Origin: a virus
Taxonomy: Duplodnaviria > Caudoviricetes
Direction: 5' to 3' (one strand)
DNA length: 62,391 bases
IMG/VR virus record: IMGVR_UViG_3300046004_001609
Location: 1-62,391 of that record
The notes under the pieces are model-generated. The model was not told the origin of the DNA. It saw only the letters and a program-made list of their open reading frames with translations, and searched no databases. The first letter of the stretch is position 1. Each line of letters starts with the position of its first letter. This document shows, one piece after another, positions 1-62,391 of this stretch. Both the position numbers and the translations under genes were made by a program.

Positions 1-251
1 CCCATGCGCGTTAGTATCCATATATATGGGGCGCGTTGAAAGAGTGAGTGTAGATTAACACTCACCACTCGTACAACCTTTACACCCCGATGTTGTATAT
101 AAGTATATAAAAGCACCCTGCGCTCAAACACCAAACATAACCCACAAATCGCACTCACATTTTCAGAAAACCCCTTTTGTATAAATCCACATAAAATCGA
201 AATCCTTGAGATCCAAAAATTTTCATACGTCAACAAAGTATATACTTATAT

Positions 252-280
252 TTGGATTCCAGAAAAACTATTATTATATT
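252..280 (+). promoter_or_regulatory. Bipartite early/middle promoter TTGG-N19-TATATT
   Basis: TTGG 252-255 and TATATT 275-280; the same 19-nt spacing recurs at six other sites; resembles the Bacteroidota -33/-7 promoter. Confidence 0.65.
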
Positions 281-286
281 TATAAC

Positions 287-463
287 ATGGAAAATAAAAT
301 AAAAAATTTAATAGCATTTTTGCTAATTAGTGGATTTTGGTATAGCGTATTTTCATTTATTATGTGGGAACCAAACGCGTTTGCTTGGCATTGGGGTGTG
401 CGCTTATTGTACTCTTTGGTTATAATTGGTACGTTACATCATAGCGAATTTAAGGAAGACTAG
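287..463 (+). CDS. Small membrane protein, two TM helices (58 aa)
   Basis: ATG 287 lies just downstream of the promoter and is preferred to the track's TTG 206; two hydrophobic segments. Confidence 0.7.
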   Translation: MENKIKNLIAFLLISGFWYSVFSFIMWEPNAFAWHWGVRLLYSLVIIGTLHHSEFKED

Positions 464-514
464 TATATACGTATTAACGTATGAAGTGTAGGGTGTGTGC
501 TTATTCAAGTAAAT

Positions 515-586
515 GCTCCGTTCGTCTAGGGGCTAGGACGTGTCCCTTTCACGGATGAAACACGGGTTCGATTCCCGTACAGAGTA
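515..586 (+). tRNA. tRNA-Glu (UUC), CCA not encoded
   Basis: Acceptor GCTCCGT/ACAGAGT (one mismatch); anticodon stem TGTCC/GGATG with loop CTTTCAC; T arm ACGGG-TTCGATT-CCCGT. Confidence 0.9.
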
Positions 587-590
587 CAAA

Positions 591-691
591 AGGTTGATTG
601 GGGAATACTGCTTATGCAGAGGAGGAGGTTAAAAGCCAAAGTAATGCCAATCGTAATAGTAGTTGTACACGCGCCCATCCTCTACTATCCT
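591..691 (+). ncRNA. Putative structured RNA, family unknown
   Basis: Non-coding and GC-richer; pairings AGG/CCT, GATTGG/CCAATC, CTGC/GCAG, TAGTAG/CTACTA. Confidence 0.5.
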
Positions 692-811
692 CAAAAGTAG
701 AAACAACACCTCCCCAGTTTCTTGTTCAGCGCGCATGGAAGGATTTATAAGGAGGTTGAGAATGGATGACGTTAGTCTTTTGTAATCCGTCAATAAACAG
801 AAAAAGGCGTT

Positions 812-896
812 AGTCAGGTGGCGGAATGGAGAGACGCAGCCCTATCAGGGGTAGAGGCGAAAGAAACTCATACAGGTTCGAATCCTGTCCTGGCTA
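812..896 (+). ncRNA. tRNA-like element 1 (Leu-type frame, aberrant anticodon arm)
   Basis: Acceptor AGTCAGG/CCTGGCT plus A; D arm GCGGAATGGAGAGACGC; T arm ACAGG-TTCGAAT-CCTGT; no canonical 5-bp stem with 7-nt anticodon loop. Confidence 0.75.
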
Positions 897-898
897 CA

Positions 899-1018
899 GA
901 CAGCCCTCTACCTAGCGCTAGGTATGGATCGTAAAACACAGAAGGCCTCTTAACAATGCCCAAATATCTGTTCTCATCGTATAGGAGATAGGACGTTAGT
1001 TAACCTTTGCAAACTGTC
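899..1018 (+). ncRNA. Putative structured RNA, family unknown
   Basis: Closing GACAG/CTGTC; 16-nt palindrome TACCTAGCGCTAGGTA at 909-924; TCTC/GAGA hairpin. Confidence 0.45.
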
Positions 1019-1051
1019 CAACGTCGTTTAAACTACTTTAAAAGGTAATTT

Positions 1052-1150
1052 AGTCAGGTGGCGGAGAGGAAACGCTAACTATGAATAGTCTGAGGAGTGG
1101 AGCATAGTCCTATACTCCAATGACCACAGGTTCGAATCCTGTCCTGACTA
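1052..1150 (+). ncRNA. tRNA-like element 2
   Basis: AGTCAGG/CCTGACT plus A; same T arm as element 1; anticodon arm collapsed to ACTA-TGAA-TAGT; long GGAGT/ACTCC extra arm. Confidence 0.75.
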
Positions 1151-1165
1151 CAAACAAGTAAAACA

Positions 1166-1612
1166 ATGAAACAATTTTTAAAACAACTATTTAATAAAAA
1201 GCAAAAATCAAAAACAATGGTAGGAAAAAAAGTAAAATTAGTAAGTGCTCCATCAGGCAAGCTGAGTTCAGGCAATAGTTTTATTGGTAAAGGTGGCGAG
1301 TTTACTGTAATGTCTCCGTACAATGAACCAAATTCATGGAAGATTGGCCAATCTGGCATTCTAGCTGGATGGGTATATGAATGGGAAATGGAGGGTTTTA
1401 AGTTAGGAATTAAAGAACTTGAAAAAGAACTTTCAGAGACACAAACAAAACTTAACAACATCCAATTCAAAATTGATTGGATGACGGAAACCGGTTCGGA
1501 TGAATTTTCAGAAGATGAATTTAAAGTTTATCAAACTCTTAAATTACTAGAAGATGAGAAACTTTCACGACTTGAAAAAAGTAAATTGATTGCTGAATTG
1601 ATTAAGAAATAA
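1166..1612 (+). CDS. Hypothetical protein inside the RNA cluster
   Basis: 148-aa ORF with A-rich leader; alternative start at ATG 1217; C-terminal coiled coil. Confidence 0.75.
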   Translation: MKQFLKQLFNKKQKSKTMVGKKVKLVSAPSGKLSSGNSFIGKGGEFTVMSPYNEPNSWKIGQSGILAGWVYEWEMEGFKLGIKELEKELSETQTKLNNIQFKIDWMTETGSDEFSEDEFKVYQTLKLLEDEKLSRLEKSKLIAELIKK

Positions 1613-1619
1613 AAATACT

Positions 1620-1723
1620 AGTCAGGTGGCGGAATTGGTTAGACGCACTCCCCGAGTGAGAGAGCACCTCTAGTAATCACTCAAATAAACAAGGTGTTAC
1701 AGGTTCAAATCCTGTCCTGACTA
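1620..1723 (+). ncRNA. tRNA-like element 3
   Basis: AGTCAGG/CCTGACT plus A; D arm GCGGAATTGGTTAGACGC; T arm ACAGG-TTCAAAT-CCTGT; middle replaced by a GAGTGA/TCACTC stem. Confidence 0.75.
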
Positions 1724-1724
1724 C

Positions 1725-1925
1725 GCGTTCTGTTATCAACAGATAGTGTGCCCCACATGAAAAGAAACAGAGTGATGTCTGTAGGTGGTTTGGTATCACA
1801 GTAAGGCTGTGTGTGATTTGTTCAGTCACCTCAAGAAGGGGAAGAGTTTGTAGTAACCGTTGAACTATTCCTAACCCAGCAATGGGGACAGCCACAACAC
1901 CTGTAAGTTGGATAAAATAGGGTGT
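1725..1925 (+). ncRNA. Putative multi-stem structured RNA (~200 nt)
   Basis: TGT-G-CCCCA/TGGGG-ACA long-range stem; CACAG/CTGTG; GTTCA/TGAAC; ACACC/GGTGT; possible pseudoknot. Confidence 0.5.
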
Positions 1926-1934
1926 TAATTAAAA

Positions 1935-2138
1935 TTGCTGGTGGGGTAAGCATTGAAACAGAAGGATGCAATATTAAAGTTTTTGTATTTTTGAACTTAA
2001 ATAAAAATGCCTACAATTTGTTAGTTTAAGTAGCCATATAAACTATCTATTTTGTTTGTTTAGAAAAATAAACTAAGCTTGTAAATGAATTTCTTAGTAT
2101 TTATTATTTGGACGAGGGTTCGAATCCCTCCAGCTCCA
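1935..2138 (+). ncRNA. ssrA: tmRNA 3' portion, apparently truncated (5' boundary approximate)
   Basis: GGAC-GAGGG-TTCGAAT-CCCTC-CAGCTCC-A is a tmRNA tRNA-like-domain 3' end with U70 (Ala identity); no matching GGGGCTG 5' end was found. Confidence 0.6.
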
Positions 2139-2142
2139 CTAT

Positions 2143-2214
2143 TTTCCTTTCGTCTAATTGGCAGGACGAGACATTTTGGATGTCTAAATTGGAGTTCGAA
2201 TCTCTGAGGGAAAA
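2143..2214 (+). tRNA. tRNA-Gln (UUG), CCA not encoded
   Basis: Acceptor TTTCCTT/AGGGAAA; anticodon stem AGACA/TGTCT with loop TTTTGGA; T loop TTCGAAT. Confidence 0.88.
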
Positions 2215-2240
2215 CTTATTATATTTTATTATTTTTTATT

Positions 2241-2248
2241 ATATGTAT
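2241..2248 (+). promoter_or_regulatory. Putative late promoter ATATGTAT
   Basis: Member of the ATAYKTAT motif found upstream of about 20 genes. Confidence 0.55.
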
Positions 2249-2279
2249 AATAAAACAAATATATTAAAACTTTAAATAA

Positions 2280-2702
2280 ATGAAAAGATCAGAATTACAA
2301 TCACTAATTAATGAATGCATTGCTGAAGTATTAGCTGAAGATAAAAAAACAATAGCAATTGCTGAAATTAAACATATCATTGCTGAGAATGAGTTAAGTG
2401 AAGCTGATGTAGAAGAAGCTTTTTTAGGATTTGGAAAAAAACCTGAAGAAAAATTAGCTGAATTAGAAGCAGAATTAAAAAGTAAAAATTCTGAGACTTA
2501 TAAAAGTTGGGTAGATGCTATTAAAACATTAAAATGGAGAGAAAATGGAAAAATCCAAATGATGGCCGATTCTATTAAAAAATATGCTCAAGCATATGGA
2601 TATCCTAAAGATGGGAAGTATGTTGTTAATGGAAAAGTTATTAATTTTAATACTTCTAAAAAAGATAAAGGATTTAACCCTAACCCAATGGGTGGATTTT
2701 AA
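2280..2702 (+). CDS. Hypothetical protein with N-terminal helical tag
   Basis: Starts MKRSELQSLINECIAEVLAE; has its own promoter and terminator. Confidence 0.85.
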   Translation: MKRSELQSLINECIAEVLAEDKKTIAIAEIKHIIAENELSEADVEEAFLGFGKKPEEKLAELEAELKSKNSETYKSWVDAIKTLKWRENGKIQMMADSIKKYAQAYGYPKDGKYVVNGKVINFNTSKKDKGFNPNPMGGF

Positions 2703-2723
2703 TTAATACCAATATAATAATAG

Positions 2724-2748
2724 AGCCAATCGAAAGATTGGCTTTTTT
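2724..2748 (+). terminator. Rho-independent terminator
   Basis: AGCCAATC-GAAA-GATTGGCT followed by a T tract. Confidence 0.9.
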
Positions 2749-2750
2749 GT

Positions 2751-2779
2751 TTGGCTTCCATCACTCTTAAACGTATATT
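2751..2779 (+). promoter_or_regulatory. TTGG-N19-TATATT promoter
   Basis: Exact motif and spacing, directly after the terminator and before ORF 2805. Confidence 0.7.
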
Positions 2780-2804
2780 TAATCATAATTAAAAAATAAA
2801 GGTT

Positions 2805-3296
2805 ATGAAAAAGTTAGATGAATTAGTAGCAAATAGTTTAAATCCGTATACTATTGTACGTATGGTATCATTAAATACAGAAGAACAATTAGATAAAATT
2901 GAACATGACATGCCAGAATTTGAGAACGACATGACTGGTGATGTAGTTGAAATTGAAATTTCTCCTGTTGAATCGATAATTTTTATAAATAGAAATGATT
3001 TAATTACTTCTACTAGAAGATTAAAAGATATAGGTGTTAATTTTAAAGTGACTAATATTGTTAACGAAATATTTGAAATGAATAGCTTAGATGAGTTATT
3101 GTTAAGTTTAGAAATAGATGAAAATCCTGAACTTACTGCTGAGTTTTTTCCTGGGTTGCTTTGTCAAAGACAAAAAGCAATTAATATTATTAATTCAGTA
3201 TTTAAATCTAATTTTGATGTTGATGATGTATTAGATAGAATTAGGACTAAAGGTTCAGGTTCATTAAATGAATTTCACAAAAATATTTTAATTTAA
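2805..3296 (+). CDS. Hypothetical protein
   Basis: 163-aa ORF after a promoter; AAAGGTTATG start context. Confidence 0.8.
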   Translation: MKKLDELVANSLNPYTIVRMVSLNTEEQLDKIEHDMPEFENDMTGDVVEIEISPVESIIFINRNDLITSTRRLKDIGVNFKVTNIVNEIFEMNSLDELLLSLEIDENPELTAEFFPGLLCQRQKAINIINSVFKSNFDVDDVLDRIRTKGSGSLNEFHKNILI

Positions 3297-3355
3297 ACGT
3301 GCCCCGTTACATATTTATTAGTATACTAATTAAAAACAAATAAAAACAAAAATTT

Positions 3356-3532
3356 ATGAAAAATTTCATCATCACCGCAGTTACAGCTTTAATTCTAACT
3401 AGCTGCGTAACAGCAACAGAAGAAGTAGCAGCAGTACCTACAGTTGATAGCACTATCGTTATGGTAGATACTACAGCAGTTGATTCAATTTCAGTATCTA
3501 CACCAAGTGTAGCTACAACTACTGTAAAGTAA
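3356..3532 (+). CDS. Small lipoprotein (58 aa), absent from the ORF track
   Basis: MKNFIITAVTALILTSC signal with LTSC lipobox; S/T/V-rich body; ATATTTAT at 3311; hairpin downstream. Confidence 0.8.
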   Translation: MKNFIITAVTALILTSCVTATEEVAAVPTVDSTIVMVDTTAVDSISVSTPSVATTTVK

Positions 3533-3551
3533 TTAGAAAATGATTAAAACG

Positions 3552-3581
3552 GGTTGCTTCATATTAAGATATGGAGCAATC
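3552..3581 (+). terminator. Terminator-like hairpin
   Basis: GGTTGCTTCATAT-TAAG-ATATGGAGCAATC; weak T tract. Confidence 0.55.
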
Positions 3582-3681
3582 TTGGTTTAAATCAACGTTT
3601 TAAGTGATAAAAAATTTTATTCAATTAGTTATATAAAAATTAGTTAGTAATTTATTATAATCGCTTTTTAGTAATTTTAAA

Positions 3682-4113
3682 ATGAATATAAATAATATAT
3701 TTAATGCCTTTAATGAGGATTTTGAAGATGAAGAAACAGAAATGTTAATCGACTTTTCGGAACATCCTCTATATTGGATAGGGGGATTTAATAAAATAAT
3801 AGGTAACTATGCCTTCTTTAGTAAATATACTTCTAAAGTATTTAAAAACATTTCCCCTGAGTTAAATATTGATGATGTAGAAAAGGCAGGCGAATATTTA
3901 ATGTTTGATAAGGCATGGGGTTATATAAAGAATATAGATTTAAATAATACATTTCATATTAAATGTATAGGTAAGAAAGCATCTGTTGAATTTTTATCAA
4001 ATTTAAATGTGGCTATAACGTTTTACGAGCCATTAGAAGAATATGAAAAATGTGCTTTATTAAAAAATATAGAAAATAAAATTAAAGAATTTAAATTTGA
4101 ACTTGGCAGCTAA
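3682..4113 (+). CDS. Hypothetical protein with C-terminal UVR-like hairpin
   Basis: EEYEKCALLKN resembles the UvrB/UvrC motif. Confidence 0.75.
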   Translation: MNINNIFNAFNEDFEDEETEMLIDFSEHPLYWIGGFNKIIGNYAFFSKYTSKVFKNISPELNIDDVEKAGEYLMFDKAWGYIKNIDLNNTFHIKCIGKKASVEFLSNLNVAITFYEPLEEYEKCALLKNIENKIKEFKFELGS

Positions 4114-4131
4114 TTTTTCCGAACGTATACT
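4103..4131 (+). promoter_or_regulatory. TTGG-N19-TATACT promoter
   Basis: Same spacing as the other copies; upstream of ORF 4198. Confidence 0.6.
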
Positions 4132-4197
4132 TGGATTACGGGTTTTGAGATAAGAAATAAGAAATAGAGTTATAAACAAATAAAATAAAATAAACAT

Positions 4198-4392
4198 ATG
4201 AGAAACAGAGAAGCAGTGTTAAGAAAAATGGATAGTGTAGAATCTAACTTAACTAAATTATCATTTACCCTTAATCAAGGTAACCGTGAAGGTAGTCATG
4301 AAATAATTGAAAATGTCAGAGAACAAATAGAACAATTGAAGTTATATATTGAATCTGAACCAATTTCAGGAAGTGAATTAAATAAAGAATAA
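4198..4392 (+). CDS. Small helical hypothetical protein
   Basis: 64-aa ORF with A-rich leader. Confidence 0.75.
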   Translation: MRNREAVLRKMDSVESNLTKLSFTLNQGNREGSHEIIENVREQIEQLKLYIESEPISGSELNKE

Positions 4393-4413
4393 GAATAAAT
4401 ATAAATAAAAGTT

Positions 4414-5199
4414 ATGAAACTAACAGCCGAACAAATCCAGGATAACTGGAATCAATTTATAGGTTATATTGATACTTATATCTCAGAACCTAGAGCATCT
4501 AAACTAAAGGAATTCTATAACAAATATTCTGAACGAATTATCATGATGCCAGCGGCACATAAGAAAGAATATCATAATGCATTTCCTGGAGGATACATTG
4601 AACATGTTAATCGTGTTATTGATGCTTCACTTAAAATCAATTCAGTATGGGTTGAATTTGGAGTTGAACAAAATTATACTATTGAAGAATTAGTATTTTC
4701 AGCTATGAATCATGATTTAGGTAAAATGGGTGACGAGGAAAATGAATCATATATCCCCCAAACTGATCAGTGGCGTAAAGATAAATTAGGTGAAGATTAT
4801 ACATTTAATAATAAACTTGAATTTATGTCAGTACCAGATAGAGGTTTATTTTTATTAAATTCACATGGGGTTAGTTATACCAAAAATGAATGGTTGGCTA
4901 TCAGATTACATGATGGATTATATGATGAAGCGAATAAACCATATCTTTTATCTTGGGCTCCAGAAACTAAAGTTAGAACAGCATTAGTACATATAATACA
5001 TCAGGCTGATTTTTTAGCTGCTAAGGTAGAGTTTGAACGTGAATGGTTTCCTAAATTTAAAAGTAACTTGGCTAGTACAGGAAAAGGTAGTACATTAACT
5101 AATAATCAATCAACTAAAAAGGCTCCAATCAAAACAAAGGCATTAGGTAACATTCAAAGTGAAGGCCTAAAGAATGTAATGGATGGATTTTTTAATTAA
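4414..5199 (+). CDS. HD-domain phosphohydrolase (YhaM-like)
   Basis: HNAFPGGYIEH, HDLGK, RLHDG and HQAD motifs. Confidence 0.85.
   Translation: MKLTAEQIQDNWNQFIGYIDTYISEPRASKLKEFYNKYSERIIMMPAAHKKEYHNAFPGGYIEHVNRVIDASLKINSVWVEFGVEQNYTIEELVFSAMNHDLGKMGDEENESYIPQTDQWRKDKLGEDYTFNNKLEFMSVPDRGLFLLNSHGVSYTKNEWLAIRLHDGLYDEANKPYLLSWAPETKVRTALVHIIHQADFLAAKVEFEREWFPKFKSNLASTGKGSTLTNNQSTKKAPIKTKALGNIQSEGLKNVMDGFFN
5068..5096 (+). promoter_or_regulatory. Intragenic TTGG-N19-TACATT promoter
   Basis: Exact spacing; lies in the 3' end of the HD gene, upstream of ORFs 5257 and 5528. Confidence 0.5.
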
Positions 5200-5214
5200 C
5201 TAATAATTAAACTT

Positions 5215-5246
5215 AAAGGTTGTGATTAATTTCACGACCTTTTTTT
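5215..5246 (+). terminator. Rho-independent terminator
   Basis: AAAGGTTGTGA/TCACGACCTTT stem plus T tract. Confidence 0.8.
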
Positions 5247-5256
5247 ATTTAAAACT

Positions 5257-5523
5257 ATGATAACAATTATTATTTTATCAATTATAGTATTAGTACTAGG
5301 ATTTACTAGTTACAATTTACTTAAAAAAAACGAAAAGTGCGAGGACATAATTAAATCATATGAAGAATACATGATTAATTTATCTGCAACAATTGAATCA
5401 TCAGATAAAAAACTAAAAGAAATTGATTCTAAAGGTACATTTGAAGGTGATGATGAAGTAGGTTACTTTTTTAAACAACTAATATTCTTGCAAGAACAAT
5501 TAAACATCTTCAAAGTTAAATAA
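5257..5523 (+). CDS. Membrane-anchored coiled-coil protein
   Basis: N-terminal hydrophobic helix followed by heptad-like sequence. Confidence 0.8.
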   Translation: MITIIILSIIVLVLGFTSYNLLKKNEKCEDIIKSYEEYMINLSATIESSDKKLKEIDSKGTFEGDDEVGYFFKQLIFLQEQLNIFKVK

Positions 5524-5527
5524 AAAT

Positions 5528-6229
5528 ATGTCTAAGAACTATTTCACCCAGGAAACTGAAGATGCTATTATAGCATATAATTCTAGTACTGACTTTGAAG
5601 AAAGAAGTAGAATATATGAAACTAAAATTCATTATGCTTTTTTTAAATTAACTCAAAATATTATTCACACATTTAAATTTTACTACACTGAAGTAAATAA
5701 TATTGAAGATTTACAACATGAAGTAATTACATTTCTTTTATCTAAAATACATAAATTTGATCCAACCAGAGGAGCAAAAGCCTATTCATATTTTGGAACT
5801 ATTGTCAAACGATGGTTAATTTTATATAATGAAACTAACTATAAAAAGCGCGTTAAATCAACTCCAATTTCAACAATTGAAGAAGATGGTAACCACTCTT
5901 ATATTACTGATGAAAACAATACATCAGTTAATAAATTATCTCAAAATGATAAATTATCGTTATTCATAGATTTATATGTTGAATATTGTACATTAAATAT
6001 TTATAATTTATTCCCAAAAGAAACAGATGCTAAAATAGCCGATGCCGTTCTTGAGCTATTCAGAAAGCGAGAAAATTTAGATGTATTTAATAAAAAGGCA
6101 CTATACATATATATTAGAGAGATGATAGATGTAAAAACACCTAAAATTACTAAAATAGCGGATAAATTATATGATACATATAAAAAAGGTTACATATTTT
6201 ATATAGAAAACGGATATATAAAATTTTAA
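5528..6229 (+). CDS. Phage sigma factor (gp55-like, sigma70 region 2)
   Basis: EDLQHE...KFDPTRGAKAYSYFGTIVKR matches the sigma region 2 pattern (FDP....F.TY). Confidence 0.75.
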   Translation: MSKNYFTQETEDAIIAYNSSTDFEERSRIYETKIHYAFFKLTQNIIHTFKFYYTEVNNIEDLQHEVITFLLSKIHKFDPTRGAKAYSYFGTIVKRWLILYNETNYKKRVKSTPISTIEEDGNHSYITDENNTSVNKLSQNDKLSLFIDLYVEYCTLNIYNLFPKETDAKIADAVLELFRKRENLDVFNKKALYIYIREMIDVKTPKITKIADKLYDTYKKGYIFYIENGYIKF

Positions 6230-6266
6230 TAGTTCATATTTATAATAAATAAATACTAATAAAATT

Positions 6267-6611
6267 ATGAGTAGTTTAGATTCCGACATATTTGGTGATA
6301 AAAAACTTAAGGATCTTTTTCAAGAGATATATAATAATCAAAAGAAAAAAGAAAAACAAATATCTTCATTAATTGATGAATTAAAACCAATGATCGAAAG
6401 TATTGGTGACGCTACATTAATTGTACCATTACTTAAAGAATATTTAGAAATAGGTGTTAAAAATGATGAGCAATTAATTAAAATGGCTACTATTATTCAA
6501 CGTTGTTTAACTACTAATAATAGCGGAACAGGTGAGGATGGTTTTACTATTTCGGATGCTGAAAAAGAGCAACTATTGAAAGATATAAATAAAATAAACG
6601 AGAATAAGTAA
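6267..6611 (+). CDS. Hypothetical helical protein, possibly small terminase subunit
   Basis: 114-aa helical ORF after a late motif; function is inferred from size and helical pattern only. Confidence 0.6.
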   Translation: MSSLDSDIFGDKKLKDLFQEIYNNQKKKEKQISSLIDELKPMIESIGDATLIVPLLKEYLEIGVKNDEQLIKMATIIQRCLTTNNSGTGEDGFTISDAEKEQLLKDINKINENK

Positions 6612-6613
6612 AA

Positions 6614-7879
6614 ATGGGCGGCTATGGTTTTAGTAGTTTAAATAAAAATTTAAATTCAAAAAATAATAATACTAATTTACTTGAGGTATCAAGTTTAAGT
6701 AGTCTAATCACAGCAGTTAGAGTTATATATATATTACTGGATGATAGTGATCCTATAAAATTTAAAAAATATGGTGGGTGGAATGGGTTAGGTACTATAG
6801 AATATGAATTAGTAACTTCTCCTGGAACTACTTCAAACGCTTTTCCTCTTTATTCAAATTTAAAAAATTACCCATTAATAAATGAGATAGTATATACTAT
6901 TTCTTTTCCTTCTAATTTAATAGGAAAAGCTAATGTTAGTGAAAGAAAATATTATCTAAATACTATAAATTTATGGAATCATCCACATCATAATGCCTAC
7001 CCATCTATAGCTAATGAACCTGATCCTCCACAACAAAAGGATTATATTCAAACTCAATTAGGTAGTGCTAAAATAATTACTGATGAGAATAAACAAATAT
7101 CTTTAGGTAAAACATTTAAAGAAAGATCTAATATACATCCTTTATTACCTTTTGAAGGTGATGTTATACAAGAAGGTAGATGGGGTAATTCAATACGTTT
7201 AGGTAGTACAGTTCAATACACTCCAAACAATTGGTCCACATCCGGAACTAATGGAGATCCTATTACTATTTTTAGAAATGGACAAGGAGAACAAACAGAT
7301 GAAGGATGGATTCCAATTACTGAAGATATTAATAACGATGAATCTTCTATTTATTTAACAAGTACTCAAATTATACCTTTAAAGGCGTCTAGCACTAATT
7401 ATGTAAGTTATGAAGGTTCGGGTTATGAAGCTCCTTCTGCACCAGATAAATTTAATAGTAAACAAATAATATTATCTTCTGGAAGATTAGTATTTAATTC
7501 TAGTAATGATAACATATTATTAAGTTCTGCTAAATCAATTGATTTAAATTCAAAAGCATCAGTTAACATAACTGCAGATAAATTTATAGTTCAATCTAAT
7601 AATACCTATTTAGGTAATATAAAATTAGCAACAGAGCCACTAATGTTAGGTAAAAAAACAACAGATGTATTACGAGATTTAATTAATAAACTTACCCCAT
7701 TAGTCACAGCACTTCAATCAATTCAAACCGCTCCTACTGTACCAGGCGCCCCAGTTGTATTTTTAAATTTAATAGAACCAACAACTAATTTATTAATTGT
7801 ATTAAATTCTTTAAGTAATGAATTAGGAGCTTCTTCAGCAAATTGTACTTTAATTTCTAAAAATAACTTTACAGTATAA
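6614..7879 (+). CDS. Baseplate hub/spike protein (gp5/GpV-like)
   Basis: N-terminal PLINEIV OB-type motif; EGDVIQEGRWGNSIRLGST; beta-rich C-terminus; upstream of gp25/gp6-like genes. Confidence 0.65.
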   Translation: MGGYGFSSLNKNLNSKNNNTNLLEVSSLSSLITAVRVIYILLDDSDPIKFKKYGGWNGLGTIEYELVTSPGTTSNAFPLYSNLKNYPLINEIVYTISFPSNLIGKANVSERKYYLNTINLWNHPHHNAYPSIANEPDPPQQKDYIQTQLGSAKIITDENKQISLGKTFKERSNIHPLLPFEGDVIQEGRWGNSIRLGSTVQYTPNNWSTSGTNGDPITIFRNGQGEQTDEGWIPITEDINNDESSIYLTSTQIIPLKASSTNYVSYEGSGYEAPSAPDKFNSKQIILSSGRLVFNSSNDNILLSSAKSIDLNSKASVNITADKFIVQSNNTYLGNIKLATEPLMLGKKTTDVLRDLINKLTPLVTALQSIQTAPTVPGAPVVFLNLIEPTTNLLIVLNSLSNELGASSANCTLISKNNFTV

Positions 7880-7881
7880 AA

Positions 7882-8982
7882 ATGGCCGGCGAAACTAAAG
7901 AAGAAATATTAAAAAGTGAAAAAGCTAGATCTAATAGATTTGCTATTGGTAATCCTGAAGTAGATCTTACAGCAGCTGTAAAATTAAATAAAGACCCATA
8001 TCTAATTCCCGATGGAATAAATACTGCAGGTTGGAGTTATTTTCAACGATATTTACAAAAATTATATAAAGATAATCCTGAAAAATTACAAGAATTAAAT
8101 ACTAATGAAGGATTTTTAGTTAGTCAACAGATAATAAATGATTTTAACCAAAACTATATTATTAATGTAGGTGATAGTTATGATATATGGAAAGTTCTTC
8201 AAAATGGAAAAATAGAGCGTGTAACAATAAATAGACCAACTGTTACATCTTTTAGATTTTTAGATAGATTTCCAAATGGTTTAATAGATATAGCTACTGT
8301 TAAGGCAGCTCAAAATTACCATTTAATAACAAGTTTTTCAGGAGTAAATAGAGTATTAGTAGATGGGTGGGTAGGTAGTCAAACATCTCAATTAGTATAT
8401 CCTGGAAGATACCTCACATATCTAGAATACTCAGAAGAAGAAGACATAAATGGTAAACCTCTAGGTATACTTACCAAAGATGGTATAGTATCATCTAGAC
8501 CAAAATATAAATCCGGTTTAATCCCAGCAATTTGGGGTAATAGAAGATTTGTAGTAGATGCTAGGGTTGTAGATCAATATATTAATAATGTAGAAACTGG
8601 TGTCATTGCCAGACCTATCCCAGAAAAAATAGGAGACTCAGGAACAGGAGTAATTCCATTTGAATATTTTATTCCCTATGAACCTTCATTACATGATGCT
8701 ACTTTACAGTTTAAAGATCAAGTAAAATTCCCAGGCGCTACTACTCCAGGTAGTTGGGACACAATAGGACAAGAAACCATAGTATATAAAGATCCTACAA
8801 AAATAAATGCTTTTATAAAAGAACAACAATTAAAAGATAAAAAACTTAGATATGTTTCAGATGTTAAACAAACTATTACATCATCTAAAGAAGATATTGC
8901 AAAACAAAAAGCCCTTAAAAAACAAGCTTATCAAGATTCACTAACCAGAAGTAAAGAATTAGCTAAATTATACGCAAAATAA
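7882..8982 (+). CDS. Hypothetical protein, possible peptidoglycan-binding-like segment
   Basis: TVKAAQ...LVDGWVGSQT motif. Confidence 0.7.
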   Translation: MAGETKEEILKSEKARSNRFAIGNPEVDLTAAVKLNKDPYLIPDGINTAGWSYFQRYLQKLYKDNPEKLQELNTNEGFLVSQQIINDFNQNYIINVGDSYDIWKVLQNGKIERVTINRPTVTSFRFLDRFPNGLIDIATVKAAQNYHLITSFSGVNRVLVDGWVGSQTSQLVYPGRYLTYLEYSEEEDINGKPLGILTKDGIVSSRPKYKSGLIPAIWGNRRFVVDARVVDQYINNVETGVIARPIPEKIGDSGTGVIPFEYFIPYEPSLHDATLQFKDQVKFPGATTPGSWDTIGQETIVYKDPTKINAFIKEQQLKDKKLRYVSDVKQTITSSKEDIAKQKALKKQAYQDSLTRSKELAKLYAK

Positions 8983-9951
8983 ATGGCTATACAAGATAAA
9001 ATACCTGTATTATTAGCAAATAAAACTCAAGAATTAGTTGAGTTTGTAGTACCTGCTATAGTAAATTTAGCATTCCAAATTGGTATGGAAAAGTTAGATG
9101 ATACAACAGGTGAAATTGTATTACCTGAACTTTGTATCCCTGCAGTTGAATTACAAAAAGTATTAAATATAAGAAATAATATAGTAAGTAAATTAAACTC
9201 AGCTTCAAAATCAATAGAAGCATTACAAAAACCACTTAATGCTTTAAACACAACTGTAAACATTTCAGACAAATCACTTAAAGCTCTAAATATAGCAATA
9301 TTAGCTGCTGAAATAGCAATTCCATTACTACCCACTTCTGTACCAGGAACACCTAACCCCGCAGGTATAGCATTAACCACTTTAACTAAAATAAAAGATT
9401 TTAAAACACCAATAACTTATAAAATAAATATAGTAAAAAATGGTATTAATTCTATAACAACCACATTAGATTATGTTAATTCAATTTTAAGTCAAATTAT
9501 AACTTTATTAAATTCAATAGATGCATATTTATTAAAATGTGGTGGTGCTACCACAGATTTAACAAACTCAAACGCAAATATAAATGTAAACGCAAATGTA
9601 AACACAAATATAAACACAAATGTAAACGCAAATACAAACGCAAATGCAAACGCAAATGCAAACGCAGATGAAAATAAAAAGTTAACACCATTATCACCAT
9701 ATTTGCTTAATGTTGAACAAAATGCTAATAAGGTAAAAATAGATCCAAATAAAAATGAAATATATCAAGGCTTTTTATTTGAAATTGTTGAAGAACCATT
9801 CTCTCCTACTGTAAATAAAAGAAGAGCGGTGGCCAAGAATAATAATGGTATTATATTGTTACAAACACCTTCGTCATTTACTACTGATACTCAAGTATTA
9901 TTCACAGAACTTAAACTAATAATTGATAAAAATAATTTAAAAGCTAATTAA
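8983..9951 (+). CDS. Hypothetical helical baseplate-region protein with (N-x) repeat
   Basis: Coupled ORF; long amphipathic helices. Confidence 0.8.
   Translation: MAIQDKIPVLLANKTQELVEFVVPAIVNLAFQIGMEKLDDTTGEIVLPELCIPAVELQKVLNIRNNIVSKLNSASKSIEALQKPLNALNTTVNISDKSLKALNIAILAAEIAIPLLPTSVPGTPNPAGIALTTLTKIKDFKTPITYKINIVKNGINSITTTLDYVNSILSQIITLLNSIDAYLLKCGGATTDLTNSNANINVNANVNTNINTNVNANTNANANANANADENKKLTPLSPYLLNVEQNANKVKIDPNKNEIYQGFLFEIVEEPFSPTVNKRRAVAKNNNGIILLQTPSSFTTDTQVLFTELKLIIDKNNLKAN
9571..9666 (+). repeat. In-frame hexamer tandem repeat encoding (N-[AVIT])x16
   Basis: AAYRYA units read directly from the sequence. Confidence 0.9.
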
Positions 9952-9968
9952 TTTAATATTTATAACAA

Positions 9969-10334
9969 ATGAAACAAAACGAATTAAAAGATTTAATTAA
10001 AATTGCCGTAAAAGAAGCAATCCAAGAAGAATTAAAAGATATTCTTTTGGAAGCAATTAAATCAAACAAACAACCAATAAACGAATCTTACCAAGTAGGC
10101 GCAGATAGAACATTAAGATTTAATAGTTCAAACGTTCCTACACAACCTTTAATTACAGCTGTTAACCCAAAACAATCATACATGGATATAATAGCTGAAA
10201 TGTCAAAACCAACTCCGTCAGGATTTGAAGGTGATTTTAAAGTATCAGGTGAAATTAATACAATGTCTGAAGGTAGCGCATTACCTGGTGGACAACTTGG
10301 TTTAGATCAAATAATGAATTTAATTAAAAAATAA
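9969..10334 (+). CDS. Hypothetical protein with N-terminal helical tag
   Basis: Starts MKQNELKDLIKIAVKEAIQEE; late motif at 9956. Confidence 0.85.
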   Translation: MKQNELKDLIKIAVKEAIQEELKDILLEAIKSNKQPINESYQVGADRTLRFNSSNVPTQPLITAVNPKQSYMDIIAEMSKPTPSGFEGDFKVSGEINTMSEGSALPGGQLGLDQIMNLIKK

Positions 10335-10741
10335 TGGCATTCGGAGCAAAAAAAATATTTCCAATTGATACTAAGCCCGGAACGGCTGTAGGAGTATCTA
10401 TTCCTTTTAATGCTCCAAATGTATTTTTTCAAACATATACTACTCAAGATGCTATACGAAATAATTTATTAAATTTCTTTTTAACAAATCAAACAGAAAG
10501 ATATTTAAATAATCAATTTGGAGCAAATTTAAGAGCATTTATATTTGAACAAATATCTTCAGATAATATAACCTCTTTAAAAGAAAATATTCAATTATTA
10601 ATAAGTAAATATTTTAATAATGTAAAAGTAGAAAAATTAGATGTGTTAGAATATCCCGACAATAATGAAATAAATGTTAAATTAACATATAGTATAATCA
10701 ACACTGGTGTAACAGATCAAGTTCAAATATCATTCACATAA
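10334..10741 (+). CDS. Baseplate wedge subunit (gp25/GpW-like)
   Basis: NLLNFFLTNQTERYLNNQFGANLRAFIFE signature. Confidence 0.9.
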   Translation: MAFGAKKIFPIDTKPGTAVGVSIPFNAPNVFFQTYTTQDAIRNNLLNFFLTNQTERYLNNQFGANLRAFIFEQISSDNITSLKENIQLLISKYFNNVKVEKLDVLEYPDNNEINVKLTYSIINTGVTDQVQISFT

Positions 10742-12591
10742 TGGCTGTAAATAAAAATATAAAATACATAAATAAAGATTTTAATGAGTTTAGGACTAAT
10801 TTAATTGACTACTCTAAAACTTATTTTCCTACAACATATAATGATTTTAGCCCAGCATCACCAGGAATGATGTTTATGGAAATGGCAGCGTATGTAGGTG
10901 ACGTTTTATCATTTTATTTAGATAATCAAGTACAAGAAAACTATTTACAATTTGCTCGTCAATCAAATAACTTATTTGAATTAGCATATATGTTTGGTTA
11001 TAAACCAAATGTAACAGGAATAGCAGTTACTAACATAGATTTTTACCAAAAAGTACCATCTAAAATGTCTGGTTCAACATATATTCCTGATTTTGATTAT
11101 ACATTACTTATTAACGGAAATGCTACTGTAACTTCAACAAGTGGGGTTTCATTCCTAATTGCTGACCCAGTAGATTTTTCAGTATCAAGTTCAGGAGATC
11201 CTACCGAAATTTCTGTATATGAAGTTTCAGGAGGAAACCCAACATATTATCTATTAAAGAAAACACGTAAATCTATATCATCTACAATTAATACAAAAAC
11301 ATTTTCATTTAACTCACCTGTTAAATTTTCAACAGTTGAAATAAATGCTACAAATATAGTAGGTATTTTAGATTGTATTGATAATGAAGGAAATACATGG
11401 TATGAAGTAGATTATTTAGGACAAGAAATGGTATTTGATTCAATTAAAAATACAAACACTAACGATCCAAATTTATCTCAATATAATGGGGATACCCCAT
11501 ATTTATTAAAGTTGAAGAAAATACAACGTAGATTTGCTTCTCGCTTTAAAAACTCAAATACATTACAAATTCAATTTGGGTCAGGTACTACATCAGATTC
11601 TGATGAAATAATTATTCCAAACCCAGATAATATAGGTATTGGTCTACCATTTGAACAAACAAAATTAACAACAGCATATGCTCCATCAAATTTTTTATTT
11701 ACAGATACTTATGGGATTGCCCCTTCAAATACTACTTTAACATTTAGATATTTAACAGGGGGAGGAGTATCAGCAAATGTAAATGCTAATAGTTTAACTA
11801 AATTAAATGGTACAACTACTTTTTTAAATGCAAATTTAAATACTACAACAGCAAATAACATATTTGCTTCATTAGCTGTTACTAACCCACAAGCAGCAAG
11901 TGGAGGAGGAGATGGAGATACAATTGAAGAAATTAGACAAAATTCATCTGCTAATTTTGCTAGTCAATTACGTAATGTAACTCAAGATGACTATTTAGTA
12001 AGAGCATTAAGTATGCCTGCTAAGTATGGTAATATAGCTAAAGCATATATTGAACCAACTAAAGCACAAAGTATACAAGCTGGCGAAGCAGCTGGTATAT
12101 TAGATTTATATATTTTAACAAATGATGTTAATGGTAAATTAAATACAGCGTCCTCAGGTTTAAAACAAAATCTGATTACTTATCTTTCTTTATATAGAAT
12201 GATAAATGATGCTATTAATATTAAAGACGGCTTTATAATTAATATAGGAGTTAATTTTGATATTATTATTCTTCCAAATTACAATAGTAATGAAGTTTTA
12301 ACAAAATGTATTACAGCATTGCAAGGATATTTTGCAATTAATAATTGGCAAATAAACCAACCAATTGTACTAAGAGAACTTTATATTCTTTTAGATAAAA
12401 TAGAAGGAGTACAAACAGTAAAAACGATAAATATTTCAAATTTAACTGGAACAAATTTAGGATACTCAGCGTTTGCATATAATATTTCTGGTGCAACTAA
12501 AAATAACGTAGTTTACCCATCGATAGATCCTATGATTTTCGAAGTGAAATATCCTTCTACAGACATTCAAGGTAGAGTAGTATCATTATAA
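10741..12591 (+). CDS. Baseplate wedge subunit (gp6/baseplate J-like)
   Basis: YNDFSPASPGMMFMEMAAYVGDVLSFY; GGGDGDTIEEIRQN; QLRNVTQDDY. Confidence 0.9.
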   Translation: MAVNKNIKYINKDFNEFRTNLIDYSKTYFPTTYNDFSPASPGMMFMEMAAYVGDVLSFYLDNQVQENYLQFARQSNNLFELAYMFGYKPNVTGIAVTNIDFYQKVPSKMSGSTYIPDFDYTLLINGNATVTSTSGVSFLIADPVDFSVSSSGDPTEISVYEVSGGNPTYYLLKKTRKSISSTINTKTFSFNSPVKFSTVEINATNIVGILDCIDNEGNTWYEVDYLGQEMVFDSIKNTNTNDPNLSQYNGDTPYLLKLKKIQRRFASRFKNSNTLQIQFGSGTTSDSDEIIIPNPDNIGIGLPFEQTKLTTAYAPSNFLFTDTYGIAPSNTTLTFRYLTGGGVSANVNANSLTKLNGTTTFLNANLNTTTANNIFASLAVTNPQAASGGGDGDTIEEIRQNSSANFASQLRNVTQDDYLVRALSMPAKYGNIAKAYIEPTKAQSIQAGEAAGILDLYILTNDVNGKLNTASSGLKQNLITYLSLYRMINDAINIKDGFIINIGVNFDIIILPNYNSNEVLTKCITALQGYFAINNWQINQPIVLRELYILLDKIEGVQTVKTINISNLTGTNLGYSAFAYNISGATKNNVVYPSIDPMIFEVKYPSTDIQGRVVSL

Positions 12592-12605
12592 AAATAAAAT
12601 AAACA

Positions 12606-13712
12606 ATGGCCACATATAAAATCTTCCCAACCAAAGATACAACTTTATATTCTATATATCCAGAAATGAATACAGGATTAGATGAAATATTAGAAGCATC
12701 TTTAGAAGTAGGAAATTTAGGAACACCTTCCCCTCAAGCAAGTCGTTTTCTAATTCAATTTGACTCAAATGAAATAACAGATGTTATTAATAATAAAATA
12801 TCAGGTTCACAATGGGAATCTAATTTAAAATGCTTAGTAGCTAATGTTACTGCTTTAAATACAGATACAACTATAAATGCATTTGCTGTTTCTCAATCTT
12901 GGGATATGGGCACAGGTAGATTTGCAAATGTCCCTGAAACACAAAACGGCGCTAGTTGGATATGGAAAAATTATCAAGGAGGAACCAAATGGACTACTAG
13001 TTCATTCTCAGCAGGATCAACAGGATCTTATTCTTCCTCAGTTTCACCTGGAGGAGGAACTTGGTATACAGCTTTATCTTCATCTACTACATTCGGATAT
13101 TACACAGATAAAGATATTATTCTTAATACTACACCAATTGTAACTCAATGGTATACTGGTTCTATTCCTAATGATGGATTTATTGTAAAGCAAAAAGATG
13201 AATTTATGGATAATGAAAATACTCAACCAAAAATGAAGTATTTTTCAATTGACACCCATACCATTTATCCTCCAAGTTTAGAATTTAAATGGGTAGATGC
13301 TACATTTAATACTGGATCTTCTACATTACCAACAATTCGTAAAACACCACTTGTAGTAACTATAGGTGATAACCCAGGATATTTCTACTCAGGAAGTATA
13401 AATCAATTTAGAGTATATTCAAGACCGGAATACCCAGATAGAATATTCGCTACAGCTTCATATTATACTCAAAACTTTTATTTACCAACATCTTCTTATT
13501 ATGCTATAAAAGATTTAGATACTAATGAATATGTAGTAGAATTTGATAAAACATATACCCAATTAAGTATGGATACTACAAGTAGCTTATTTACATTATA
13601 TATGGCTGGATTACAACCAGAAAGATATTATAAAATATTAATCCAAACCACAGTAGATGGAAGTACATTAGTATTAGATAATGATTATTACTTTAAAATA
13701 ATTAATGGATAA
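12606..13712 (+). CDS. Virion structural protein, beta-rich (DNRLRE-like N-terminus)
   Basis: KDTTLYS...NTG...SRFLIQFD pattern; baseplate context. Confidence 0.65.
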   Translation: MATYKIFPTKDTTLYSIYPEMNTGLDEILEASLEVGNLGTPSPQASRFLIQFDSNEITDVINNKISGSQWESNLKCLVANVTALNTDTTINAFAVSQSWDMGTGRFANVPETQNGASWIWKNYQGGTKWTTSSFSAGSTGSYSSSVSPGGGTWYTALSSSTTFGYYTDKDIILNTTPIVTQWYTGSIPNDGFIVKQKDEFMDNENTQPKMKYFSIDTHTIYPPSLEFKWVDATFNTGSSTLPTIRKTPLVVTIGDNPGYFYSGSINQFRVYSRPEYPDRIFATASYYTQNFYLPTSSYYAIKDLDTNEYVVEFDKTYTQLSMDTTSSLFTLYMAGLQPERYYKILIQTTVDGSTLVLDNDYYFKIING

Positions 13713-14062
13713 TGGAAACTGTAAATTTAAATAAAAGAACTTATGCTAAAAGTCAATATCAAAAAGTTATAGATACTAACTTTAATCAATTAGCACAATC
13801 TCCATCTATTACTAACCCAAATATAATAACCCCTACTATATCAGTTGAAGAATTTTTTTCTAAATATGTTCAAATATTTTTTACAATACCTAAACTTGGA
13901 GCTACAAATTCTCATGAGTATCTTGTAAAAACAAGTTTAGAATATATTGGAACAAATCCTGCAAGTAATGAAATAAATGCATTAATTGATGAAATTAATA
14001 TATTACAACAACAAAATTTAGATCTTAATCAACAAATAATAGACCTACAACTTCCTAAATAA
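13712..14062 (+). CDS. Hypothetical structural protein
   Basis: Coupled ORF; C-terminal coiled coil. Confidence 0.75.
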   Translation: METVNLNKRTYAKSQYQKVIDTNFNQLAQSPSITNPNIITPTISVEEFFSKYVQIFFTIPKLGATNSHEYLVKTSLEYIGTNPASNEINALIDEINILQQQNLDLNQQIIDLQLPK

Positions 14063-16350
14063 TGGATAAGATAGTTAATATTCAAAATGTCGACCCAAAC
14101 ACATTTCAGCTGCAAAATTATACTGCGGCTGATGATTCACTTATATCATATTACACAGAAGAAGTAACATTTGATCCTGCAGAAGATTATTTAGAATATT
14201 TTATTTTAGATTTAAATAAAAATATATTATTTAGTAATGTTGCCGGTTATCCTAATTATAGAATTCATAATACGGAAATATTAATTGATCCTCAACAAGA
14301 TTTAGAATTACATGGATACGAAGAAGGACAATATTATACAGTATATAATTTTTTAAGACGAAAGTTATCTTCCTCTCCTAATAGTACATTATATATTCAA
14401 AGTATAAGTACTGATAGAACTGAAGTAAGATTAAATACTACAAGTATATCTAATTTAAATTTAATTACTTTAACAGATGAATTAAAAAAATCATTATCTG
14501 ACCCACTAACACAAGATGTTGATTTTTACTTAGATTTTGGAAATAATAAATTAGTTATTGCTAATAACATATTTTTAGATAATACTAATCCAAGTGATCC
14601 TACAGTATTAATTAAATTATACGAACCATTACCTACTGAATTTATATTACAATCTCAATGTTGGATAGTACAACAAATTGCTGAATCTCAAGCATATCAA
14701 ATTGAATTAACAACTGTATTTACATATACCGAACAACTTAATTATATTAATGGACCTAATTTTAACTTAACTGTACAGGACCAAATTAATAATTCTACAG
14801 CATATATTAACCAAAGTATATTACAACAAAACACTTCAACTGCTGGTTCAGGTAGCTTATTATATCAAATTAATAGTATGCTAGCTGAAAAAGGTATTGA
14901 AATTAATATTGACTTCTCAGATTATTCTCAATTTGTACACTTTTCATCAGCACAAACTAGATTAGAAAACTTCTATTATAAATTAGCATTAATAGAAGAA
15001 TACACTGTTAGTAGTAGCTATTCAAATACATCAACAAGTTCATTTTCAGCTACTAATCAACAAATATGGAATACTAAAATAAATGATATTATAACTAATT
15101 TTGATGGTTATGAATATTATTTATATTACACCTCAGAAAGTCATGCTTGGCCTAAAACAAATAGTACAGCACCATATATTAACTACTCAGTAGGATCAGG
15201 AACAGCTATTAGTTGGTTTAATAATCAATCTATTTCTGCTTCATTTTTTGACTCGGAAAACAATGATGCTTTAATTAACACCATACCTTCATATTTAAGA
15301 GAAGATCCAAATAACGCCCAATATGAGTTGTTTACTCAAATGATAGGACAAAATTTTGACAATGTTTGGGTTTATCTAAAAGATATTACTAGTAAATTTG
15401 ATGCCGACAACAGATTAAATTATGGTATTTCAAAGGATATGGTAGCCCAAGCTATTAGAGACTTAGGAGTAAAAATATATCAAAATAACTTTTCATCAAC
15501 AGATGTATACTCAGCATTATTAGGTTTAACTCCATCAGGTAGTAATTTTAATGTACCTAATATTACTGGATCTTTCCCTACACCTTCTGGATTTGAATAC
15601 ATAAATACATTTATTACAGCATCAGATCCAAATGCCCTTGAACCTTTGGATGATGTTAATAAAGAAATTTATAAGCGCATTTATCACAACTTACCTTACT
15701 TACTTAAGAAAAAAGGAACAGTTGAAGGTTTAAGAACATTAATTACTCTTTATGGTATTCCTGACAGTATAGTTCGTATAAATGAATTTGGAGGTAAATC
15801 AACAACCGTTTCCAACAACTACGATAACTTTCAAAATCAATTTAATTATAAATTTTACACTACTAGTTCAGGTTATATACAAAAAGATATTGTAATATCT
15901 ACAGGTTCTGCTTATGGTATTTATGGCTCAGCAAGTTATAGTCAAGATTATTATGGAGGAGATTCATTTAATGGTAATGGTACATCATCTTTTTCAATAG
16001 AATTTAGGTTTAAAACAGAAGGTATTCCTATAAATTCAGGTAGTTATAATCAAATATTATCATATGCCCCTGAAAATAATTTTGTATTAGTATTAGAATA
16101 TACAGGATCAGGTTATACTACTGGTTCATATAGTGGTGCTCCTGTAGACCCATATAATGAATATGGAACTTTAAAATTTATAGATTTAACAACAAGCTTA
16201 TCATCTTCTTTATATTTACCATTTTTTGATGGTGAATGGTGGTCAGTAATGTATAATTTAAATACACTTGAAAATACGGATTGGTTATTATATGATGGAA
16301 TTTGGAATGATTTAGGTAATTGGTATGATAGTAGTTTCTGGGTAGATTAA
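14062..16350 (+). CDS. Baseplate wedge protein (gp7/P2 GpI-like) with partial LamG-like C-terminus
   Basis: IPSYLRED and LLKKKGTVEGLRTLITLYGI motifs; EFRFKT...FDGEWWSV. Confidence 0.7.
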   Translation: MDKIVNIQNVDPNTFQLQNYTAADDSLISYYTEEVTFDPAEDYLEYFILDLNKNILFSNVAGYPNYRIHNTEILIDPQQDLELHGYEEGQYYTVYNFLRRKLSSSPNSTLYIQSISTDRTEVRLNTTSISNLNLITLTDELKKSLSDPLTQDVDFYLDFGNNKLVIANNIFLDNTNPSDPTVLIKLYEPLPTEFILQSQCWIVQQIAESQAYQIELTTVFTYTEQLNYINGPNFNLTVQDQINNSTAYINQSILQQNTSTAGSGSLLYQINSMLAEKGIEINIDFSDYSQFVHFSSAQTRLENFYYKLALIEEYTVSSSYSNTSTSSFSATNQQIWNTKINDIITNFDGYEYYLYYTSESHAWPKTNSTAPYINYSVGSGTAISWFNNQSISASFFDSENNDALINTIPSYLREDPNNAQYELFTQMIGQNFDNVWVYLKDITSKFDADNRLNYGISKDMVAQAIRDLGVKIYQNNFSSTDVYSALLGLTPSGSNFNVPNITGSFPTPSGFEYINTFITASDPNALEPLDDVNKEIYKRIYHNLPYLLKKKGTVEGLRTLITLYGIPDSIVRINEFGGKSTTVSNNYDNFQNQFNYKFYTTSSGYIQKDIVISTGSAYGIYGSASYSQDYYGGDSFNGNGTSSFSIEFRFKTEGIPINSGSYNQILSYAPENNFVLVLEYTGSGYTTGSYSGAPVDPYNEYGTLKFIDLTTSLSSSLYLPFFDGEWWSVMYNLNTLENTDWLLYDGIWNDLGNWYDSSFWVD

Positions 16351-16363
16351 TATTTATAAATAA

Positions 16364-17395
16364 ATGGGACTTTTATACGCTAAAAATAAAATATATAATG
16401 GTTATGATGGTAATACTATAGGATTTCAAGCATCCGCAAGCGTTTCATCTTCTGCTTTTTCAACTGTAACAAGTGGGAGTTTTTATCTTTCCTCCCCTTT
16501 ACCTTCATTAATTATAGCAGGTAATACATATTTACCATTTAGTGGTTCATTTCAAGAATTAAGATTTTATAAAATTAATTTAAAGGAAAGTTATTTTGAT
16601 GATTATGTAATGGATCCTTATTCAATAGAAGGTAACCAACTTATTGGACCCCAAAGCGCCTTAAACTCTCTAATATTTAGAGCTCCATTAGGAACAGTAC
16701 TAGATAGTGGATCAGATACAACAAGAACATCAATCCACCCAAGAATATCAACAATCCCTCCTGTTCAATCATTTTATTTATCAGGAAGTAGTACATACAC
16801 ATTAAATGGTACATATTCATTTGTACCACAAAACGAAATAATTTACCAAGATCAGTTTCATACTGGTGTAAAAAATGCAGTATCTGAGAAAATTAGAATT
16901 ATTAGTTCATCTTTAGCACCAGGAAATGTTTTATCTCAATATATTTCAATTCAACAACAAACAACACTAGACGAAACATTTACTAAAGATGTTAATTATG
17001 TAGAAGTAGCATTCTCACCTCAAGATGAAGTCAACGATGATATTATATCTCAGCTTGGCTCATTCAATATAGGTAATTATATTGGTGATCCGAGACAAGT
17101 ATCTTCATCATTAACATACTACCCAGATTTTAATGTGTTAAGAAATAGTTACTTCTCTAAATATACTAGTAATTACAATTTATGGGATTATATAAGATTA
17201 ATTAAATTTTATGATAACTCATTATTTAAAATGATTCAAGATTTTACACCTGCAAGAGCAGGTTTAGCAACTGGAATAGTTATTAAACAAACATTATTAG
17301 AAAGAAATAAATACCCGTTACCTCAAGCTACTACAAATAGTGAAATAGCATTTATAGGTAGCCCAACAACACGAACAATTAATATACCGTATTAA
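16364..17395 (+). CDS. Baseplate/tail protein, probable continuation of the upstream gene
   Basis: FSGSFQELRFY (LamG C-terminal motif); FKMIQDFTPARAGLATGIVI. Confidence 0.7.
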   Translation: MGLLYAKNKIYNGYDGNTIGFQASASVSSSAFSTVTSGSFYLSSPLPSLIIAGNTYLPFSGSFQELRFYKINLKESYFDDYVMDPYSIEGNQLIGPQSALNSLIFRAPLGTVLDSGSDTTRTSIHPRISTIPPVQSFYLSGSSTYTLNGTYSFVPQNEIIYQDQFHTGVKNAVSEKIRIISSSLAPGNVLSQYISIQQQTTLDETFTKDVNYVEVAFSPQDEVNDDIISQLGSFNIGNYIGDPRQVSSSLTYYPDFNVLRNSYFSKYTSNYNLWDYIRLIKFYDNSLFKMIQDFTPARAGLATGIVIKQTLLERNKYPLPQATTNSEIAFIGSPTTRTINIPY

Positions 17396-20052
17396 TGGCA
17401 TTAAAAAATATTATAATAACTGGATCAATAGGAACTTACCCTACTTTATCTTATGGACAAAAAATGTACGTTTCATCAACAGATGAAGAATCATTTCCAA
17501 TAGAAGAGGTAATAGGAAGTAATGGAGGTTCAATGCCTAATTTATTTGGTCAAACATCATCATTAGATTTATATGTAAATATAGATCAAAAATGGTCTGG
17601 ATACAATGATACACAAGTTGGGTTAGTAGCATACACACAATCATTTCAAAGTGAATTTATAAATGGAGAACTTAGTGGATCAGTATTAACTGTTTCTAAT
17701 GGAAATTTAAACGACCCATATTGCCAAGAAATACTAAAAGTTAGCACAGTAAACATAAATTATGACATATTTATTTATAACTCGTTATATAATGTAAATA
17801 ATTCAGCCCCAGGTCTAAAAGACGAAAATTTTATAAACTCAGTTGTTGCTCCAAATAATGGAGAAATATTTATATTAAACTCAGCAGTTGGAACTGCAAT
17901 CCCTAACTCAATAACCGGATATTATGACACATCAAATTTACTTACTTATATCAAAATTAGTAGATTTGATAAACAAGGCAACGATAATACCTTATCATTA
18001 CAAGAATTAACTAAATTAACAGTTAAATTCACAGATATTGGGATTATTGATTTACCATTATTTACAATATCAGAATATCCAACATATTATCTTTATACAA
18101 CATATTATTCAACGGGTATGGGATATGTACTTCCCCCAACTGTATTTTACCCATTTAATACAGTAGATAATAATATTAAAACACACCAATTTAAAGCATC
18201 CGCCGGAGTATATTATATTCCCCCATATTCTACATATAATGGGAATACACTATTTGCATCTATTGATAATAATTCATGTTTTAATCCAATAACTGGATTA
18301 TATACTTTTAATGATACTCCTAATATAGAAATATATTATACAGCATCATTTAAAGCAGTCAATTCATTTATTGGTTCTATGATAATATATGGTGACACTT
18401 CATCATTAACACCACCAATCTCTTTTATTTCTGGATTAGATTATACGATTACTGGTTCACTCTTTCCAATAGAAAATCAACAATATACATTTAAAATAAA
18501 TAATGCCGGGGGTACTGGAGCTAATATTACTAATATATCCTTCGAACTTACTCAATCTGTATCTTTTAATTCCTCATCAAATTTAACAGTTTTAGAACCA
18601 TATCTAACCCAGAATTTTGAATATAATGATTGTAATGCATTATATGGTAATGCTTTAAATTTAGAATATGATAGTAATTTTTATCAAGTAAACTACGAAG
18701 GAACGACAGTACCTACAAATCAACAACAAATAATAAGTGGAACGGCTGAATTATCTTCTGTAAAATCATACAATTACACAGCAGCAAGTCAAGTTCTCCC
18801 AAGATACAAAGGAAGTAGATTAACATCTGATGCATATAATACTAGTTTAGTAGTCACAGCCTCACTAATTCAGTCTTCATATCCACAATATTTAAACGCC
18901 AAATCATATGGTTACATTCCTATTAATACTTACGATACTGTAATTTTTGAATTTAATGGAGGAAATCCAACAGTTGAAGTATCTAAAACAAGTAGAGTAG
19001 ACATATCTAATATACTAAATATAGATAATACAGCATCTGTTTCTACTATATATTCTTCAGACTCAGCTTTTAGTGAAATAATTGAAGAAAAATTACAATT
19101 AAAAACTACTCCTATTATAACTCAATATACTACTAATGAAATTATAGTTCCAGCAGATATTAAAGTAGTTACAAATGACATTTCTCCAACACCTGTATTC
19201 ATGAATACTAGTTACCCTCAAGATTGGACATATATCTCTGGCTCACAACAAGATAATAGCAATCAATTTTTAGTAACTGGTTCTTATTATAAAATAAATA
19301 ATTATATCCCAGGTGATGATTTTGAAAAAATAGCATGGGTTACAGAAGGAACAATTAATACGGATGGTTGTATATTTTTAATTCCATTGTGGTATTCACA
19401 ATCATATGTAAATACAAATTATTCATGGAGTTTTGGCTCTAATTTAAGTAAAATAGTAGGAGAAACATATGGGTTTGCTATTGGTAATAATCCAAATCAA
19501 GTAAATTTATTTGAAAGATCATGGTATGTCTATAAAGATCCAAATGGAGATTATTCCCCTAAGGGTTCAGTAACCACACAAGTTATTAGTCAATCAATAA
19601 CTGATGGAATAAATAAAGGGGAAAGATGGTTTATTACATTATTTAATGATCCATTTAAAGCTCCAATTAATACAAGTAATATAAATCTACTAATGAATAC
19701 ATTTACTGGAAGTTCAGACGATGTAAACTATCCATTAGCTTATAGTTCGGCGTATGAAATATCAACACTTAATACATCAAGTAATATACTTATATTCCAA
19801 TTTAACCCCCCAGTTGATGCATATGCTCCTATAGGAAATCTTTTCCAAGGCCCTCCGGGTTCTATATATGGAGGATTAAATAACCGCTTTGGTTTATTAA
19901 TATGGAAATCCCCAGCTATTACAAATACTATATTATTTAATGGTACTAATTTAGTAAATTTAGGATTAGGAAATATTATAACAAATGATTCATCACCAAC
20001 AATTAAAAATAATTTAAATTTAATTTCAAAAACATTTGGCTCAAAGCCATAA
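17395..20052 (+). CDS. Large beta-rich tail/baseplate protein
   Basis: 885 aa, S/T/N/Y-rich; structural block. Confidence 0.7.
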   Translation: MALKNIIITGSIGTYPTLSYGQKMYVSSTDEESFPIEEVIGSNGGSMPNLFGQTSSLDLYVNIDQKWSGYNDTQVGLVAYTQSFQSEFINGELSGSVLTVSNGNLNDPYCQEILKVSTVNINYDIFIYNSLYNVNNSAPGLKDENFINSVVAPNNGEIFILNSAVGTAIPNSITGYYDTSNLLTYIKISRFDKQGNDNTLSLQELTKLTVKFTDIGIIDLPLFTISEYPTYYLYTTYYSTGMGYVLPPTVFYPFNTVDNNIKTHQFKASAGVYYIPPYSTYNGNTLFASIDNNSCFNPITGLYTFNDTPNIEIYYTASFKAVNSFIGSMIIYGDTSSLTPPISFISGLDYTITGSLFPIENQQYTFKINNAGGTGANITNISFELTQSVSFNSSSNLTVLEPYLTQNFEYNDCNALYGNALNLEYDSNFYQVNYEGTTVPTNQQQIISGTAELSSVKSYNYTAASQVLPRYKGSRLTSDAYNTSLVVTASLIQSSYPQYLNAKSYGYIPINTYDTVIFEFNGGNPTVEVSKTSRVDISNILNIDNTASVSTIYSSDSAFSEIIEEKLQLKTTPIITQYTTNEIIVPADIKVVTNDISPTPVFMNTSYPQDWTYISGSQQDNSNQFLVTGSYYKINNYIPGDDFEKIAWVTEGTINTDGCIFLIPLWYSQSYVNTNYSWSFGSNLSKIVGETYGFAIGNNPNQVNLFERSWYVYKDPNGDYSPKGSVTTQVISQSITDGINKGERWFITLFNDPFKAPINTSNINLLMNTFTGSSDDVNYPLAYSSAYEISTLNTSSNILIFQFNPPVDAYAPIGNLFQGPPGSIYGGLNNRFGLLIWKSPAITNTILFNGTNLVNLGLGNIITNDSSPTIKNNLNLISKTFGSKP

Positions 20053-20084
20053 ATTCATTATATTTATAATAAAAATTAATAAAA

Positions 20085-20741
20085 ATGGGATATTTAAATA
20101 ATAGCGTCGTAACAGTAGATGCAATTTTAACAACAAAAGGAAGACAATTATTAGCACAAAATAATGGTTCATTCAAAATTACTCAATTTGCATTAGCAGA
20201 CGATGAAGTAAATTATACATTGTATAATCCAAATCACCCATCAGGTTCTGCGTATTATGGTGAAGCCATTGTTAACATGCCATTATTGGAAGCATTTCCT
20301 CAAGAAACACAAATTATGAAATATAAATTAGTTACGTTACCTAGGGGAACAGCTAAAATGCCTATTTTAAATTTAGGTTACTCATCAATCGTAATTAAAC
20401 AAGGTGCTTCATTAGCTATTACTCCTCAAACATTAAATTATTTTGGTGGTAATACTTACGAAACAGCTGGTTATACAGCAACTATTTCTGATGTACGTTT
20501 ATGTAATACATTTGAAGGTATAGGTATTAATACCCCAGCAGCTTTAGCGTTAAATTCAACAACTACATTAGGTACAAGTGTTTCTAAAACAGTTGTTGGA
20601 ACTACTATTAATATTAGAGCAACAACATTAAACACGTTGTTTGGTTCTACTGCTACTACATTGCAAGCTACATTAACTGTAGAAGGTAGAGATAGTGGAG
20701 CTAGAATTACAATCCCAGTAACTGTAACTAAAATATCATAA
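20085..20741 (+). CDS. Virion structural protein (tail-collar fibre N-terminus-like)
   Basis: ILTTKGRQLLAQ...FKITQFALADD resembles the DUF3751 N-terminus. Confidence 0.65.
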   Translation: MGYLNNSVVTVDAILTTKGRQLLAQNNGSFKITQFALADDEVNYTLYNPNHPSGSAYYGEAIVNMPLLEAFPQETQIMKYKLVTLPRGTAKMPILNLGYSSIVIKQGASLAITPQTLNYFGGNTYETAGYTATISDVRLCNTFEGIGINTPAALALNSTTTLGTSVSKTVVGTTINIRATTLNTLFGSTATTLQATLTVEGRDSGARITIPVTVTKIS

Positions 20742-20757
20742 ATTAAAAATATAAAAC

Positions 20758-21765
20758 ATGTCATTTAACCGTTTAGCACCTGAAGATTTTGTAGTAAGTT
20801 CTGACTCAATTACGTCTACATTATGGACTGGAGGATTAACATCTTTAACTACTTTCAATACTTCATCAACACAAGAAGCAGGATCTTCTGGAAATTTTTA
20901 TTTAAATATTTACCAAACCGCTTCTACAAATCCTTTAGCAGAAGTACAATTCGCTATAGCATATGGCAATCAGGCAGGTAGTGGAAGTTCATGGTATAAT
21001 GCTTCTGTTCCGGGAATGTCACCAACTAAGACAACTTATGGTCAATACCAAGTTTTAGTATTAGGAGATGAAAACTCAGGATTTATATTTGGAGGTATTT
21101 CATCTTCAGATTTTTGGGTTTTGTCAATAGACAGAACTCGATATAAACAAAGTATACTACCAGGATCAATGGCATTAGTATTATCAGGAAGTACAGGTAA
21201 AATTACTTTAACAGATGATAGTCAAGTGGCCTCGTCAGTTATATTTAATGATGCAGGTAGAATATTTCAATTAGTTAGTGGTTCTCAAGGAACAGTTAAC
21301 ACCACAAATCCAAATGGATATAGTTCAACTCAAGGATCTTATGGGTGGTTATTGCCAGATATTGGAACTATTATTTTAAACCCAAATGCATTAAACCAAA
21401 CAATAGGTTTAGCATCTAATCCAACATCAAATTCTGACGGTCTAAATTATCAAATAATGTTTAACGCTATTAATGGTACAGGAGCTAAATCATTTTTTCT
21501 AAATAGCCAAGAAACAATATCCTCAGATTATATTTTTGTTAGAGCTAGAAATGCTGAATTTAACTACTCAGAAAACCCAAGTTTTATCTCAGGGAGTACT
21601 GGTGAAGTATTATTTAGTTCATTTGTAAATAATCCACAAACCTATCCTACAACAGTTGGATTATACAATGATACAAATGAATTGTTAGCAGTTGCTAAAC
21701 TTTCAAGACCATTATTAAAAGATTTCACAAAAGAAGCATTAGTACGAGTTAAATTAGATTTTTAA
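20758..21765 (+). CDS. Virion structural protein
   Basis: C-terminal TTVGLYNDTNELLAVAKLSRP; paralogous to the next gene. Confidence 0.7.
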   Translation: MSFNRLAPEDFVVSSDSITSTLWTGGLTSLTTFNTSSTQEAGSSGNFYLNIYQTASTNPLAEVQFAIAYGNQAGSGSSWYNASVPGMSPTKTTYGQYQVLVLGDENSGFIFGGISSSDFWVLSIDRTRYKQSILPGSMALVLSGSTGKITLTDDSQVASSVIFNDAGRIFQLVSGSQGTVNTTNPNGYSSTQGSYGWLLPDIGTIILNPNALNQTIGLASNPTSNSDGLNYQIMFNAINGTGAKSFFLNSQETISSDYIFVRARNAEFNYSENPSFISGSTGEVLFSSFVNNPQTYPTTVGLYNDTNELLAVAKLSRPLLKDFTKEALVRVKLDF

Positions 21766-21770
21766 AATGA

Positions 21771-22679
21771 ATGGGTGCTTACAAACAATTTCTTGCTTCG
21801 GACATAATAATTACTCCGTTTGAAGTAAATAAAGGATTTACATTCCATGGAGCTGAATTACATAACCCAAATGTATCAATAGATAGATTTTTAGGAACGA
21901 ATATTGTATCCCCAATATTTGATCCTTTATCTGATCCTACAACTGGTCAAATGTCAACTCAATACCAACGATTGGTATATAGTTCAATACAAGAACTTTA
22001 CTATTCTAATTATTTGAGTTCAAGCTATGGAGATATAGTCAACATGCCTGTTCTAATCCCAGGATTTGACCCCTCAGGAGATAGATTAATAGGATCATCA
22101 AGTAACCCATCTTATGACAATTATCTACAAACTACACTTTCATACCCTAAATTTTTCCCCTCAGCATCTAGCTCAATAATAGGAGTAATATCTATTCCAG
22201 TTAGATTATTTGGCGATTATATTCAACCAAATTCATTTAAATTTAATACCCCGTCAGGTAGTTTAACAGATGATGGTGAAGGAAATATCCTTAATGGAGT
22301 TGGAGCTATAGTAGGAAATATATTTTACCCCCACGGTTTAATTACTATTACATCTGAATCAAATTACATCATAAATGATTTTGTAACTTCTTCATTTGTA
22401 ACTTGCTCATTTTCAAGTTCATACATAATACAAGAAACACAATATAAAGCAACTATCAGAGAAAATGAATTTAGTTTTACATTAAACCCAAGCTCAATCT
22501 CAGGTAGTACTGAAGGTACATTATATGGGTTTGTAACTGAATCATATTTTTCACCTTACATTACAACAGTAGGTTTATATGATGAAGCACAAAATTTATT
22601 AGCAATAGGTAAATTAGCTCAACCATTACCATCATCACCAACAACAGATACAACTATATTAATTAATCTAGATAGATAA
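21771..22679 (+). CDS. Virion structural protein, paralogue of 20758
   Basis: C-terminal TTVGLYDEAQNLLAIGKLAQP; shared LTDD motif. Confidence 0.7.
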   Translation: MGAYKQFLASDIIITPFEVNKGFTFHGAELHNPNVSIDRFLGTNIVSPIFDPLSDPTTGQMSTQYQRLVYSSIQELYYSNYLSSSYGDIVNMPVLIPGFDPSGDRLIGSSSNPSYDNYLQTTLSYPKFFPSASSSIIGVISIPVRLFGDYIQPNSFKFNTPSGSLTDDGEGNILNGVGAIVGNIFYPHGLITITSESNYIINDFVTSSFVTCSFSSSYIIQETQYKATIRENEFSFTLNPSSISGSTEGTLYGFVTESYFSPYITTVGLYDEAQNLLAIGKLAQPLPSSPTTDTTILINLDR

Positions 22680-22684
22680 AAATT

Positions 22685-23131
22685 ATGAATAATTGGTTAT
22701 ATGAAAATAAAGTTATAGAAAAAATTGAAGATTTCCCTGAAAATACATTTGGATTTGTTTATAGGATAACAAACCTAACAAACGACAAATTTTACATAGG
22801 TAAAAAACAATTGCTATCTCAAACTAATGTTAAATTAGGTAAAAAAGAAATAGCAGCACTCCCAACTCAACGTGGTAGAACTCCATCTAAAAAATTAGTA
22901 GTTAAAGAATCTAATTGGCAAGAATATTGGGGTAGTTGTAAACCACTACATGAGGATCTTAAAAAATTAGGAGCGGACCATTTTAAAAGAGAAATATTAA
23001 TGATATGTAAATCAAAAAAATTACTTACATATTACGAAGCGGCATTTCAAATTAAAGAAAATGTATTGTTAAATGAAAATTATAACGATACAATTCTGGG
23101 TCATTACTATAGAAAAGACTTCCTATCTTAA
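22685..23131 (+). CDS. GIY-YIG family endonuclease
   Basis: GFVYRITNLTNDKFYIGKK...YWGS...FKREIL...YN. Confidence 0.85.
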   Translation: MNNWLYENKVIEKIEDFPENTFGFVYRITNLTNDKFYIGKKQLLSQTNVKLGKKEIAALPTQRGRTPSKKLVVKESNWQEYWGSCKPLHEDLKKLGADHFKREILMICKSKKLLTYYEAAFQIKENVLLNENYNDTILGHYYRKDFLS

Positions 23132-23133
23132 AT

Positions 23134-23162
23134 TAGGATTCCTTAATTTAATTTTGTATATT
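23134..23162 (+). promoter_or_regulatory. TAGG-N19-TATATT promoter
   Basis: One-mismatch variant with exact spacing, before the primase gene. Confidence 0.55.
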
Positions 23163-23177
23163 CATGATTAATAAATT

Positions 23178-24113
23178 ATGGATAATTCTTCATTAACATA
23201 TTTGATTGATTCTATTTTAGGACATGGTAAATCATCTTCTAAAGGAAATAAAGCGTACCACTGCCCTGAATGTAAGCACCATAAATTAAAATTAGAAGTA
23301 AATTTAGATCCCAATTCACCTCATTTTCAGTCATATAATTGTTGGACGTGTGGTTTTAAAGGTAAAAAGTTAACTACATTATTTAAGAAATTAGAAGTAG
23401 ATTTTGATAAAGTAGAGCAATTACGATTCTTAGTTAAATCATCATCTAAAGAATATACTGAACAAACTATTGTTAGTAAAAAAATAACTTTACCTAAAGA
23501 ATTTATTTCATTAGCGACTCCACCAAGTAATTTAATGGCTAAAAAGGCAATACATTATTTGACTACTCGTAATTTTACAGAAAACGATATAATTAAATAT
23601 AATATAGGATATTGTGAATTTGGTATTTACTCAAACATGATTATTATACCATCATATGATGCTGAAGGTAATTTAAATTATTTTATATCTAGAAATTTTA
23701 ATAAAAATTCAACAACAAAGTATAAAAATCCAGATGTGTCTAAAGATATAATTGGATTAGAATTATTTATAAATTGGAATATGCCTATTACATTATGTGA
23801 AGGTATGTTTGATGCTATAGCTATTAAAAGGAATGTTATTCCATTACTTGGAAAAACAATTCAAAACAATTTAATGAAAAAAATCATTAATTCAACAGTA
23901 CAAAAAATATACATTGCGTTAGATAAAGATGCAATGAAACAAGCTTTAAATTTTTGCGAGAATTTAATGAATGAAGGTAAAGAAGTTTATTTAGTTGACA
24001 TTGACGATAAAGATCCTAGTGATATGGGATTTGTTAAATTCACTAATCTAATTCAAAACACTTTACCTCTAACCTTCTCAAATTTACTTGAGAAAAAATT
24101 ACAAAGAATATGA
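23178..24113 (+). CDS. dnaG: DNA primase (Zn finger plus TOPRIM)
   Basis: CPEC...CWTC zinc site; CEGMFDA and ALDKDA TOPRIM motifs; KDPSD. Confidence 0.9.
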   Translation: MDNSSLTYLIDSILGHGKSSSKGNKAYHCPECKHHKLKLEVNLDPNSPHFQSYNCWTCGFKGKKLTTLFKKLEVDFDKVEQLRFLVKSSSKEYTEQTIVSKKITLPKEFISLATPPSNLMAKKAIHYLTTRNFTENDIIKYNIGYCEFGIYSNMIIIPSYDAEGNLNYFISRNFNKNSTTKYKNPDVSKDIIGLELFINWNMPITLCEGMFDAIAIKRNVIPLLGKTIQNNLMKKIINSTVQKIYIALDKDAMKQALNFCENLMNEGKEVYLVDIDDKDPSDMGFVKFTNLIQNTLPLTFSNLLEKKLQRI

Positions 24114-24904
24114 TAGAAAAAAATGTAAATGTCTTTAAGAAAAGCGTTAAACGCCTAGTAGAAGTAGATATGGAATCCAAAAGGGTCAATATCTTAGACA
24201 ACAGGTACTACACCAGAAACGGCAAGTACTACCCATCCGTTACCAGCATATTACAATACATGCCTAAAGGTAAATTTTTTGAAAACTGGTTAAAGGATGT
24301 AGGTCACAATGCTGACGTTATAGCACGAAAAGCAGCAGATGAAGGTACACAAGTACACGATGCTATTGAAAGATATCTTCAAGGTGAAAAAATATCACTA
24401 ATTAATGAAGAGGGATATTCAAAGTACAACTTAGATGTTTGGAAAATGATATTGAAATTCCATGAATTTTGGATAACATATAAACCAACATTGATTGAAA
24501 GTGAAATACATTTATTTTCAGAAATATATACATTTGCAGGTACGTGCGATTTAGTATTAGAGATTAATGGTGAAAAATGGTTATTAGATATTAAAACCTC
24601 AAATTCATTACACGCTAGTCAAGATTTTCAACTGTCTGCATATGCTCAGGCATGGAATGAATTATATGAAGAAAAAATTGATCGCATTGGTATACTATGG
24701 ATGAAATCATCTAAGCGCGGTGAAGATAAAAAAGGCGAAAAAATCCAAGGTAAAGGATGGGAAATACATGAACCAATTAAATCAATTGATGAAAATTTAA
24801 AAATATTTGAATATATACATGAGTTGTATAAGTTAGAGCATCCTAACCCAACTCCGAAGAGCAATGATTTCCCTACAGAAATCCAAATAGAACCAACTGT
24901 TTAA
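24110..24904 (+). CDS. PD-(D/E)xK exonuclease
   Basis: YPSVTSIL, GTQVH, AGTCDL, LDIKTS, QLSAY. Confidence 0.9.
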   Translation: MIEKNVNVFKKSVKRLVEVDMESKRVNILDNRYYTRNGKYYPSVTSILQYMPKGKFFENWLKDVGHNADVIARKAADEGTQVHDAIERYLQGEKISLINEEGYSKYNLDVWKMILKFHEFWITYKPTLIESEIHLFSEIYTFAGTCDLVLEINGEKWLLDIKTSNSLHASQDFQLSAYAQAWNELYEEKIDRIGILWMKSSKRGEDKKGEKIQGKGWEIHEPIKSIDENLKIFEYIHELYKLEHPNPTPKSNDFPTEIQIEPTV

Positions 24905-24927
24905 TATATTTATAGTAAATATTGGGA

Positions 24928-25842
24928 ATGGTATCTTTAATTCAGCTTTTAAAAGAAATAATTATTAATGAAGGTGGCAATGTATTTAAAAATACAGAGT
25001 ACGACACTCAAGATATACTATTAGCAAATATTGAACCCACAATTAAAAAATTTGTAGATGATTTAGGTAAATTATTTCCAAATAAAAGATCTACATTTTC
25101 TGAATTAACAAGTAAAAGTAATTGGTTAGGTTCAACTGGAAATAAACCACAATCAGGCGACGTAGATATAGCTTATTCATCAGAACATTTTTTTAAAAAT
25201 AAACAAGCCGATGTTGAAGGTTGGGGAATAGATAGAAACGAATATACCCAATTATACGAAAAAAGTAAAAAGGCGGCTCGCTCAGCAACTGATGATCAAA
25301 TTCAATTAAAATCATTAATTCAATTAATTGTTAAAAAAATTAATGCTAGTGGAGGAGATTTATATGCTAGCGATAAAGCATCAGGAGCAGGGTCTATACA
25401 TTTTTCTTATCCTCAATATGCTACTTCAGGAGAAAAATTAGATTCTAGATCCCAATTAGACATGGATATTGGAGATATGGATTGGTTAAAATTTAGATAT
25501 AATTCTGAATTACCAAAAGATGATCCAAATATTAAAGGTTTACATAGAGGGCAATTAATGTTAGCTATGTTTGCAGCTTTAGGATATACATTTAAAAGTG
25601 GTAGAGGATTTGTTCGTAAAGAAACAGGTGAAACTATTGCTGATAAACCTAAAGAAGCATTAGAAGTATTTAATAAAGAATATAATCCAAAACAATCATT
25701 AACTATGGATGTAGTTAACAATTATGTTAAATTAATGAGTTATATTAAAACTAATTTAAAACCTGAAGACCAAACTAAAACATTAGATATGTTTAAAGAG
25801 GCTGTAAGAAGAGCAGGAGCATATGTTCCTGACAATATTTAA
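24928..25842 (+). CDS. Pol-beta-superfamily nucleotidyltransferase-like protein
   Basis: LGSTG...SGDVDIA plus a third Asp (QLD); ATG 24928 preferred; leader ends IINE. Confidence 0.7.
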   Translation: MVSLIQLLKEIIINEGGNVFKNTEYDTQDILLANIEPTIKKFVDDLGKLFPNKRSTFSELTSKSNWLGSTGNKPQSGDVDIAYSSEHFFKNKQADVEGWGIDRNEYTQLYEKSKKAARSATDDQIQLKSLIQLIVKKINASGGDLYASDKASGAGSIHFSYPQYATSGEKLDSRSQLDMDIGDMDWLKFRYNSELPKDDPNIKGLHRGQLMLAMFAALGYTFKSGRGFVRKETGETIADKPKEALEVFNKEYNPKQSLTMDVVNNYVKLMSYIKTNLKPEDQTKTLDMFKEAVRRAGAYVPDNI

Positions 25843-25847
25843 TTACT

Positions 25848-28211
25848 ATGAGTGGAGCAGCAGGCGGATCACGTATAAATAAAGAGGATTTAAAAACAAC
25901 AATCCGTGACTATAGAGATAACATCTTAAAACCATTAGGACTAGATAAATCTTATAATATCACTGGTGTACGTTCTAGACCTGAAAAAGATATATTTGGG
26001 GATATAGACATTGTTGTATCGTTTCCTGAAGGTGATAAAAAAGAACTTAAGCAACAATTTGCTAGTTTCTTAACACAAAACGATAAAGTTCCAGTTATTC
26101 CGTCTAAAAATAAAAAATACTTTATACATGGTAATATTGTTTCTACATTATATCCTATAGCAAATAAAGAAGGAGAATATGTTCAAATTGACAATATAGT
26201 AACAGTTACTAAAGAAGAAGGTAAATTTGCTTTTCAAATGTTAGATTTACCCGCCCAAGAACAAACATTAGCTATAGGTTTAGTTAAAACAATATTTACT
26301 GAATTAGATGAAAAACAAGTAGAAAATTTATTTAATGATTTAGGTATTGCAAGTTCTGAAAAACCAGGTGAAGGTGAAGAATATGATTTTAATTTAAACC
26401 CAGCAGAATTAACTTTAAGGATTGTTCCTGTAGGTAAAAATGAGGGTAAACAAATATGGAAGTCAAATAGCTTTGAAGATGTTAAAAAAATATTACTATC
26501 ATTAGGTATTAATATTGAAAAAGATAAATTTGAAGATATTGTATCTAAAATTAAAAAATTTAAAAATAGAAGATCTATAGATCGCCTTAAAGGAATGTTT
26601 GCTAAAAATATACGTGTTGGCGATGCTGAAAAAGAAATTGAAAAAGGTATTAAAAAACAACAAGCATTAGATACAGTAGCTTCTTTAGAGGAAAAATATA
26701 ACCCATTAATAATGGGATTAATTAAACCATTTATTTTAGAAGATATTAATACACAACCTACTATAGCTATATTTCCAGGTAAATTTAAACCACCACATAA
26801 AGATCATTTAGCTCGTATACAAGCAGCGGCAGCCGATGCTGATGAAGTATATGTATTAGTTTCTCCAAAATCCTCAGAAGAAAAACCAAACCAAAAAACT
26901 ATAACTGCTCAACAAAGTGTAGCATTATTTGATTTATATCGTAAAAAAGGATTAATACCTAGTAATGTTAAAATATACATATCTGATAATTTACCTTTTA
27001 AAGGAGATAATGATGAACAACTATCATTTAATTCCCCAGTAAAATCAGCATATGAAATAATGGATAAAAAGGTTGGACCAAATTATATAGCTGTATTTGG
27101 AAAAGAAGAAGATTTAAAAAGATTTGGAAAAGTACCTAAAAACACAGTTGTTAAAAATTATGATGGCTCAGCAGGAAATTTGAGCGCTACAGATTTAAGA
27201 ATTGCTTTAAAAAATGATCAAGATGTTTCTCAATTTCTTCCTAAAGATATAGATACATCTGATATTTTAAAAGAACACTGTGGATGTGATGATTCATTAC
27301 CAACTACATTAAAGGATGCAATGTTATCATTGACTACATATATGATAGAAAATGATATGAATGTATTACCTTTACCTAAAATTAAAATAATAGACAACGA
27401 TTCTGAAAACGCTAATGGTATATTTGGTAAAACAGCATATTATAATCCAAATGAGTGTTCAATAACGTTATTTACATTGAACAGACATCCAAAAGATGTA
27501 TTGCGTTCATATTCTCACGAAATGATTCATCGTATTCAAGATAATGAAGGTAGATTAAAAAATATTAATACTACTAACACAAATGAAGATGATGAGTTAC
27601 TTGAATTAGAAAAAGAAGCTTATTTAAACGGAAATATTACCTTTAGAAATTGGGAAGATAATTTAAAAAATAATATAAATGAATGGATTGTTGATATCCC
27701 AAAATATAATTACACTCAAAAGCTTTCAAATAAAATTTTTTCTCAACTTTATGAATTAAAAGTAAATGAAATAACTCTTAATCCGAACAATGCTGTTGAA
27801 ATATATGGTGATTTAAATAATGGAGATTTTACTGTGGGGGAACATGATTATAATTATAGAATAATAAAATTGGATAAAAATCCATATAGTAGTAATTCAT
27901 TTTATAGTATTGATTTTCATGAAATTGGAAATAAAAATCCCAATCCTTCTTTACCAACAAAAAATGCTAGAGAAAATTATATAAAAATATTATCAACAAT
28001 ATATAAAATTATATTAGATTTTACTAAAGAAGAAAAACCAGAATATATAGGAATATCAAGTTTAGATGAAAGTGGATACGGAAATATTTACAATAACTTA
28101 ACCAAAACAAATAAACTTCCAGGGTATTCAAGAAAAGATGCAGGTTTAAATTTTACATCCAAATCAGGAGAAAAAGGAAAATTTATAGTACTAAAAAGAA
28201 CAGATGTATAA
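25848..28211 (+). CDS. Multidomain protein: NTase-like, HIGH-type cytidylyltransferase-like, HExxH zincin and C-terminal domain
   Basis: FGDIDIV...VQID; FPGKFKPPHKDH...SATDLR; SHEMIH...EKEAY. Confidence 0.75.
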   Translation: MSGAAGGSRINKEDLKTTIRDYRDNILKPLGLDKSYNITGVRSRPEKDIFGDIDIVVSFPEGDKKELKQQFASFLTQNDKVPVIPSKNKKYFIHGNIVSTLYPIANKEGEYVQIDNIVTVTKEEGKFAFQMLDLPAQEQTLAIGLVKTIFTELDEKQVENLFNDLGIASSEKPGEGEEYDFNLNPAELTLRIVPVGKNEGKQIWKSNSFEDVKKILLSLGINIEKDKFEDIVSKIKKFKNRRSIDRLKGMFAKNIRVGDAEKEIEKGIKKQQALDTVASLEEKYNPLIMGLIKPFILEDINTQPTIAIFPGKFKPPHKDHLARIQAAAADADEVYVLVSPKSSEEKPNQKTITAQQSVALFDLYRKKGLIPSNVKIYISDNLPFKGDNDEQLSFNSPVKSAYEIMDKKVGPNYIAVFGKEEDLKRFGKVPKNTVVKNYDGSAGNLSATDLRIALKNDQDVSQFLPKDIDTSDILKEHCGCDDSLPTTLKDAMLSLTTYMIENDMNVLPLPKIKIIDNDSENANGIFGKTAYYNPNECSITLFTLNRHPKDVLRSYSHEMIHRIQDNEGRLKNINTTNTNEDDELLELEKEAYLNGNITFRNWEDNLKNNINEWIVDIPKYNYTQKLSNKIFSQLYELKVNEITLNPNNAVEIYGDLNNGDFTVGEHDYNYRIIKLDKNPYSSNSFYSIDFHEIGNKNPNPSLPTKNARENYIKILSTIYKIILDFTKEEKPEYIGISSLDESGYGNIYNNLTKTNKLPGYSRKDAGLNFTSKSGEKGKFIVLKRTDV

Positions 28212-28731
28212 ATTAACAGATATATATCGACAAATTAAAGAAGAAGAAGCACTTCCAACACAACAATACAAAATATATTGTGACATGGATGGTGTATTAT
28301 GTGACTTTGATAGACAATTTGAACAATATGCTAGAATAAGTCCTAAAGCATTTGAATCTAAATTTGGAACAGATAAGTTTTGGGAATTAATAGATAAAAT
28401 AGGTTACATATTTTGGTCTAAAATACCTTGGATGTCAGATGGTAAAAGTTTATGGACATATATTAGTAAATACAAACCCGATTTATTATCAGCTCCATCA
28501 CAAAAGGCATCATCACGCTATGGAAAACGTTTATGGGTAAGTGAAAACATACCAGGAGCTAAATTAATATTAGCTGACAGAGAAAAAAAACAAAATTATT
28601 CAAAGAAAAATTCAATACTTATTGATGATCGCCCTGACACCATTAGTGAATGGAATAGTAGGGGAGGAATTGGTATATTATTTACATCAACAGAACAAAC
28701 AATTAATGATTTGAAAAAATTGGGCTTATGA
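28204..28731 (+). CDS. HAD-family 5'(3')-nucleotidase (NT5C-like)
   Basis: IYCDMDGVLCDF and LIDDR motifs. Confidence 0.88.
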   Translation: MYKLTDIYRQIKEEEALPTQQYKIYCDMDGVLCDFDRQFEQYARISPKAFESKFGTDKFWELIDKIGYIFWSKIPWMSDGKSLWTYISKYKPDLLSAPSQKASSRYGKRLWVSENIPGAKLILADREKKQNYSKKNSILIDDRPDTISEWNSRGGIGILFTSTEQTINDLKKLGL

Positions 28732-29315
28732 AAATATGTAGTAAATGCAATATAGGTAAACCAATAGGTGAATATTATAAAAACTCGGGTAATACTTTAG
28801 GTTTAGATCCTTTATGTAAAGAATGTAAAAAGGAATATAGAAAAAGTAAAGGTTTTAATAAATGGAATTCTAAATATAATTTAAATGTTAATAAAGAATA
28901 TAAAAAAGAATATTTTTTAAAAAATAAAGAACATATATATGCTAGAATAAAAAAATGGAGAAATATCCCTAAAAATAAAATATCATGTATATTAAGAGTT
29001 CAAATAAATAACTATATTAGAAAAGGTAAAGGAAAAAAACACACTTCTGTTATTAATTTAATTGGGTGTGATATACATAGCTTAAAACAATATCTAGAAC
29101 AACAATTCAAACCAGAAATGACTTGGGAAAATCATGGGATAATATGGGAAATAGATCATATTAAACCATGTTCAAGTTTTAACTTAGTAGATATAGAGCA
29201 ACAAAAACAATGTTTTCATTATACAAATCAACAACCATTATTTAAGACAACTGAGATAGCCTATAGTTATGGGTATATTAATGAAATAGGAAACAGAGAT
29301 AAAAATAATAATTAA
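28728..29315 (+). CDS. Free-standing HNH endonuclease, probably homing
   Basis: CSKC/CKEC zinc motif; MTWENHG..WEIDHIKP...CFHYTN. Confidence 0.85.
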   Translation: MKICSKCNIGKPIGEYYKNSGNTLGLDPLCKECKKEYRKSKGFNKWNSKYNLNVNKEYKKEYFLKNKEHIYARIKKWRNIPKNKISCILRVQINNYIRKGKGKKHTSVINLIGCDIHSLKQYLEQQFKPEMTWENHGIIWEIDHIKPCSSFNLVDIEQQKQCFHYTNQQPLFKTTEIAYSYGYINEIGNRDKNNN

Positions 29316-29317
29316 CT

Positions 29318-29842
29318 ATGATTTACAAATACAAATTAGTAGAACAAGAAATGGATGGAGATAATGCAATGCAAAAAGCTTCATATGACTTAGTTCTTAC
29401 TCCAACTACCTTATCTGTTGAAGAAGTAGTTAAAGCATTAGAAAATATAGATAATTACGGAGCATATATATCTAACTTAAGAAACTCAGCTACTGATGTA
29501 AATAAAGCTGTTGAAGCACATTTTGGACCTAGTCAACCTTGGGCTAAAAAAGCAAAAGAAAAAGAAAATGGTAAACCATTCCCAATTAAAACAAAACAAG
29601 CACAAGATGATTTTATTAAAACATTAAAATCAAGACCCAGTTTATTAAACTGGACTATCCAAGGAGAAGTATTACATTTCCCAACAAGTAAAAATCCATC
29701 TAAACAAGTAACTAAAAATATCATTTACACAGTTATGAATAATGCTAAAATCGATTATACTATAGATGATAAAGTAGCGACAAGTGAAGATTCATTACGC
29801 GAAGCAATTAAAGAAATCATTAGAAAAAACATTAAAAAATAA
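29318..29842 (+). CDS. Hypothetical protein
   Basis: N-terminal YKLVE; C-terminal LREAIKEIIRK. Confidence 0.8.
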   Translation: MIYKYKLVEQEMDGDNAMQKASYDLVLTPTTLSVEEVVKALENIDNYGAYISNLRNSATDVNKAVEAHFGPSQPWAKKAKEKENGKPFPIKTKQAQDDFIKTLKSRPSLLNWTIQGEVLHFPTSKNPSKQVTKNIIYTVMNNAKIDYTIDDKVATSEDSLREAIKEIIRKNIKK

Positions 29843-29843
29843 T

Positions 29844-30413
29844 ATGTCTGAAAATGTTTTAAAAAAGGATTTCAAGCAAAAAGATATCCAACGTATACGT
29901 AATCTCGTTCAAAATAAACATGGAGAGAAAACCACTACAGGTGTAGGTTATGAAAAGCAAAAAGACTTTCATGAAGAAGGTGATGTGTGGGAAGTAGATG
30001 GAAGACAATGGACCATTAAAAACGGCATCAAACAAAATATTACTAAACTAGATAAAGCAAAAAAGGAGGTTACACTTCCCTTATTTTGCCCTTGTTGTTC
30101 TAATTTAATGAAAAATAAATACGATAAACTATTTTACATTCAGTATAAAAGATGCTTCAATTGTCAAATTGACTTTGAAACAGAATTGCGTGTATTAGGT
30201 TTATGGGAAGAATATGAGAAAAATATCATCAACTCAGATATAGAACATGTAATTACAGATTATAGTGTTTGGATGGATGAAGTTATAAATGGTTCAAATG
30301 AAAGTTTTATTACAGAAGCTGGTGATATCGAAAAATGGGTAGGTTCATCAAAAAATAAGTTGTTAGAAAATAAAGAAGAAACAATTAAGTACTTACAAGG
30401 CCTCAAAAAATAA
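29844..30413 (+). CDS. Hypothetical protein with Cys4 zinc motif
   Basis: CPCC...CFNC; ATG 29844 directly follows the previous stop and is preferred to GTG 29784. Confidence 0.8.
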   Translation: MSENVLKKDFKQKDIQRIRNLVQNKHGEKTTTGVGYEKQKDFHEEGDVWEVDGRQWTIKNGIKQNITKLDKAKKEVTLPLFCPCCSNLMKNKYDKLFYIQYKRCFNCQIDFETELRVLGLWEEYEKNIINSDIEHVITDYSVWMDEVINGSNESFITEAGDIEKWVGSSKNKLLENKEETIKYLQGLKK

Positions 30414-30414
30414 T

Positions 30415-31032
30415 ATGAGTACAATAACTTTAACAATTATAACAGCATTAACAACAGCAATACTTGGACCCATAATTGTAGAATGGGTTAAGATAAAATT
30501 CATATCTAAAAAACCTAACAGAGATGTGGTAGGTGAATCTATAAATATTCATGAAAAAGTAGACACACAGCTTGAACTCCTTTTAGAAGAATTAGAATGT
30601 GATAGAATATGTATTGCCCAATTTCATAATGGTGGTCATTTTTATCCAACAGGTAAATCAATCAAAAAATTTAGTATATTCTATGAACGAATTACTAATA
30701 AAGCTACATCAATAAAAGAAACATTTCAAAATATACCTGTATCTTTATTTCCAAAAGTATTTTCTTTATTATATAAAGACAACGAATTAGTTATACCAAG
30801 TTGTTCTAATAATGAAATTGATTGTGGATTATTTCAGGTTAAAGGTAAAAAATATAAAACTAAATCGATGTATATGTTAGCTATAAACGATCTAAATGAT
30901 AATTTCATTGGTTCATTAACTATATCATATTATAGTAAAGAACATAAACTTACATTGGATGAATGGATTTTAATAAGACAAAAAGTAGGTGCAATAGGCA
31001 CAATCCTTACAGATTATTTACATAGACATTAA
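30415..31032 (+). CDS. N-terminal TM plus GAF-like domain protein (candidate T4 T-type holin)
   Basis: Hydrophobic N-terminus; DRICIAQFHNG...FIGSLTISY GAF-like pattern. Confidence 0.55.
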   Translation: MSTITLTIITALTTAILGPIIVEWVKIKFISKKPNRDVVGESINIHEKVDTQLELLLEELECDRICIAQFHNGGHFYPTGKSIKKFSIFYERITNKATSIKETFQNIPVSLFPKVFSLLYKDNELVIPSCSNNEIDCGLFQVKGKKYKTKSMYMLAINDLNDNFIGSLTISYYSKEHKLTLDEWILIRQKVGAIGTILTDYLHRH

Positions 31033-31061
31033 AAATATAATATTTATAATAAAACATTAAA

Positions 31062-31496
31062 ATGACTAATTCATTCGAAAATATGCAAAAATTGGCTTTT
31101 GGTAAAGTACTTATCAAAGAGTCAATGGAAAATACAAAAATGTCTAAATCTGCTTTAAAAGCACACATCCGTGAAATGATTTTAGATGAAGCTAAAAAGA
31201 AAAAAGACAAACCCGAAAATGTAGCTCCACAAGAAGACGTAGATGTTGATCTTAATATGGGTGATGAACAATTACCAGCTGAACCATCGGGTGAAGAATC
31301 AGCAATAAATACAGTACCTACAGCAACTAGTGATATAGGTGATATCGACCCAACAGTAAAATCTATACAGGATTCATTGCAAAAAGCGTTTGCTCAAGCT
31401 AAAACATTAGGTGACGAAAAATTAATGAACCAAATAGGTAATACTATTACAATGCTTGTACGCACTCAAGTATTGGGTCAGCAAGGTATGCAATAA
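31062..31496 (+). CDS. Hypothetical acidic protein with scaffold-like peptide
   Basis: FENMQKLA and LKAHIREMILDE motifs. Confidence 0.8.
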   Translation: MTNSFENMQKLAFGKVLIKESMENTKMSKSALKAHIREMILDEAKKKKDKPENVAPQEDVDVDLNMGDEQLPAEPSGEESAINTVPTATSDIGDIDPTVKSIQDSLQKAFAQAKTLGDEKLMNQIGNTITMLVRTQVLGQQGMQ

Positions 31497-31535
31497 ATAA
31501 ATTAACAGTTATAAACCAATAAAAACAAAAACAAA

Positions 31536-31709
31536 ATGAGTACTCAAGAACTATTTGAACAAATTAGTGGGTTGTATGAAACAGCAAAAACTAATCACGA
31601 AGAAACAAGCAAAGCAGCAAAAGGAAGAGCTAGAAAAGCATTAAGCGAAATGAAAAAAGTTATCGCTTCTTACAATAAAGCATCCGTAGCAGAAGCTAAA
31701 GCGAAGTAA
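31536..31709 (+). CDS. Histone H1-like Hc1 family protein (57 aa), absent from the ORF track
   Basis: MSTQELFEQI...KAAKGRARKALSEMKKVIASYNKASVAEAKAK; strong A-rich leader. Confidence 0.8.
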   Translation: MSTQELFEQISGLYETAKTNHEETSKAAKGRARKALSEMKKVIASYNKASVAEAKAK

Positions 31710-31714
31710 AAAAT

Positions 31715-32191
31715 ATGGCATCACTTACCCCACGAGAATTGGAATTAAAAAACCAACTTTATAGTCAATATAAACAAAGTAAAGAAAAGTTTATAAAAGA
31801 TTATGGTGGGGAAGCTGAAGCTGTTATGACTGGTAGAGCAATTAAATTAGCAAAGAATATGTCTGAAAAAGAAAGTAAACAAAAAATTAAAGAGATGATT
31901 AAGCAAGCCTTAAAGAAATCTCCTATTGAAGAAATCAATTCAGCTGAATATGTTCAAACACGTAAACCTGTAGCTCCAATTGAAGATAAAGAAAAAAATC
32001 CTGAAGACGTAATTATGATGGATGTTCCATTATTAATTCGTATGTTGGAATATGCTAGAGAAGATGCTAAAACAGATATGGATTTACATTTTGCAGCAGA
32101 AAACTTAATTGCGTTATGTAAAAAAGGTGTAACATTAACTATGGATGATTATGATACAATAATCACCCCTGACGAAGCTAAAAATGACTAA
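31715..32191 (+). CDS. Hypothetical protein
   Basis: 158-aa ORF; internal KIKEMIKQAL motif. Confidence 0.8.
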   Translation: MASLTPRELELKNQLYSQYKQSKEKFIKDYGGEAEAVMTGRAIKLAKNMSEKESKQKIKEMIKQALKKSPIEEINSAEYVQTRKPVAPIEDKEKNPEDVIMMDVPLLIRMLEYAREDAKTDMDLHFAAENLIALCKKGVTLTMDDYDTIITPDEAKND

Positions 32192-32711
32192 AAACGAATT
32201 AAGAGATAGAATTAAAAGTATAGTTAAAAAAGTATACTCAACTAAATCATCGGATTCAACTGATAAAGTGGATTTAGATTCACCAGAAGTAATATCATTA
32301 GATACAGCTCGTTTTCCAGTATTAGTTAAATTCCCAACATTACTTGACACTATAGTAAAATTACTAACAGATCAATATGATTTGTTTATTAAAGACATTG
32401 AATGGGTAGCACCACGCCCAACTACATTTCGTATTATATTAGCAAATGATCAAGTATTTTATTTGATTTATACTGATAGAACATGGATTGGTAAAGTAGA
32501 AGGCAAAAAATATTACTTATTAAATTTAAGTGAAGAACAAAACTGTGTAGAATCAATAGCTAGAATTTTAGCATATGGTGTTAGAATTGAGAAAACAGAA
32601 GAAGGAGCACCAGTTGATACCTCAGCAGACGCGCCCGTTGATACATCAATAGCACCGGAAACACCAATCGATGAAGTTCCCCCAACAGAAGAAACACCCC
32701 CAACAGCATAA
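32184..32711 (+). CDS. Hypothetical protein with tag and acidic tail
   Basis: Starts MTKNELRDRIKSIVKK; APVDTS twice. Confidence 0.8.
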   Translation: MTKNELRDRIKSIVKKVYSTKSSDSTDKVDLDSPEVISLDTARFPVLVKFPTLLDTIVKLLTDQYDLFIKDIEWVAPRPTTFRIILANDQVFYLIYTDRTWIGKVEGKKYYLLNLSEEQNCVESIARILAYGVRIEKTEEGAPVDTSADAPVDTSIAPETPIDEVPPTEETPPTA

Positions 32712-33529
32712 TGGATACATTAGATATATTTTTAAAAAAATATTCATATAAATTTACCAAAGGATATCCTGACATGAACAATGAGCAGGATATGTTGTTA
32801 ATGGAATCAATATTAAATGAATTAGGAGTTAAATTAAATGAAAATTTAGATTCAACAATTAAAGATTTAACAGGAAAACAAAAAGGTCCTAGTAAACTCC
32901 AAACATTTACAGATTTATCTAAATTAACTTATGAACAATATAAATCTAATTTAGGTAAAATAGCTAATATTTTCCCAAATACTATTAATACTATTGAAGA
33001 TTGGAGGTCATATGTAGATAAAGATTTATCTAATAGAGGAGTAGCAATAGAAAATAGTATTAAAAATTATATTATATCTCAAGATAGTGATGTTGAAGCT
33101 AAAGAAATACCTAAAGGAAAAGGTGAAGATTTAATGATAGATGGTAAAATAGTTGAAGTAAAATCTATGCAGGATGATAAAATAAATACTCAACTACAAA
33201 CCAGCTTCTATGTAAATGATCCTAATAAATTTTACATATTTGTTTCAAAAACTAGTTCTCCAAATATTGATATCCGAATAGTTAGTAGTCAATTACTATA
33301 TAGAGCAGCTTTAGGAGATGAAATAGCAGATGAAATAGAATCTAAACAAGGAAAAGAATCTGATATATTATCTAAACAATTAGAAGATGGTCTAAAAACC
33401 TTAGATGTTAAAAAATTCATAATATCTTCTTTATTAACTGGCAAAACATCTGAAGGTACTAAATCTTTTTTTATAGGTAAAAATGATAATATACGAGTAA
33501 GGTTTGTGATATATATTGAACCTAAGTAA
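32711..33529 (+). CDS. Putative PD-(D/E)xK restriction-like nuclease
   Basis: GVAIE...GEDLMIDGKIVEVKS. Confidence 0.6.
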   Translation: MDTLDIFLKKYSYKFTKGYPDMNNEQDMLLMESILNELGVKLNENLDSTIKDLTGKQKGPSKLQTFTDLSKLTYEQYKSNLGKIANIFPNTINTIEDWRSYVDKDLSNRGVAIENSIKNYIISQDSDVEAKEIPKGKGEDLMIDGKIVEVKSMQDDKINTQLQTSFYVNDPNKFYIFVSKTSSPNIDIRIVSSQLLYRAALGDEIADEIESKQGKESDILSKQLEDGLKTLDVKKFIISSLLTGKTSEGTKSFFIGKNDNIRVRFVIYIEPK

Positions 33530-33540
33530 TATTTATAACT

Positions 33541-34254
33541 ATGAAACACGCAGATCTTATAAAACGATTAATCAAAGAGGCATTATCTAAGCCGCTTAAA
33601 GAAGATACATGCAATTGTGGTTGTCATTCATGTGAAAATGTAGGTAATAAGGGTCCAGTACTTAACGAAAGTTTAGGTGCTCGTATATTAATGACCGAAA
33701 ATATGCAATACCATGTTAAAAATAAATTAGCAATTACTGAAAATACATTCAGATATGGTTCGCAAGCATTTTTAGATTTATGGGCTGAAGCGCGTTATTT
33801 ATATTCTCGCAATGCTATTCATTTAAATGATGATGATAAAGCAATTATATTAGAAACGAATTTAGGTGAATATGGAATGTTTGAAGGTAAAAAAGTAGCC
33901 TTAGACATACCTATGTTAGAAGATGATGCATTAGCAGCAGACGAAGAAAAAATTGCTGACGAACCTATATCAGAAGATAAAAAAAAGAATCCACCATTAA
34001 ATAAACCAAAACGTGGTGGATCTAAGAAATTTTATGTGTATATAAGAGACAAAGGTAAAATTAAAAAAGTTAGCTTTGGTGATACATCAGGATTATCTGC
34101 AAAAATAAATAACCCACAAGCACGTCAAGCATTTGCAAAACGTCATGACTGTGCTAACAAAAAGGATAAAACAAAAGCATCATATTGGAGCTGTCGCTTA
34201 CCTAGATATGCTAAATTATTAGGAATTAAATCAACATTTAGTGGATATTGGTAA
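33541..34254 (+). CDS. Hypothetical protein with basic C-terminal domain
   Basis: KKVSFGD...AFAKRHDC...YWSCR; N-terminal tag. Confidence 0.8.
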   Translation: MKHADLIKRLIKEALSKPLKEDTCNCGCHSCENVGNKGPVLNESLGARILMTENMQYHVKNKLAITENTFRYGSQAFLDLWAEARYLYSRNAIHLNDDDKAIILETNLGEYGMFEGKKVALDIPMLEDDALAADEEKIADEPISEDKKKNPPLNKPKRGGSKKFYVYIRDKGKIKKVSFGDTSGLSAKINNPQARQAFAKRHDCANKKDKTKASYWSCRLPRYAKLLGIKSTFSGYW

Positions 34255-34625
34255 TGGATAAACTTAGAAAATTAGTTAGAGAAGAAATACTTAAAGCATT
34301 AAGTGAAGGCTCTGAAGAAAAATTGTATAAAATTGAAGGATTACTTGTTTCAGATAATAACAAGAAAACACAATCTCAATTATTATCAGATATCCGTGCG
34401 ATAACTGGTGTTACTACAATTGATACTAATGAATATATACCTCGCTTACCCAAAGAGAACCGTTCATATAATAGATTAATGGTTAAAATAGATCCATATC
34501 CTTATTTAAAAAATGGCGAATTTAATATAGAAACACTTAATCAAGTTATTAATAACATTAATAATATAGTTGGTGTAGTTACATTTAAAGTTAAAAATCC
34601 ACAATTGATTAATATTGGGATATAG
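34254..34625 (+). CDS. Hypothetical protein with N-terminal tag
   Basis: Starts MDKLRKLVREEILKALSE; ATG overlaps the previous stop. Confidence 0.8.
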   Translation: MDKLRKLVREEILKALSEGSEEKLYKIEGLLVSDNNKKTQSQLLSDIRAITGVTTIDTNEYIPRLPKENRSYNRLMVKIDPYPYLKNGEFNIETLNQVINNINNIVGVVTFKVKNPQLINIGI

Positions 34626-35079
34626 TGATTAAATTAACAGACATATTAAAAGAATTACTCCTTGAAGATCGTTGTAAACGAATTGCTGATCGTAAGTATG
34701 ATAAACCATCTGCTTACAAATCAGGTGCTATTGTTAGGTGTCGTAAAGGTAATATTTGGAAAGATTTAAAAGAAACAGATAACCCACAATCAGGTAAAGC
34801 TACTCCATATGGATCAGGATATGCTAAAGTTAAAGAGGTTATTAAAAAAATGTTAAAAGAAGATAAATCTTTACGTAAATGGTTTTCACGTAAAGGTGCC
34901 CAGGTAAAAAAGGTGGATGGGTTGATTGTAATACTTGTCGCGAAGTAGATGGTAAAACAAAATGTAAAGCATGTGGTAGAGAAAAAGGCGAAAAACGCTC
35001 AAAATACCCATCATGTCGCCCCACACCATCTCAATGTAAAACACCTGGTAAAGGTAAAAAATGGGGAAAAACAAAATAA
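34625..35079 (+). pseudogene. Basic Cys-rich protein broken by a 1-nt frameshift near 34900
   Basis: Frame 0 reads to ...LRKWFSRKGA; the -1 frame continues PGKKGGWVDCNTC...CKACGR...YPSCRPTPSQC to TAA 35079. Confidence 0.7.
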
Positions 35080-35118
35080 AATTGGTTCTTACCTAAAAAA
35101 TAAGTATATTTATAATAG

Positions 35119-37920
35119 ATGGAAAACACGTACAAATTCATAACACACGTAATAGGAAATTTATTCCCACTTAACGAATACTCAGATGGTGAGATGAAAA
35201 GGTTAATGGATAAGTTTAAAGAGGAAGCTGATGACTTAAACATTAAAATTTCAGACGAACAACTTAAAAAATATATTGAACGTTTTGATCAATTAAAAAA
35301 TTCACCTAAAATTGAGGAAAAAGATTTACGTAGATGGCCTTTATCTAAATTAATTAAATTAGTATCTTCATCTGAAGGAGCAGATTCTGAAGAAGAAGAA
35401 GGTCCAGATGTAATATATAGTGAAAACGGGTATACTGTTTATAGTGGTGGAAATGAAGAATTATGTCAAAGACATAGAAATGATGTTCCATGGTGTATAA
35501 CTAGAGGTTCATTTGGAAACTATAGATACAGTGGAGGTAAAGGTTACCCATCATTTTACTTAATAAGTAATACTAATCTGCCAGAAAGTAATAAATTAAG
35601 TTTTGTTGCTATTCAAGTTAGAGATGAAGAGGAAAATCGTAAATATGTTTGGACCCCTAGAGATAACAGCCCAAATGAATCTTCACCAATGGGATGGAGT
35701 ACATTAACTTCAGATATTCCTTGGTTAAATGAAATTCCTAATATCAAAAATATACTTAAAAATGTTCCTTTATCATCAAAAGAAAAAGCAACTCAGGTAT
35801 ATAGTAAATCTGGAAGTGAAATATCTATACGTCAATGGGTAAGTATGCCCTTTAACGAAAAAAAGCAATATTTAGTAGTTAGAAAAAAAAGCAAAATATT
35901 TAATGATATTACAAATGAAGAATTTGTAGCTAATTACTTACCTAACTATCCTCAATTAGCGGCATTCGCAGCCGTTACTCCTGGTGTAGTAGATCCAATG
36001 TTATTACTCAAAAATTTAGATAAATTTTCAGCTAATGATAGAAAATCTATAACTGCTAATTTACATAATTTAGTAGATATAAAAGAATTACAAAAAGAAA
36101 CATTACCATTTGACGTTAAAAAATTATTAACTATTTTAAACAAGTGGGATCTTAAAAATGACGAAAGAATATATGTAACCAAAAATGGTGAAGCTATAGT
36201 TAAGTTAACATTTGGATCAGACATTAATGTAGGAGTTTTTACAGCAGAAGATGATTATCCAAGTATTAAATTAAATAAAAGAACAGCTAAATTTTTATTA
36301 GATTATCCTAAAATAGATGAAATTCCATTTAATAATTTAATTAAATTAGCTAGTGCAGATATAATAGATAAAGATTTTATTACTAAAGTTCTCCAAAAAG
36401 CAGAACAAGACCCAAATTCAGCCATTATAGTTAAAGATACTGAAAATGGTAAAATTTTATTAGATTCAAATTCATTTACTTCTTATAAAATTGAAGGAGA
36501 TAAAATTTCCCCAATCCTATTTAGTAGTGATGAAGTACAAAATATATTAGCATCAGAAACTGAAAATAGTGGCTTTCAAAAATCAGCAGTAGATTTAGTA
36601 TTTGCAGAAGAAAATATACCCGACCAAATAGATAAAGATTCATTTCTTAGTATATTAAAGAATACTCCATATGATAAAAGAACAAAAGATGGTATTGTAA
36701 TAATTCCGTTAGAAAATGGTATAGGGGCATTTAATACAGATGCAGCTCAAGGCAATCCATTTCAATTTTTATATGGTGTTGATCGTCCATGGAATGAATA
36801 TATTAACTATACTCCGAGATTAACAGCAGACATTTGGAGAGAATATTTTGCTTATTTAAGAAATAAAAATGCATCATACACCGATGAACAATTAATGAGA
36901 GTTCTTAATAATTTACCTTCTCAAAGAAAAGCATTTGTAGAAGCATTACCACCAATGGTTGCTGGTAGTATGTACAAACCAGCAATTTATGAAAATGAAG
37001 CTTATCTTGTTAATACTAGAAATCCAAGAGATAGTAAGAGAATATCGGGTACTGGCAAAATAGTTAAAGGAGCATTATCATCATCTCAAGCAAGTAGAAT
37101 ATTAGGAACAACAGTTCAAGCACCAGCAGGACAAGCTCAAGCAGCACCTGCAGCAGCACAACCTGGAGTACCTAGAAGAGGAAGACCAGCAGGAGTAGCA
37201 GGTGCACCTAGACCAGTAGCTGCACCAGCAGCAGGTGGAACACCAACATTTGAATTAATGGTTGGAAGAGGTTTAGAAACAGCATTTAATGGATTACCTA
37301 GACCAGTTAGAAATAGATTAGTAATAGCTACACAAGAAACAGGTTTATCTAGAGGAGCTTCTCGCCGTAATAATCAATTAGGAAATAGAGGTAGAGTTGT
37401 GAGTACTTGGAATTCTGGACCTAGTAGCATATATTTTATTAGATTAACTAATGGTACTATGATAGCATCAATTAATATACAACCAGGAAATGGCAATTAT
37501 ATACTTATTCCAGGCCAAGAATACGTTAGATTAAATTCACCAACTGAATTACTATCAGCATTACAAGCAAGAGAGCTAGCTGAAGTATTTATTGCTGAAT
37601 TTATGTCTTCAAATCCAACAATGATTGATGAAACTAAAAAAGTAGTAGATTTTTATAATAGAAAAATTAAAAACAAACCAAATATGAAATTAAATGAATT
37701 AAAAAATCTTATTAAAAATGAGATTAGAGCAGTTTTAGCTGAAAACGCACCCGCAAAGGAGAAAGAAAAAGTAACTACTCCAACTAAAACTCCAAGCAAA
37801 AACCCATTACATCCAAATCCTAATATTAATCCAAAGACTAAACCAAAAGCACAAAAAGAAGGTATGTCTAAAGGAATAGCTGACATTGTAAAAAAATATA
37901 AATCATTAAAAAAGAAATAA
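35119..37920 (+). CDS. Large modular hypothetical protein (933 aa)
   Basis: WCITR...YRY..FYLI segment; Ala/Pro linker with RRGRP AT-hook; C-terminal tag-like segment. Confidence 0.85.
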   Translation: MENTYKFITHVIGNLFPLNEYSDGEMKRLMDKFKEEADDLNIKISDEQLKKYIERFDQLKNSPKIEEKDLRRWPLSKLIKLVSSSEGADSEEEEGPDVIYSENGYTVYSGGNEELCQRHRNDVPWCITRGSFGNYRYSGGKGYPSFYLISNTNLPESNKLSFVAIQVRDEEENRKYVWTPRDNSPNESSPMGWSTLTSDIPWLNEIPNIKNILKNVPLSSKEKATQVYSKSGSEISIRQWVSMPFNEKKQYLVVRKKSKIFNDITNEEFVANYLPNYPQLAAFAAVTPGVVDPMLLLKNLDKFSANDRKSITANLHNLVDIKELQKETLPFDVKKLLTILNKWDLKNDERIYVTKNGEAIVKLTFGSDINVGVFTAEDDYPSIKLNKRTAKFLLDYPKIDEIPFNNLIKLASADIIDKDFITKVLQKAEQDPNSAIIVKDTENGKILLDSNSFTSYKIEGDKISPILFSSDEVQNILASETENSGFQKSAVDLVFAEENIPDQIDKDSFLSILKNTPYDKRTKDGIVIIPLENGIGAFNTDAAQGNPFQFLYGVDRPWNEYINYTPRLTADIWREYFAYLRNKNASYTDEQLMRVLNNLPSQRKAFVEALPPMVAGSMYKPAIYENEAYLVNTRNPRDSKRISGTGKIVKGALSSSQASRILGTTVQAPAGQAQAAPAAAQPGVPRRGRPAGVAGAPRPVAAPAAGGTPTFELMVGRGLETAFNGLPRPVRNRLVIATQETGLSRGASRRNNQLGNRGRVVSTWNSGPSSIYFIRLTNGTMIASINIQPGNGNYILIPGQEYVRLNSPTELLSALQARELAEVFIAEFMSSNPTMIDETKKVVDFYNRKIKNKPNMKLNELKNLIKNEIRAVLAENAPAKEKEKVTTPTKTPSKNPLHPNPNINPKTKPKAQKEGMSKGIADIVKKYKSLKKK

Positions 37921-38972
37921 TGAACGAAGCACAATATAAGGATATATTTAAGGATCCAGAAACCATTAAAAACCTAAAAAGTAAAAACGTTACATCAAGA
38001 GAAAGAATGCTTGGTAACGAAAAATTAATGAAGGTCCTTCAACGTTCTCAAGAATTAATTTCTGAGTTAATGAAAGATGAAGCACCATATAAAAGCCAAT
38101 TAGAAAAATTAGCTGTAGATATGGTTAAAAGAATGTATCCTGTTATTGAAGAATTTGATATTGAAATAGAAGCAACATTAGGTGAAGCTAAATTACAAGG
38201 TGGAGGTAGTCCACCTGATGAAGAACCATCATCTGATTTACCTTCAGTAGATATAATGAATGACGAAGTAGCTAAAAGAAGACTTATAAATGCTATTACT
38301 CAAGGTGCTTCAATTAGAGGTGCTTTAGATAAACCATTTATGGATTTCTTAAATGAAGTTCCCGATAACTTATTAGATAGTTATAATGAAACTTTAGCCG
38401 GTATAGATAATAGTGTAGACAAATATGGTGAAACATTAAAGAAAGTATTCGGTATATTTTATGATGAAGAAGCATTAGCAATGTTCTTAGCTATGTTAGC
38501 AGGTGGTGCTGGTGGTGAAGCTCAAGGTGGTGAATCAGAAGCTGAATTTGATGAGGAAGAAGGTAAATTAAAAATCAGAGCAACTGGTTTAATATTTCCA
38601 TTTTTAATTCATGAAATTATTAAAGGTTTATACGAAATTGTATCATTACAAGGATTTACTAAAAGCAAAGAACAAAACCAAGCAACAGTAGATGCTACAG
38701 ATCAATTAGGATATGAACCAGAAGATTTTTCTGTAGGTACACATATTCAAGAAGCATTAGAAAGATTATATAATGAAGCTAATGTTCGTGATAAAGTAGC
38801 ATTTGAATTATTTTTAGCTAATTTATATAGAGAAGATGATGCAGCTGCATTCGTTTCATTTATTGAAAATATTATCAATGATAGATTAACATCATCTCAA
38901 AAACGTTGGGCTCTAGATTATATGGAACCAGCAAAAGAAGAAGATGAAGATGAAGGATATGAAGAATACTAA
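37920..38972 (+). CDS. Hypothetical helical acidic protein
   Basis: KRRLINAITQGA; IHEIIKG. Confidence 0.85.
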   Translation: MNEAQYKDIFKDPETIKNLKSKNVTSRERMLGNEKLMKVLQRSQELISELMKDEAPYKSQLEKLAVDMVKRMYPVIEEFDIEIEATLGEAKLQGGGSPPDEEPSSDLPSVDIMNDEVAKRRLINAITQGASIRGALDKPFMDFLNEVPDNLLDSYNETLAGIDNSVDKYGETLKKVFGIFYDEEALAMFLAMLAGGAGGEAQGGESEAEFDEEEGKLKIRATGLIFPFLIHEIIKGLYEIVSLQGFTKSKEQNQATVDATDQLGYEPEDFSVGTHIQEALERLYNEANVRDKVAFELFLANLYREDDAAAFVSFIENIINDRLTSSQKRWALDYMEPAKEEDEDEGYEEY

Positions 38973-38977
38973 ACAAT

Positions 38978-39415
38978 ATGAATAACTTTGATTTAAGAAA
39001 ATATTTAACTGAAGGTAAATTATATGAGGCAGCTATGTCTTGTCCTTTACCCACTCAAAATTTAGAACTTAACACTAAAAATAGAGACTCATCCATTAAA
39101 GCAGATTATATTAAATATGGTCCTTTAAATGTTGATGAACCTGGAGATTTCTGGGAAGAATTAGCAGGACATTGGGATACAACGGTTGAAGCTGCTCAAC
39201 AATCTTTATGTGGTAATTGTGCTGCATTTGATATATCTCCAAGAATGGAAGATTGTATGCCTGGATCATTATCAGATGATGATGGTAAACTAGGATATTG
39301 TTGGATGCATAGTTTTAAATGCCATTCAGCTCGTACTTGTAGAACATGGGCTAAAGGAGGTCCTATAGTTAAAGATGTTATATCTTATGATTGGCAAGAA
39401 CGTAAAGGAGAATGA
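38978..39415 (+). CDS. Cys-rich putative metal/Fe-S-binding protein
   Basis: CGNCAAF...C...GYC...C...CRTW; tag MNNFDLRKYLTE. Confidence 0.75.
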   Translation: MNNFDLRKYLTEGKLYEAAMSCPLPTQNLELNTKNRDSSIKADYIKYGPLNVDEPGDFWEELAGHWDTTVEAAQQSLCGNCAAFDISPRMEDCMPGSLSDDDGKLGYCWMHSFKCHSARTCRTWAKGGPIVKDVISYDWQERKGE

Positions 39416-39558
39416 TTAAACTAATAGATATATTAAAAGAATTAGTAACCAAAACAGAAATCATTTGTGATAACTGTGGGTGGAGATGGAAAATTGTAGA
39501 TGGTGGAGATGATTTATACATTTGTCACAAATGTGGACATGACAATACCCCAGAATGA
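39412..39558 (+). CDS. Small zinc-ribbon protein (48 aa), absent from the ORF track
   Basis: MIKLIDILKE...CDNCGW...CHKCG; overlaps both neighbours by 4 nt. Confidence 0.8.
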   Translation: MIKLIDILKELVTKTEIICDNCGWRWKIVDGGDDLYICHKCGHDNTPE

Positions 39559-39815
39559 CCCCATACACCGACATAGAAGTTACTGATAAATACATTATTC
39601 GTGAATTTGATGAAAACATCGATCCAATCGAATTAATGTGGCATCGTGATGATGAAAGTCGTACATTAGAAATAATTGGTGAAACAGATTGGAAAATACA
39701 GTTAGATAATAAATTACCGATCTTACTAGAAAGCCATATATTTATACCAAAACACGAGTATCATAGAGTAATTAAAGGTACAAAAACATTAAAATTAAAA
39801 ATATACAAAAAATGA
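39555..39815 (+). CDS. Cupin-fold protein
   Basis: WHRD...FIPKHEYHRVIKG. Confidence 0.75.
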   Translation: MTPYTDIEVTDKYIIREFDENIDPIELMWHRDDESRTLEIIGETDWKIQLDNKLPILLESHIFIPKHEYHRVIKGTKTLKLKIYKK

Positions 39816-40432
39816 GTAAATTAAGACAACTAATCCGCGAATCAATTACTAATTATATTAGTGAAATAAATGAGGCGGGAGATATTTCAGCTTGTGAGTC
39901 AAAAATATTAAAAACTCGAGAAGCTATTGAACTTCGTGAAAAGAAAATAAGTAAGGAGGGCATCGATGAAGCTTATCATGATATGCTTGATGAAAACAAA
40001 TTAAAAGAATTTGCTAAAGAAATTAAAATATTAGAGAAAAGTTTAGCTAAACATGAAAAAATGTTAGAAAAACTTAAATCAAAAGCTAATAAAGGAGAAA
40101 AAGTAGAAGATACTGAAGAAAAAGAAATCGTTGATGAAGTTTCAATTGATGAAAACGCAGAAGATGGTCCATATAAAGTAGATCCAAAAGATAGAAAATA
40201 TTTATCAATGCCAGGAATGGAAAATTTTGATGAAGATGAAAGATTTGATGCTGATGGCACTCCAAACGAAGAAGGAATGTATGATGCAGAAGGAAATCGT
40301 ATTTCATTTGCAGATATTGATAAAGCAATGTATGATGGAGAAGCAGAATATATGAATGAATCATTTTTACACATGCAAAAATTAGCTGGTGTAATTACTG
40401 AAGCACAATACAAAGATAAGTTAAAGAAATAA
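39812..40432 (+). CDS. Hypothetical protein with N- and C-terminal tags
   Basis: MSKLRQLIRESI...; ...ESFLHMQKLAGVITE. Confidence 0.8.
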   Translation: MSKLRQLIRESITNYISEINEAGDISACESKILKTREAIELREKKISKEGIDEAYHDMLDENKLKEFAKEIKILEKSLAKHEKMLEKLKSKANKGEKVEDTEEKEIVDEVSIDENAEDGPYKVDPKDRKYLSMPGMENFDEDERFDADGTPNEEGMYDAEGNRISFADIDKAMYDGEAEYMNESFLHMQKLAGVITEAQYKDKLKK

Positions 40433-40488
40433 ATTTTTATAGAACACATTCATTGCGTGTTCGAATATAACAAAGTTAAAGGAGTAGT

Positions 40489-40521
40489 GGCCTGATCTTA
40501 TTTAAAGGATCGGGCCTCTTT
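40489..40521 (+). terminator. Terminator-like hairpin
   Basis: GGCCTGATC/GATCGGGCC stem followed by TCTTT. Confidence 0.65.
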
Positions 40522-40524
40522 AAT

Positions 40525-40553
40525 TTGGCTTACTTAATAAAATAACTTATATT
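40525..40553 (+). promoter_or_regulatory. TTGG-N19-TATATT promoter
   Basis: Exact motif upstream of ORF 40571. Confidence 0.7.
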
Positions 40554-40570
40554 TACTAAAAATAAAGGTT

Positions 40571-41044
40571 ATGAATATATTTTATATTAATGAAGACCCA
40601 ATCATTGCAGCACGTGAGCTGGCAGATGATCATATTAGAAAAATGCAAATTGAATCTGCACAAATGTGTTGTACCGCTCATTGGGAAACAGGTAAAGAAG
40701 CACCATATAAACGTGCTCATAAAAACCACCCATCAACAATATGGGTAAGACAATCTATCCAACATTATAGATGGCTTATAGCTCATGGTTTAGAAATTTG
40801 TAATGAATTTGAAAAACGCTATGGTAAATCTCATAAAACAAAAGAAGTATTAGAATGGTGTAAAATAAATGAACCTAATATTCCTAACAATGAGTTTATA
40901 ACCCCCCCACAATGTATGCCTGATGAATTTAAAGGACCAAATACTTTGGATGCTTATAAAAGATTTTATATATTAGATAAAGTAAAAATTAAAAAATTAG
41001 ATTGGAAAAAATTAAACAACAAACCAGAATGGATAAAAGAATAG
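40571..41044 (+). CDS. Pyrimidine-dimer DNA glycosylase (DenV)-related protein
   Basis: MNIFY...DDHIRKMQIESAQM...HKNHPSTIW...PQCMP pattern. Confidence 0.7.
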   Translation: MNIFYINEDPIIAARELADDHIRKMQIESAQMCCTAHWETGKEAPYKRAHKNHPSTIWVRQSIQHYRWLIAHGLEICNEFEKRYGKSHKTKEVLEWCKINEPNIPNNEFITPPQCMPDEFKGPNTLDAYKRFYILDKVKIKKLDWKKLNNKPEWIKE

Positions 41045-42354
41045 TAATTGTAGGAAGTGGGGTTGCAGGTATAAATGCTGCAACTAAATTAGTAGATAAT
41101 GGATACCCAGGTGAACTTATTACTATCATTGATAAAGGAAATGACCCACACAATCGTTTACCTGAAGAAGTAATGACAGGTATGTTAGGAGCAGGAGGTT
41201 GGAGTGACGGTAAATTAACATATCATACTGAAATTGGAGGGCAATTAGCAAAATATTGTGGTGAAGACAAAGCAATGGATTTAATGAAACAAGTAGTAGA
41301 TAACTTTACTCGTTTCCATCCTAAACCAGAAGAAATATCTTTATCCAACCCAATTGAAGAACCAGAATTTATTAAACCATATTTTGGATTACGTTTATTC
41401 CCTGTATGGCATATCGGTTCAAATTATTTACATGAAATTGCTAAAAATTGGTACTCATATTTAGTTGATAAAGGTGTTAAGTTTTTATGGAATGCTGAAG
41501 TGGATAATATATCATTTAAAGATGAAGAGGTTTGTGGATATCTTAATGTACATCAAGGGAAAAGTGACGATGATGTATTTCAAATATTGTACGATAAATT
41601 AATATTCGCAGTAGGCAAATCAGGTATTGATTTTGCTCAAAAATTAGCAGATGACTATAAATTACCTAATGAACCTAAATCAGTACAAATAGGTGTTCGA
41701 TTTGAAGCACCACAAAAATATTTCCAAAAATTAATCGATGTATCTTATGATTTCAAACTTTATCAGAAATTTGATAATATTTCTTTACGTAGCTTTTGTA
41801 CTAACAATAACGCTGCTTATGTGGCTGTTGAAGAAACTTATGGTGATGTTAGTTACAATGGTCACGCCAAAAAAGGAGAACAATTCCGGAACGACATGAC
41901 TAACTTTGGTATCTTAATGGAAATTAAAGGTATTGAAGATCCATTTAAATGGTCAAGAGATGTAGTTGATAAATTACAATCAAATGGAACAGGATTGTAT
42001 TACTCACCAGGCAATACTCGTAAACCAGGATTAACATCAGAATGTACAACTGTATCTGCTACACAAATAGATTGGTTAGAGTTAATTAAAGTAACAGAAG
42101 TGATGAATCCATACTTTGAATATATTGTTAATTTTATTGATGACATGAAAAAGGTGTTCCCTGAAATGGGTGATGATTGGGGAATGTATATACCTGAAGT
42201 AAAATATTTAAGTCCTGAACCATTAGTAAATTATACTGACTTATCATTAAATAAATATCCAAATGTTCATTTTGTTGGTGATGCATTAAGTGCTCGTGGT
42301 ATTACTGTTAGTGGTGCGCATGGAATTTATGTTGCAGAAGCCTTGCTTTCGTAA
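41029..42354 (+). CDS. FAD-dependent oxidoreductase
   Basis: IVIVGSGVAG Rossmann motif; GAGGWSDGKL; FCTN; FVGDA; ATG 41029 preferred. Confidence 0.9.
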   Translation: MDKRIVIVGSGVAGINAATKLVDNGYPGELITIIDKGNDPHNRLPEEVMTGMLGAGGWSDGKLTYHTEIGGQLAKYCGEDKAMDLMKQVVDNFTRFHPKPEEISLSNPIEEPEFIKPYFGLRLFPVWHIGSNYLHEIAKNWYSYLVDKGVKFLWNAEVDNISFKDEEVCGYLNVHQGKSDDDVFQILYDKLIFAVGKSGIDFAQKLADDYKLPNEPKSVQIGVRFEAPQKYFQKLIDVSYDFKLYQKFDNISLRSFCTNNNAAYVAVEETYGDVSYNGHAKKGEQFRNDMTNFGILMEIKGIEDPFKWSRDVVDKLQSNGTGLYYSPGNTRKPGLTSECTTVSATQIDWLELIKVTEVMNPYFEYIVNFIDDMKKVFPEMGDDWGMYIPEVKYLSPEPLVNYTDLSLNKYPNVHFVGDALSARGITVSGAHGIYVAEALLS

Positions 42355-42416
42355 TATTTATATTCATGGAAGATAACGACTACCCTGACTTTATTGAAAA
42401 TTTTTAAATATAAATT

Positions 42417-42719
42417 ATGAAAAACTTAAAAGAACTTGTACGTAAACAGTTAAAGGAAATGGCTCGCCCAGCTCAATCTTATACAATTGGAGACCTAACA
42501 AAAGCTGACACATTAATCAGTTCATATGCTCAAACTGAAAGATTTAAATGGATAGGTAATACAATTCAAATAATAAAAGATGCAGGTGAAACTGGTATTT
42601 TACTTATGGATTTATTAGATAAATTATCTGAAGAATATAGACAAAATAAAACATCACAAGAAATAAATCCACCACTAGGACGTTTAGTAGATAGTGGAAT
42701 ATTAAGAAGAGGTAGATAA
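42417..42719 (+). CDS. Hypothetical protein, tag plus winged-helix-like domain
   Basis: Starts MKNLKELVRKQLKE; similar to a segment of 43330. Confidence 0.75.
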   Translation: MKNLKELVRKQLKEMARPAQSYTIGDLTKADTLISSYAQTERFKWIGNTIQIIKDAGETGILLMDLLDKLSEEYRQNKTSQEINPPLGRLVDSGILRRGR

Positions 42720-42729
42720 ATTAGAGGGC

Positions 42730-42758
42730 TTGGATTACCAAGCCTTCATTTGTACATT
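42730..42758 (+). promoter_or_regulatory. TTGG-N19-TACATT promoter
   Basis: Exact motif; its TTG is the track's spurious start codon. Confidence 0.7.
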
Positions 42759-42774
42759 TACAAAAACAAAAGTT

Positions 42775-43305
42775 ATGAAAATAGGATTTACAGGAACAGT
42801 CTCGGTTGGAAAAACCACATTAGTAAAATCGCTACAAGAATTACCTGAATTTAAACACTATAATTTTTCTACTGAACGTAGTAAATATTTACGTGATTTA
42901 GGTATACCTTTAAATACGGATAGTACATTAAAAGGACAAACAGTATTCTTAGCAGAAAGATGCAGTGAATTAATTCAAACAAACGTTATAACGGATAGAA
43001 CAGTAATAGATGTTATGGCATTTACACTCAATGCTCAATCAATTGACATCGCAGATAAACACGGATTTGAAGAATATGCTTCTCGTTTTATTGATGAATA
43101 TGATTGGATATTTTATGTAAGCCCATCAGGTGTAGGTATTGAAGATAATAATGTACGTACTACAGATGCTGAATATCGTAAACAAATAGATAAAACAATT
43201 AAACATTTATGTTCTTTAAATTTAGACCGTATCCAAAATTTTGGTATTATAACGGGTTCTAATGAGGATAGAATCAGACAAATACAATCTTATTTAAATT
43301 TGTAA
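42775..43305 (+). CDS. P-loop nucleotide-kinase-like protein (AAA_28/NadR-type)
   Basis: GTVSVGKTT Walker A; TDRTVID; EDNNVR. Confidence 0.85.
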   Translation: MKIGFTGTVSVGKTTLVKSLQELPEFKHYNFSTERSKYLRDLGIPLNTDSTLKGQTVFLAERCSELIQTNVITDRTVIDVMAFTLNAQSIDIADKHGFEEYASRFIDEYDWIFYVSPSGVGIEDNNVRTTDAEYRKQIDKTIKHLCSLNLDRIQNFGIITGSNEDRIRQIQSYLNL

Positions 43306-43329
43306 TATTTATAATAAAACTCTACATAA

Positions 43330-44202
43330 ATGAAACGCAAAGACTTATATAAATACATTCGTACTGAAATTATTAATGAATTAACTGAGGATGCAACAGC
43401 AATGGTAACTAGCAAAGCTGGTACTAAATCAGTATCATATAAAAATCCAACAGAATTAGATGCTTTAAAAAGAGATTCTAATGTATCAAGTATTACTACT
43501 ACAGCAGGTCAAAAAATTAAAGAGGCTCGTAAAGGTAGTAGTATCAAAGCTGGTGAAAATTTTGCTGCTATTAAAAGTGCATATGCCGGTAGTATAATTG
43601 AAAGAATTTTAAATAAAATTGAAGAAGCAGGTGATGCAGGTGTAACACCAAAAGAAATAATGGTGGCTGTAGGTATTAAAGCCCCATCTCAATTAAATCC
43701 AATAATGAGAGAACTTATGGAATTAGGTGCTATTTCAGGTCCACCTCCAAGAGAAGAAGCTGAACCAGAAGAAATTACACCTGAAGATGATTTAGCAAGT
43801 ATCGGCATTCCAAAAGTAACTGACAACCCAGAAGATAAAGAAGTAGATGACGATGAATTAGTTGTAGCGGATGATGAATATTACAAATCAGAAGAGGAAG
43901 AAGATTCAACTGAAGAAGAACCTAAAGTAATAGATATTAAAGCTGCAGATAAAGAAGCTGAAAAAGTAGTAGGTGGAAACTCAAATGCTAAAAAATTATC
44001 TCCTGCAGATGAAGAAAAATATACTAAACTTAAAGCCGGTATAATAGCAAAAATAACAAAAATCAAAAAATTACCAGTGGCAAAACGAGTAACATCAGAT
44101 GACTTTAAAATTTTAAAACAATTAATTGCTAGAGAAGATGTTAAAAAATTATTTAAAGATAAAGGTGTTAGTTTAAAAAATGTAGTTTCAGATGTAATGT
44201 AA
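43330..44202 (+). CDS. Hypothetical modular protein with tag, winged-helix-like segment and acidic linker
   Basis: Starts MKRKDLYKYIRTEIINELTE. Confidence 0.85.
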   Translation: MKRKDLYKYIRTEIINELTEDATAMVTSKAGTKSVSYKNPTELDALKRDSNVSSITTTAGQKIKEARKGSSIKAGENFAAIKSAYAGSIIERILNKIEEAGDAGVTPKEIMVAVGIKAPSQLNPIMRELMELGAISGPPPREEAEPEEITPEDDLASIGIPKVTDNPEDKEVDDDELVVADDEYYKSEEEEDSTEEEPKVIDIKAADKEAEKVVGGNSNAKKLSPADEEKYTKLKAGIIAKITKIKKLPVAKRVTSDDFKILKQLIAREDVKKLFKDKGVSLKNVVSDVM

Positions 44203-44203
44203 T

Positions 44204-44785
44204 ATGAAGAAAAATAAATTTTATTTTATTATTATTTTAATTTTAATCATTATCATTTTTTTACAAAAATGTATTGGTGATGGATTAGGTAGAAAAGATA
44301 AAACTATTCATGATACTATTACTACTATAGATACATCATATATTACAATTACTAAAGAGATTCCAAAATATACTCCAAAATGGAATATAAAAATACAATA
44401 TACTCACGATACAATTAAAGTAATTGATACAGCATATGTAATAGGAGATTATTATTCTACATATGTTTATAAAGATTCATTAATAACAGATACTTTAAAA
44501 GTATACATAAATGATTCTATATCTCAAAATAAAATTAAAATAAGAGATATAAAATATAAAATTACATTACCTATAGTAACTATTACTAATAACATAACTA
44601 AAAGAAGAAATGAATTTTATTATGGATTTAACATAGCAGGCGAAAAATCAGGAATAAATAGTTTTGGCCCAGAATTAATGTTAAAAACAAAAAACAGTTC
44701 AGCATATGGAATTGGGGTTGGATTAAATAGAAATTTCCAACCAATAATAAGTTTTAAAATGTACTGGAAGATAGGAAAAAAATAA
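44204..44785 (+). CDS. Membrane-anchored envelope protein (possible lysis/spanin-like)
   Basis: N-terminal TM followed by Cys; several D-[ST]-[AIL] motifs; amphipathic beta-strand C-terminus. Confidence 0.7.
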   Translation: MKKNKFYFIIILILIIIIFLQKCIGDGLGRKDKTIHDTITTIDTSYITITKEIPKYTPKWNIKIQYTHDTIKVIDTAYVIGDYYSTYVYKDSLITDTLKVYINDSISQNKIKIRDIKYKITLPIVTITNNITKRRNEFYYGFNIAGEKSGINSFGPELMLKTKNSSAYGIGVGLNRNFQPIISFKMYWKIGKK

Positions 44786-46357
44786 ATGTCACAAGATTTA
44801 AAACAAATAATAAGAGATGAATATATTCTTTGCGCAAAGGATCCAAGTCACTTTATGCGTAAGTACTGTAATATCCAACATCCTCAACGCGGGCGAGTTA
44901 TATTTAATTTATACCCGTTCCAGGCTAAAGTATTAAATCTATGGAAAGAAAATCAATATTCTATAGTACTAAAATCTAGACAGTTAGGTATATCAACATT
45001 AGCAGCAGGATATTCTTTATGGTTAATGACTTTTCATAAAGACAAAAACGTACTTTGTTTAGCTACCAAGCAGGAAACTGCTAAAAACATGGTAACTAAA
45101 GTAAAATTTATGTATGACAATTTACCATCATGGTTAAAAGTACCACATGAAGAAAATAATAAATTAACATTAAGATTAACTAATGGATCACAAGTTAAAG
45201 CGGTATCAGCAGCTGGTGATGCAGGTAGATCTGAAGCAGTATCTTTATTAATAATAGATGAGGCTGCATTTATTGAAAATATCGAACCAATTTGGGCCTC
45301 AGCTCAACAAACCTTAGCTACAGGTGGTGGAGCAATTGTATTATCAACTCCATTTGGTACAGGTAACTGGTTCCATAAAACATGGGTTGAAGCAGAATCT
45401 CAAAATAATGACTTTTTACCAATTAAATTACCTTGGTATGTACATCCAGAACGAGATGAAAGTTGGAGAAAAGAACAAGATAGAAAATTAGGTGATCCTA
45501 GATTAGCAGCTCAAGAATGTGACTGTGACTTTACAACATCTGGTGATGTAGTATATTATCCTGAACATCTTGAATATATGAGTACTACTCATGTAGTTGA
45601 TCCAATGGAAAGAAGAGGAGTAGATAGAAATTTATGGATATGGGAATCCCCAGATTATACAAGAAATTACATAGTATCAGCTGACGTTGCTAGAGGAGAT
45701 GGAAAGGATTATTCAGCATTCCATATATTTGATTTAGAGACTAATGCACAAGTAGCTGAATATAGAGGACAAATATCCCCTAAAGAATTTGGATATATGT
45801 TAGTAGGTATAGCTACCGAATATAACGAAGCAATGTTAGTAGTTGAAAATGCAAACATTGGTTGGTCGACATTAGACTCAATTATAGAAAGAGGATATAG
45901 AAATCTATATTATTCATCTAAGGGTGACTCTTCAGCTTCTGATTCGTATCTTAGTCAATATGAAGATCAATCAAAAATGACACCTGGTTTTACTATGTCA
46001 TTAAGAACTCGCCCATTGTTAATTAACAAAGGAAGAGAATATTTTGGTGATCACAGTGTTATACTTAGATCAAAACGTTTAATAGAAGAAATGAAAGTAT
46101 TTATTTGGAGAAACGGAAGAGCAGAAGCACAATCAGGGTACAATGACGATTTAGTTATGTCTTACAGTATAGCAATGTACGTTAGAGATACAGCATTAAA
46201 GAATAAACAACAAGGAATAGAATTAACTAAAGCAGCAATAAACAATATATCAAGACCAAATCAACAACAAGGGGCTTACTTCGCATCGGGAAAGGATAAT
46301 CCATACTCAATGACTGTAGGCAACAATCAAAGTGAAGATATTTCTTGGTTACTCTAA
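44786..46357 (+). CDS. terL: Terminase large subunit (gp17-like)
   Basis: KSRQLGIS, LIIDEAAF, LSTP, ADVARGDGKDYS, DDLVMS. Confidence 0.95.
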   Translation: MSQDLKQIIRDEYILCAKDPSHFMRKYCNIQHPQRGRVIFNLYPFQAKVLNLWKENQYSIVLKSRQLGISTLAAGYSLWLMTFHKDKNVLCLATKQETAKNMVTKVKFMYDNLPSWLKVPHEENNKLTLRLTNGSQVKAVSAAGDAGRSEAVSLLIIDEAAFIENIEPIWASAQQTLATGGGAIVLSTPFGTGNWFHKTWVEAESQNNDFLPIKLPWYVHPERDESWRKEQDRKLGDPRLAAQECDCDFTTSGDVVYYPEHLEYMSTTHVVDPMERRGVDRNLWIWESPDYTRNYIVSADVARGDGKDYSAFHIFDLETNAQVAEYRGQISPKEFGYMLVGIATEYNEAMLVVENANIGWSTLDSIIERGYRNLYYSSKGDSSASDSYLSQYEDQSKMTPGFTMSLRTRPLLINKGREYFGDHSVILRSKRLIEEMKVFIWRNGRAEAQSGYNDDLVMSYSIAMYVRDTALKNKQQGIELTKAAINNISRPNQQQGAYFASGKDNPYSMTVGNNQSEDISWLL

Positions 46358-46366
46358 AAATAAAAA

Positions 46367-48232
46367 ATGGCAAATACAGACATATTTTCAAGACTAAAAA
46401 GATTATTTTCAACAGATGTAATTATCCGAAATGAGGGTGGAAACGACATTAAAGTAATTGATGTTAACTCTATTCAAAATAGTGGCCAATATCAAACTAA
46501 CTCATTAGGTGATCGATATAGTAGAATTTATTCTCAAAACGCTACTTCACTTTATGGACAACAATTAAATGTCAATTATCAGTACTTAAGAGCACAATTA
46601 TACTCTGATTATGACGTAATGGATACTGATGCTATTATAGCTTCAGCATTAGATATCATCGCTGATGAATGTTCATTAAAGAATGAAATGGGTGAAGTAT
46701 TACAAATTCGTAGTTCAGATGAAGATATACAAAAAATATTATACAACTTATTCTATGATGTTTTAAATATAGAATTTAACATGTGGTCATGGGTTAGACA
46801 AATGTGTAAATATGGAGATTTTTTCTTGAAATTAGATATTTCAGAAAAATTTGGAGTATATAATGTTATTCCTTACACTGCATATCATATCATGCGTCAA
46901 GAAAATTATGATATAAAAAATCCACAATCAATAAGATTCAGATTTAGTCCAGATGGTTATGTTGGTGGTACAGGACAATTTACAGTTCCTAATCAACAAT
47001 TTGACGAAACAAATGGTATATATTTTGATAATTTTGAGATGGCTCATTTTAGATTATTAACGGATGTTAACTACCTTCCCTATGGTCGTTCATATCTTGA
47101 ACCAGCTCGTAAATTATTTAAACAATATACATTGATGGAAGATGCTATGTTAATTCATAGAATTTCCCGTGCACCTGAAAAACGTGTATTTTATATAAAT
47201 GTTGGTGCTATTCCTCCTAATGAAGTAGAAAACTTTATGAAGAAGACAATCACTACAATGAAAAAAACTCCATATATGGATCATCAAACTGGTGAATATA
47301 ATTTAAAATACAACATGCAAAACATGTTAGAAGATTTTTACATCCCAGTTCGTGGTAATGACACATCAACTAAAATTGAAACAACCAAAGGTTTAGAGTA
47401 TGATGGTATTAAGGATGTTGAATATTTAAGAGATAAGTTATTTGCTGCCCTTAAAGTACCTAAAGCATTTATGGGTTACGAAAAAGATTTAACTGGTAAA
47501 GCAACATTAGCAGCTGAAGATATTCGTTTTGCTCGTACAATTGACAGAATTCAACGTATTATATTATCTGAATTAAATAAAATAGCATTAGTACATTTAT
47601 ATACTCAAGGCTTTATTGGTGAATCATTAACTAATTTTGAAATTTCATTAACAACTCCATCAATTATTTACGATCAAGAACGTATTGCGTTAATGAAAGA
47701 AAAAGTCGATTTAGCTAAAAATATTATGGAAGCCCAATTATTACCAACTGATTGGATATATCACAATGTGTTTCACTTTAGTGAAGACCAATTTGATGAA
47801 TATAGAGATTTAATATTACAAGATGCTAAACGCAAATTCAGATTGGGTCAAGTAACTGAAGAAGGTAATGATCCATTAGAAACAGGTAAATCTTATGGTA
47901 CACCACATGATTTAGCTTCATTATATGGTAAAGGTAGAACAATATCTGACCCAGGAAATGTACCAGCTGGATATGAAGATGATACTACTTTAGGACGTCC
48001 TGAAAAAAAAGTGTCAAATATTAATACACAAGATAATGTATTTGGTAAAGATAGATTAGGTAGAGATTCAATGAAAAACGATGATCAACAAAAATATAAT
48101 GGTAAAATTAACGAGAATGCTCAAATTACATATCTAAAAAATAAACAATTCTTAACTGAATTGGATAAAAAATTAGTATTTCAAACTGATAAAGCTAAAG
48201 AATCATTGTTAGATGAAAATCGACTTTCATAG
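46367..48232 (+). CDS. Portal protein (gp20-like)
   Basis: MEDAMLIHRISRAPEKRVFYINVG; EDFYIP; LFAALKVPK. Confidence 0.95.
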   Translation: MANTDIFSRLKRLFSTDVIIRNEGGNDIKVIDVNSIQNSGQYQTNSLGDRYSRIYSQNATSLYGQQLNVNYQYLRAQLYSDYDVMDTDAIIASALDIIADECSLKNEMGEVLQIRSSDEDIQKILYNLFYDVLNIEFNMWSWVRQMCKYGDFFLKLDISEKFGVYNVIPYTAYHIMRQENYDIKNPQSIRFRFSPDGYVGGTGQFTVPNQQFDETNGIYFDNFEMAHFRLLTDVNYLPYGRSYLEPARKLFKQYTLMEDAMLIHRISRAPEKRVFYINVGAIPPNEVENFMKKTITTMKKTPYMDHQTGEYNLKYNMQNMLEDFYIPVRGNDTSTKIETTKGLEYDGIKDVEYLRDKLFAALKVPKAFMGYEKDLTGKATLAAEDIRFARTIDRIQRIILSELNKIALVHLYTQGFIGESLTNFEISLTTPSIIYDQERIALMKEKVDLAKNIMEAQLLPTDWIYHNVFHFSEDQFDEYRDLILQDAKRKFRLGQVTEEGNDPLETGKSYGTPHDLASLYGKGRTISDPGNVPAGYEDDTTLGRPEKKVSNINTQDNVFGKDRLGRDSMKNDDQQKYNGKINENAQITYLKNKQFLTELDKKLVFQTDKAKESLLDENRLS

Positions 48233-48316
48233 TCGATAAAAATAATTCTACAATATATAAAAATTTTGCGTTTAAATCCAAAAATTAACATATGTATAAT
48301 AAAAATAACTATTTAA

Positions 48317-49174
48317 ATGCTAATAAAACATTCTAAGTACAAAAACACGGGCATTTTATTCGAATTGTTAGTAAGACAGATTACAGCAGATACATTATCT
48401 GGTAAAAATTCTGAGGCAACTAATATATTAAAGAAACACTTTAGCAAAACAGAATTAGGCCGTGAATACAAATTATATGATAGTTTACTTAAACGCACTA
48501 ATTTGTCAGAAGGTAAAGCAGAACTTATAATTAACACAGTATTAGAAAGTGCTAAGCAATTAAATCGTACGTCGCTTAAAAAACAAAAATACAATTTAAT
48601 TAATGAGATTAAAAAACATTACAATTTAGAAGAATTTTTTAAAACCAAACTTCCAAATTATAAATCTCATGCCGCAATTTATACGTTAATTGAGTCATAT
48701 AGTGATGGTAAAAACGTATCTCATGAACAAACTATAACTAATAAATTAGTATTATTAGAACATATATCTGCATCTCCTAAAGTAACAAAATCAACAGATA
48801 CATTTATGAATGAATTTGCTAAGGAAGATAAAGATACTCGAATATTAACTTATAAAATATTATTAGAAAAATTCAACTCTAAATACTCAGATTTTAGTAA
48901 TAATAAAAAATCCATTCTTAAAGAATTTATTAATAGTGTAGATAACACAAATAAATTAAAAGAATTTTACAATTCTAAAATTAATGAAATTAAAAGTGAA
49001 CTTGTTACATTAAATAAAAAAACCAAAAACCAAATTACTAAAATTAAAATAAATGAAGTATCTACACTTTTGGTTAAATTAGATAAAAATGATAAAGTAA
49101 CTAACGATCAATTAGTAAATTTACTTCAACATTGTGATTTATTAGAAGAACTACATTTAATTAATGGAAAATAA
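48317..49174 (+). CDS. Hypothetical helical head-region protein
   Basis: Starts KHSKYKNTGILFELL; between portal and protease; ATATGTAT at 48290. Confidence 0.85.
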   Translation: MLIKHSKYKNTGILFELLVRQITADTLSGKNSEATNILKKHFSKTELGREYKLYDSLLKRTNLSEGKAELIINTVLESAKQLNRTSLKKQKYNLINEIKKHYNLEEFFKTKLPNYKSHAAIYTLIESYSDGKNVSHEQTITNKLVLLEHISASPKVTKSTDTFMNEFAKEDKDTRILTYKILLEKFNSKYSDFSNNKKSILKEFINSVDNTNKLKEFYNSKINEIKSELVTLNKKTKNQITKIKINEVSTLLVKLDKNDKVTNDQLVNLLQHCDLLEELHLINGK

Positions 49175-49916
49175 AGAACCAACAGGATTTGAATTTAGCG
49201 ACCCAAAAACTGACACAGAAACAGGTAAAATTTCTTGGGATGTTAAGTACAAAGCTGATTATGCATTAGTATATAAAAGATTTAAGGAACTTAATAAAGT
49301 ACTTAAGGATTTTACAACATATGATGAAGTTAGAAAAGATCTTAAATTAATGGAAATTAATAAGTGGTTTAATACTTTATACAATACATTTAGAACTCAC
49401 CTCAGAAGAGAATATCCAAACCAATATAAACAACTACAAACAATAGATGAAAATCTAGTTAAAGAACTTGTTCGTAAAGCATTAGAAGAAGAAAGTGCTA
49501 CTGGAGCGGGTGCAGGTGCTGGTTCATTTACACCAGGTGAAGGAGCTCAATATGCTACTAAATATGCATATAATCCAAACAAAAAAGCTAAAGGCGCTGA
49601 AAATATTTATTACTATAAGTTAGGTTTCAAACCAGTTAATACTAAAAATTTAGATGAAAATGAAGAATCATCACAATCATATGTTGATTCATTAAATTTG
49701 TCAGATCCAGCTTTAAAACAATTCGTAGACACTAGAATAACAGATTTTGATAAAATAGAAGATAAGATAAATACTTTACTTCCATTACTAAAAAAGGCTA
49801 AAACTGAAACAATGGAGTATTACAAAATATCTCCTGATTTTAAAATTAAATACGGTACGGATTTAGCAGTAGATTACTTAGACGACTTAATAACATTATT
49901 TAAAGACAAAAAATAA
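49164..49916 (+). CDS. Hypothetical head-region protein
   Basis: Coupled ORF with internal LVKELVRKALEE. Confidence 0.8.
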   Translation: MENKEPTGFEFSDPKTDTETGKISWDVKYKADYALVYKRFKELNKVLKDFTTYDEVRKDLKLMEINKWFNTLYNTFRTHLRREYPNQYKQLQTIDENLVKELVRKALEEESATGAGAGAGSFTPGEGAQYATKYAYNPNKKAKGAENIYYYKLGFKPVNTKNLDENEESSQSYVDSLNLSDPALKQFVDTRITDFDKIEDKINTLLPLLKKAKTETMEYYKISPDFKIKYGTDLAVDYLDDLITLFKDKK

Positions 49917-49917
49917 A

Positions 49918-51078
49918 ATGGCAACATTACAAGAACACTACAACCAAATTAACGAAGGTAAAGGAAACAAAGCTCAGTTTTTAAAACAAGCTAGAGAATT
50001 ATTCCCTCAACACTTCAATCAATATTCTGACTTTAATACAGTTACAAACGTATTAAAATCTAAACAAATCATCAGTGAATCAAAAACTAATGTTGTCACT
50101 AAAGGATTTGATATCTACGATTGGAAAAAAATATTAGCTGAAGAAGTTAAAGCAGAAGAAAAAACAACATCTAAAGGTGTTATTGATACTCAAAAACATG
50201 CTTACGATAACGTAGACATGAAAAATGCTGATAATATTAACTTCAATGAAATCATGAAAGGATTTTATGCTGAGTTAAAAGATCCAAAAAACCACGATAA
50301 AACTGGTGATGAAATTAAAGCTATGGTTGTTAAAAACTTAGGTAAAGATATTTTACACTATACTAAAGATGGTATGTTTGGTGAAAAGGGATTAGGATTT
50401 ACTACTGAAGCTCCAGGTTTAGGTACTCCAAAAGAACCTAAAGGTAAATTTAAATCGTCAGGATATGGTGATTTAGATACTGAAGTAAAAATCAAAGAAC
50501 TAAAATCAAATGTTCAAGACTCATTAGGTGATAAAGAAGCAGAAACTTCAATGCCTAAAAAAGTTAAAGAAATGTCTGTAACTCCTCAAAATTCAGCTGG
50601 CGTTAAAAAAATGAAAATGCCTGGTGCTGAAAAAACGATGAAGTTGCAAGAAGGTGTAATTAATGAAAACGAAGCAGTTTATGATCAAATAGCCGATTTA
50701 GAACATGATTTGATGTTAGCTAAAAATGATGAACATAAAGCTGAAATCGAAGCAAAAATCAAATCATTAGAAGCAGAATTATTAAATGAAAATGATGAAG
50801 ATGATGATTTATTTAATACTAGAAAAGAAGCAGAAAAATTAGCAATGGATTTATCTCGTTTTAAGAAAAACGAAATTTATTATGTTGAAGAAGAAAATGG
50901 TAAATATAAAGCTGTAGAAAGTATGTATGACGAACCACCAAGAGGTGTATATTTTCAAAATGGAAATAGAAAAGGAGGCTCATACATGCCATCACCAGGA
51001 AATGACCCAAGAAATGTAGATGAATCTAAATTACGTTCTGTAATTAAATCAATGATTAAAGAATCATTAAATAAATAA
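49918..51078 (+). CDS. Hypothetical prohead-core-like protein
   Basis: Many [IL]xE sites; C-terminal ESKLRSVIKSMIKE. Confidence 0.8.
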   Translation: MATLQEHYNQINEGKGNKAQFLKQARELFPQHFNQYSDFNTVTNVLKSKQIISESKTNVVTKGFDIYDWKKILAEEVKAEEKTTSKGVIDTQKHAYDNVDMKNADNINFNEIMKGFYAELKDPKNHDKTGDEIKAMVVKNLGKDILHYTKDGMFGEKGLGFTTEAPGLGTPKEPKGKFKSSGYGDLDTEVKIKELKSNVQDSLGDKEAETSMPKKVKEMSVTPQNSAGVKKMKMPGAEKTMKLQEGVINENEAVYDQIADLEHDLMLAKNDEHKAEIEAKIKSLEAELLNENDEDDDLFNTRKEAEKLAMDLSRFKKNEIYYVEEENGKYKAVESMYDEPPRGVYFQNGNRKGGSYMPSPGNDPRNVDESKLRSVIKSMIKESLNK

Positions 51079-51079
51079 T

Positions 51080-51682
51080 ATGAAACCATTACTTATAGAA
51101 GTTACCCCATTTGCTATATCACCACAGTCTCTTAATGAGTCTCGTGATAGAGTATCTGGTAACCCATTAGTTGAAGGTATATTAGCTACGTGTGAAGTAA
51201 AAAACGGAAACGGTAGATATTATCCAAAAGAGTTATGGGATCGTGAAATTGATAAATACAATGTTTTGGTTAGAGAAAATAGAGCATTAGGTGAATTAGA
51301 TCATCCCGACTCTCAAATCATTAACTTAAAAAACGTATCTCACAACATCAAGAAACTTTGGTGGAAAGGGGATAAAGTAATGGGAGCAATTGAAATACTA
51401 CCTACACCATCAGGAAACATCTTAAAAGCACTTATTCAAAGTGGTATTAGCGTAGGTGTATCATCTCGTGGAATGGGTAGTTTAAAACAAGTGGGTGAAG
51501 TATTAGAAGTACAAGATGACTTCGAATTATTGTGTTGGGATTTTGTTTCAACCCCATCTAACCCAGGTTCATATATGACTCCATTAAATGAAGGTAAAAC
51601 AACAACATTAAATCCATATAATAAAGTAGATTCTATTATAACAGAAATACTTTGTTCGAATGGGTCTTGTCCAATATTTTAA
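51080..51682 (+). CDS. Prohead protease (gp21-like)
   Basis: NGNGRYY, GELDHP, VSH, GVSSRGMGS, DFVSTPS. Confidence 0.95.
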   Translation: MKPLLIEVTPFAISPQSLNESRDRVSGNPLVEGILATCEVKNGNGRYYPKELWDREIDKYNVLVRENRALGELDHPDSQIINLKNVSHNIKKLWWKGDKVMGAIEILPTPSGNILKALIQSGISVGVSSRGMGSLKQVGEVLEVQDDFELLCWDFVSTPSNPGSYMTPLNEGKTTTLNPYNKVDSIITEILCSNGSCPIF

Positions 51683-51708
51683 CCCCCTCTATATAGTATA
51701 TTTAGGCC

Positions 51709-51745
51709 AAAGCGTTCCCTTAAAAAAGGAGCGCTTTTACTTTTT
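51709..51745 (+). terminator. Rho-independent terminator
   Basis: AAAGCGTTCC/GGAGCGCTTT stem plus T-rich tail. Confidence 0.75.
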
Positions 51746-51768
51746 CTGCGTTTTTGATATATTTGCAT

Positions 51769-51776
51769 ATATGTAT
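51769..51776 (+). promoter_or_regulatory. Putative late promoter for the scaffold-capsid operon
   Basis: ATATGTAT with TGCG 18 nt upstream; a similar arrangement (19 nt) occurs at 48267-48297. Confidence 0.6.
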
Positions 51777-51883
51777 ATTAGAATGTGCCCAATTTTATGA
51801 GGCGCTAAATTAATAAAACTTATTACGCTTCGAAGATTCCTTCACATTAAGCGTATTTCCAACAAAAACAAATTAAGGAAAAA

Positions 51884-52861
51884 ATGGCAACAAACAGAGA
51901 CTTGCTTGCAGAAGCAATCGCAGATGCTAAGACTGTTAAAGCAACAGCAATCGCAAATGCAAAAGCTGCTTTGGAAGAAGCATTCACTCCACATTTGACT
52001 CAAATGCTATCAGCTAAACTCCAGGAAATGGATTTAAATGAGTCAGAAGATGTAGATGCAGCAGACAATGCAGCAAATTCTATTGGTGATGATGAAGTTA
52101 CTTTAGAAGAACTTTTAGCTGAATTAGAATCAGATGATGATTTAGTAAAAGAAGCAAAAGATGAAGAAGAAGAAACTGAAGAAGAAGATGAAGAATCTGA
52201 AGAAATGTCTATTGAAGACATGGATGAAGATGATTTAAAATCATTCATTGAAGACGTTATTAAAGACATGGTTAAAGCAGGGGAACTTGAGGCTGGTCAT
52301 GAAGGAATGGAAAACGAAGAAGGCGCTGAAAAACCAGAAGCTGAAGATGAAGAATCTGAAGAAGAAGGTGAAGAAGAAGAAATCGACGTTGACGCATTAC
52401 TAGAAGAAGAAGGAATAGAAAAAGAAGTTACTTTAGACGAACTTTTAGCTGAGCTAGAAGGAGGTTTAGATAAAGAAACAGAAGTTGAAAACGAAGAAAT
52501 GAAAGCAGAATTAGAAGAAGCTATGGCTACAATCGCAATTCTTAAGAAAGATCTTAACGAAATCAATTTACTAAACGCTAAATTACTTTACACTAACAAA
52601 ATCTTCCGTAACAAATCTTTAACTGAATCACAAAAAGTTAAAGTGTTAACTGCTTTTGACAAAGCAACATCTAAAAAAGAAGTTGAATTAGTTTATGAAA
52701 CTTTGAGCGAAGGATTAAAAGTATCTACTATTAGTACTAAATCACCAATCAAAGAATCATTAGGTTCAGCATCAAAAGCTTTAGGTAGTGCAGTAGCAAA
52801 ACCAATTATTGAAAACGATGCTTTCGCACGTATGCGTGAGTTAGCAGGATTAAAAAAGTAA
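51884..52861 (+). CDS. Prohead scaffolding protein (gp22-like)
   Basis: Very acidic coiled coil between protease and capsid genes; EVTL[ED]ELLAELE twice; ends FARMRELAGLKK. Confidence 0.85.
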   Translation: MATNRDLLAEAIADAKTVKATAIANAKAALEEAFTPHLTQMLSAKLQEMDLNESEDVDAADNAANSIGDDEVTLEELLAELESDDDLVKEAKDEEEETEEEDEESEEMSIEDMDEDDLKSFIEDVIKDMVKAGELEAGHEGMENEEGAEKPEAEDEESEEEGEEEEIDVDALLEEEGIEKEVTLDELLAELEGGLDKETEVENEEMKAELEEAMATIAILKKDLNEINLLNAKLLYTNKIFRNKSLTESQKVKVLTAFDKATSKKEVELVYETLSEGLKVSTISTKSPIKESLGSASKALGSAVAKPIIENDAFARMRELAGLKK

Positions 52862-52896
52862 AAACAATTAAAAACTAAAAAACAAAAAACAAAAAC

Positions 52897-54567
52897 ATGA
52901 GTTCAATTCAATCATTATTAGAATCAGCTAATCCCTGGAAATCATTACAAAGTGATGCTTCCAAATTAGCTACCAAGTGGTCTAAAACAGGCTTACTTGA
53001 AGGCTGTGGTTCAGAAGTCGACAAAAATAACATGGCGATTATCTTAGAAAACCAAGCAAAACAATTAGTAGTAGAAACAAGTCAAACCGGCGCAGGTTCA
53101 TCAGCAGGTAGCTTTACAGTAGGTCAGTCAGAAAACTGGGCTGGTATTGCTTTACCAATGGTACGTAAAGTATTTGGTTCAATCGCAGCTAAAGAATTCG
53201 TTTCAGTTCAACCAATGAATTTACCATCAGGTCTAGTGTTCTTCTTAGATTTCCAATACGGAACAACTAAAGATCCATTTACTTCTGGTAACTCTTTATA
53301 TGGTGCTAAAAACGCAACTGGTCAATTTCCATTCCAATCAACTGGTACAACAGGTGGTTTATATGGTGCAGGTCGTTTCGCATATTCTACTAACCAATTC
53401 TCAGCTTCAGTTGCTAGTGTAAACACAACTGGTTCTTGGGCAATGGTAGGATTTGATTCAGATTTATCAGCTTCTGCTGCTAGAAATGAAATCAAAGCTT
53501 TAACAGTATCTACTGCAAGTTTAACAGCATTTGACCCAGATGCAGTTCGTGCATTTATCATCACTTCAGGTTCTGTAGCTGTAGCTGATAACTTACAAGC
53601 ATTCACTACTTATAACTACACTGCTGGAACAATTACATTCTATGTAACTGCTTCTACTGCTGAAGTTGCTGCTTCTGCTTCTATGGTAGTTGAGTATAAC
53701 AAAATTACTGCTGATAATAATCGTGGTGACTTTGAAGATACTGCTGCTACATCTTTCTCTGTACCAAATGCTAACAGTGCATCTACAATCGTTATCCCTG
53801 AGATCAACATTAAAATGCAATCACAAGCAATTGTTGCTAAGACTAAAAAGTTAAAAGCTGTATGGACTCCTGAGTTCGCACAAGATTTAAATGCTTACCA
53901 AAACATCGATGCTGAAGCTGAATTAACTAACGTAATGAGTGAATACATTTCAATGGAAATTGATTTGGAGATCTTAGATATGTTAATTGAAGATGCAGCT
54001 GCTGCAACTGAATATTGGACAGTATTAAACAATGGTGTTTATAACCCAACTAATGCTAATGGATTTGATTTTCCAAGTTCAACTAGCCAAACAGGATTCT
54101 ATAACACTCAAGGTGCTTGGTTCCAAACTTTAGGTACTAAAATGCAAAAAGTAAGTAACAAAATTCACCAATTAACAATGCGTGGTGGTGCTAATTTCTT
54201 AGTATGTTCTCCAACAGTTGCTACTGTTTTAGAATCTATCCCAGGATTTGCTGCTAGCACAAATGGTGATGTTGCTAACATGGAATATGCAATGGGTGTA
54301 CAAAAAGTTGGTGCTATCAACAACCGTTACACAGTATACAAAAACCCATATATGACTGAAAACGTTATTTTAATGGGCTTCCGTGGTAAACAATTCTTGG
54401 AAACAGGTGCTGTTTTTGCTCCATACATTCCATTAATCATGACTCCATTAGTTTATGATCCGTCAACATTCACTCCACGTAAAGGTTTAATGACTCGTTA
54501 CGCTAAGAAGATGTTACGTCCTGAGTTTTATGGTAAAATTTATGTTAGTGGTTTAAATAGCCTATAA
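52897..54567 (+). CDS. Major capsid protein (gp23-like)
   Basis: SVQPMNLPSGLVF; KLKAVWTPEFAQDL; EIDLEI; APYIPL; GLMTRY. Confidence 0.97.
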   Translation: MSSIQSLLESANPWKSLQSDASKLATKWSKTGLLEGCGSEVDKNNMAIILENQAKQLVVETSQTGAGSSAGSFTVGQSENWAGIALPMVRKVFGSIAAKEFVSVQPMNLPSGLVFFLDFQYGTTKDPFTSGNSLYGAKNATGQFPFQSTGTTGGLYGAGRFAYSTNQFSASVASVNTTGSWAMVGFDSDLSASAARNEIKALTVSTASLTAFDPDAVRAFIITSGSVAVADNLQAFTTYNYTAGTITFYVTASTAEVAASASMVVEYNKITADNNRGDFEDTAATSFSVPNANSASTIVIPEINIKMQSQAIVAKTKKLKAVWTPEFAQDLNAYQNIDAEAELTNVMSEYISMEIDLEILDMLIEDAAAATEYWTVLNNGVYNPTNANGFDFPSSTSQTGFYNTQGAWFQTLGTKMQKVSNKIHQLTMRGGANFLVCSPTVATVLESIPGFAASTNGDVANMEYAMGVQKVGAINNRYTVYKNPYMTENVILMGFRGKQFLETGAVFAPYIPLIMTPLVYDPSTFTPRKGLMTRYAKKMLRPEFYGKIYVSGLNSL

Positions 54568-54592
54568 TTATAAATTAACATAATTTCTAAAG

Positions 54593-54625
54593 ATAGCCGA
54601 GCCTGTAAGCTCGGCTATTTTTTTT
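54593..54625 (+). terminator. Strong Rho-independent terminator after the capsid gene
   Basis: ATAGCCGAGC-CTGTAA-GCTCGGCTAT plus T tract. Confidence 0.92.
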
Positions 54626-54657
54626 CATTGGTTGTTTAATATTTATCAATAAAAGCT

Positions 54658-55341
54658 ATGTTTCAAAATTCAAACGAAGAAGTTTTTCAAAACAAAAAGA
54701 AACCTAAAGGTCCTATTAAATTCAAAATTGAACTTAATTCTGAGCAAAAAGAAGCAAAACAAGTAATATTGGATTGCCCAGTAGTATTACTAAAAGGGAT
54801 GGCTGGTAGTGGTAAAACATTAGTCGCATGCCAGGCAGCATTAGATTTAGTTTTTAAAAAGGAAATGGATAAAATTATTATCACAAGACCTACTGTATCT
54901 AAAGAAGAAATTGGATTTCTACCAGGCGATTTAAAAGAAAAAATGGATCCATGGTTAGCCCCAATTTATGCCAATTTATATCTATTGTATGATAAAGAAA
55001 AAATCGATAAAATGGTTTTAGAAAATCAAATCGAAATAGTACCATTTGCATTTATGAGGGGTAGAACGTTTCCTAATGCGTTTGTAATCGTTGATGAATG
55101 CCAAAATATAACACACTCACAAACTGAAATGATGTTAGGTCGTTTAGGTAAAGGAGGCAAAATTGTATTTTGTGGTGATTTGGCTCAAGTCGATTTAAAA
55201 AGCAAAAAAGATTCTGGTATTGGATTTTTCCCACGACTAGAAGAACGAATTAAAGGTGTAAAAATTATATCTTTAAAGAAAAATCATAGACATGAAATAG
55301 TAGAGGAAATATTAAAAACATACGAAGAATTTAGAGACTAA
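54658..55341 (+). CDS. phoH: PhoH-family ATPase
   Basis: GMAGSGKT, GFLPGDL, FMRGRT, DECQN, GDLAQ. Confidence 0.95.
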   Translation: MFQNSNEEVFQNKKKPKGPIKFKIELNSEQKEAKQVILDCPVVLLKGMAGSGKTLVACQAALDLVFKKEMDKIIITRPTVSKEEIGFLPGDLKEKMDPWLAPIYANLYLLYDKEKIDKMVLENQIEIVPFAFMRGRTFPNAFVIVDECQNITHSQTEMMLGRLGKGGKIVFCGDLAQVDLKSKKDSGIGFFPRLEERIKGVKIISLKKNHRHEIVEEILKTYEEFRD

Positions 55342-55364
55342 TAAAACAATAAATAAAACAATAA

Positions 55365-55589
55365 ATGAAAACACTAATTTACTTTAACAGACCAGATTGT
55401 CCTGAAAATATGGGCATAAGTCAATTAACAGATGATTTACAACAATTTTTAGCAGAGAGATCATCAATTATTATTAATCCTATTATTGATGAGAATATTC
55501 TTACTTTTGATAAACCAGAAACTGAAGGAGAATTATTTAACAGAGGATACGCTATTTTAACTGAAACTCCTGACGATTTTCAAAACTAG
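55365..55589 (+). CDS. Small hypothetical protein, copy 1
   Basis: Near-identical ends to 61967..62176. Confidence 0.85.
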   Translation: MKTLIYFNRPDCPENMGISQLTDDLQQFLAERSSIIINPIIDENILTFDKPETEGELFNRGYAILTETPDDFQN

Positions 55590-55637
55590 TATTAGTAACT
55601 AGAATTAATCTGTAATATTTATAATAAAAATACTTAC

Positions 55638-56018
55638 ATGGCAGCAGGAAGATATTCATTTACTATAGAACAAGGATCAACCCTAAATTTAGAATTACAA
55701 TATAAAGATAGCAATGGAAACCCCATTGACCTTACAAATTATAGTGGGCAAATGCAAATTCGCCCTACTATAGCTTCATCTACTGTTTATATAACTTTAA
55801 GTAGTTCATTAGCAGCAGATGGAACTGGATTAAATTTTAGTGGTTCTAACGGATCAACTCCTCCAATTTCGGGTTCAATAGGAATATATATCTCAGCTGC
55901 TTCTTCTTCTTTATTAAATTTTGATACTGGAGTATATGATTTAGAATTATATTCAGGAAGCTTTGTATCAAGAATTTTAGAAGGTCAAGTAAAATTATCA
56001 CTTAACGTTACTAGATAA
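55638..56018 (+). CDS. Small Ig-like structural/adaptor protein (BppU N-terminus-like)
   Basis: IEQGST...PIDLTNYSGQMQIR...YDLEL...RILEG. Confidence 0.7.
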   Translation: MAAGRYSFTIEQGSTLNLELQYKDSNGNPIDLTNYSGQMQIRPTIASSTVYITLSSSLAADGTGLNFSGSNGSTPPISGSIGIYISAASSSLLNFDTGVYDLELYSGSFVSRILEGQVKLSLNVTR

Positions 56019-59000
56019 TGTCAAATAATAATTGTATAGGACCTACAAACATTATTCCTAACAACAACCAAGTTGTATTGTTAGACAATAATAAAAGTAT
56101 AACAGTAATAGATAATAATTGTTGTACTAATGTTGATGTTACTCAACCAATAACTTCTGTAGTACAAGTACTAACAGGTCCTTTAGGACCACAAGGTCCT
56201 TCTGGCTCAATTGGTCCTTCTGGTTCACAAGGTCCTTCTGGTTCACAAGGTCCTTCTGGTTCACAAGGTCCTTCTGGCTCAATTGGTCCTTCTGGTTCAC
56301 AAGGTCCTATAGGTCCATCTGGTTCTTCTGCTCCATTTACTTATATAGGAAATAACATTTGGAATACTACAAGCAGTATTCAAGTTACAGGTTCATTTGT
56401 TATAAGTGGTTCAAACACATTTAGAAATATAGGCCCTGCCCAATTTACAGGTTCTACAGATATAACAGGAAGTTTAAGTATTAATGGAGTAGATTATGAA
56501 TTTACTTCTGCCTCATTTAACACTAGGATTTTAAATAATTCATCAAGCATATCTTCACTTTCAGGAAGTTTCTTAAATTTTAGTTCATCATATACTACAG
56601 GATCATTTACTGGTTCATTTACTGGTTCTTTACTAGGAACTGCATCATATGCTGAAAATGCTTTAACTGCTAGTTATGTAGAGAATGCTCAAACTGCTTC
56701 ATACGTTAATTTAGCTCAAACTGCTTCGTATATTTTAAATGCCGTAAGTAGTTCATACTCTCAAACATCATCATTTGCTCAAACCGCATCTTATGTTTTA
56801 AATGCAATAAGTAGCTCGTTTGCATCAACTGCTTCATATGTACAAAATGCTCAAACTGCTTCATACGCAACACAAGCTTTAAGTAGCTCATTTACATCTA
56901 CTGCTAGTTATGTACAAAATGCACAAACTGCTTCTTATGTTTTAAATGCTATAAGTAGTTCATATGCTTTAACTGCATCATACGTAGCTAATGCTTCATC
57001 ATTTCCATATACTGGAAGTGCAATTATAACTGGAAGTTTGATAGTTACTGGTTCAATAGAATCTACAACTGGACTAACAGGATCTCTACTTGGTACTGCT
57101 TCTTATACAAACCAGGCTTTAAGTTCATCATTTGCTTTAACTGCATCATATGCAGCAAATGTTCCCGCAACTGCATCTTATGCTTTACAAGCCTTAAGTA
57201 GCTCATACGCTTTAACAGCTTCATATTTAGACAATTATACACCACCATTCCCTTTTACTGGAAGTGCAACCATAACTGGTAGTTTAGAGGTAACTGGATC
57301 AATTACATCAACTTTAGGATTTACAGGTAGTTTATTTGGAACAGCATCTTATGCTAATCAAACATTAACATCTTCATACTTAAATACATTAAACCAAGAC
57401 GTTACAATCAACGGTAATGTAAACATTAATGGTACAGCTTCTATAGCTTATTTAAATGTGACTTACGAATCTGCTTCTGTAATTTACTCTTCTGGCTCAA
57501 ATCAATTTGGAGACGCAACTAACGACACTCAAACCTTAGTAGGAACAGTAAAAATAAGTGGAAGTCTACAATTAACAGGGAGTGCAAATATACCGTCAAT
57601 AACTGGATCACTATTTGGAACAGCATCATATGCTAATCAAGCTTTAACAGCATCATATGCTTTAAACGGAGGAGTAACACAATTACTAGCAGGACCAAAT
57701 ATAACACTATCACCAACTAATGGTTTAGGACAAGTCACAGTTAGTGCTACATTAAGTGGAAGTACAATTTTTAATACAGCAACAGGATCATATGGTAGTT
57801 TTTATGATACAACAATCCAAACTAATCCTATAGCTAATGTACCTCGTTCAATGTCTTTCAATTCAACAGACATAACAAACGGTGTATCAATATCTGGGTC
57901 AACAAATCCTTTTAACACATATATTAAAACGACTAATGCTGGAGTATACGATATTCAATTTTCAGCACAAGTAGATAAAACAGATAGTGGAGCAGATGAA
58001 ATAGTAATATGGTTACGTAAAAACGAAATTGATTTAACTGACACAGCAACTACCTTAACATTAAGTGGCAACAATGATAAACAAGTAGCAGCTTGGAACT
58101 GGTTTGTAACCTCAGCAGCTAACGACTACTATCAAATTATATGGGTATCAGCCGATACTAATCTAAGATTATTAGCAGAAACAATCTCAGCAACACACCC
58201 AGGTATCCCTTCTGTAATAGTAACTGTAAATAGAGTAGATCAATTTTTATCAAATACAGGATCATTTTCAGGTTCATTTACTGGACAATTCACAGGTTCA
58301 TTATTAGGAACAGCAAGCTATGCAACTCAAGCTTTAACAGCATCATACGCTTCAACATACGCTCCTGTATTCCCTTTTACTGGAAGCGCAGTTATAAGTG
58401 GTAGTTTAACTGTAACTGGCTCAACAACATTTATAGGTAGAATTTCTCAAACCGGATTAGGTTCTTCAATTTTCATTGGGCAAAGCGCTGGTTCAACAGA
58501 TGACTTAACTACTAATGTAAACTTAGCTATAGGTAACAATGCTTTGTTTTCTAATAAAGATGGAACTCAGAATGTAGCTATAGGTCAATCTGCATTATAT
58601 AACAATACAGGCTCAAATAATGTTGCTGTAGGAGCATATACCTTACAATTAAAAACAACTGGTGGTGAAAACATGGCAATTGGAACTTTCGCCTTAAATC
58701 AACTATCCACTGGTTCTGGAAACGTAGCTGTAGGAGCTTCAGCATTATTTAATGCACAAGGTAGTTACAATGTAGGTATAGGTGGTAATGCTCTTTATGA
58801 TGTAACGGGTGGTTTAAATGCAGGCCGCGGTAATACAGGTATAGGCCAAAATACAGGAAGAGGTATTACAACTGGAGAATATAACACAATTATAGGTGCT
58901 AGTGTTACTGGCTTATCTTCATCCTTATCAAACAATATTATAATCGCAGATGGTGTAGGTAACATAGCATTCAGAGTAAATCCTACAACTGGATTAACTG

Positions 59001-60073
59001 GATTAACTAGAATTATACCTCGTACTACAACTAGCCAAACAGCAACCACAGAAATATCTGCTTTTATATTTAATGGAGTAACAACAACTTGGCAAACTGG
59101 GAATATTACTACTCAAAGAAGTTTTTATTTACCGTCTCAAACATATGCTTTTAATGGCGCTAGTACTATGACTAGTAGTTATGGTCTATTCGTAGAAGCA
59201 GCAACCGCAGGAACGAATGCAACTATAACTAATAACTGGGGCATTGGTACAAATAGTGCTTATGTATCGGGAAGATTAGTAGTAGGTGTCCAACTGGCAA
59301 CAAGCCCTTACGGAAATAGTATTGTAGTTGTACCAAACACTGTAGAAGGCTTTATTGTTAATAGAAGAAATAGCGTAACTTCTTGTTTATCACTAGGTTG
59401 TGATGTTAGCTCTAACGCAACTTTAAATGTTACTAATGCAGACTATATATTTAATATTTCTACCGTTGAAAAACTACGTCTTTCATCTACTAATATTTTG
59501 ACATTTGCCGATACTGTTAACATTGCATTTAATACAACAACAGGCACAAAATTAGGCACAGCAACAACTCAAAAACTATCTTTTTGGAATGCTACACCAA
59601 TAGTTCAACCTACCGCCTCCACAGCAATTGATACTTTACTTACTAATACAGGTTTAAGAGCAACAGGAGGAGGAGCCAATTTTGATACTCCACTAACAGC
59701 TTCAATCATATCAGCATCTGCATTTACCGGATCATTATTCGGAACAGCAAGTTATGCATTAACTGCAAGTTACGCATTAACAGCTTTAACAGCAAGTTAT
59801 GCATTAACAGCATCTTATGTCAATGGTAATATAACAAAAGCAAATGCTCTCTCACCAGGAATGTTTGGAGGAACTCCTTTAACTACATCTATAACATTTA
59901 CAGCAGATTTCCCTAACCCAAGCTACTCAGTAACAATTACTGGAGAAGATGCTCGTATATTTACAATACAAAACAAATCAGCAACCGGATTTCAAATTAA
60001 CACAAACAGTAACATTGCTTTAACTGGTAACACTTACTGGCATGCAATAAGTTACGGTGAATTTAACAGTTAA
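56018..60073 (+). CDS. Mosaic fibre protein (collagen, TASY repeats, beta-roll repeats)
   Basis: G-x-y repeats; many TASY/SSS repeats; N[VM]A[IV]G..AL repeats; compact C-terminal beta domain. Confidence 0.85.
56177..56328 (+). repeat. Collagen-encoding tandem repeat (18-bp unit GGTCCTTCTGGTTCACAA)
   Basis: GPSGS[QI] units read directly. Confidence 0.9.
56629..57230 (+). repeat. Degenerate in-frame TASY/SSS[YF]A repeats
   Basis: Recurrent AQTASYV / A[IL]SSS[YF]A blocks; boundaries approximate. Confidence 0.75.
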
Positions 60074-60089
60074 TAATATTTATTAATAT

Positions 60090-60683
60090 ATGAGCATATT
60101 CTATACAGATAGTGGTAGTTTTGGAGACATTCAAGTAACAGGCTCGCTAGGAGTTACAGGCGGAATAAAAGTAACCGGTACTACAATAGCAGGATTTAAC
60201 CCAACTCCGTTGGCAGGAACAATTAAAGATGGGGTTACCTCAGTATTAGGATATTTAAAAGATTGGAATAGTGAATACTACTCAGGAGAAGTTTTATATT
60301 CTGAAATAGCAGGAGAATCAATATCTTTTGGTCAATTATGTTATAGAGATAGCTTTGGTAAATGGTTAATGGCTATAGGTAATGTAATAGGAGATTCTGC
60401 AAAAAACATGCTAGGTATTTGTTTATTAGATGCACCAGGTGATGAAGAACCGACGTCAATATTAACTAGAGGATATGTAGAAACAACATATATAGACAGT
60501 GGAAGTATGGGTACCCCTTTATATATGGAAGCGTTGACTACGGGAAGTATAACATTTACCGCTCCAACTGCGGCAGGTAATGTAGTAAGATTAGTTGGTC
60601 ATGTATTTTGGGATCCAGCGTCACAAACCAATGGTAAATATATTATATCATTTAATCCAGATAACACTTGGATAGAATTATAA
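60090..60683 (+). CDS. Structural/decoration protein (capsid-cement-like)
   Basis: AGESISFGQLCY...LGICL...ILTRG...GTPLY...G..VRLVG pattern. Confidence 0.6.
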   Translation: MSIFYTDSGSFGDIQVTGSLGVTGGIKVTGTTIAGFNPTPLAGTIKDGVTSVLGYLKDWNSEYYSGEVLYSEIAGESISFGQLCYRDSFGKWLMAIGNVIGDSAKNMLGICLLDAPGDEEPTSILTRGYVETTYIDSGSMGTPLYMEALTTGSITFTAPTAAGNVVRLVGHVFWDPASQTNGKYIISFNPDNTWIEL

Positions 60684-60686
60684 GTT

Positions 60687-61586
60687 ATGAAAATAAACGG
60701 AATTGAAACAACATCTATTACTAAAATTAGTGGAATAACAATAGCATCTATAACAAAAATTGCTGGAGTTGCATTACCTGGATTAGCTTCCTTTATTTCA
60801 GCAACAGGCGGAACTGTAACAACAGAAGGAGATTATAAAATACATACATTTACGACAGTAGGAAATACAAACTTTGTGGTTAGTACTGCTGGAACAGCCC
60901 CAAACAATGTAGTTGAATATTTAGTTGTTGCTGGCGGTGGAGGAGCCGGAGTTGGTGGTGGAGGAGCCGGTGGGTTTCTAACTGCAGTCAGTCATTCAAT
61001 CACGGCACAAACTTACCCAATCACAGTGGGCGGAGGGGGAGTTGGGCAATATGAAGCTATAGGAACTCAAGGAGGTAATTCGGTATTTGATAATATTACT
61101 TCAACAGGCGGAGGTTATGGAGGATATTATGGAGGTACATTAGACGGCGGAGCTGGTGGATCGGGAGGAGGTGTAGGCCACACTGTCGATGCAGATGGTG
61201 ATGGAGGAGCAGCAACAGCAGCTCAAGGTAATGACGGTGGATCTGGCACTGCCGGCATATATGGTGGCGGTGGTGGTGGCGGTGCTTCAGCTATAGGTGT
61301 AAGCAGTACAGGATATGAAGGAGGTAATGGCGGAGCAGGAACTTTCTCAATGATAGGTGGTGGAGATGGAGCTTACTATGCCGGAGGCGGAGGCGGAGGA
61401 GGAGGTTTTAGTGCAGGTGGTACTGGAGGAGTTGGCGGTGGTGGTGATGGAACTCAAAATAGTAACCCAGGTAATAATGGTGCTGATAATACTGGTGGCG
61501 GTGGTGGTGGTCGTAATTACCTCGCAGCAGGAGCAGGCGGAAACGGAGGCTCAGGCATTGTAATAATAAAGTATAAATTTCAATAA
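60687..61586 (+). CDS. Glycine-rich fibre-tip-like protein
   Basis: ATGG...IHTFT...EYLVVAGGGG...GGSGIVII[KR]Y. Confidence 0.85.
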   Translation: MKINGIETTSITKISGITIASITKIAGVALPGLASFISATGGTVTTEGDYKIHTFTTVGNTNFVVSTAGTAPNNVVEYLVVAGGGGAGVGGGGAGGFLTAVSHSITAQTYPITVGGGGVGQYEAIGTQGGNSVFDNITSTGGGYGGYYGGTLDGGAGGSGGGVGHTVDADGDGGAATAAQGNDGGSGTAGIYGGGGGGGASAIGVSSTGYEGGNGGAGTFSMIGGGDGAYYAGGGGGGGGFSAGGTGGVGGGGDGTQNSNPGNNGADNTGGGGGGRNYLAAGAGGNGGSGIVIIKYKFQ

Positions 61587-61963
61587 TGGCAAATTTTGTA
61601 TTAATTAAAGAAAACATTGTAATAGCAGTTATGTTAATCGATCATCAAACTATTACTGTAAGTGGTTCTCAGGTTGAACAACTTGGTATTGATTATATAG
61701 AATCGCTAAATGTAAAAACTATATATCCATACGATACTATAAAACAGGCATTTTATAGATCTAATTCAACAAACACTTACGCCGGAGTAGGAGATGTTTG
61801 GAATGAAGTTAATAATACTTTTACTTCTTTAATACCCTTTAATGAATGGATTTTAAATAATAATTTTAGCTGCGAAACTCCTAAGCCAACACCAGATAAT
61901 AACAAAGCATACGTATGGGTAAATGGTGAATGGACAGAATTTACTTTTAATAGCAATAAATAA
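61586..61963 (+). CDS. Small partner of the glycine-rich protein
   Basis: MANFVLI...YAGVG..W...F...P pattern; coupled start. Confidence 0.7.
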   Translation: MANFVLIKENIVIAVMLIDHQTITVSGSQVEQLGIDYIESLNVKTIYPYDTIKQAFYRSNSTNTYAGVGDVWNEVNNTFTSLIPFNEWILNNNFSCETPKPTPDNNKAYVWVNGEWTEFTFNSNK

Positions 61964-61966
61964 AAC

Positions 61967-62176
61967 ATGAAAACACTAATTTACTTTAATAGACCAGATT
62001 GCCCTGAAAATATGGGTATTAGTCAACTAACAGATGATGTTCAAACATTTCTAGATGAAAGGTCTGATGTAATTATTAATCCTTCTATCGACGGAAATAT
62101 TCTTAATTTTAAAAAAACAGATGGAGACCCAGGATATGCTATATTAGCAGAAACACCTGAAGATTTTCAAAACTAA
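61967..62176 (+). CDS. Small hypothetical protein, copy 2
   Basis: First 25 aa identical to 55365..55589. Confidence 0.85.
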   Translation: MKTLIYFNRPDCPENMGISQLTDDVQTFLDERSDVIINPSIDGNILNFKKTDGDPGYAILAETPEDFQN

Positions 62177-62201
62177 AAAATATTAAATTTATAAACATTA
62201 G

Positions 62202-62232
62202 TACTCCATACTTAAATGTTTGGAGCATTTTT
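62202..62232 (+). terminator. Terminator-like hairpin
   Basis: CTCCA/TGGAG stem plus TTTTT. Confidence 0.6.
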
Positions 62233-62265
62233 GTCCTTTAACCATATTTATAATAAATTATCATT

Positions 62266-62391
62266 ATGAATATCCCTATTTATCCTGGTTCTAGCTCATT
62301 TTTCCCTGGAGATACTCCATTTGGGTTTTATGATAACGACTATCAATTTCAAGTCGACGCAGATAAAGTAACAACTTTTTGTGCTCGAAGA
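62266..62391 (+). CDS. 5'-partial gene, probably neck protein (gp13-like)
   Basis: MNIPIYPGSSSF...TPFGFYD...FCARR, open to the window end; late motif at 62244. Confidence 0.5.
   Translation, partial: MNIPIYPGSSSFFPGDTPFGFYDNDYQFQVDADKVTTFCARR

What the first reader, a model, noticed from the sequence alone, without database searches (positions are those of the whole stretch)
467..2214. RNA operon in which tRNA and tRNA-like elements punctuate unknown structured RNAs
Seen: after ATACGTAT (467) the order is tRNA-Glu, RNA A, tRNA-like 1, RNA B, tRNA-like 2, one ORF, tRNA-like 3, RNA C, tmRNA remnant, tRNA-Gln. Each unknown RNA starts within about 2-5 nt of a tRNA-like 3' end. Established: RNase P and RNase Z recognise the acceptor/T-arm, not the anticodon. 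Inference: the anticodon-less tRNAs act as processing punctuation that releases cargo RNAs and an mRNA.
Basis: partly seen in the sequence, partly recalled or inferred. Interest (0 to 1): 0.7.

Follow-up and report, generated by a model that had tools for sequence, protein, structure and literature searches.

The report
Phage RNA-cassette array with tRNA-like scaffolds
A lake-water phage carries a run of structured RNAs and one small gene separated by real tRNAs and by tRNA-shaped RNAs that have no anticodon, and these tRNA-shaped RNAs belong to a large, apparently undescribed viral family in which a fixed leucine-tRNA-like frame holds hundreds of different structured inserts.

Summary
Window 515-2215 holds, all on the + strand, tRNA-Glu, RNA A, tRNA-like TL1, RNA B, TL2, a 148-aa ORF, TL3, RNA C, a 5'-truncated tmRNA and tRNA-Gln.

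The three TLs share an identical acceptor stem, a leucine-type D arm and a T arm. A different structured insert replaces the anticodon arm in each.

This frame is a viral family. I counted 272 copies in 149 of 189 held sequences. 186 unique copies were examined and 150 of their inserts had no look-alike. The frame is absent from 50,697 GenBank phage records and matches exactly on only 18 contigs, all metagenome-assembled, among 185,579 species genomes.

RNA A, B and C are also recurrent structured families. RNA C occurs in 52 viral contigs and starts 2 nt after a tRNA-like 3' end in 36 of 43 copies. RNA B carries a sub-threshold AbiF-antitoxin-like hairpin.

The architecture fits it, but the TLs are cargo themselves. 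No processing, charging or function has been shown. I found no description in print in five of the nine literature searches aimed at it.

The parts
515..587 (+). tRNA-Glu (anticodon UUC), a canonical tRNA
   Evidence: ARAGORN. Rfam tRNA 50 bits.
591..811 (+). RNA A, a member of a recurrent structured RNA family of unknown function
   Evidence: Homologues occur in L121, L073, L072, L052 and L099. In alignment A3 a conserved loop is closed by a stem with four different complementary sequences. Metatranscriptome contigs cover 693-807 in run X19.
812..896 (+). TL1: tRNA-Leu-like frame in which a 4-nt-loop hairpin and a second hairpin replace the anticodon arm
   Evidence: Rfam tRNA 35.2 bits. Fold. 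It is 98.9% identical over 89 nt to a copy in L012, with unrelated flanks.
902..1051 (+). RNA B, a recurrent RNA family; it contains an abiF-motif-like hairpin at 938-972
   Evidence: Related RNAs occur in L132 and L044. Rfam RF03085 gives 28 bits (gathering score 37), with E 0.036 over 3 kb and 1.7e-4 over the 62-kb record.
1052..1150 (+). TL2: the same frame with a 50-nt insert (hairpin with a possible pseudoknot)
   Evidence: Frame identity. It is 86% identical to an L012 copy, with two base pairs changed on both sides. ARAGORN and Rfam do not call it.
1166..1612 (+). 148-aa ORF of unknown function, bracketed by TL2 (15 nt upstream) and TL3 (7 nt downstream)
   Evidence: ORF list. It is 87% identical in L121 in the same TL-ORF-TL setting. 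No Pfam, PHROG or Atlas lead.
1620..1723 (+). TL3: the same frame with a 51-nt insert
   Evidence: Rfam tRNA 40.6 bits. A homologue sits in L121 at the same position.
1725..1928 (+). RNA C, a member of a widespread structured phage RNA family
   Evidence: An exact 18-mer occurs in 52 viral contigs. In a 30-sequence alignment, 23 pairs are predicted and 12 have compensatory changes. 36 of 43 copies start 2 nt after a tRNA-like 3' end. Short RNA-library contigs from three studies lie wholly inside 1740-1910.
1947..2141 (+). 5'-truncated tmRNA: post-tag region, degenerate pseudoknot region, T arm and 3' acceptor strand
   Evidence: Rfam tmRNA below threshold. It is 77% identical to the 3' part of the intact tmRNA in L130. 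No partner for the 3' acceptor strand lies upstream. One RNA-library contig holds 1955-2131 behind 161 other letters and a TL 3' end.
2143..2215 (+). tRNA-Gln (anticodon UUG), a canonical tRNA
   Evidence: ARAGORN. Rfam 51 bits.
2722..2745 (+). First convincing intrinsic-terminator-like hairpin downstream of the array, after ORF 2280-2702
   Evidence: Terminator scan: 10-pair stem followed by a T run.

Best explanation
Window 515-2215 is one co-oriented array of RNA cassettes in a T4-like phage from lake water. Inferred: it is transcribed as a polycistron, and the host tRNA-processing enzymes (RNase P at 5' ends; RNase Z or exonucleases plus the CCA-adding enzyme at 3' ends) cut it at the two true tRNAs and the three tRNA-like elements (TLs). 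That would free RNA A, RNA B, RNA C and a short mRNA.

The TLs are more than spacers. Shown: each is the top half of a leucine-type tRNA (acceptor stem with A73, Leu-type D arm, T arm) in which a different, evolutionarily maintained structured insert replaces the anticodon arm and variable arm. Inferred: the frame supplies correct end maturation, an L-shaped elbow and stability, much like the engineered 'tRNA scaffold', and possibly leucylation, while the insert is the working part that binds some host or phage factor.

Shown: the cassettes are exchanged between otherwise unrelated phages, and one junction lies inside the conserved frame. Inferred: the exchange is by recombination there.

The one identifiable cargo is a hairpin in RNA B that resembles the RNA antitoxin of AbiF. 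This suggests that at least part of the array counters host defence. The tmRNA piece is a dead or reused 3' remnant.
For: Anatomy and co-orientation:
- Of adjacent TL/tRNA pairs in the held loci, 222 share a strand and 0 oppose.
- No terminator-like site that stands up lies inside the array. The two scan hits at 1797-1811 and 2148-2171 fall inside RNA C and tRNA-Gln.
- The RNA parts have raised G+C.

tRNA-like fold of the frame:
- Rfam tRNA scores are above threshold for TL1 and TL3.
- In 49 aligned family members, 96.7% of cells pair. All three D-stem pairs and four of five T-stem pairs change on both sides. No shuffle of 500 reached the observed values. The D stem was not used to select these sequences.

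No decoding role:
- Only 1 of 96 canonical-D-arm members has a 5-bp stem with a 7-nt loop at the anticodon position, and that one lacks U33.

Leucine type:
- The D arm matches the 6 true tRNA-Leu genes of related contigs and not their Ser or Tyr genes.
- A73 is present in 161/186.
- E. coli tRNA-Leu lacking both the anticodon arm and the variable arm is still charged, provided A73 and the D/T-loop contacts are kept (review PMC9976931, passages read).

Inserts under constraint:
- TL1 is 99% identical in contig G003, which shares nothing else with window 1-20000.
- Compensatory changes appear in TL2 versus L012, L065 versus L070, L063 versus L138, and L012 versus L045.

Insert diversity:
- 186 unique copies give 150 singleton inserts and 16 clusters.

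Cargo families:
- RNA C. RNA A. RNA B.
- Of 126 unique gaps of 100-1000 nt between elements, 80 have no long ORF (39% G+C) and 19 are ORFs (29% G+C).

Presence in RNA libraries:
- Contigs match the RNA C middle part in three studies, RNA A in one, and TL frames joined to other inserts at word depths up to 320.

Mosaic exchange:
- The 90% block shared with G004 starts at 1126, inside the 3' half of TL2.
Against: - No transcript ends, cleavage, CCA addition or aminoacylation have been observed. The RNA-library contigs cannot show ends or strand, and DNA carry-over cannot be excluded.
- The census is biased. Loci were fetched with TL or RNA C motifs, and the family regex required a near-consensus acceptor and T arm. 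The invariance of those two helices is therefore partly selected.
- 90 of 186 copies lack the canonical Leu D arm, and some carry hairpins inside the D loop. Leucylation cannot be general.
- Hypervariable inserts are also what relaxed constraint would produce.
- RNA A lacks an upstream tRNA-like element in 4 of its 5 compared copies, so other processing or promoters must exist.
- The abiF match is below the Rfam threshold (28 against 37 bits) and is a single copy.
- No function is known for any cargo.
Confidence: 0.55

Rival explanations
1. Punctuation only. The TLs are degenerate tRNAs kept solely as RNase P/RNase Z sites that release the flanking RNAs and the mRNA. Their middle parts drift freely.
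For: - Cargo abuts the tRNA-like ends. RNA C does so in 36/43 copies.
- 154 of 222 neighbour gaps are 100-1000 nt, which is cargo-sized.
- U(-1) and C74 are conserved, as in the true tRNAs.
- The middle parts are extremely variable in length (23-119 nt) and sequence.
- Precedents exist: plant mitochondrial t-elements (PMC1920247, search listing and start of abstract) and MHV68 TMERs (search listing).
Against: - Inserts are maintained. TL1 is 99% identical across unrelated contigs, and several insert clusters show compensatory pairs.
- Inserts are long and well folded, not minimised.
- The acceptor sequence, A73 and the Leu-type D arm are conserved beyond what RNase P and Z need.
- 20 of 222 neighbour pairs have no room for cargo.
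Confidence: 0.2
2. Charged decoys or donors. The TLs are above all substrates or sponges of leucyl-tRNA synthetase, or of another enzyme or toxin that reads the tRNA acceptor end. They work through the conserved frame, and the insert only tunes them.
For: - The frame keeps just the elements reported as sufficient for leucylation of minimal E. coli tRNA-Leu (PMC9976931, passages).
- A73 is present in 161/186 and the acceptor sequence is near invariant.
- The D arm is Leu-type.
Against: - Half of the copies have a non-canonical D arm.
- The identity rules come from E. coli, not from the unknown host.
- The model gives no reason for more than 150 different inserts.
- No charging data exist.
Confidence: 0.12
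3. DNA-level role. The conserved frame halves are mainly recombination sites that let phages swap cassettes, somewhat like integron attC sites. The RNA shape is a leftover from a tRNA-gene origin.
For: - The array is mosaic. Window 1-20000 shares only TLs with G003, and only 1126-1776 plus fragments with G004. The junction sits inside the TL2 frame.
- The same cassettes appear in a different order in L121, L073 and L012.
Against: - The D and T stems keep pairing through changes on both sides, which points to selection on the RNA.
- Strict co-orientation with tRNAs.
- TL frames are abundant in RNA-library contigs.
- No integrase was seen among the 30 window ORFs scanned. The record is only 39% complete.
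Confidence: 0.08
4. Junk. The TLs are decaying tRNA pseudogenes and the intervening segments are non-functional spacer.
For: - ARAGORN forces arbitrary anticodons on several TLs.
- The neighbouring tmRNA is truncated.
Against: - 272 copies have a near-identical frame.
- Covariation is seen in the frame, in RNA C and in RNA A.
- RNA C is present in 52 contigs.
- G+C is raised against an AT-rich genome.
Confidence: 0.03

Closest known systems
Engineered tRNA scaffolds for expressing recombinant RNAs (recalled, no call; the term occurs in papers listed)
   Same: An RNA of interest replaces the anticodon arm of a tRNA, so that cellular tRNA processing and the L-shape give defined ends and stability. 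The TLs have this architecture.
   Different: The TLs are natural, phage-encoded, leucine-type and present in hundreds of variants. Whether they work for that reason is inferred.
tmRNA (Rfam RF00023)
   Same: An acceptor/T-arm tRNA-like domain in which a large structured insert replaces the anticodon arm. tmRNAs are encoded in the same phage arrays: intact copies in L094 and L130, and a remnant in the window.
   Different: The TLs have a full Leu-type D arm, A73 and no G3:U70. Their inserts are short (23-119 nt). I saw no conserved tag reading frame by eye when comparing TL2 with its L012 relative, but I did not test this systematically.
tRNA-punctuated processing: plant mitochondrial t-elements (PMC1920247, listing and start of abstract); animal mitochondrial tRNA punctuation (recalled); MHV68 TMERs, a viral tRNA-like element followed by pre-miRNA hairpins released by tRNase Z (listing only)
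   Same: tRNA-like structures without a decoding role define the ends of neighbouring RNAs. The coupling of a TL to RNA C (36/43) looks like the TMER layout.
   Different: This is a bacterial virus with many cassettes per operon, and the tRNA-like elements carry their own variable structured domains. Processing has not been shown here.
Phage T4 tRNA cluster with stable RNAs 'species 1 and 2' (recalled; my search did not retrieve a paper on them)
   Same: Small stable RNAs of unknown function are encoded among phage tRNA genes in a T4-like phage.
   Different: No sequence relation was tested. T4 has two such RNAs, not a family built on a common frame.
abiF RNA motif / RCd22, the RNA antitoxin of AbiF (Rfam RF03085; bioRxiv 10.1101/2025.04.15.648962, passages read)
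   Same: The hairpin at 938-972 fits the whole 37-position model. All outer and inner stem pairs form, and most conserved loop bases are present. The inner stem differs from the consensus by changes on both sides in the window and in L044.
   Different: The score is 28 bits against a gathering score of 37. There is one copy instead of two, and no abiF (Abi_2) gene in the record. It sits inside a larger phage RNA, so a decoy role is only a hypothesis.

Membership tests
tRNA (Rfam RF00005) | 7-bp acceptor stem with discriminator, D arm and T arm with a TPsiC-type loop | tested here: met
   TL1 scores 35.2 bits and TL3 40.6 bits against a gathering score of 29. TL2 has the same frame by alignment but is not reported by Rfam or ARAGORN. 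Pairing and covariation in 49 members are.
tRNA (Rfam RF00005) | Anticodon arm: 5-bp stem and 7-nt loop with U33 and a readable anticodon | tested here: not met
   TL1 has a 4-nt loop. TL2 and TL3 have other hairpins. Only 1 of 96 canonical-D-arm family members has a 5-bp stem with a 7-nt loop at that position, and it lacks U33. The TLs should not be filed as tRNA genes.
tRNA-Leu identity (E. coli rules as given in PMC9976931) | A73, Leu-type D loop with G18G19, and D/T-loop tertiary contacts; the anticodon and variable arm are dispensable | tested here: met
   A73 is present in 3 of 3 window TLs and in 161/186 family members. The D arm matches 6 of 6 true tRNA-Leu genes of related contigs and none of the 5 Ser or Tyr genes compared. 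The T loop is canonical. This is a match at sequence level only.
tRNA-Leu identity (E. coli rules as given in PMC9976931) | Actual aminoacylation with leucine | not testable with these tools
   This needs a charging assay. CCA is not encoded: C75 is present in only 12/186.
tmRNA (Rfam RF00023) | tRNA-like domain formed by pairing of the 5' and 3' ends (G3:U70 acceptor stem) | tested here: not met
   The 3' strand and T arm are present at 2109-2141. The only upstream partner is a 5-nt stretch at about 1943-1947 that could pair with part of the 3' strand, seen by reading the sequence. The three terminal pairs, including the one at position 3:70, cannot form. The pattern scan found no other candidate nearby.
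tmRNA (Rfam RF00023) | Tag reading frame preceded by pseudoknot 1, and a score above the gathering threshold | tested here: not met
   Scores are 24.6 and 33.6 bits against 47. Likeness to the intact tmRNA in L130 begins only after its tag stop codon. ARAGORN finds no tmRNA in the window but does find one in L094.
abiF RNA motif (Rfam RF03085) | Score at or above the gathering threshold | tested here: not met
   28 bits against 37, with E 1.7e-4 for the 62-kb record. Four of 14 control genomes also give sub-threshold hits at E up to 10.
abiF RNA motif (Rfam RF03085) | Location upstream of an abiF (Abi_2) toxin gene | tested here: not met
   No PF07751 match in the record at E up to 1. The record is 39% complete.
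tRNA-punctuated polycistron | Co-oriented tRNA or tRNA-like elements directly abutting the RNAs they delimit | tested here: met
   222 of 222 neighbour pairs are co-oriented. Window gaps are 2-15 nt. RNA C abuts a tRNA-like 3' end in 36/43 copies and a TL 5' end within 10 nt in 25/43.
tRNA-punctuated polycistron | Endonucleolytic cleavage at those boundaries | not testable with these tools
   Only assembled contigs of RNA libraries were available, and they cannot show ends.

The most novel reading that the evidence does not exclude
Freshwater phages, probably of Bacteroidota, run a natural 'tRNA-scaffold display' system. One leucine-tRNA top half is compatible with RNase P, the CCA-adding enzyme and perhaps LeuRS and EF-Tu. 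It is reused to stabilise hundreds of different aptamer-like RNA inserts. Together with free-standing RNAs such as RNA A, B and C, these act as decoys or inhibitors of host defence and RNA-metabolism proteins. The AbiF-antitoxin-like hairpin in RNA B would be the first readable example. The cassettes are traded between phages by recombination within the frame, which makes the array an RNA counterpart of a counter-defence gene island.
Probability: 0.22. Interest if true: 0.9.

Novelty: new variant of a known kind. Interest (0 to 1): 0.77.

Why it matters
Phage tRNA clusters are usually read as codon-usage helpers or as cover against tRNA-cutting defences. In this case most of the cluster consists of non-decoding, structured RNAs. 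One family shares a single frame and carries more than 150 unrelated inserts. At least three further RNA families show covariation. None of them is in Rfam 15, and none turned up in the papers I could search.

If the frame works as a natural RNA scaffold, it gives three things:
- a large catalogue of evolved RNA modules to screen for protein partners, anti-defence activity included;
- a natural design rule for stable RNA expression in Bacteroidota;
- a concrete, testable bacterial example of tRNA-like punctuation.

If RNA B neutralises AbiF, it would be a phage-encoded mimic of an RNA antitoxin for a second toxin family.

Tried and rejected
**Readings rejected**
- tRNAs with introns. The shortest family members (71-75 nt) already lack an anticodon loop, and inserts as short as 23 nt are below what a tRNA-Leu needs.
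- Antisense regulators of the phage's own genes. The longest complementary matches of the TL inserts and of RNA A, B and C to the rest of the window (9-13 nt) are no longer than those of shuffled controls.
- An intact or permuted tmRNA. No 5' acceptor strand is present, and the match to the permuted model stops at tRNA-Gln.
- A host tRNA-Leu as the source of the frame. The exact 21-mer is found on only 18 contigs, all metagenome-assembled, among 185,579 species genomes. Nine carry Bacteroidota labels.

**Searches that gave nothing**
- Known RNA families in the inserts or cargo. Rfam at E up to 10 on window 1-3000, and at E up to 0.1 on 12 related loci, gave only tRNA, the sub-threshold tmRNA and abiF matches, and one freshwater-1 hit.
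- GenBank phages. Nothing but tRNA-Glu matched the array, and TL1 matched nothing at E up to 0.05.
- Function of the 148-aa ORF. No Pfam or PHROG hit, and the best Atlas score of 0.81 is at chance level.
- RNA-processing enzymes. None was found among the 30 window ORFs scanned, and the record is only 39% complete.

**RNA-library contigs**
- The ORF at 1166-1612 and the flanks at 400-463 and 2256-2300 had no cover in the four runs.
- Contig ends near 1740 and 1892-1910 probably reflect branching at family-conserved sequence, not RNA ends.

**Literature**
- Five searches aimed at the TL family found no description of it. Subscription journals and supplementary files were not searchable.
- A sigma-70-type promoter scan found no more sites than in shuffled sequence. 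Bacteroidota-type promoters are not covered by that tool.
Full report
**What is there**

The window is a whole 62,391-bp IMG/VR virus record. It is linear, and CheckV rates it 39% complete. It encodes a T4-type portal, a gp23-type capsid protein, a large terminase and baseplate wedge proteins, all on the + strand. At least 16 lake-water DNA runs hold half or more of its sampled words.

| Coordinates | Element |
|---|---|
| 515-587 | tRNA-Glu(UUC) |
| 591-811 | RNA A |
| 812-896 | TL1 |
| 902-1051 | RNA B |
| 1052-1150 | TL2 |
| 1166-1612 | 148-aa ORF |
| 1620-1723 | TL3 |
| 1725-1928 | RNA C |
| about 1947-2141 | tmRNA piece |
| 2143-2215 | tRNA-Gln(UUG) |

The RNA parts are 41-48.5% G+C in a genome that is 21-33% just downstream. 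The terminator scan gives two hits inside the array, at 1797-1811 and 2148-2171. They lie inside an RNA C hairpin and inside tRNA-Gln, and I take them as false. The first convincing terminator is at 2722-2745.

**The tRNA-like elements**

TL1, TL2 and TL3 share the same first 15 nt and last 27 nt. That covers a 7-bp acceptor stem with A73, a D arm and a canonical T arm.

- Rfam's tRNA model scores TL1 at 35.2 bits and TL3 at 40.6 bits, with long insertions where the anticodon arm should be. TL2 is missed by both programs.
- TL1 has a hairpin with a 4-nt loop plus a second hairpin. TL2 and TL3 carry inserts of 50-51 nt.
- The D arm is of the leucine type. It matches the six true tRNA-Leu genes found in related viral contigs and not their Ser or Tyr genes.

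**A large viral family**

In the sequences I ended up holding (188 loci plus the window, 1.6 Mb), a relaxed pattern finds 272 TLs in 149 sequences.

In the first 139 loci plus the window there were 186 unique copies:

- Their lengths run from 71 to 213 nt, with a median of 106.
- 96 have the canonical Leu D arm, and their inserts are 23-119 nt long. Only 1 of the 96 has a 5-bp stem with a 7-nt loop at the anticodon position, and that one lacks U33.
- The inserts are extraordinarily diverse: 150 singletons and 16 small clusters.
- Within clusters, stems are kept by changes on both sides. Examples are TL2 versus its L012 relative, L065 versus L070, L063 versus L138, and L012 versus L045.

On 49 aligned members the frame pairs in 96.7% of cells. 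All three D-stem pairs and four of five T-stem pairs change on both sides. The acceptor and T stems were partly selected by my pattern. The D stem was not.

Across the 186 copies, U precedes the 5' end in 146, position 73 is A in 161, position 74 is C in 179, and C75 is present in only 12. CCA is therefore not encoded. The window's true tRNAs show the same A-C trailer.

The frame is virtually absent elsewhere. There was no match in 50,697 GenBank phage records. Among 185,579 species genomes there were 18 hits, all on contigs of metagenome-assembled genomes, and nine of those carry Bacteroidota labels.

**The cargo RNAs**

*RNA C* is a family of its own.
- An 18-mer from its 3' hairpin occurs in 52 viral contigs.
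- A 30-sequence alignment gives 23 consensus pairs, 12 of them with compensatory changes.
- Of 43 copies with both end motifs, 36 start 2 nt after a tRNA-like 3' end. 25 are followed within 10 nt by a TL 5' end.

*RNA A* recurs in five other contigs. Four of them were aligned with the window copy; the fifth, L099, matches only its 3' part. A conserved loop is closed by a stem that takes four different complementary sequences. Its 5' side is not always a tRNA-like element.

*RNA B* has relatives in L132 and L044. Its hairpin at 938-972 fits the whole abiF motif at 28 bits, against a gathering score of 37. E is 0.036 for 3 kb and 1.7e-4 for the record. The inner 3-bp stem changes on both sides in the window and in L044. 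The abiF motif RNA is the antitoxin that binds the AbiF toxin (10.1101/2025.04.15.648962, passages read). The window has no Abi_2 gene.

None of A, B or C matches an Rfam family otherwise.

Across the held arrays there are 126 unique gaps of 100-1000 nt between elements. 80 have no long ORF (39% G+C), 19 are mostly ORF (29% G+C), and 27 are ambiguous.

**The tmRNA piece**

Related contigs carry intact tmRNAs. ARAGORN calls one in L094 with a tag peptide, and L130 has one by sequence.

The window copy matches L130 only from just after the tag stop codon to the 3' end. It has no partner for its 3' acceptor strand. One 390-nt RNA-library contig holds a TL 3' end, then 161 other letters, then window 1955-2131 with 7 differences. 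That spacing equals the length of the 5' part of the L130 tmRNA, counted by eye. A close relative therefore probably still has the full gene. 'Remnant' is the right word.

**Mosaicism**

Window 1-20000 shares with G003 (the record of L012) only TL1 (99%), TL2 (86%) and frame halves. With G004 (the record of L121) it shares only 1126-1776 (90%) plus bits of RNA A and C. The left edge of that block, 1126, lies inside the 3' half of TL2. The same cassettes appear in different orders in the window, L121, L073 and L012.

**Expression hints**

Four metatranscriptome runs from four studies, available only as assembled contigs, were laid on 400-2300.
- Short contigs lying wholly within RNA C (1740-1910) occur in three of them.
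- RNA A is covered at 693-807 in one.
- TL frame halves are joined to other inserts at summed word depths up to 320.

These contigs show presence in RNA libraries. They do not show ends, strand or transcription as such.

**Interpretation**

The best reading (confidence about 0.55) is a co-transcribed cassette array matured by the tRNA-processing machinery, in which the TLs are both cut sites and cargo. Each TL is a leucine-tRNA top half that presents a maintained structured insert.

The frame keeps the elements reported as sufficient for charging of minimal E. coli tRNA-Leu: A73 and the D/T-loop contacts, with the anticodon and variable arms dispensable (PMC9976931, passages). Leucylation is therefore possible, but it is untested. 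It cannot be general, because 90 of 186 copies have other D arms.

Rivals, with my confidence in each:
- pure punctuation (0.2);
- frame-centred decoy or donor (0.12);
- DNA recombination site (0.08);
- junk (0.03).

Shown: anatomy, family membership, covariation, mosaic distribution, presence in RNA libraries.
Inferred: co-transcription, cleavage, stability, any function.

**Comparison and novelty**

The layout works like tRNA punctuation, as in plant mitochondrial t-elements (PMC1920247, listing) and MHV68 TMERs (listing). The TL design works like engineered tRNA scaffolds and like tmRNA.

The TLs fail the tRNA membership test because they have no anticodon arm. The tmRNA piece fails the tmRNA test. 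The RNA B hairpin fails the Rfam threshold for abiF.

Five literature searches found no description of the TL family. Supplementary files and subscription journals could not be searched.

I rate the finding a new variant of a known kind. It is of high interest because of the family's size, the number of unrelated inserts, and the three further undescribed structured RNA families around it.

Noticed in passing
L020:4124-4186: A freshwater-1 RNA motif (RF02979) scores 70.1 bits, just under its gathering score of 72. It sits inside another phage array of tRNAs and TLs, so this orphan motif may be one more cassette of the same kind of array.
   Followed up: no
L094:553-939 (- strand); L130: about 1729-2165: Intact phage-encoded tmRNAs lie next to TLs. 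ARAGORN gives a 27-residue tag ending in AVAA for L094.
   Followed up: partly
L031, L080, L083, L098 (TL copies listed): Some TLs carry an extra hairpin inserted inside the D loop as well as the main insert. The frame therefore tolerates decoration at a second site.
   Followed up: no
L028:2485-2560: A 76-nt element has the TL acceptor and T arm but a different D arm, discriminator U, and a regular 5-bp stem with a 7-nt loop carrying U33. ARAGORN calls it tRNA-Ser(UGA). It may be a decoding relative or an evolutionary intermediate of the family.
   Followed up: no
L121:3090-3215 and L073:1400-1490: A further G+C-rich RNA-like segment is closed by a long-range G-run/C-run stem and lies directly upstream of RNA A in two contigs. 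It is absent from the window.
   Followed up: no
L121:3727-3845 and L073 (about 1815-1935): A small ORF of about 39 codons is bracketed by tRNA-like elements. It is a second example of a protein-coding cassette inside the array.
   Followed up: no
window 247-254 and 287-463: A TATATTTG box, which resembles the Bacteroidetes -7 promoter element (consensus recalled, not tested), lies upstream of a 58-codon hydrophobic ORF that ends 52 nt before tRNA-Glu. It could be the promoter of the whole array.
   Followed up: no
window 5528-6229: This ORF has a weak sigma-70 region 2 match, 21.4 bits against a cut-off of 24. It may be a phage sigma factor.
   Followed up: no
window 56018-60073: A 1351-aa protein has collagen triple-helix repeats near its N terminus. 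It is probably a tail fibre.
   Followed up: no
window 2109-2141 and RNA-library contigs of runs X19, X20 and X22: The tmRNA T-arm/acceptor segment attracts contigs of other, more abundant tmRNAs, at depths up to 262-789. Cover there says nothing about this phage.
   Followed up: no

Follow-up and report, generated by a model that had tools for sequence, protein, structure and literature searches.

We analysed a 62-kb contig (62,391 nucleotides, here called the window) of a distantly T4-like phage from Bacteroidota, and found that 13 of its genes open with an amphipathic helix of the form L-x-x-L-I-[KR]-E-x-I or N-F-D-L-[KR]-K-[FY]-L-x-E. These tags are probably T4-type capsid-targeting sequence (CTS) propeptides of a prohead protease, much multiplied in this Bacteroidota 'far-T4' clade. 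By analogy with T4, which uses such leaders on a smaller scale, the leader on about a dozen unrelated proteins would most likely load them into the head.

The carriers are given in Table 1, where genes are named by their first position. Five further genes hold the helix motif inside the protein or at its C-terminus, 49164 being an addition to the list of the first-pass annotation, whose peptides are all present in the window at the genes it named and mostly end, as it stated, in [IL]-x-E. The leaders follow the consensus M-I-K-L-x-D-[LI]-[LI]-x-E (class I), M-K-K-S-E-L-[KR]-x-[YIL]-I-[KR]-E-E-I-x-x-x-L-[ST]-E (class II) or M-x-N-F-D-L-[KR]-K-[FY]-L-x-E (motif B), and several contain two or three consecutive PHI-x-E sites (PHI, hydrophobic). 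Motif C reads F-x-R-[MW]-Q-x-L-A-G-[IL].

Table 1 Tag carriers and head genes of the window; a slash marks the bond after a junction or candidate maturation site.
Position	Strand	Product	Motif	Further data
2280..2702	+	140-aa protein	N-terminal, class II, MKRSELQSLINECIAEVLAE	leave-one-out weak, 5.0 bits
9969..10334	+	121-aa protein	N-terminal, class II, MKQNELKDLIKIAVKEAIQEE; second copy at aa 20	TATTTATAA motif in front
24928..25842	+	PolX-like nucleotidyltransferase	N-terminal, class I, 15 aa, MVSLIQLLKEIIINE, then GGNVF	
28204..28731	+	5'-3' deoxyribonucleotidase (HAD/NT5C type)	N-terminal, MYKLTDIYRQIKE	PHROG 2643, E 8e-25
29318..29842	+	174-aa protein	C-terminal copy, SLREAIKEIIRKNIKK, aa 158-174	15.5 bits
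31062..31496	+	144-aa protein	degenerate motif C, N-terminal (FENMQKLAFG); motif A at aa 32 (LKAHIREMILDE)	
32184..32711	+	175-aa protein	N-terminal, MTKNELRDRIKSIVKK	leader conserved in 20 relatives
33541..34254	+	237-aa Cys-rich protein	N-terminal, MKHADLIKRLIKE	TATTTATAA motif in front
34254..34625	+	123-aa protein	N-terminal, class I, MDKLRKLVREEILKALSE	leave-one-out 21.6 bits
34625..34948	+	107-aa basic DUF5872-like protein	N-terminal, class I, MIKLTDILKE	GTG start
35119..37920	+	933-aa protein	internal leader, MKLNELKNLIKNEIRAVLAE, aa 859-875	
38978..39415	+	145-aa Cys-rich protein	N-terminal, motif B, MNNFDLRKYLTE	
39412..39558	+	48-aa zinc-ribbon protein	N-terminal, class I, MIKLIDILKE	
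39812..40432	+	206-aa acidic coiled-coil protein	N-terminal, motif A (MSKLRQLIRE); near C-terminus, motif C (FLHMQKLAGVITE)	
42417..42719	+	100-aa protein	N-terminal, MKNLKELVRKQLKE	leave-one-out weak, 6.2 bits
43330..44202	+	290-aa protein	N-terminal, class II, MKRKDLYKYIRTEIINELTE	TATTTATAA motif in front
44786..46357	+	large terminase	N-terminus MSQDLKQIIRDEY fits motif (false positive)	
46367..48232	+	portal protein		phrog_213, 6e-62
49164..49916	+	head-module protein	internal, LVKELVRKALEEE/SATGAGAG, aa 97-112	
49918..51078	+	head-module protein	KLRSVIKSMIKESLNK as its end (aa 372)	
51080..51682	+	T4 gp21-type prohead protease		phrog_207, 1e-58
51884..52861	+	presumed scaffold protein	C-terminal motif C, FARMRELAGLKK	acidic, helical; between protease and capsid genes
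52897..54567	+	major capsid protein, gp23 type	candidate maturation site QLVVE60/T	

The tags recur above chance. The expression L..[LIVY][LIVY][KR], starting within residues 1-10, matches 10 of the 71 window genes, whereas its frequency inside the proteins (17 per 18,865 positions) predicts 0.64. When residues 2-21 of all 71 proteins were aligned pairwise without gaps (BLOSUM62), 27 pairs scored at least 28, compared with a mean of 4.85 (maximum 9) in 20 shuffles and 0-5 at four internal offsets. Single-linkage clustering of these pairs places 12 of the previously tagged genes in one cluster, which 1166 and 34949 also join, apparently by chance. When 12 tagged genes were scored leave-one-out, nine reached at least 8.8 bits, a level that no more than 7 of 16,369 internal positions attain, and 2280, 28204 and 42417 were weaker (4.2-6.2 bits). 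The DNA of the tags is no more alike than their amino acids require, and the DNA upstream of them is dissimilar.

With its start placed at residues 2-8, the generic pattern PHI..PHIPHI.E matches 8 of the 71 window genes, where 1.63 would be expected (p 3e-4). In the whole genome of Flavobacterium phage immuto it matches 17 of the 230 genes (4.58 expected, p 6.5e-6), whereas two AT-rich T4-like controls, which likewise encode a gp21-type protease, give 4/203 (HTVC008M, 3.26 expected) and 6/219 (Melnitz, 3.35 expected), with one and no match, respectively, to the profile trained on the window. The N-terminal excess over internal positions, shuffles and both controls is confirmed. The payload, which the first-pass annotation called much larger than that of T4, would be a moderate one, with 13 N-terminal tags in 62 kb and the 17 generic matches in all of immuto against 4.6 expected.

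We compared the window with 97 related metagenomic loci and with immuto, whose major capsid protein shares 58% identity with the window protein and whose genome encodes GroEL and GroES. A literature search on the window phage and its relatives turned up neither a virion proteome nor N-terminal sequences or expression data. In the relatives, the window-trained profile finds N-terminal matches in 251 of 1,485 proteins, where 5.7 are expected; 188 of these matches lie outside the terminase and belong to about 45 families (97 loci and immuto). In 143 of the 188, the leader has its first hydrophobic residue at position 4 or 6; of 169 unique leaders, only 119 have E at the first Glu position of the motif. 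One and the same body may be tagged, untagged or fitted with a leader of another class: orthologues of 28204 start with a different leader (MIKLIDLLNE) or with none (MYTIYCDMDG), those of 38978 bear class I leaders (MIKLLNILNE) in place of motif B, and relatives of 33541, a body for which homologues exist in immuto, Melnitz and HTVC008M, are in part tagged (e.g. MNLKQLIRETLE) and in part untagged (MDINTQDCGCNG). These comparisons support the view that the tag is a portable module shared by unrelated bodies, a P-loop protein in one relative (L095) among them. The first-pass statement that the domains behind the tags are unrelated holds for the tagged bodies, except that 42417 and the central domain of 43330 are paralogues.

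In 28204 the PHROG match begins at residue 20; the match of the 34625 product to DUF5872 (E 3e-5) falls short of the Pfam cut-off. Other phages carry the family of 38978 under the label 'high potential iron-sulfur protein', and its homologue in Actinomycetia phage DSL-LC01 adjoins capsid protease genes. For the 24928 product, Foldseek ranks Pol beta and Pol mu first among its matches, and the AF2 model (pLDDT 83) shows the leader as a low-confidence helix (residues 4-14) that does not pack against the body. The model of the 43330 product, which has a weak winged-helix match, begins with a helix (3-25) that a disordered linker joins to a folded domain (66-140), followed by a helical C-terminal domain. 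In both models, the leader is predicted to be a separate helix. The terminase gene lies two genes downstream of 43330, which occupies the place where a small terminase might be expected, a counterpoint to the CTS reading. Another is that 9969 sits in the baseplate module, immediately upstream of the baseplate genes; its immuto orthologue, at 81525, is tagged too.

The class I leaders fit the published rule for T4 IPIII. The IPIII CTS is described in PMC9026906 as ten residues that direct targeting through residues 4 and 7 and processing through 8 and 10. Among 55 unique class I leaders from 22 families, residue 4 is L/I in 51, residue 7 is L/I in 53, residue 8 is L/I/V/Y in all 55, and residue 10 is E in 39, which supports agreement with PHI-x-x-PHI-PHI-x-E, hydrophobic at 4, 7 and 8 with Glu at 10. 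The T4 sequences compared were MKTYQEFIAE (IPII, IPIII), MAKINELLRE/S (gp24), MELITELFDE/D (Alt) and FGSFLTE65/A (gp23). Applied to the 277 ORFs of T4, the window-trained profile ranks gp24 13th and leaves IPII, IPIII and IPI unrecognised (ranks 176-243); the likeness to T4 is therefore one of pattern and not of sequence. The generic pattern is a weak predictor in T4, where 4 of the 12 ORFs matched are known processed head proteins.

The junction between tag and body is conserved in the manner of a cleavage site. Among the best 120 of 287 homologues of the PolX-like 24928, a leader precedes GGN[VI]F in 117, and in the 42 unique leaders of this set P1 is E in 42/42, P3 is I/L/V in 42/42, and P2 takes nine different residues. 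The immuto orthologue is untagged and begins MGGNVF, exactly past the junction Glu. Such a pattern, with P1 invariant, P3 hydrophobic and P2 free, would be expected of a protease site more than of a surface for binding.

The motif is also present in the head module, where the order of portal, three unassigned genes, protease, acidic protein and capsid protein corresponds to T4 genes 20-67-68-21-22-23. The protease is 37% identical to T4 gp21, with His85 and Ser140 of T4 conserved, and its N-terminus MKPLLIE resembles T4 MNEPQLLIE, LLIE being conserved. Between the portal and protease genes lie 49164 and 49918. The part of 49164 behind the motif is a separate, leader-initiated gene in L024 and L025. 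In relatives, 49918 runs on into a 39812-like body with the motif at the junction, and in L070, L078 and L079 the 49918 family is followed, in one fused protein, by the body of 39812, whose own layout looks scaffold-like. The portion of 35119 that follows its internal leader is likewise a tagged gene of its own in relatives. Since sequence searches gave the presumed scaffold (51884) no match to T4 gp22 or any family, its assignment is based on position and composition. It has a motif-A-like N-terminus (NRDLLAEAIAD) and internal L-[DE]-E-L-L-A-E repeats, and scaffold N-termini match the window-trained leader profile. Motif C terminates 21 of 26 scaffold proteins, and is also located at an end, N- or C-terminal, of small proteins of about 23 other families. 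The capsid protein holds a conserved [IV]-x-E site near the cleavage position of T4.

The terminase tag was rejected. From residue 11 onward the protein aligns to T4 gp17 from residue 108 onward, and the match is a false positive because this N-terminus belongs to the conserved terminase fold. As the terminase N-terminus nevertheless matches the profile strongly in 63 of 84 relatives, a motif match by itself proves nothing.

A late-type motif, TATTTATA(A), stands in front of structural genes and likewise of 9969, 24928, 33541 and 43330, in agreement with the first-pass observation that tagged genes follow late motifs. In immuto, tags occur in 12 of 82 genes of the structural half and 5 of 148 of the other half (Fisher p 0.003). 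The further claim that early-promoter and HNH genes lack the tag stands for the HNH gene; the window has almost no early genes for comparison. The T4-like capsid addressing that the first-pass annotation proposed finds partial support in the gp21-type protease, the fit to the T4 rule, portability, the junction Glu, the head-module copies, the late motif and the structural-half bias of immuto, while the steps from core binding through cleavage and virion retention to ejection are ones that we infer. A late-expressed protein with a free N-terminal amphipathic helix (class I, class II or motif B) would mimic the scaffold N-terminus and thereby join the scaffolding core in assembly as the shell takes shape around it. 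The gp21-type protease would then cut after [ILV]-x-Glu, once or more within the helix, freeing the mature body inside the head, from which it would exit with the DNA at infection. Internal motifs (35119, 49164, 49918) would be cut marks between two modules.

Several bodies (the nucleotidase, the PolX-like protein and the P-loop protein of L095) are normally cytoplasmic enzymes, a further counterpoint to the CTS reading. Such nucleotide and DNA enzymes would suit a docking peptide for a non-capsid hub, a nucleotide-metabolism or replication complex or a phage chaperonin, that gathers late proteins in the cytoplasm, with the Glu-rich face used for binding. NMN-adenylyltransferase-like and thymidylate-kinase-like genes do surround the tagged genes, immuto has its GroEL and GroES, and a similar helix opens the terminase, a protein that does not reside inside the head. 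We consider such a hub rather unlikely, as no candidate for it was identified, the terminase helix derives from the terminase fold, the motif recurs in proteins of the head module and is similar to the N-terminus of the scaffold, and the junction is conserved like a protease site. Also unlikely, and placed just below it, is that the propeptides lead into the prohead core without any delivered payload, the bodies being accessory core or scaffold parts, or inactive until cleavage, that are degraded or expelled at maturation. The resemblance of 39812 to a small scaffold (motif A, coiled coil, acidic stretch, motif C), the successive PHI-x-E sites of several leaders and the positions of 49164 and 49918, those of gp67 and gp68, which T4 degrades according to PMC5694885, speak for it; folded enzymes and zinc- or cysteine-rich domains, however, are improbable scaffold material, and the short-leader proteins of T4 (IPs, Alt) are kept and injected.

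Composition could also have produced the likeness, with independent amphipathic or coiled-coil N-termini made similar by K/I/L/E/N-rich, AT-rich coding and first-codon selection and sharing no function. The G+C of 27-31%, the common MK- starts and the loose amphipathic pattern that expectation-maximisation returned from all N-termini agree with this, but it is largely refuted by the controls, the excess being absent from internal positions, shuffles and the two AT-rich T4-like genomes. The predominant position of the first hydrophobic residue, the swapping of leader classes on one body and the avoidance of the early half of the immuto genome also stand against it, leaving it very improbable.

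Motif C may be compared with other terminal address peptides for a shell interior. Encapsulin cargo-loading peptides are mostly C-terminal, and phage scaffold proteins bind coat through their C-terminus; motif C, by analogy, could play such a part, although it occurs at either end of its carriers. In the giant phages phiKZ, 201phi2-1 and SPN3US, whose ejection and inner-body proteins have propeptides, many head proteins are cut after Glu by a gp21-related protease, paralogues have conserved N-termini in common, and the propeptides are believed to direct proteins into the prohead (PMC5694885). Those propeptides mostly exceed 100 residues and have the motif A/S-x-E, whereas the leaders here are short and T4-like; the scaffold and genome of the three phages are not T4-like. 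For P1 DarB, an N-terminal 30-residue signal suffices to route a reporter into the capsid (PMC9024508), and we saw no report there of its removal by a protease; it concerns one protein family in a different type of phage, and we saw no motif in common. The closest counterpart is the T4 CTS (IPI, IPII, IPIII, and the Alt and gp24 propeptides, removed by gp21). Both systems place short, portable N-terminal leaders on otherwise unrelated proteins, class I shares the hydrophobic 4, 7 and 8 and Glu 10, and a homologous protease is encoded in the head module of the window too. Compared with those of T4, the leaders here are for the most part longer, at about 14-20 residues, and repeat PHI-x-E up to three times; they form at least three sequence classes that lack a sequence-level match to T4, and some copies are internal or C-terminal. 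The window system, as predicted from sequence, also counts many more carriers, enzymes among them: 13 within 62 kb and, across the clade, about 45 families.

Every peptide quoted in the first-pass annotation, which had proposed helical tags shared by many unrelated proteins, was found in the window at the gene to which it had been assigned. The excess of tags is more than chance. Clustering the N-termini by pairwise comparison recovers 12 of the genes named there, together with two weak additions. A motif-free comparison of residues 2–21 of 71 proteins gave 27 pairs scoring at least 28, as opposed to a mean of 4.85 (maximum 9) in 20 shuffles and 0–5 pairs in comparisons of the same type at four internal offsets. 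The regular expression L..[LIVY][LIVY][KR], derived from the tags, begins at one of residues 1–10 in 10 of 71 genes, where its rate at internal positions predicts 0.64. When each tagged gene was left out in turn, 9 of 12 outscored all but 0–7 of 16,369 internal positions, with weaker scores for 2280, 28204 (a deoxyribonucleotidase; genes are named by their start coordinate) and 42417. Five further copies are internal or C-terminal. The tags are not a DNA repeat, an explanation that we ruled out because the similarity of their coding DNA does not exceed what the peptides demand. An expectation-maximisation motif over residues 2–31 returned a loose amphipathic pattern in 75% of sequences and was dropped as overfitted.

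To follow the leaders beyond the window, we scanned IMG/VR with the terminase, which yielded at least 600 relatives (80 loci kept), and with the 933-aa protein 35119, which added 17 more loci. ORFs of 35 aa or more were read on the + strand from the first ATG, and those containing X were dropped. A profile trained on the window matches the N-terminus of 251 of 1,485 proteins (5.7 expected), a count in which start-call errors can mask or create tags. The matches comprise 63 terminases and 188 proteins in 45 other families, these being single-linkage BLAST clusters whose number is approximate because fusion proteins merge some. The leader occupies 10–20 residues at the extreme N-terminus, and two classes are defined by the first hydrophobic residue, which is residue 4 in 63 and residue 6 in 80 of the 188 non-terminase proteins: class I has the consensus MIKLxDLL[RK]E and class II the consensus MKKSEL[KR]x[YIL]I[KR]EEIxxxL[ST]E.

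The claim that one leader is carried by unrelated proteins is borne out by about 45 body families, within which it is present, absent or swapped. Members of the deoxyribonucleotidase family start with MYKLTDIYRQIKEEE or MIKLIDLLNE, or lack a leader altogether (MYTIYCDMDG), and the PHROG profile begins to match at residue 20; the family of 33541 has both tagged and untagged members; and the PolX-like protein 24928 has a leader in the window and starts MGGNVF in the cultured relative, Flavobacterium phage vB_FspM_immuto (immuto). An alternative to these leaders, motif B (M-x-N-F-D-L-[KR]-K-[FY]-L-x-E-N-K-L), is sharply conserved and has five copies in immuto, and the leader classes are interchangeable, because the family of the Cys-rich protein 38978 carries either motif B (MNNFDLRKYLTE) or a class I leader (MIKLLNILNE). 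In loci L024 and L025 a shorter gene starts with what is here the internal motif of the head-module gene 49164; in L070, L078 and L079 the motif that ends the neighbouring gene 49918 forms the junction to a body like that of the coiled-coil protein 39812; and in other relatives the internal motif of 35119 opens a gene of its own. The motif is therefore a marker of where a module starts, with or without anything fused ahead of it.

The terminase N-terminus, MSQDL[KR]QIIREEY, whose sequence 63 of 84 relatives conserve, is tag-like and was set aside as a false positive. Its residues from 11 onward align with T4 gp17 from residue 108 onward, and the helix belongs to the terminase fold because it is aligned with an internal helix of gp17. 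The terminase of this clade has no counterpart of the ~100 residues that begin T4 gp17.

The G+C content of the window, a contig of 62,391 bases, is 27–39% in 2-kb steps, and its credible genes are all on the + strand. The major capsid protein shares 57.8% identity with its immuto counterpart and has more distant relatives in Microcystis phage Mel-JY01, Rhodothermus phage RM378 and T4-type phages. From the portal gene, three unknown genes lead to the protease, which is followed by an acidic helical protein and then the capsid protein, an order that mirrors T4 genes 20-67-68-21-22-23. The protease 51080 is 37% identical to the T4 prohead protease gp21, conserves T4 His85 and Ser140 in alignment, and begins MKPLLIE as compared with MNEPQLLIE in gp21. 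We call the acidic protein 51884 the scaffold by its position, composition and conservation only; BLASTP gave zero alignment between it and T4 gp22. Pfam, PHROGs and NCBIfam returned nothing for the scaffold, 48317 or 49164, zero matches for 39812, 42417, 43330 and 34254, and for 49918 only Pfam DUF3173, below the cut-off.

Coordinates of features in the window and in related or compared phages (window positions unless stated)
Feature	Position	Strand	Source or remark
tRNA-Glu(ttc)	515-587		G+C-richer left end of window
tRNA-Pro(agg)	812-897		G+C-richer left end of window
tRNA-Gln(ttg)	2143-2215		G+C-richer left end of window
(A)ATATTTATAA, likely late promoter	9957, 16351, 20061, 31041, 33530, 35107, 43306, 55616 and others		3-30 bases upstream of gene starts
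Nucleotide-handling genes	24928-28731, 42730-43305
Motif C	31071-31100
Motif C	40375-40395		C-terminus of 39812
Motif C	52834-52858		C-terminus of scaffold
Motif C in relatives, examples	L029:10338, L032:4055, L043:8588
Motif B	38978-39013
Motif B in immuto	1803, 103806, 117631, 118632, 125241 (immuto record)
Tagged genes in immuto, examples	81525, 102294, 102880, 103366, 113188 (immuto record)		start positions
Large terminase	44786	+	PHROGs
Tag-like terminase N-terminus	44786-44830
Portal	46367	+	PHROGs
Head maturation protease	51080	+	phrog_207, 1e-58
Scaffold repeat units	52100-52450		aa 74-192
Major capsid protein	52897-54567
Major head protein and PhoH			PHROGs
Small paralogous genes	55365-55589, 61967-62176		74 aa, 69 aa
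Block between the paralogues	55638-61963
Homologue of 38978 body	5659-6393 (L111)		Actinomycetia phage DSL-LC01
T4 gene 61.1	18966-19130 (NC_000866)

One rival reading takes the leader as a docking helix for some other hub. A search with the 24928 protein found 287 homologues, and in 117 of the best 120 the leader stands ahead of GGN[VI]F (the three rows left out are one truncated protein and two with GGSVF). These give 42 unique leaders, all 42 of which have Glu at P1, I/L/V at P3 and Leu at residues 4 and 8; residue 7 is L/I, and P2 takes nine residues. The untagged immuto orthologue begins at P1'. An invariant Glu beside a free position at the untagged start is what would be predicted of an [ILV]-x-Glu protease site, not of a plain helix. 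Over all leaders, the position of the first Glu holds E in 119 of 169 and never D, in a set chosen with a profile that favours E. On the head proteins themselves, the scaffold has repeated L-[DE]-E-L-L-A-E-L-[ED] units, kept across 24 relatives, which match PHI..PHIPHI.E (PHI, hydrophobic) and could be candidate sites for cutting it into pieces; counts of the generic site per protein fail to single out head proteins, the scaffold having 3 vs 1.18 expected (p 0.12). A candidate site in the capsid protein, QLVVE60|T (QIVSE|A in immuto), is aligned close to T4 LTE65|A, gp23 being cleaved after FGSFLTE65 according to its record.

The leaders were also compared with those of T4. In the T4 record, the internal proteins IPII and IPIII start MKTYQEFIAE, gp24 MAKINELLRE|S, Alt MELITELFDE|D and gp22 MLKEQLIAEA. 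According to a passage of one review (PMC9026906), residues 1–10 of IPIII are enough for packaging, with targeting at residues 4 and 7 and processing at residues 8 and 10; passages of PMC3012670 and PMC5694885 make related statements. The window leaders MIKLTDILKE, MIKLIDILKE, MSKLRQLIRE, MDKLRKLVRE and MVSLIQLLKE agree with this rule position for position. Among 55 class I leaders, residues 4, 7 and 8 are hydrophobic in 51, 53 and 55, and residue 10 is E in 39, and class II retains the IPIII spacing displaced by two residues. The pattern common to both sets, PHI-x-x-PHI-PHI-x-E, when required to begin at residues 2–8, is found in 8 of the 71 genes of the window, where 1.63 are expected (p 3e-4), and in immuto in 17 of 230 ORFs, where 4.58 are expected (p 6.5e-6). 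It occurs in 12 of 278 T4 ORFs (4.7 expected) and is only a moderate predictor there, because 4 of the 12 are known processed head proteins (IPII, IPIII, gp24, Alt). A looser expression matched immuto 20 times vs 17.9 expected and was uninformative. Against 277 T4 ORFs, the window-trained profile placed gp24 at rank 13 and IPII, IPIII and IPI at ranks 176–243. The proposed likeness to the T4 capsid targeting sequence (CTS) thus stands for N-terminal place, residue rule, protease and unrelated bodies, and falls for sequence similarity to the T4 leaders. On this comparison it is a likeness of pattern, not homology, as would be expected if the leaders of each phage fit their own core. In T4 itself, the uncharacterised 54-aa gp61.1 starts MKTFKEFIKE, a near match to the IP leaders, and may be an overlooked CTS-bearing protein.

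Composition and general T4-likeness were assessed with HTVC008M and Melnitz, T4-like phages that are AT-rich and encode a gp21-type protease. The generic pattern occurs in 4 of 203 (3.26 expected) and 6 of 219 ORFs (3.35 expected), with one and 0 profile matches respectively. Neither phage shows an excess, so the leader expansion is clade-specific and not due to composition or T4-likeness. Their only tag-like N-termini, MANFLKQIIKETGNEYA and MDFLKDIAKTAGNEYA, start orthologous ~340-aa proteins (HTVC008M 100883, Melnitz 8854), which may be propeptide-bearing head proteins of their own.

One upstream motif is common to structural genes and to several tagged genes. The motif TATTTATAA, with 16 copies in the window vs 8.2 expected, lies 3–30 bases upstream of the structural genes 16364, 20085 and 55638 and of 9969, 33541, 35119 and 43330, and its 8-base core TATTTATA is also ahead of 24928; TATTTATA(A) precedes structural genes and tagged operons alike. 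In immuto, TATTTATA stands ahead of sheath, tube, tape-measure, terminase and portal genes, and of tagged genes, and the generic pattern occurs in 12 of 82 ORFs of the structural half vs 5 of 148 of the other half (p 0.003). Because of the genes preceded and the resemblance to the T4 motif, TATAAATA, the window motif is likely a late promoter, a variant of that of T4.

A second shared peptide, motif C, has the wider consensus N-E-x-F-x-R-[MW]-Q-K-L-A-G-[IL]. Searched as [MWLF][QRKE].LAG[ILVM], it occurs in 56 of 1,564 proteins vs 0.8 in shuffles, with 30 copies lying within ~20 residues of the C-terminus and 22 within 25 residues of the N-terminus. It ends 21 of 26 scaffold proteins and stands at either end of small proteins from about 23 other families, a terminal peptide common to the scaffold and to unrelated proteins. 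Fourteen proteins, 39812 included, carry the leader helix (motif A) in front and motif C at the rear. Scaffold C-termini bind the shell in other phages; if the scaffold tail does so here, motif C may imitate it and act as a second address peptide.

As to the bodies behind the leaders, the model of 24928 (mean pLDDT 83, pTM 0.73) has its best PDB matches in DNA polymerases beta and mu (E from 8e-4, probability 0.91–1.0, TM about 0.3–0.38), consistent with the atlas lead and in agreement with a G-S...D-x-D stretch that we take to be the Pol-beta-type signature. Its leader helix, residues 4–14, is of low confidence, with pLDDT <50 for residues 6–19. The model of 43330 has a helix at 3–25, a disordered linker, a confident domain at 66–140, an acidic disordered stretch and a C-terminal helical domain; considered as a small terminase, it gave weak winged-helix matches only in Foldseek (best E 0.15).

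Several neighbouring observations deserve mention. The nucleotide-handling genes are clustered, comprising the PolX-like protein, a 787-aa protein with an NMN-adenylyltransferase/cytidylyltransferase-like domain, the deoxyribonucleotidase and a thymidylate-kinase-like protein, and only the PolX-like protein and the deoxyribonucleotidase bear leaders. A homologue of the Cys-rich body of 38978, annotated as a high potential iron-sulfur protein, lies in the unrelated Actinomycetia phage DSL-LC01 directly upstream of three genes annotated as capsid maturation protease and of a capsid gene. Two small paralogous genes, both starting MKTLIYFNRPDCPENMGISQLTDD, flank a block that contains a 1351-aa fibre-like protein, and for this reason they may mark the limits of an exchangeable host-range cassette.

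With the anatomy and evolutionary behaviour of the leaders observed directly, we favour, as fairly probable, an expanded T4-type propeptide system, in which the leader helix would bring the tagged protein into the scaffolding core and a cut after [ILV]-x-Glu would leave the mature protein in the head. Binding, cleavage, retention and ejection of the tagged proteins are what we infer. As rivals of lower probability, the leaders may be docking helices for another hub, the tagged proteins may be core components that are not delivered, or the likeness among the helices may be coincidence. A complex prediction of the scaffold (24-row alignment) with 34254 (6 rows) scored 0.00 against a mark of 0.32 and bears neither way on binding. 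A wider reading, which we consider rather unlikely, extends the propeptide system to both scaffold ends. Two signals would together form a code that addresses proteins to the head interior, one being an N-terminal helix (motif A or B), cleavable and copied from the scaffold N-terminus, and the other a terminal peptide, motif C (F-x-R-M-Q-K-L-A-G-I), copied from the C-terminal tail of the scaffold. Signals freely gained, lost and swapped would then load dozens of unrelated proteins as an injected first-strike payload, among them PolX-like nucleotidyltransferase, deoxyribonucleotidase, zinc/iron-sulfur-type domains and winged-helix proteins.

In the literature searched, we found no leader repertoire of such size and class diversity outside the T-evens, no CTS-type repertoire used on enzymes and no description of scaffold-tail motif C. 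A full-text search with leader and motif-C strings returned only two unrelated malaria papers, and we found no primary immuto paper with a proteome, no leader-fusion data and no paper on Mel-JY01. If the leaders work as in T4, the proteins entering the cell with the DNA could be listed from sequence for a widespread group of uncultured aquatic Bacteroidota phages (at least 600 terminase relatives, 287 homologues of one cargo gene). Candidate early counter-defence or takeover proteins would thereby be named without experiment, and a phage would be seen widening its injected payload by moving a 10–20-residue module between genes. The idea is directly testable in immuto, which is cultured on Flavobacterium sp. 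LMO8.

The principle is already known from the T4 CTS, the propeptides of giant phages and DarB of P1. The leaders would, if the reading is true, serve as a natural tag for protein delivery in Bacteroidota, the role that the T4 CTS has in E. coli, and motif C would add a second addressing principle which, if it is an address, resembles that of encapsulins.
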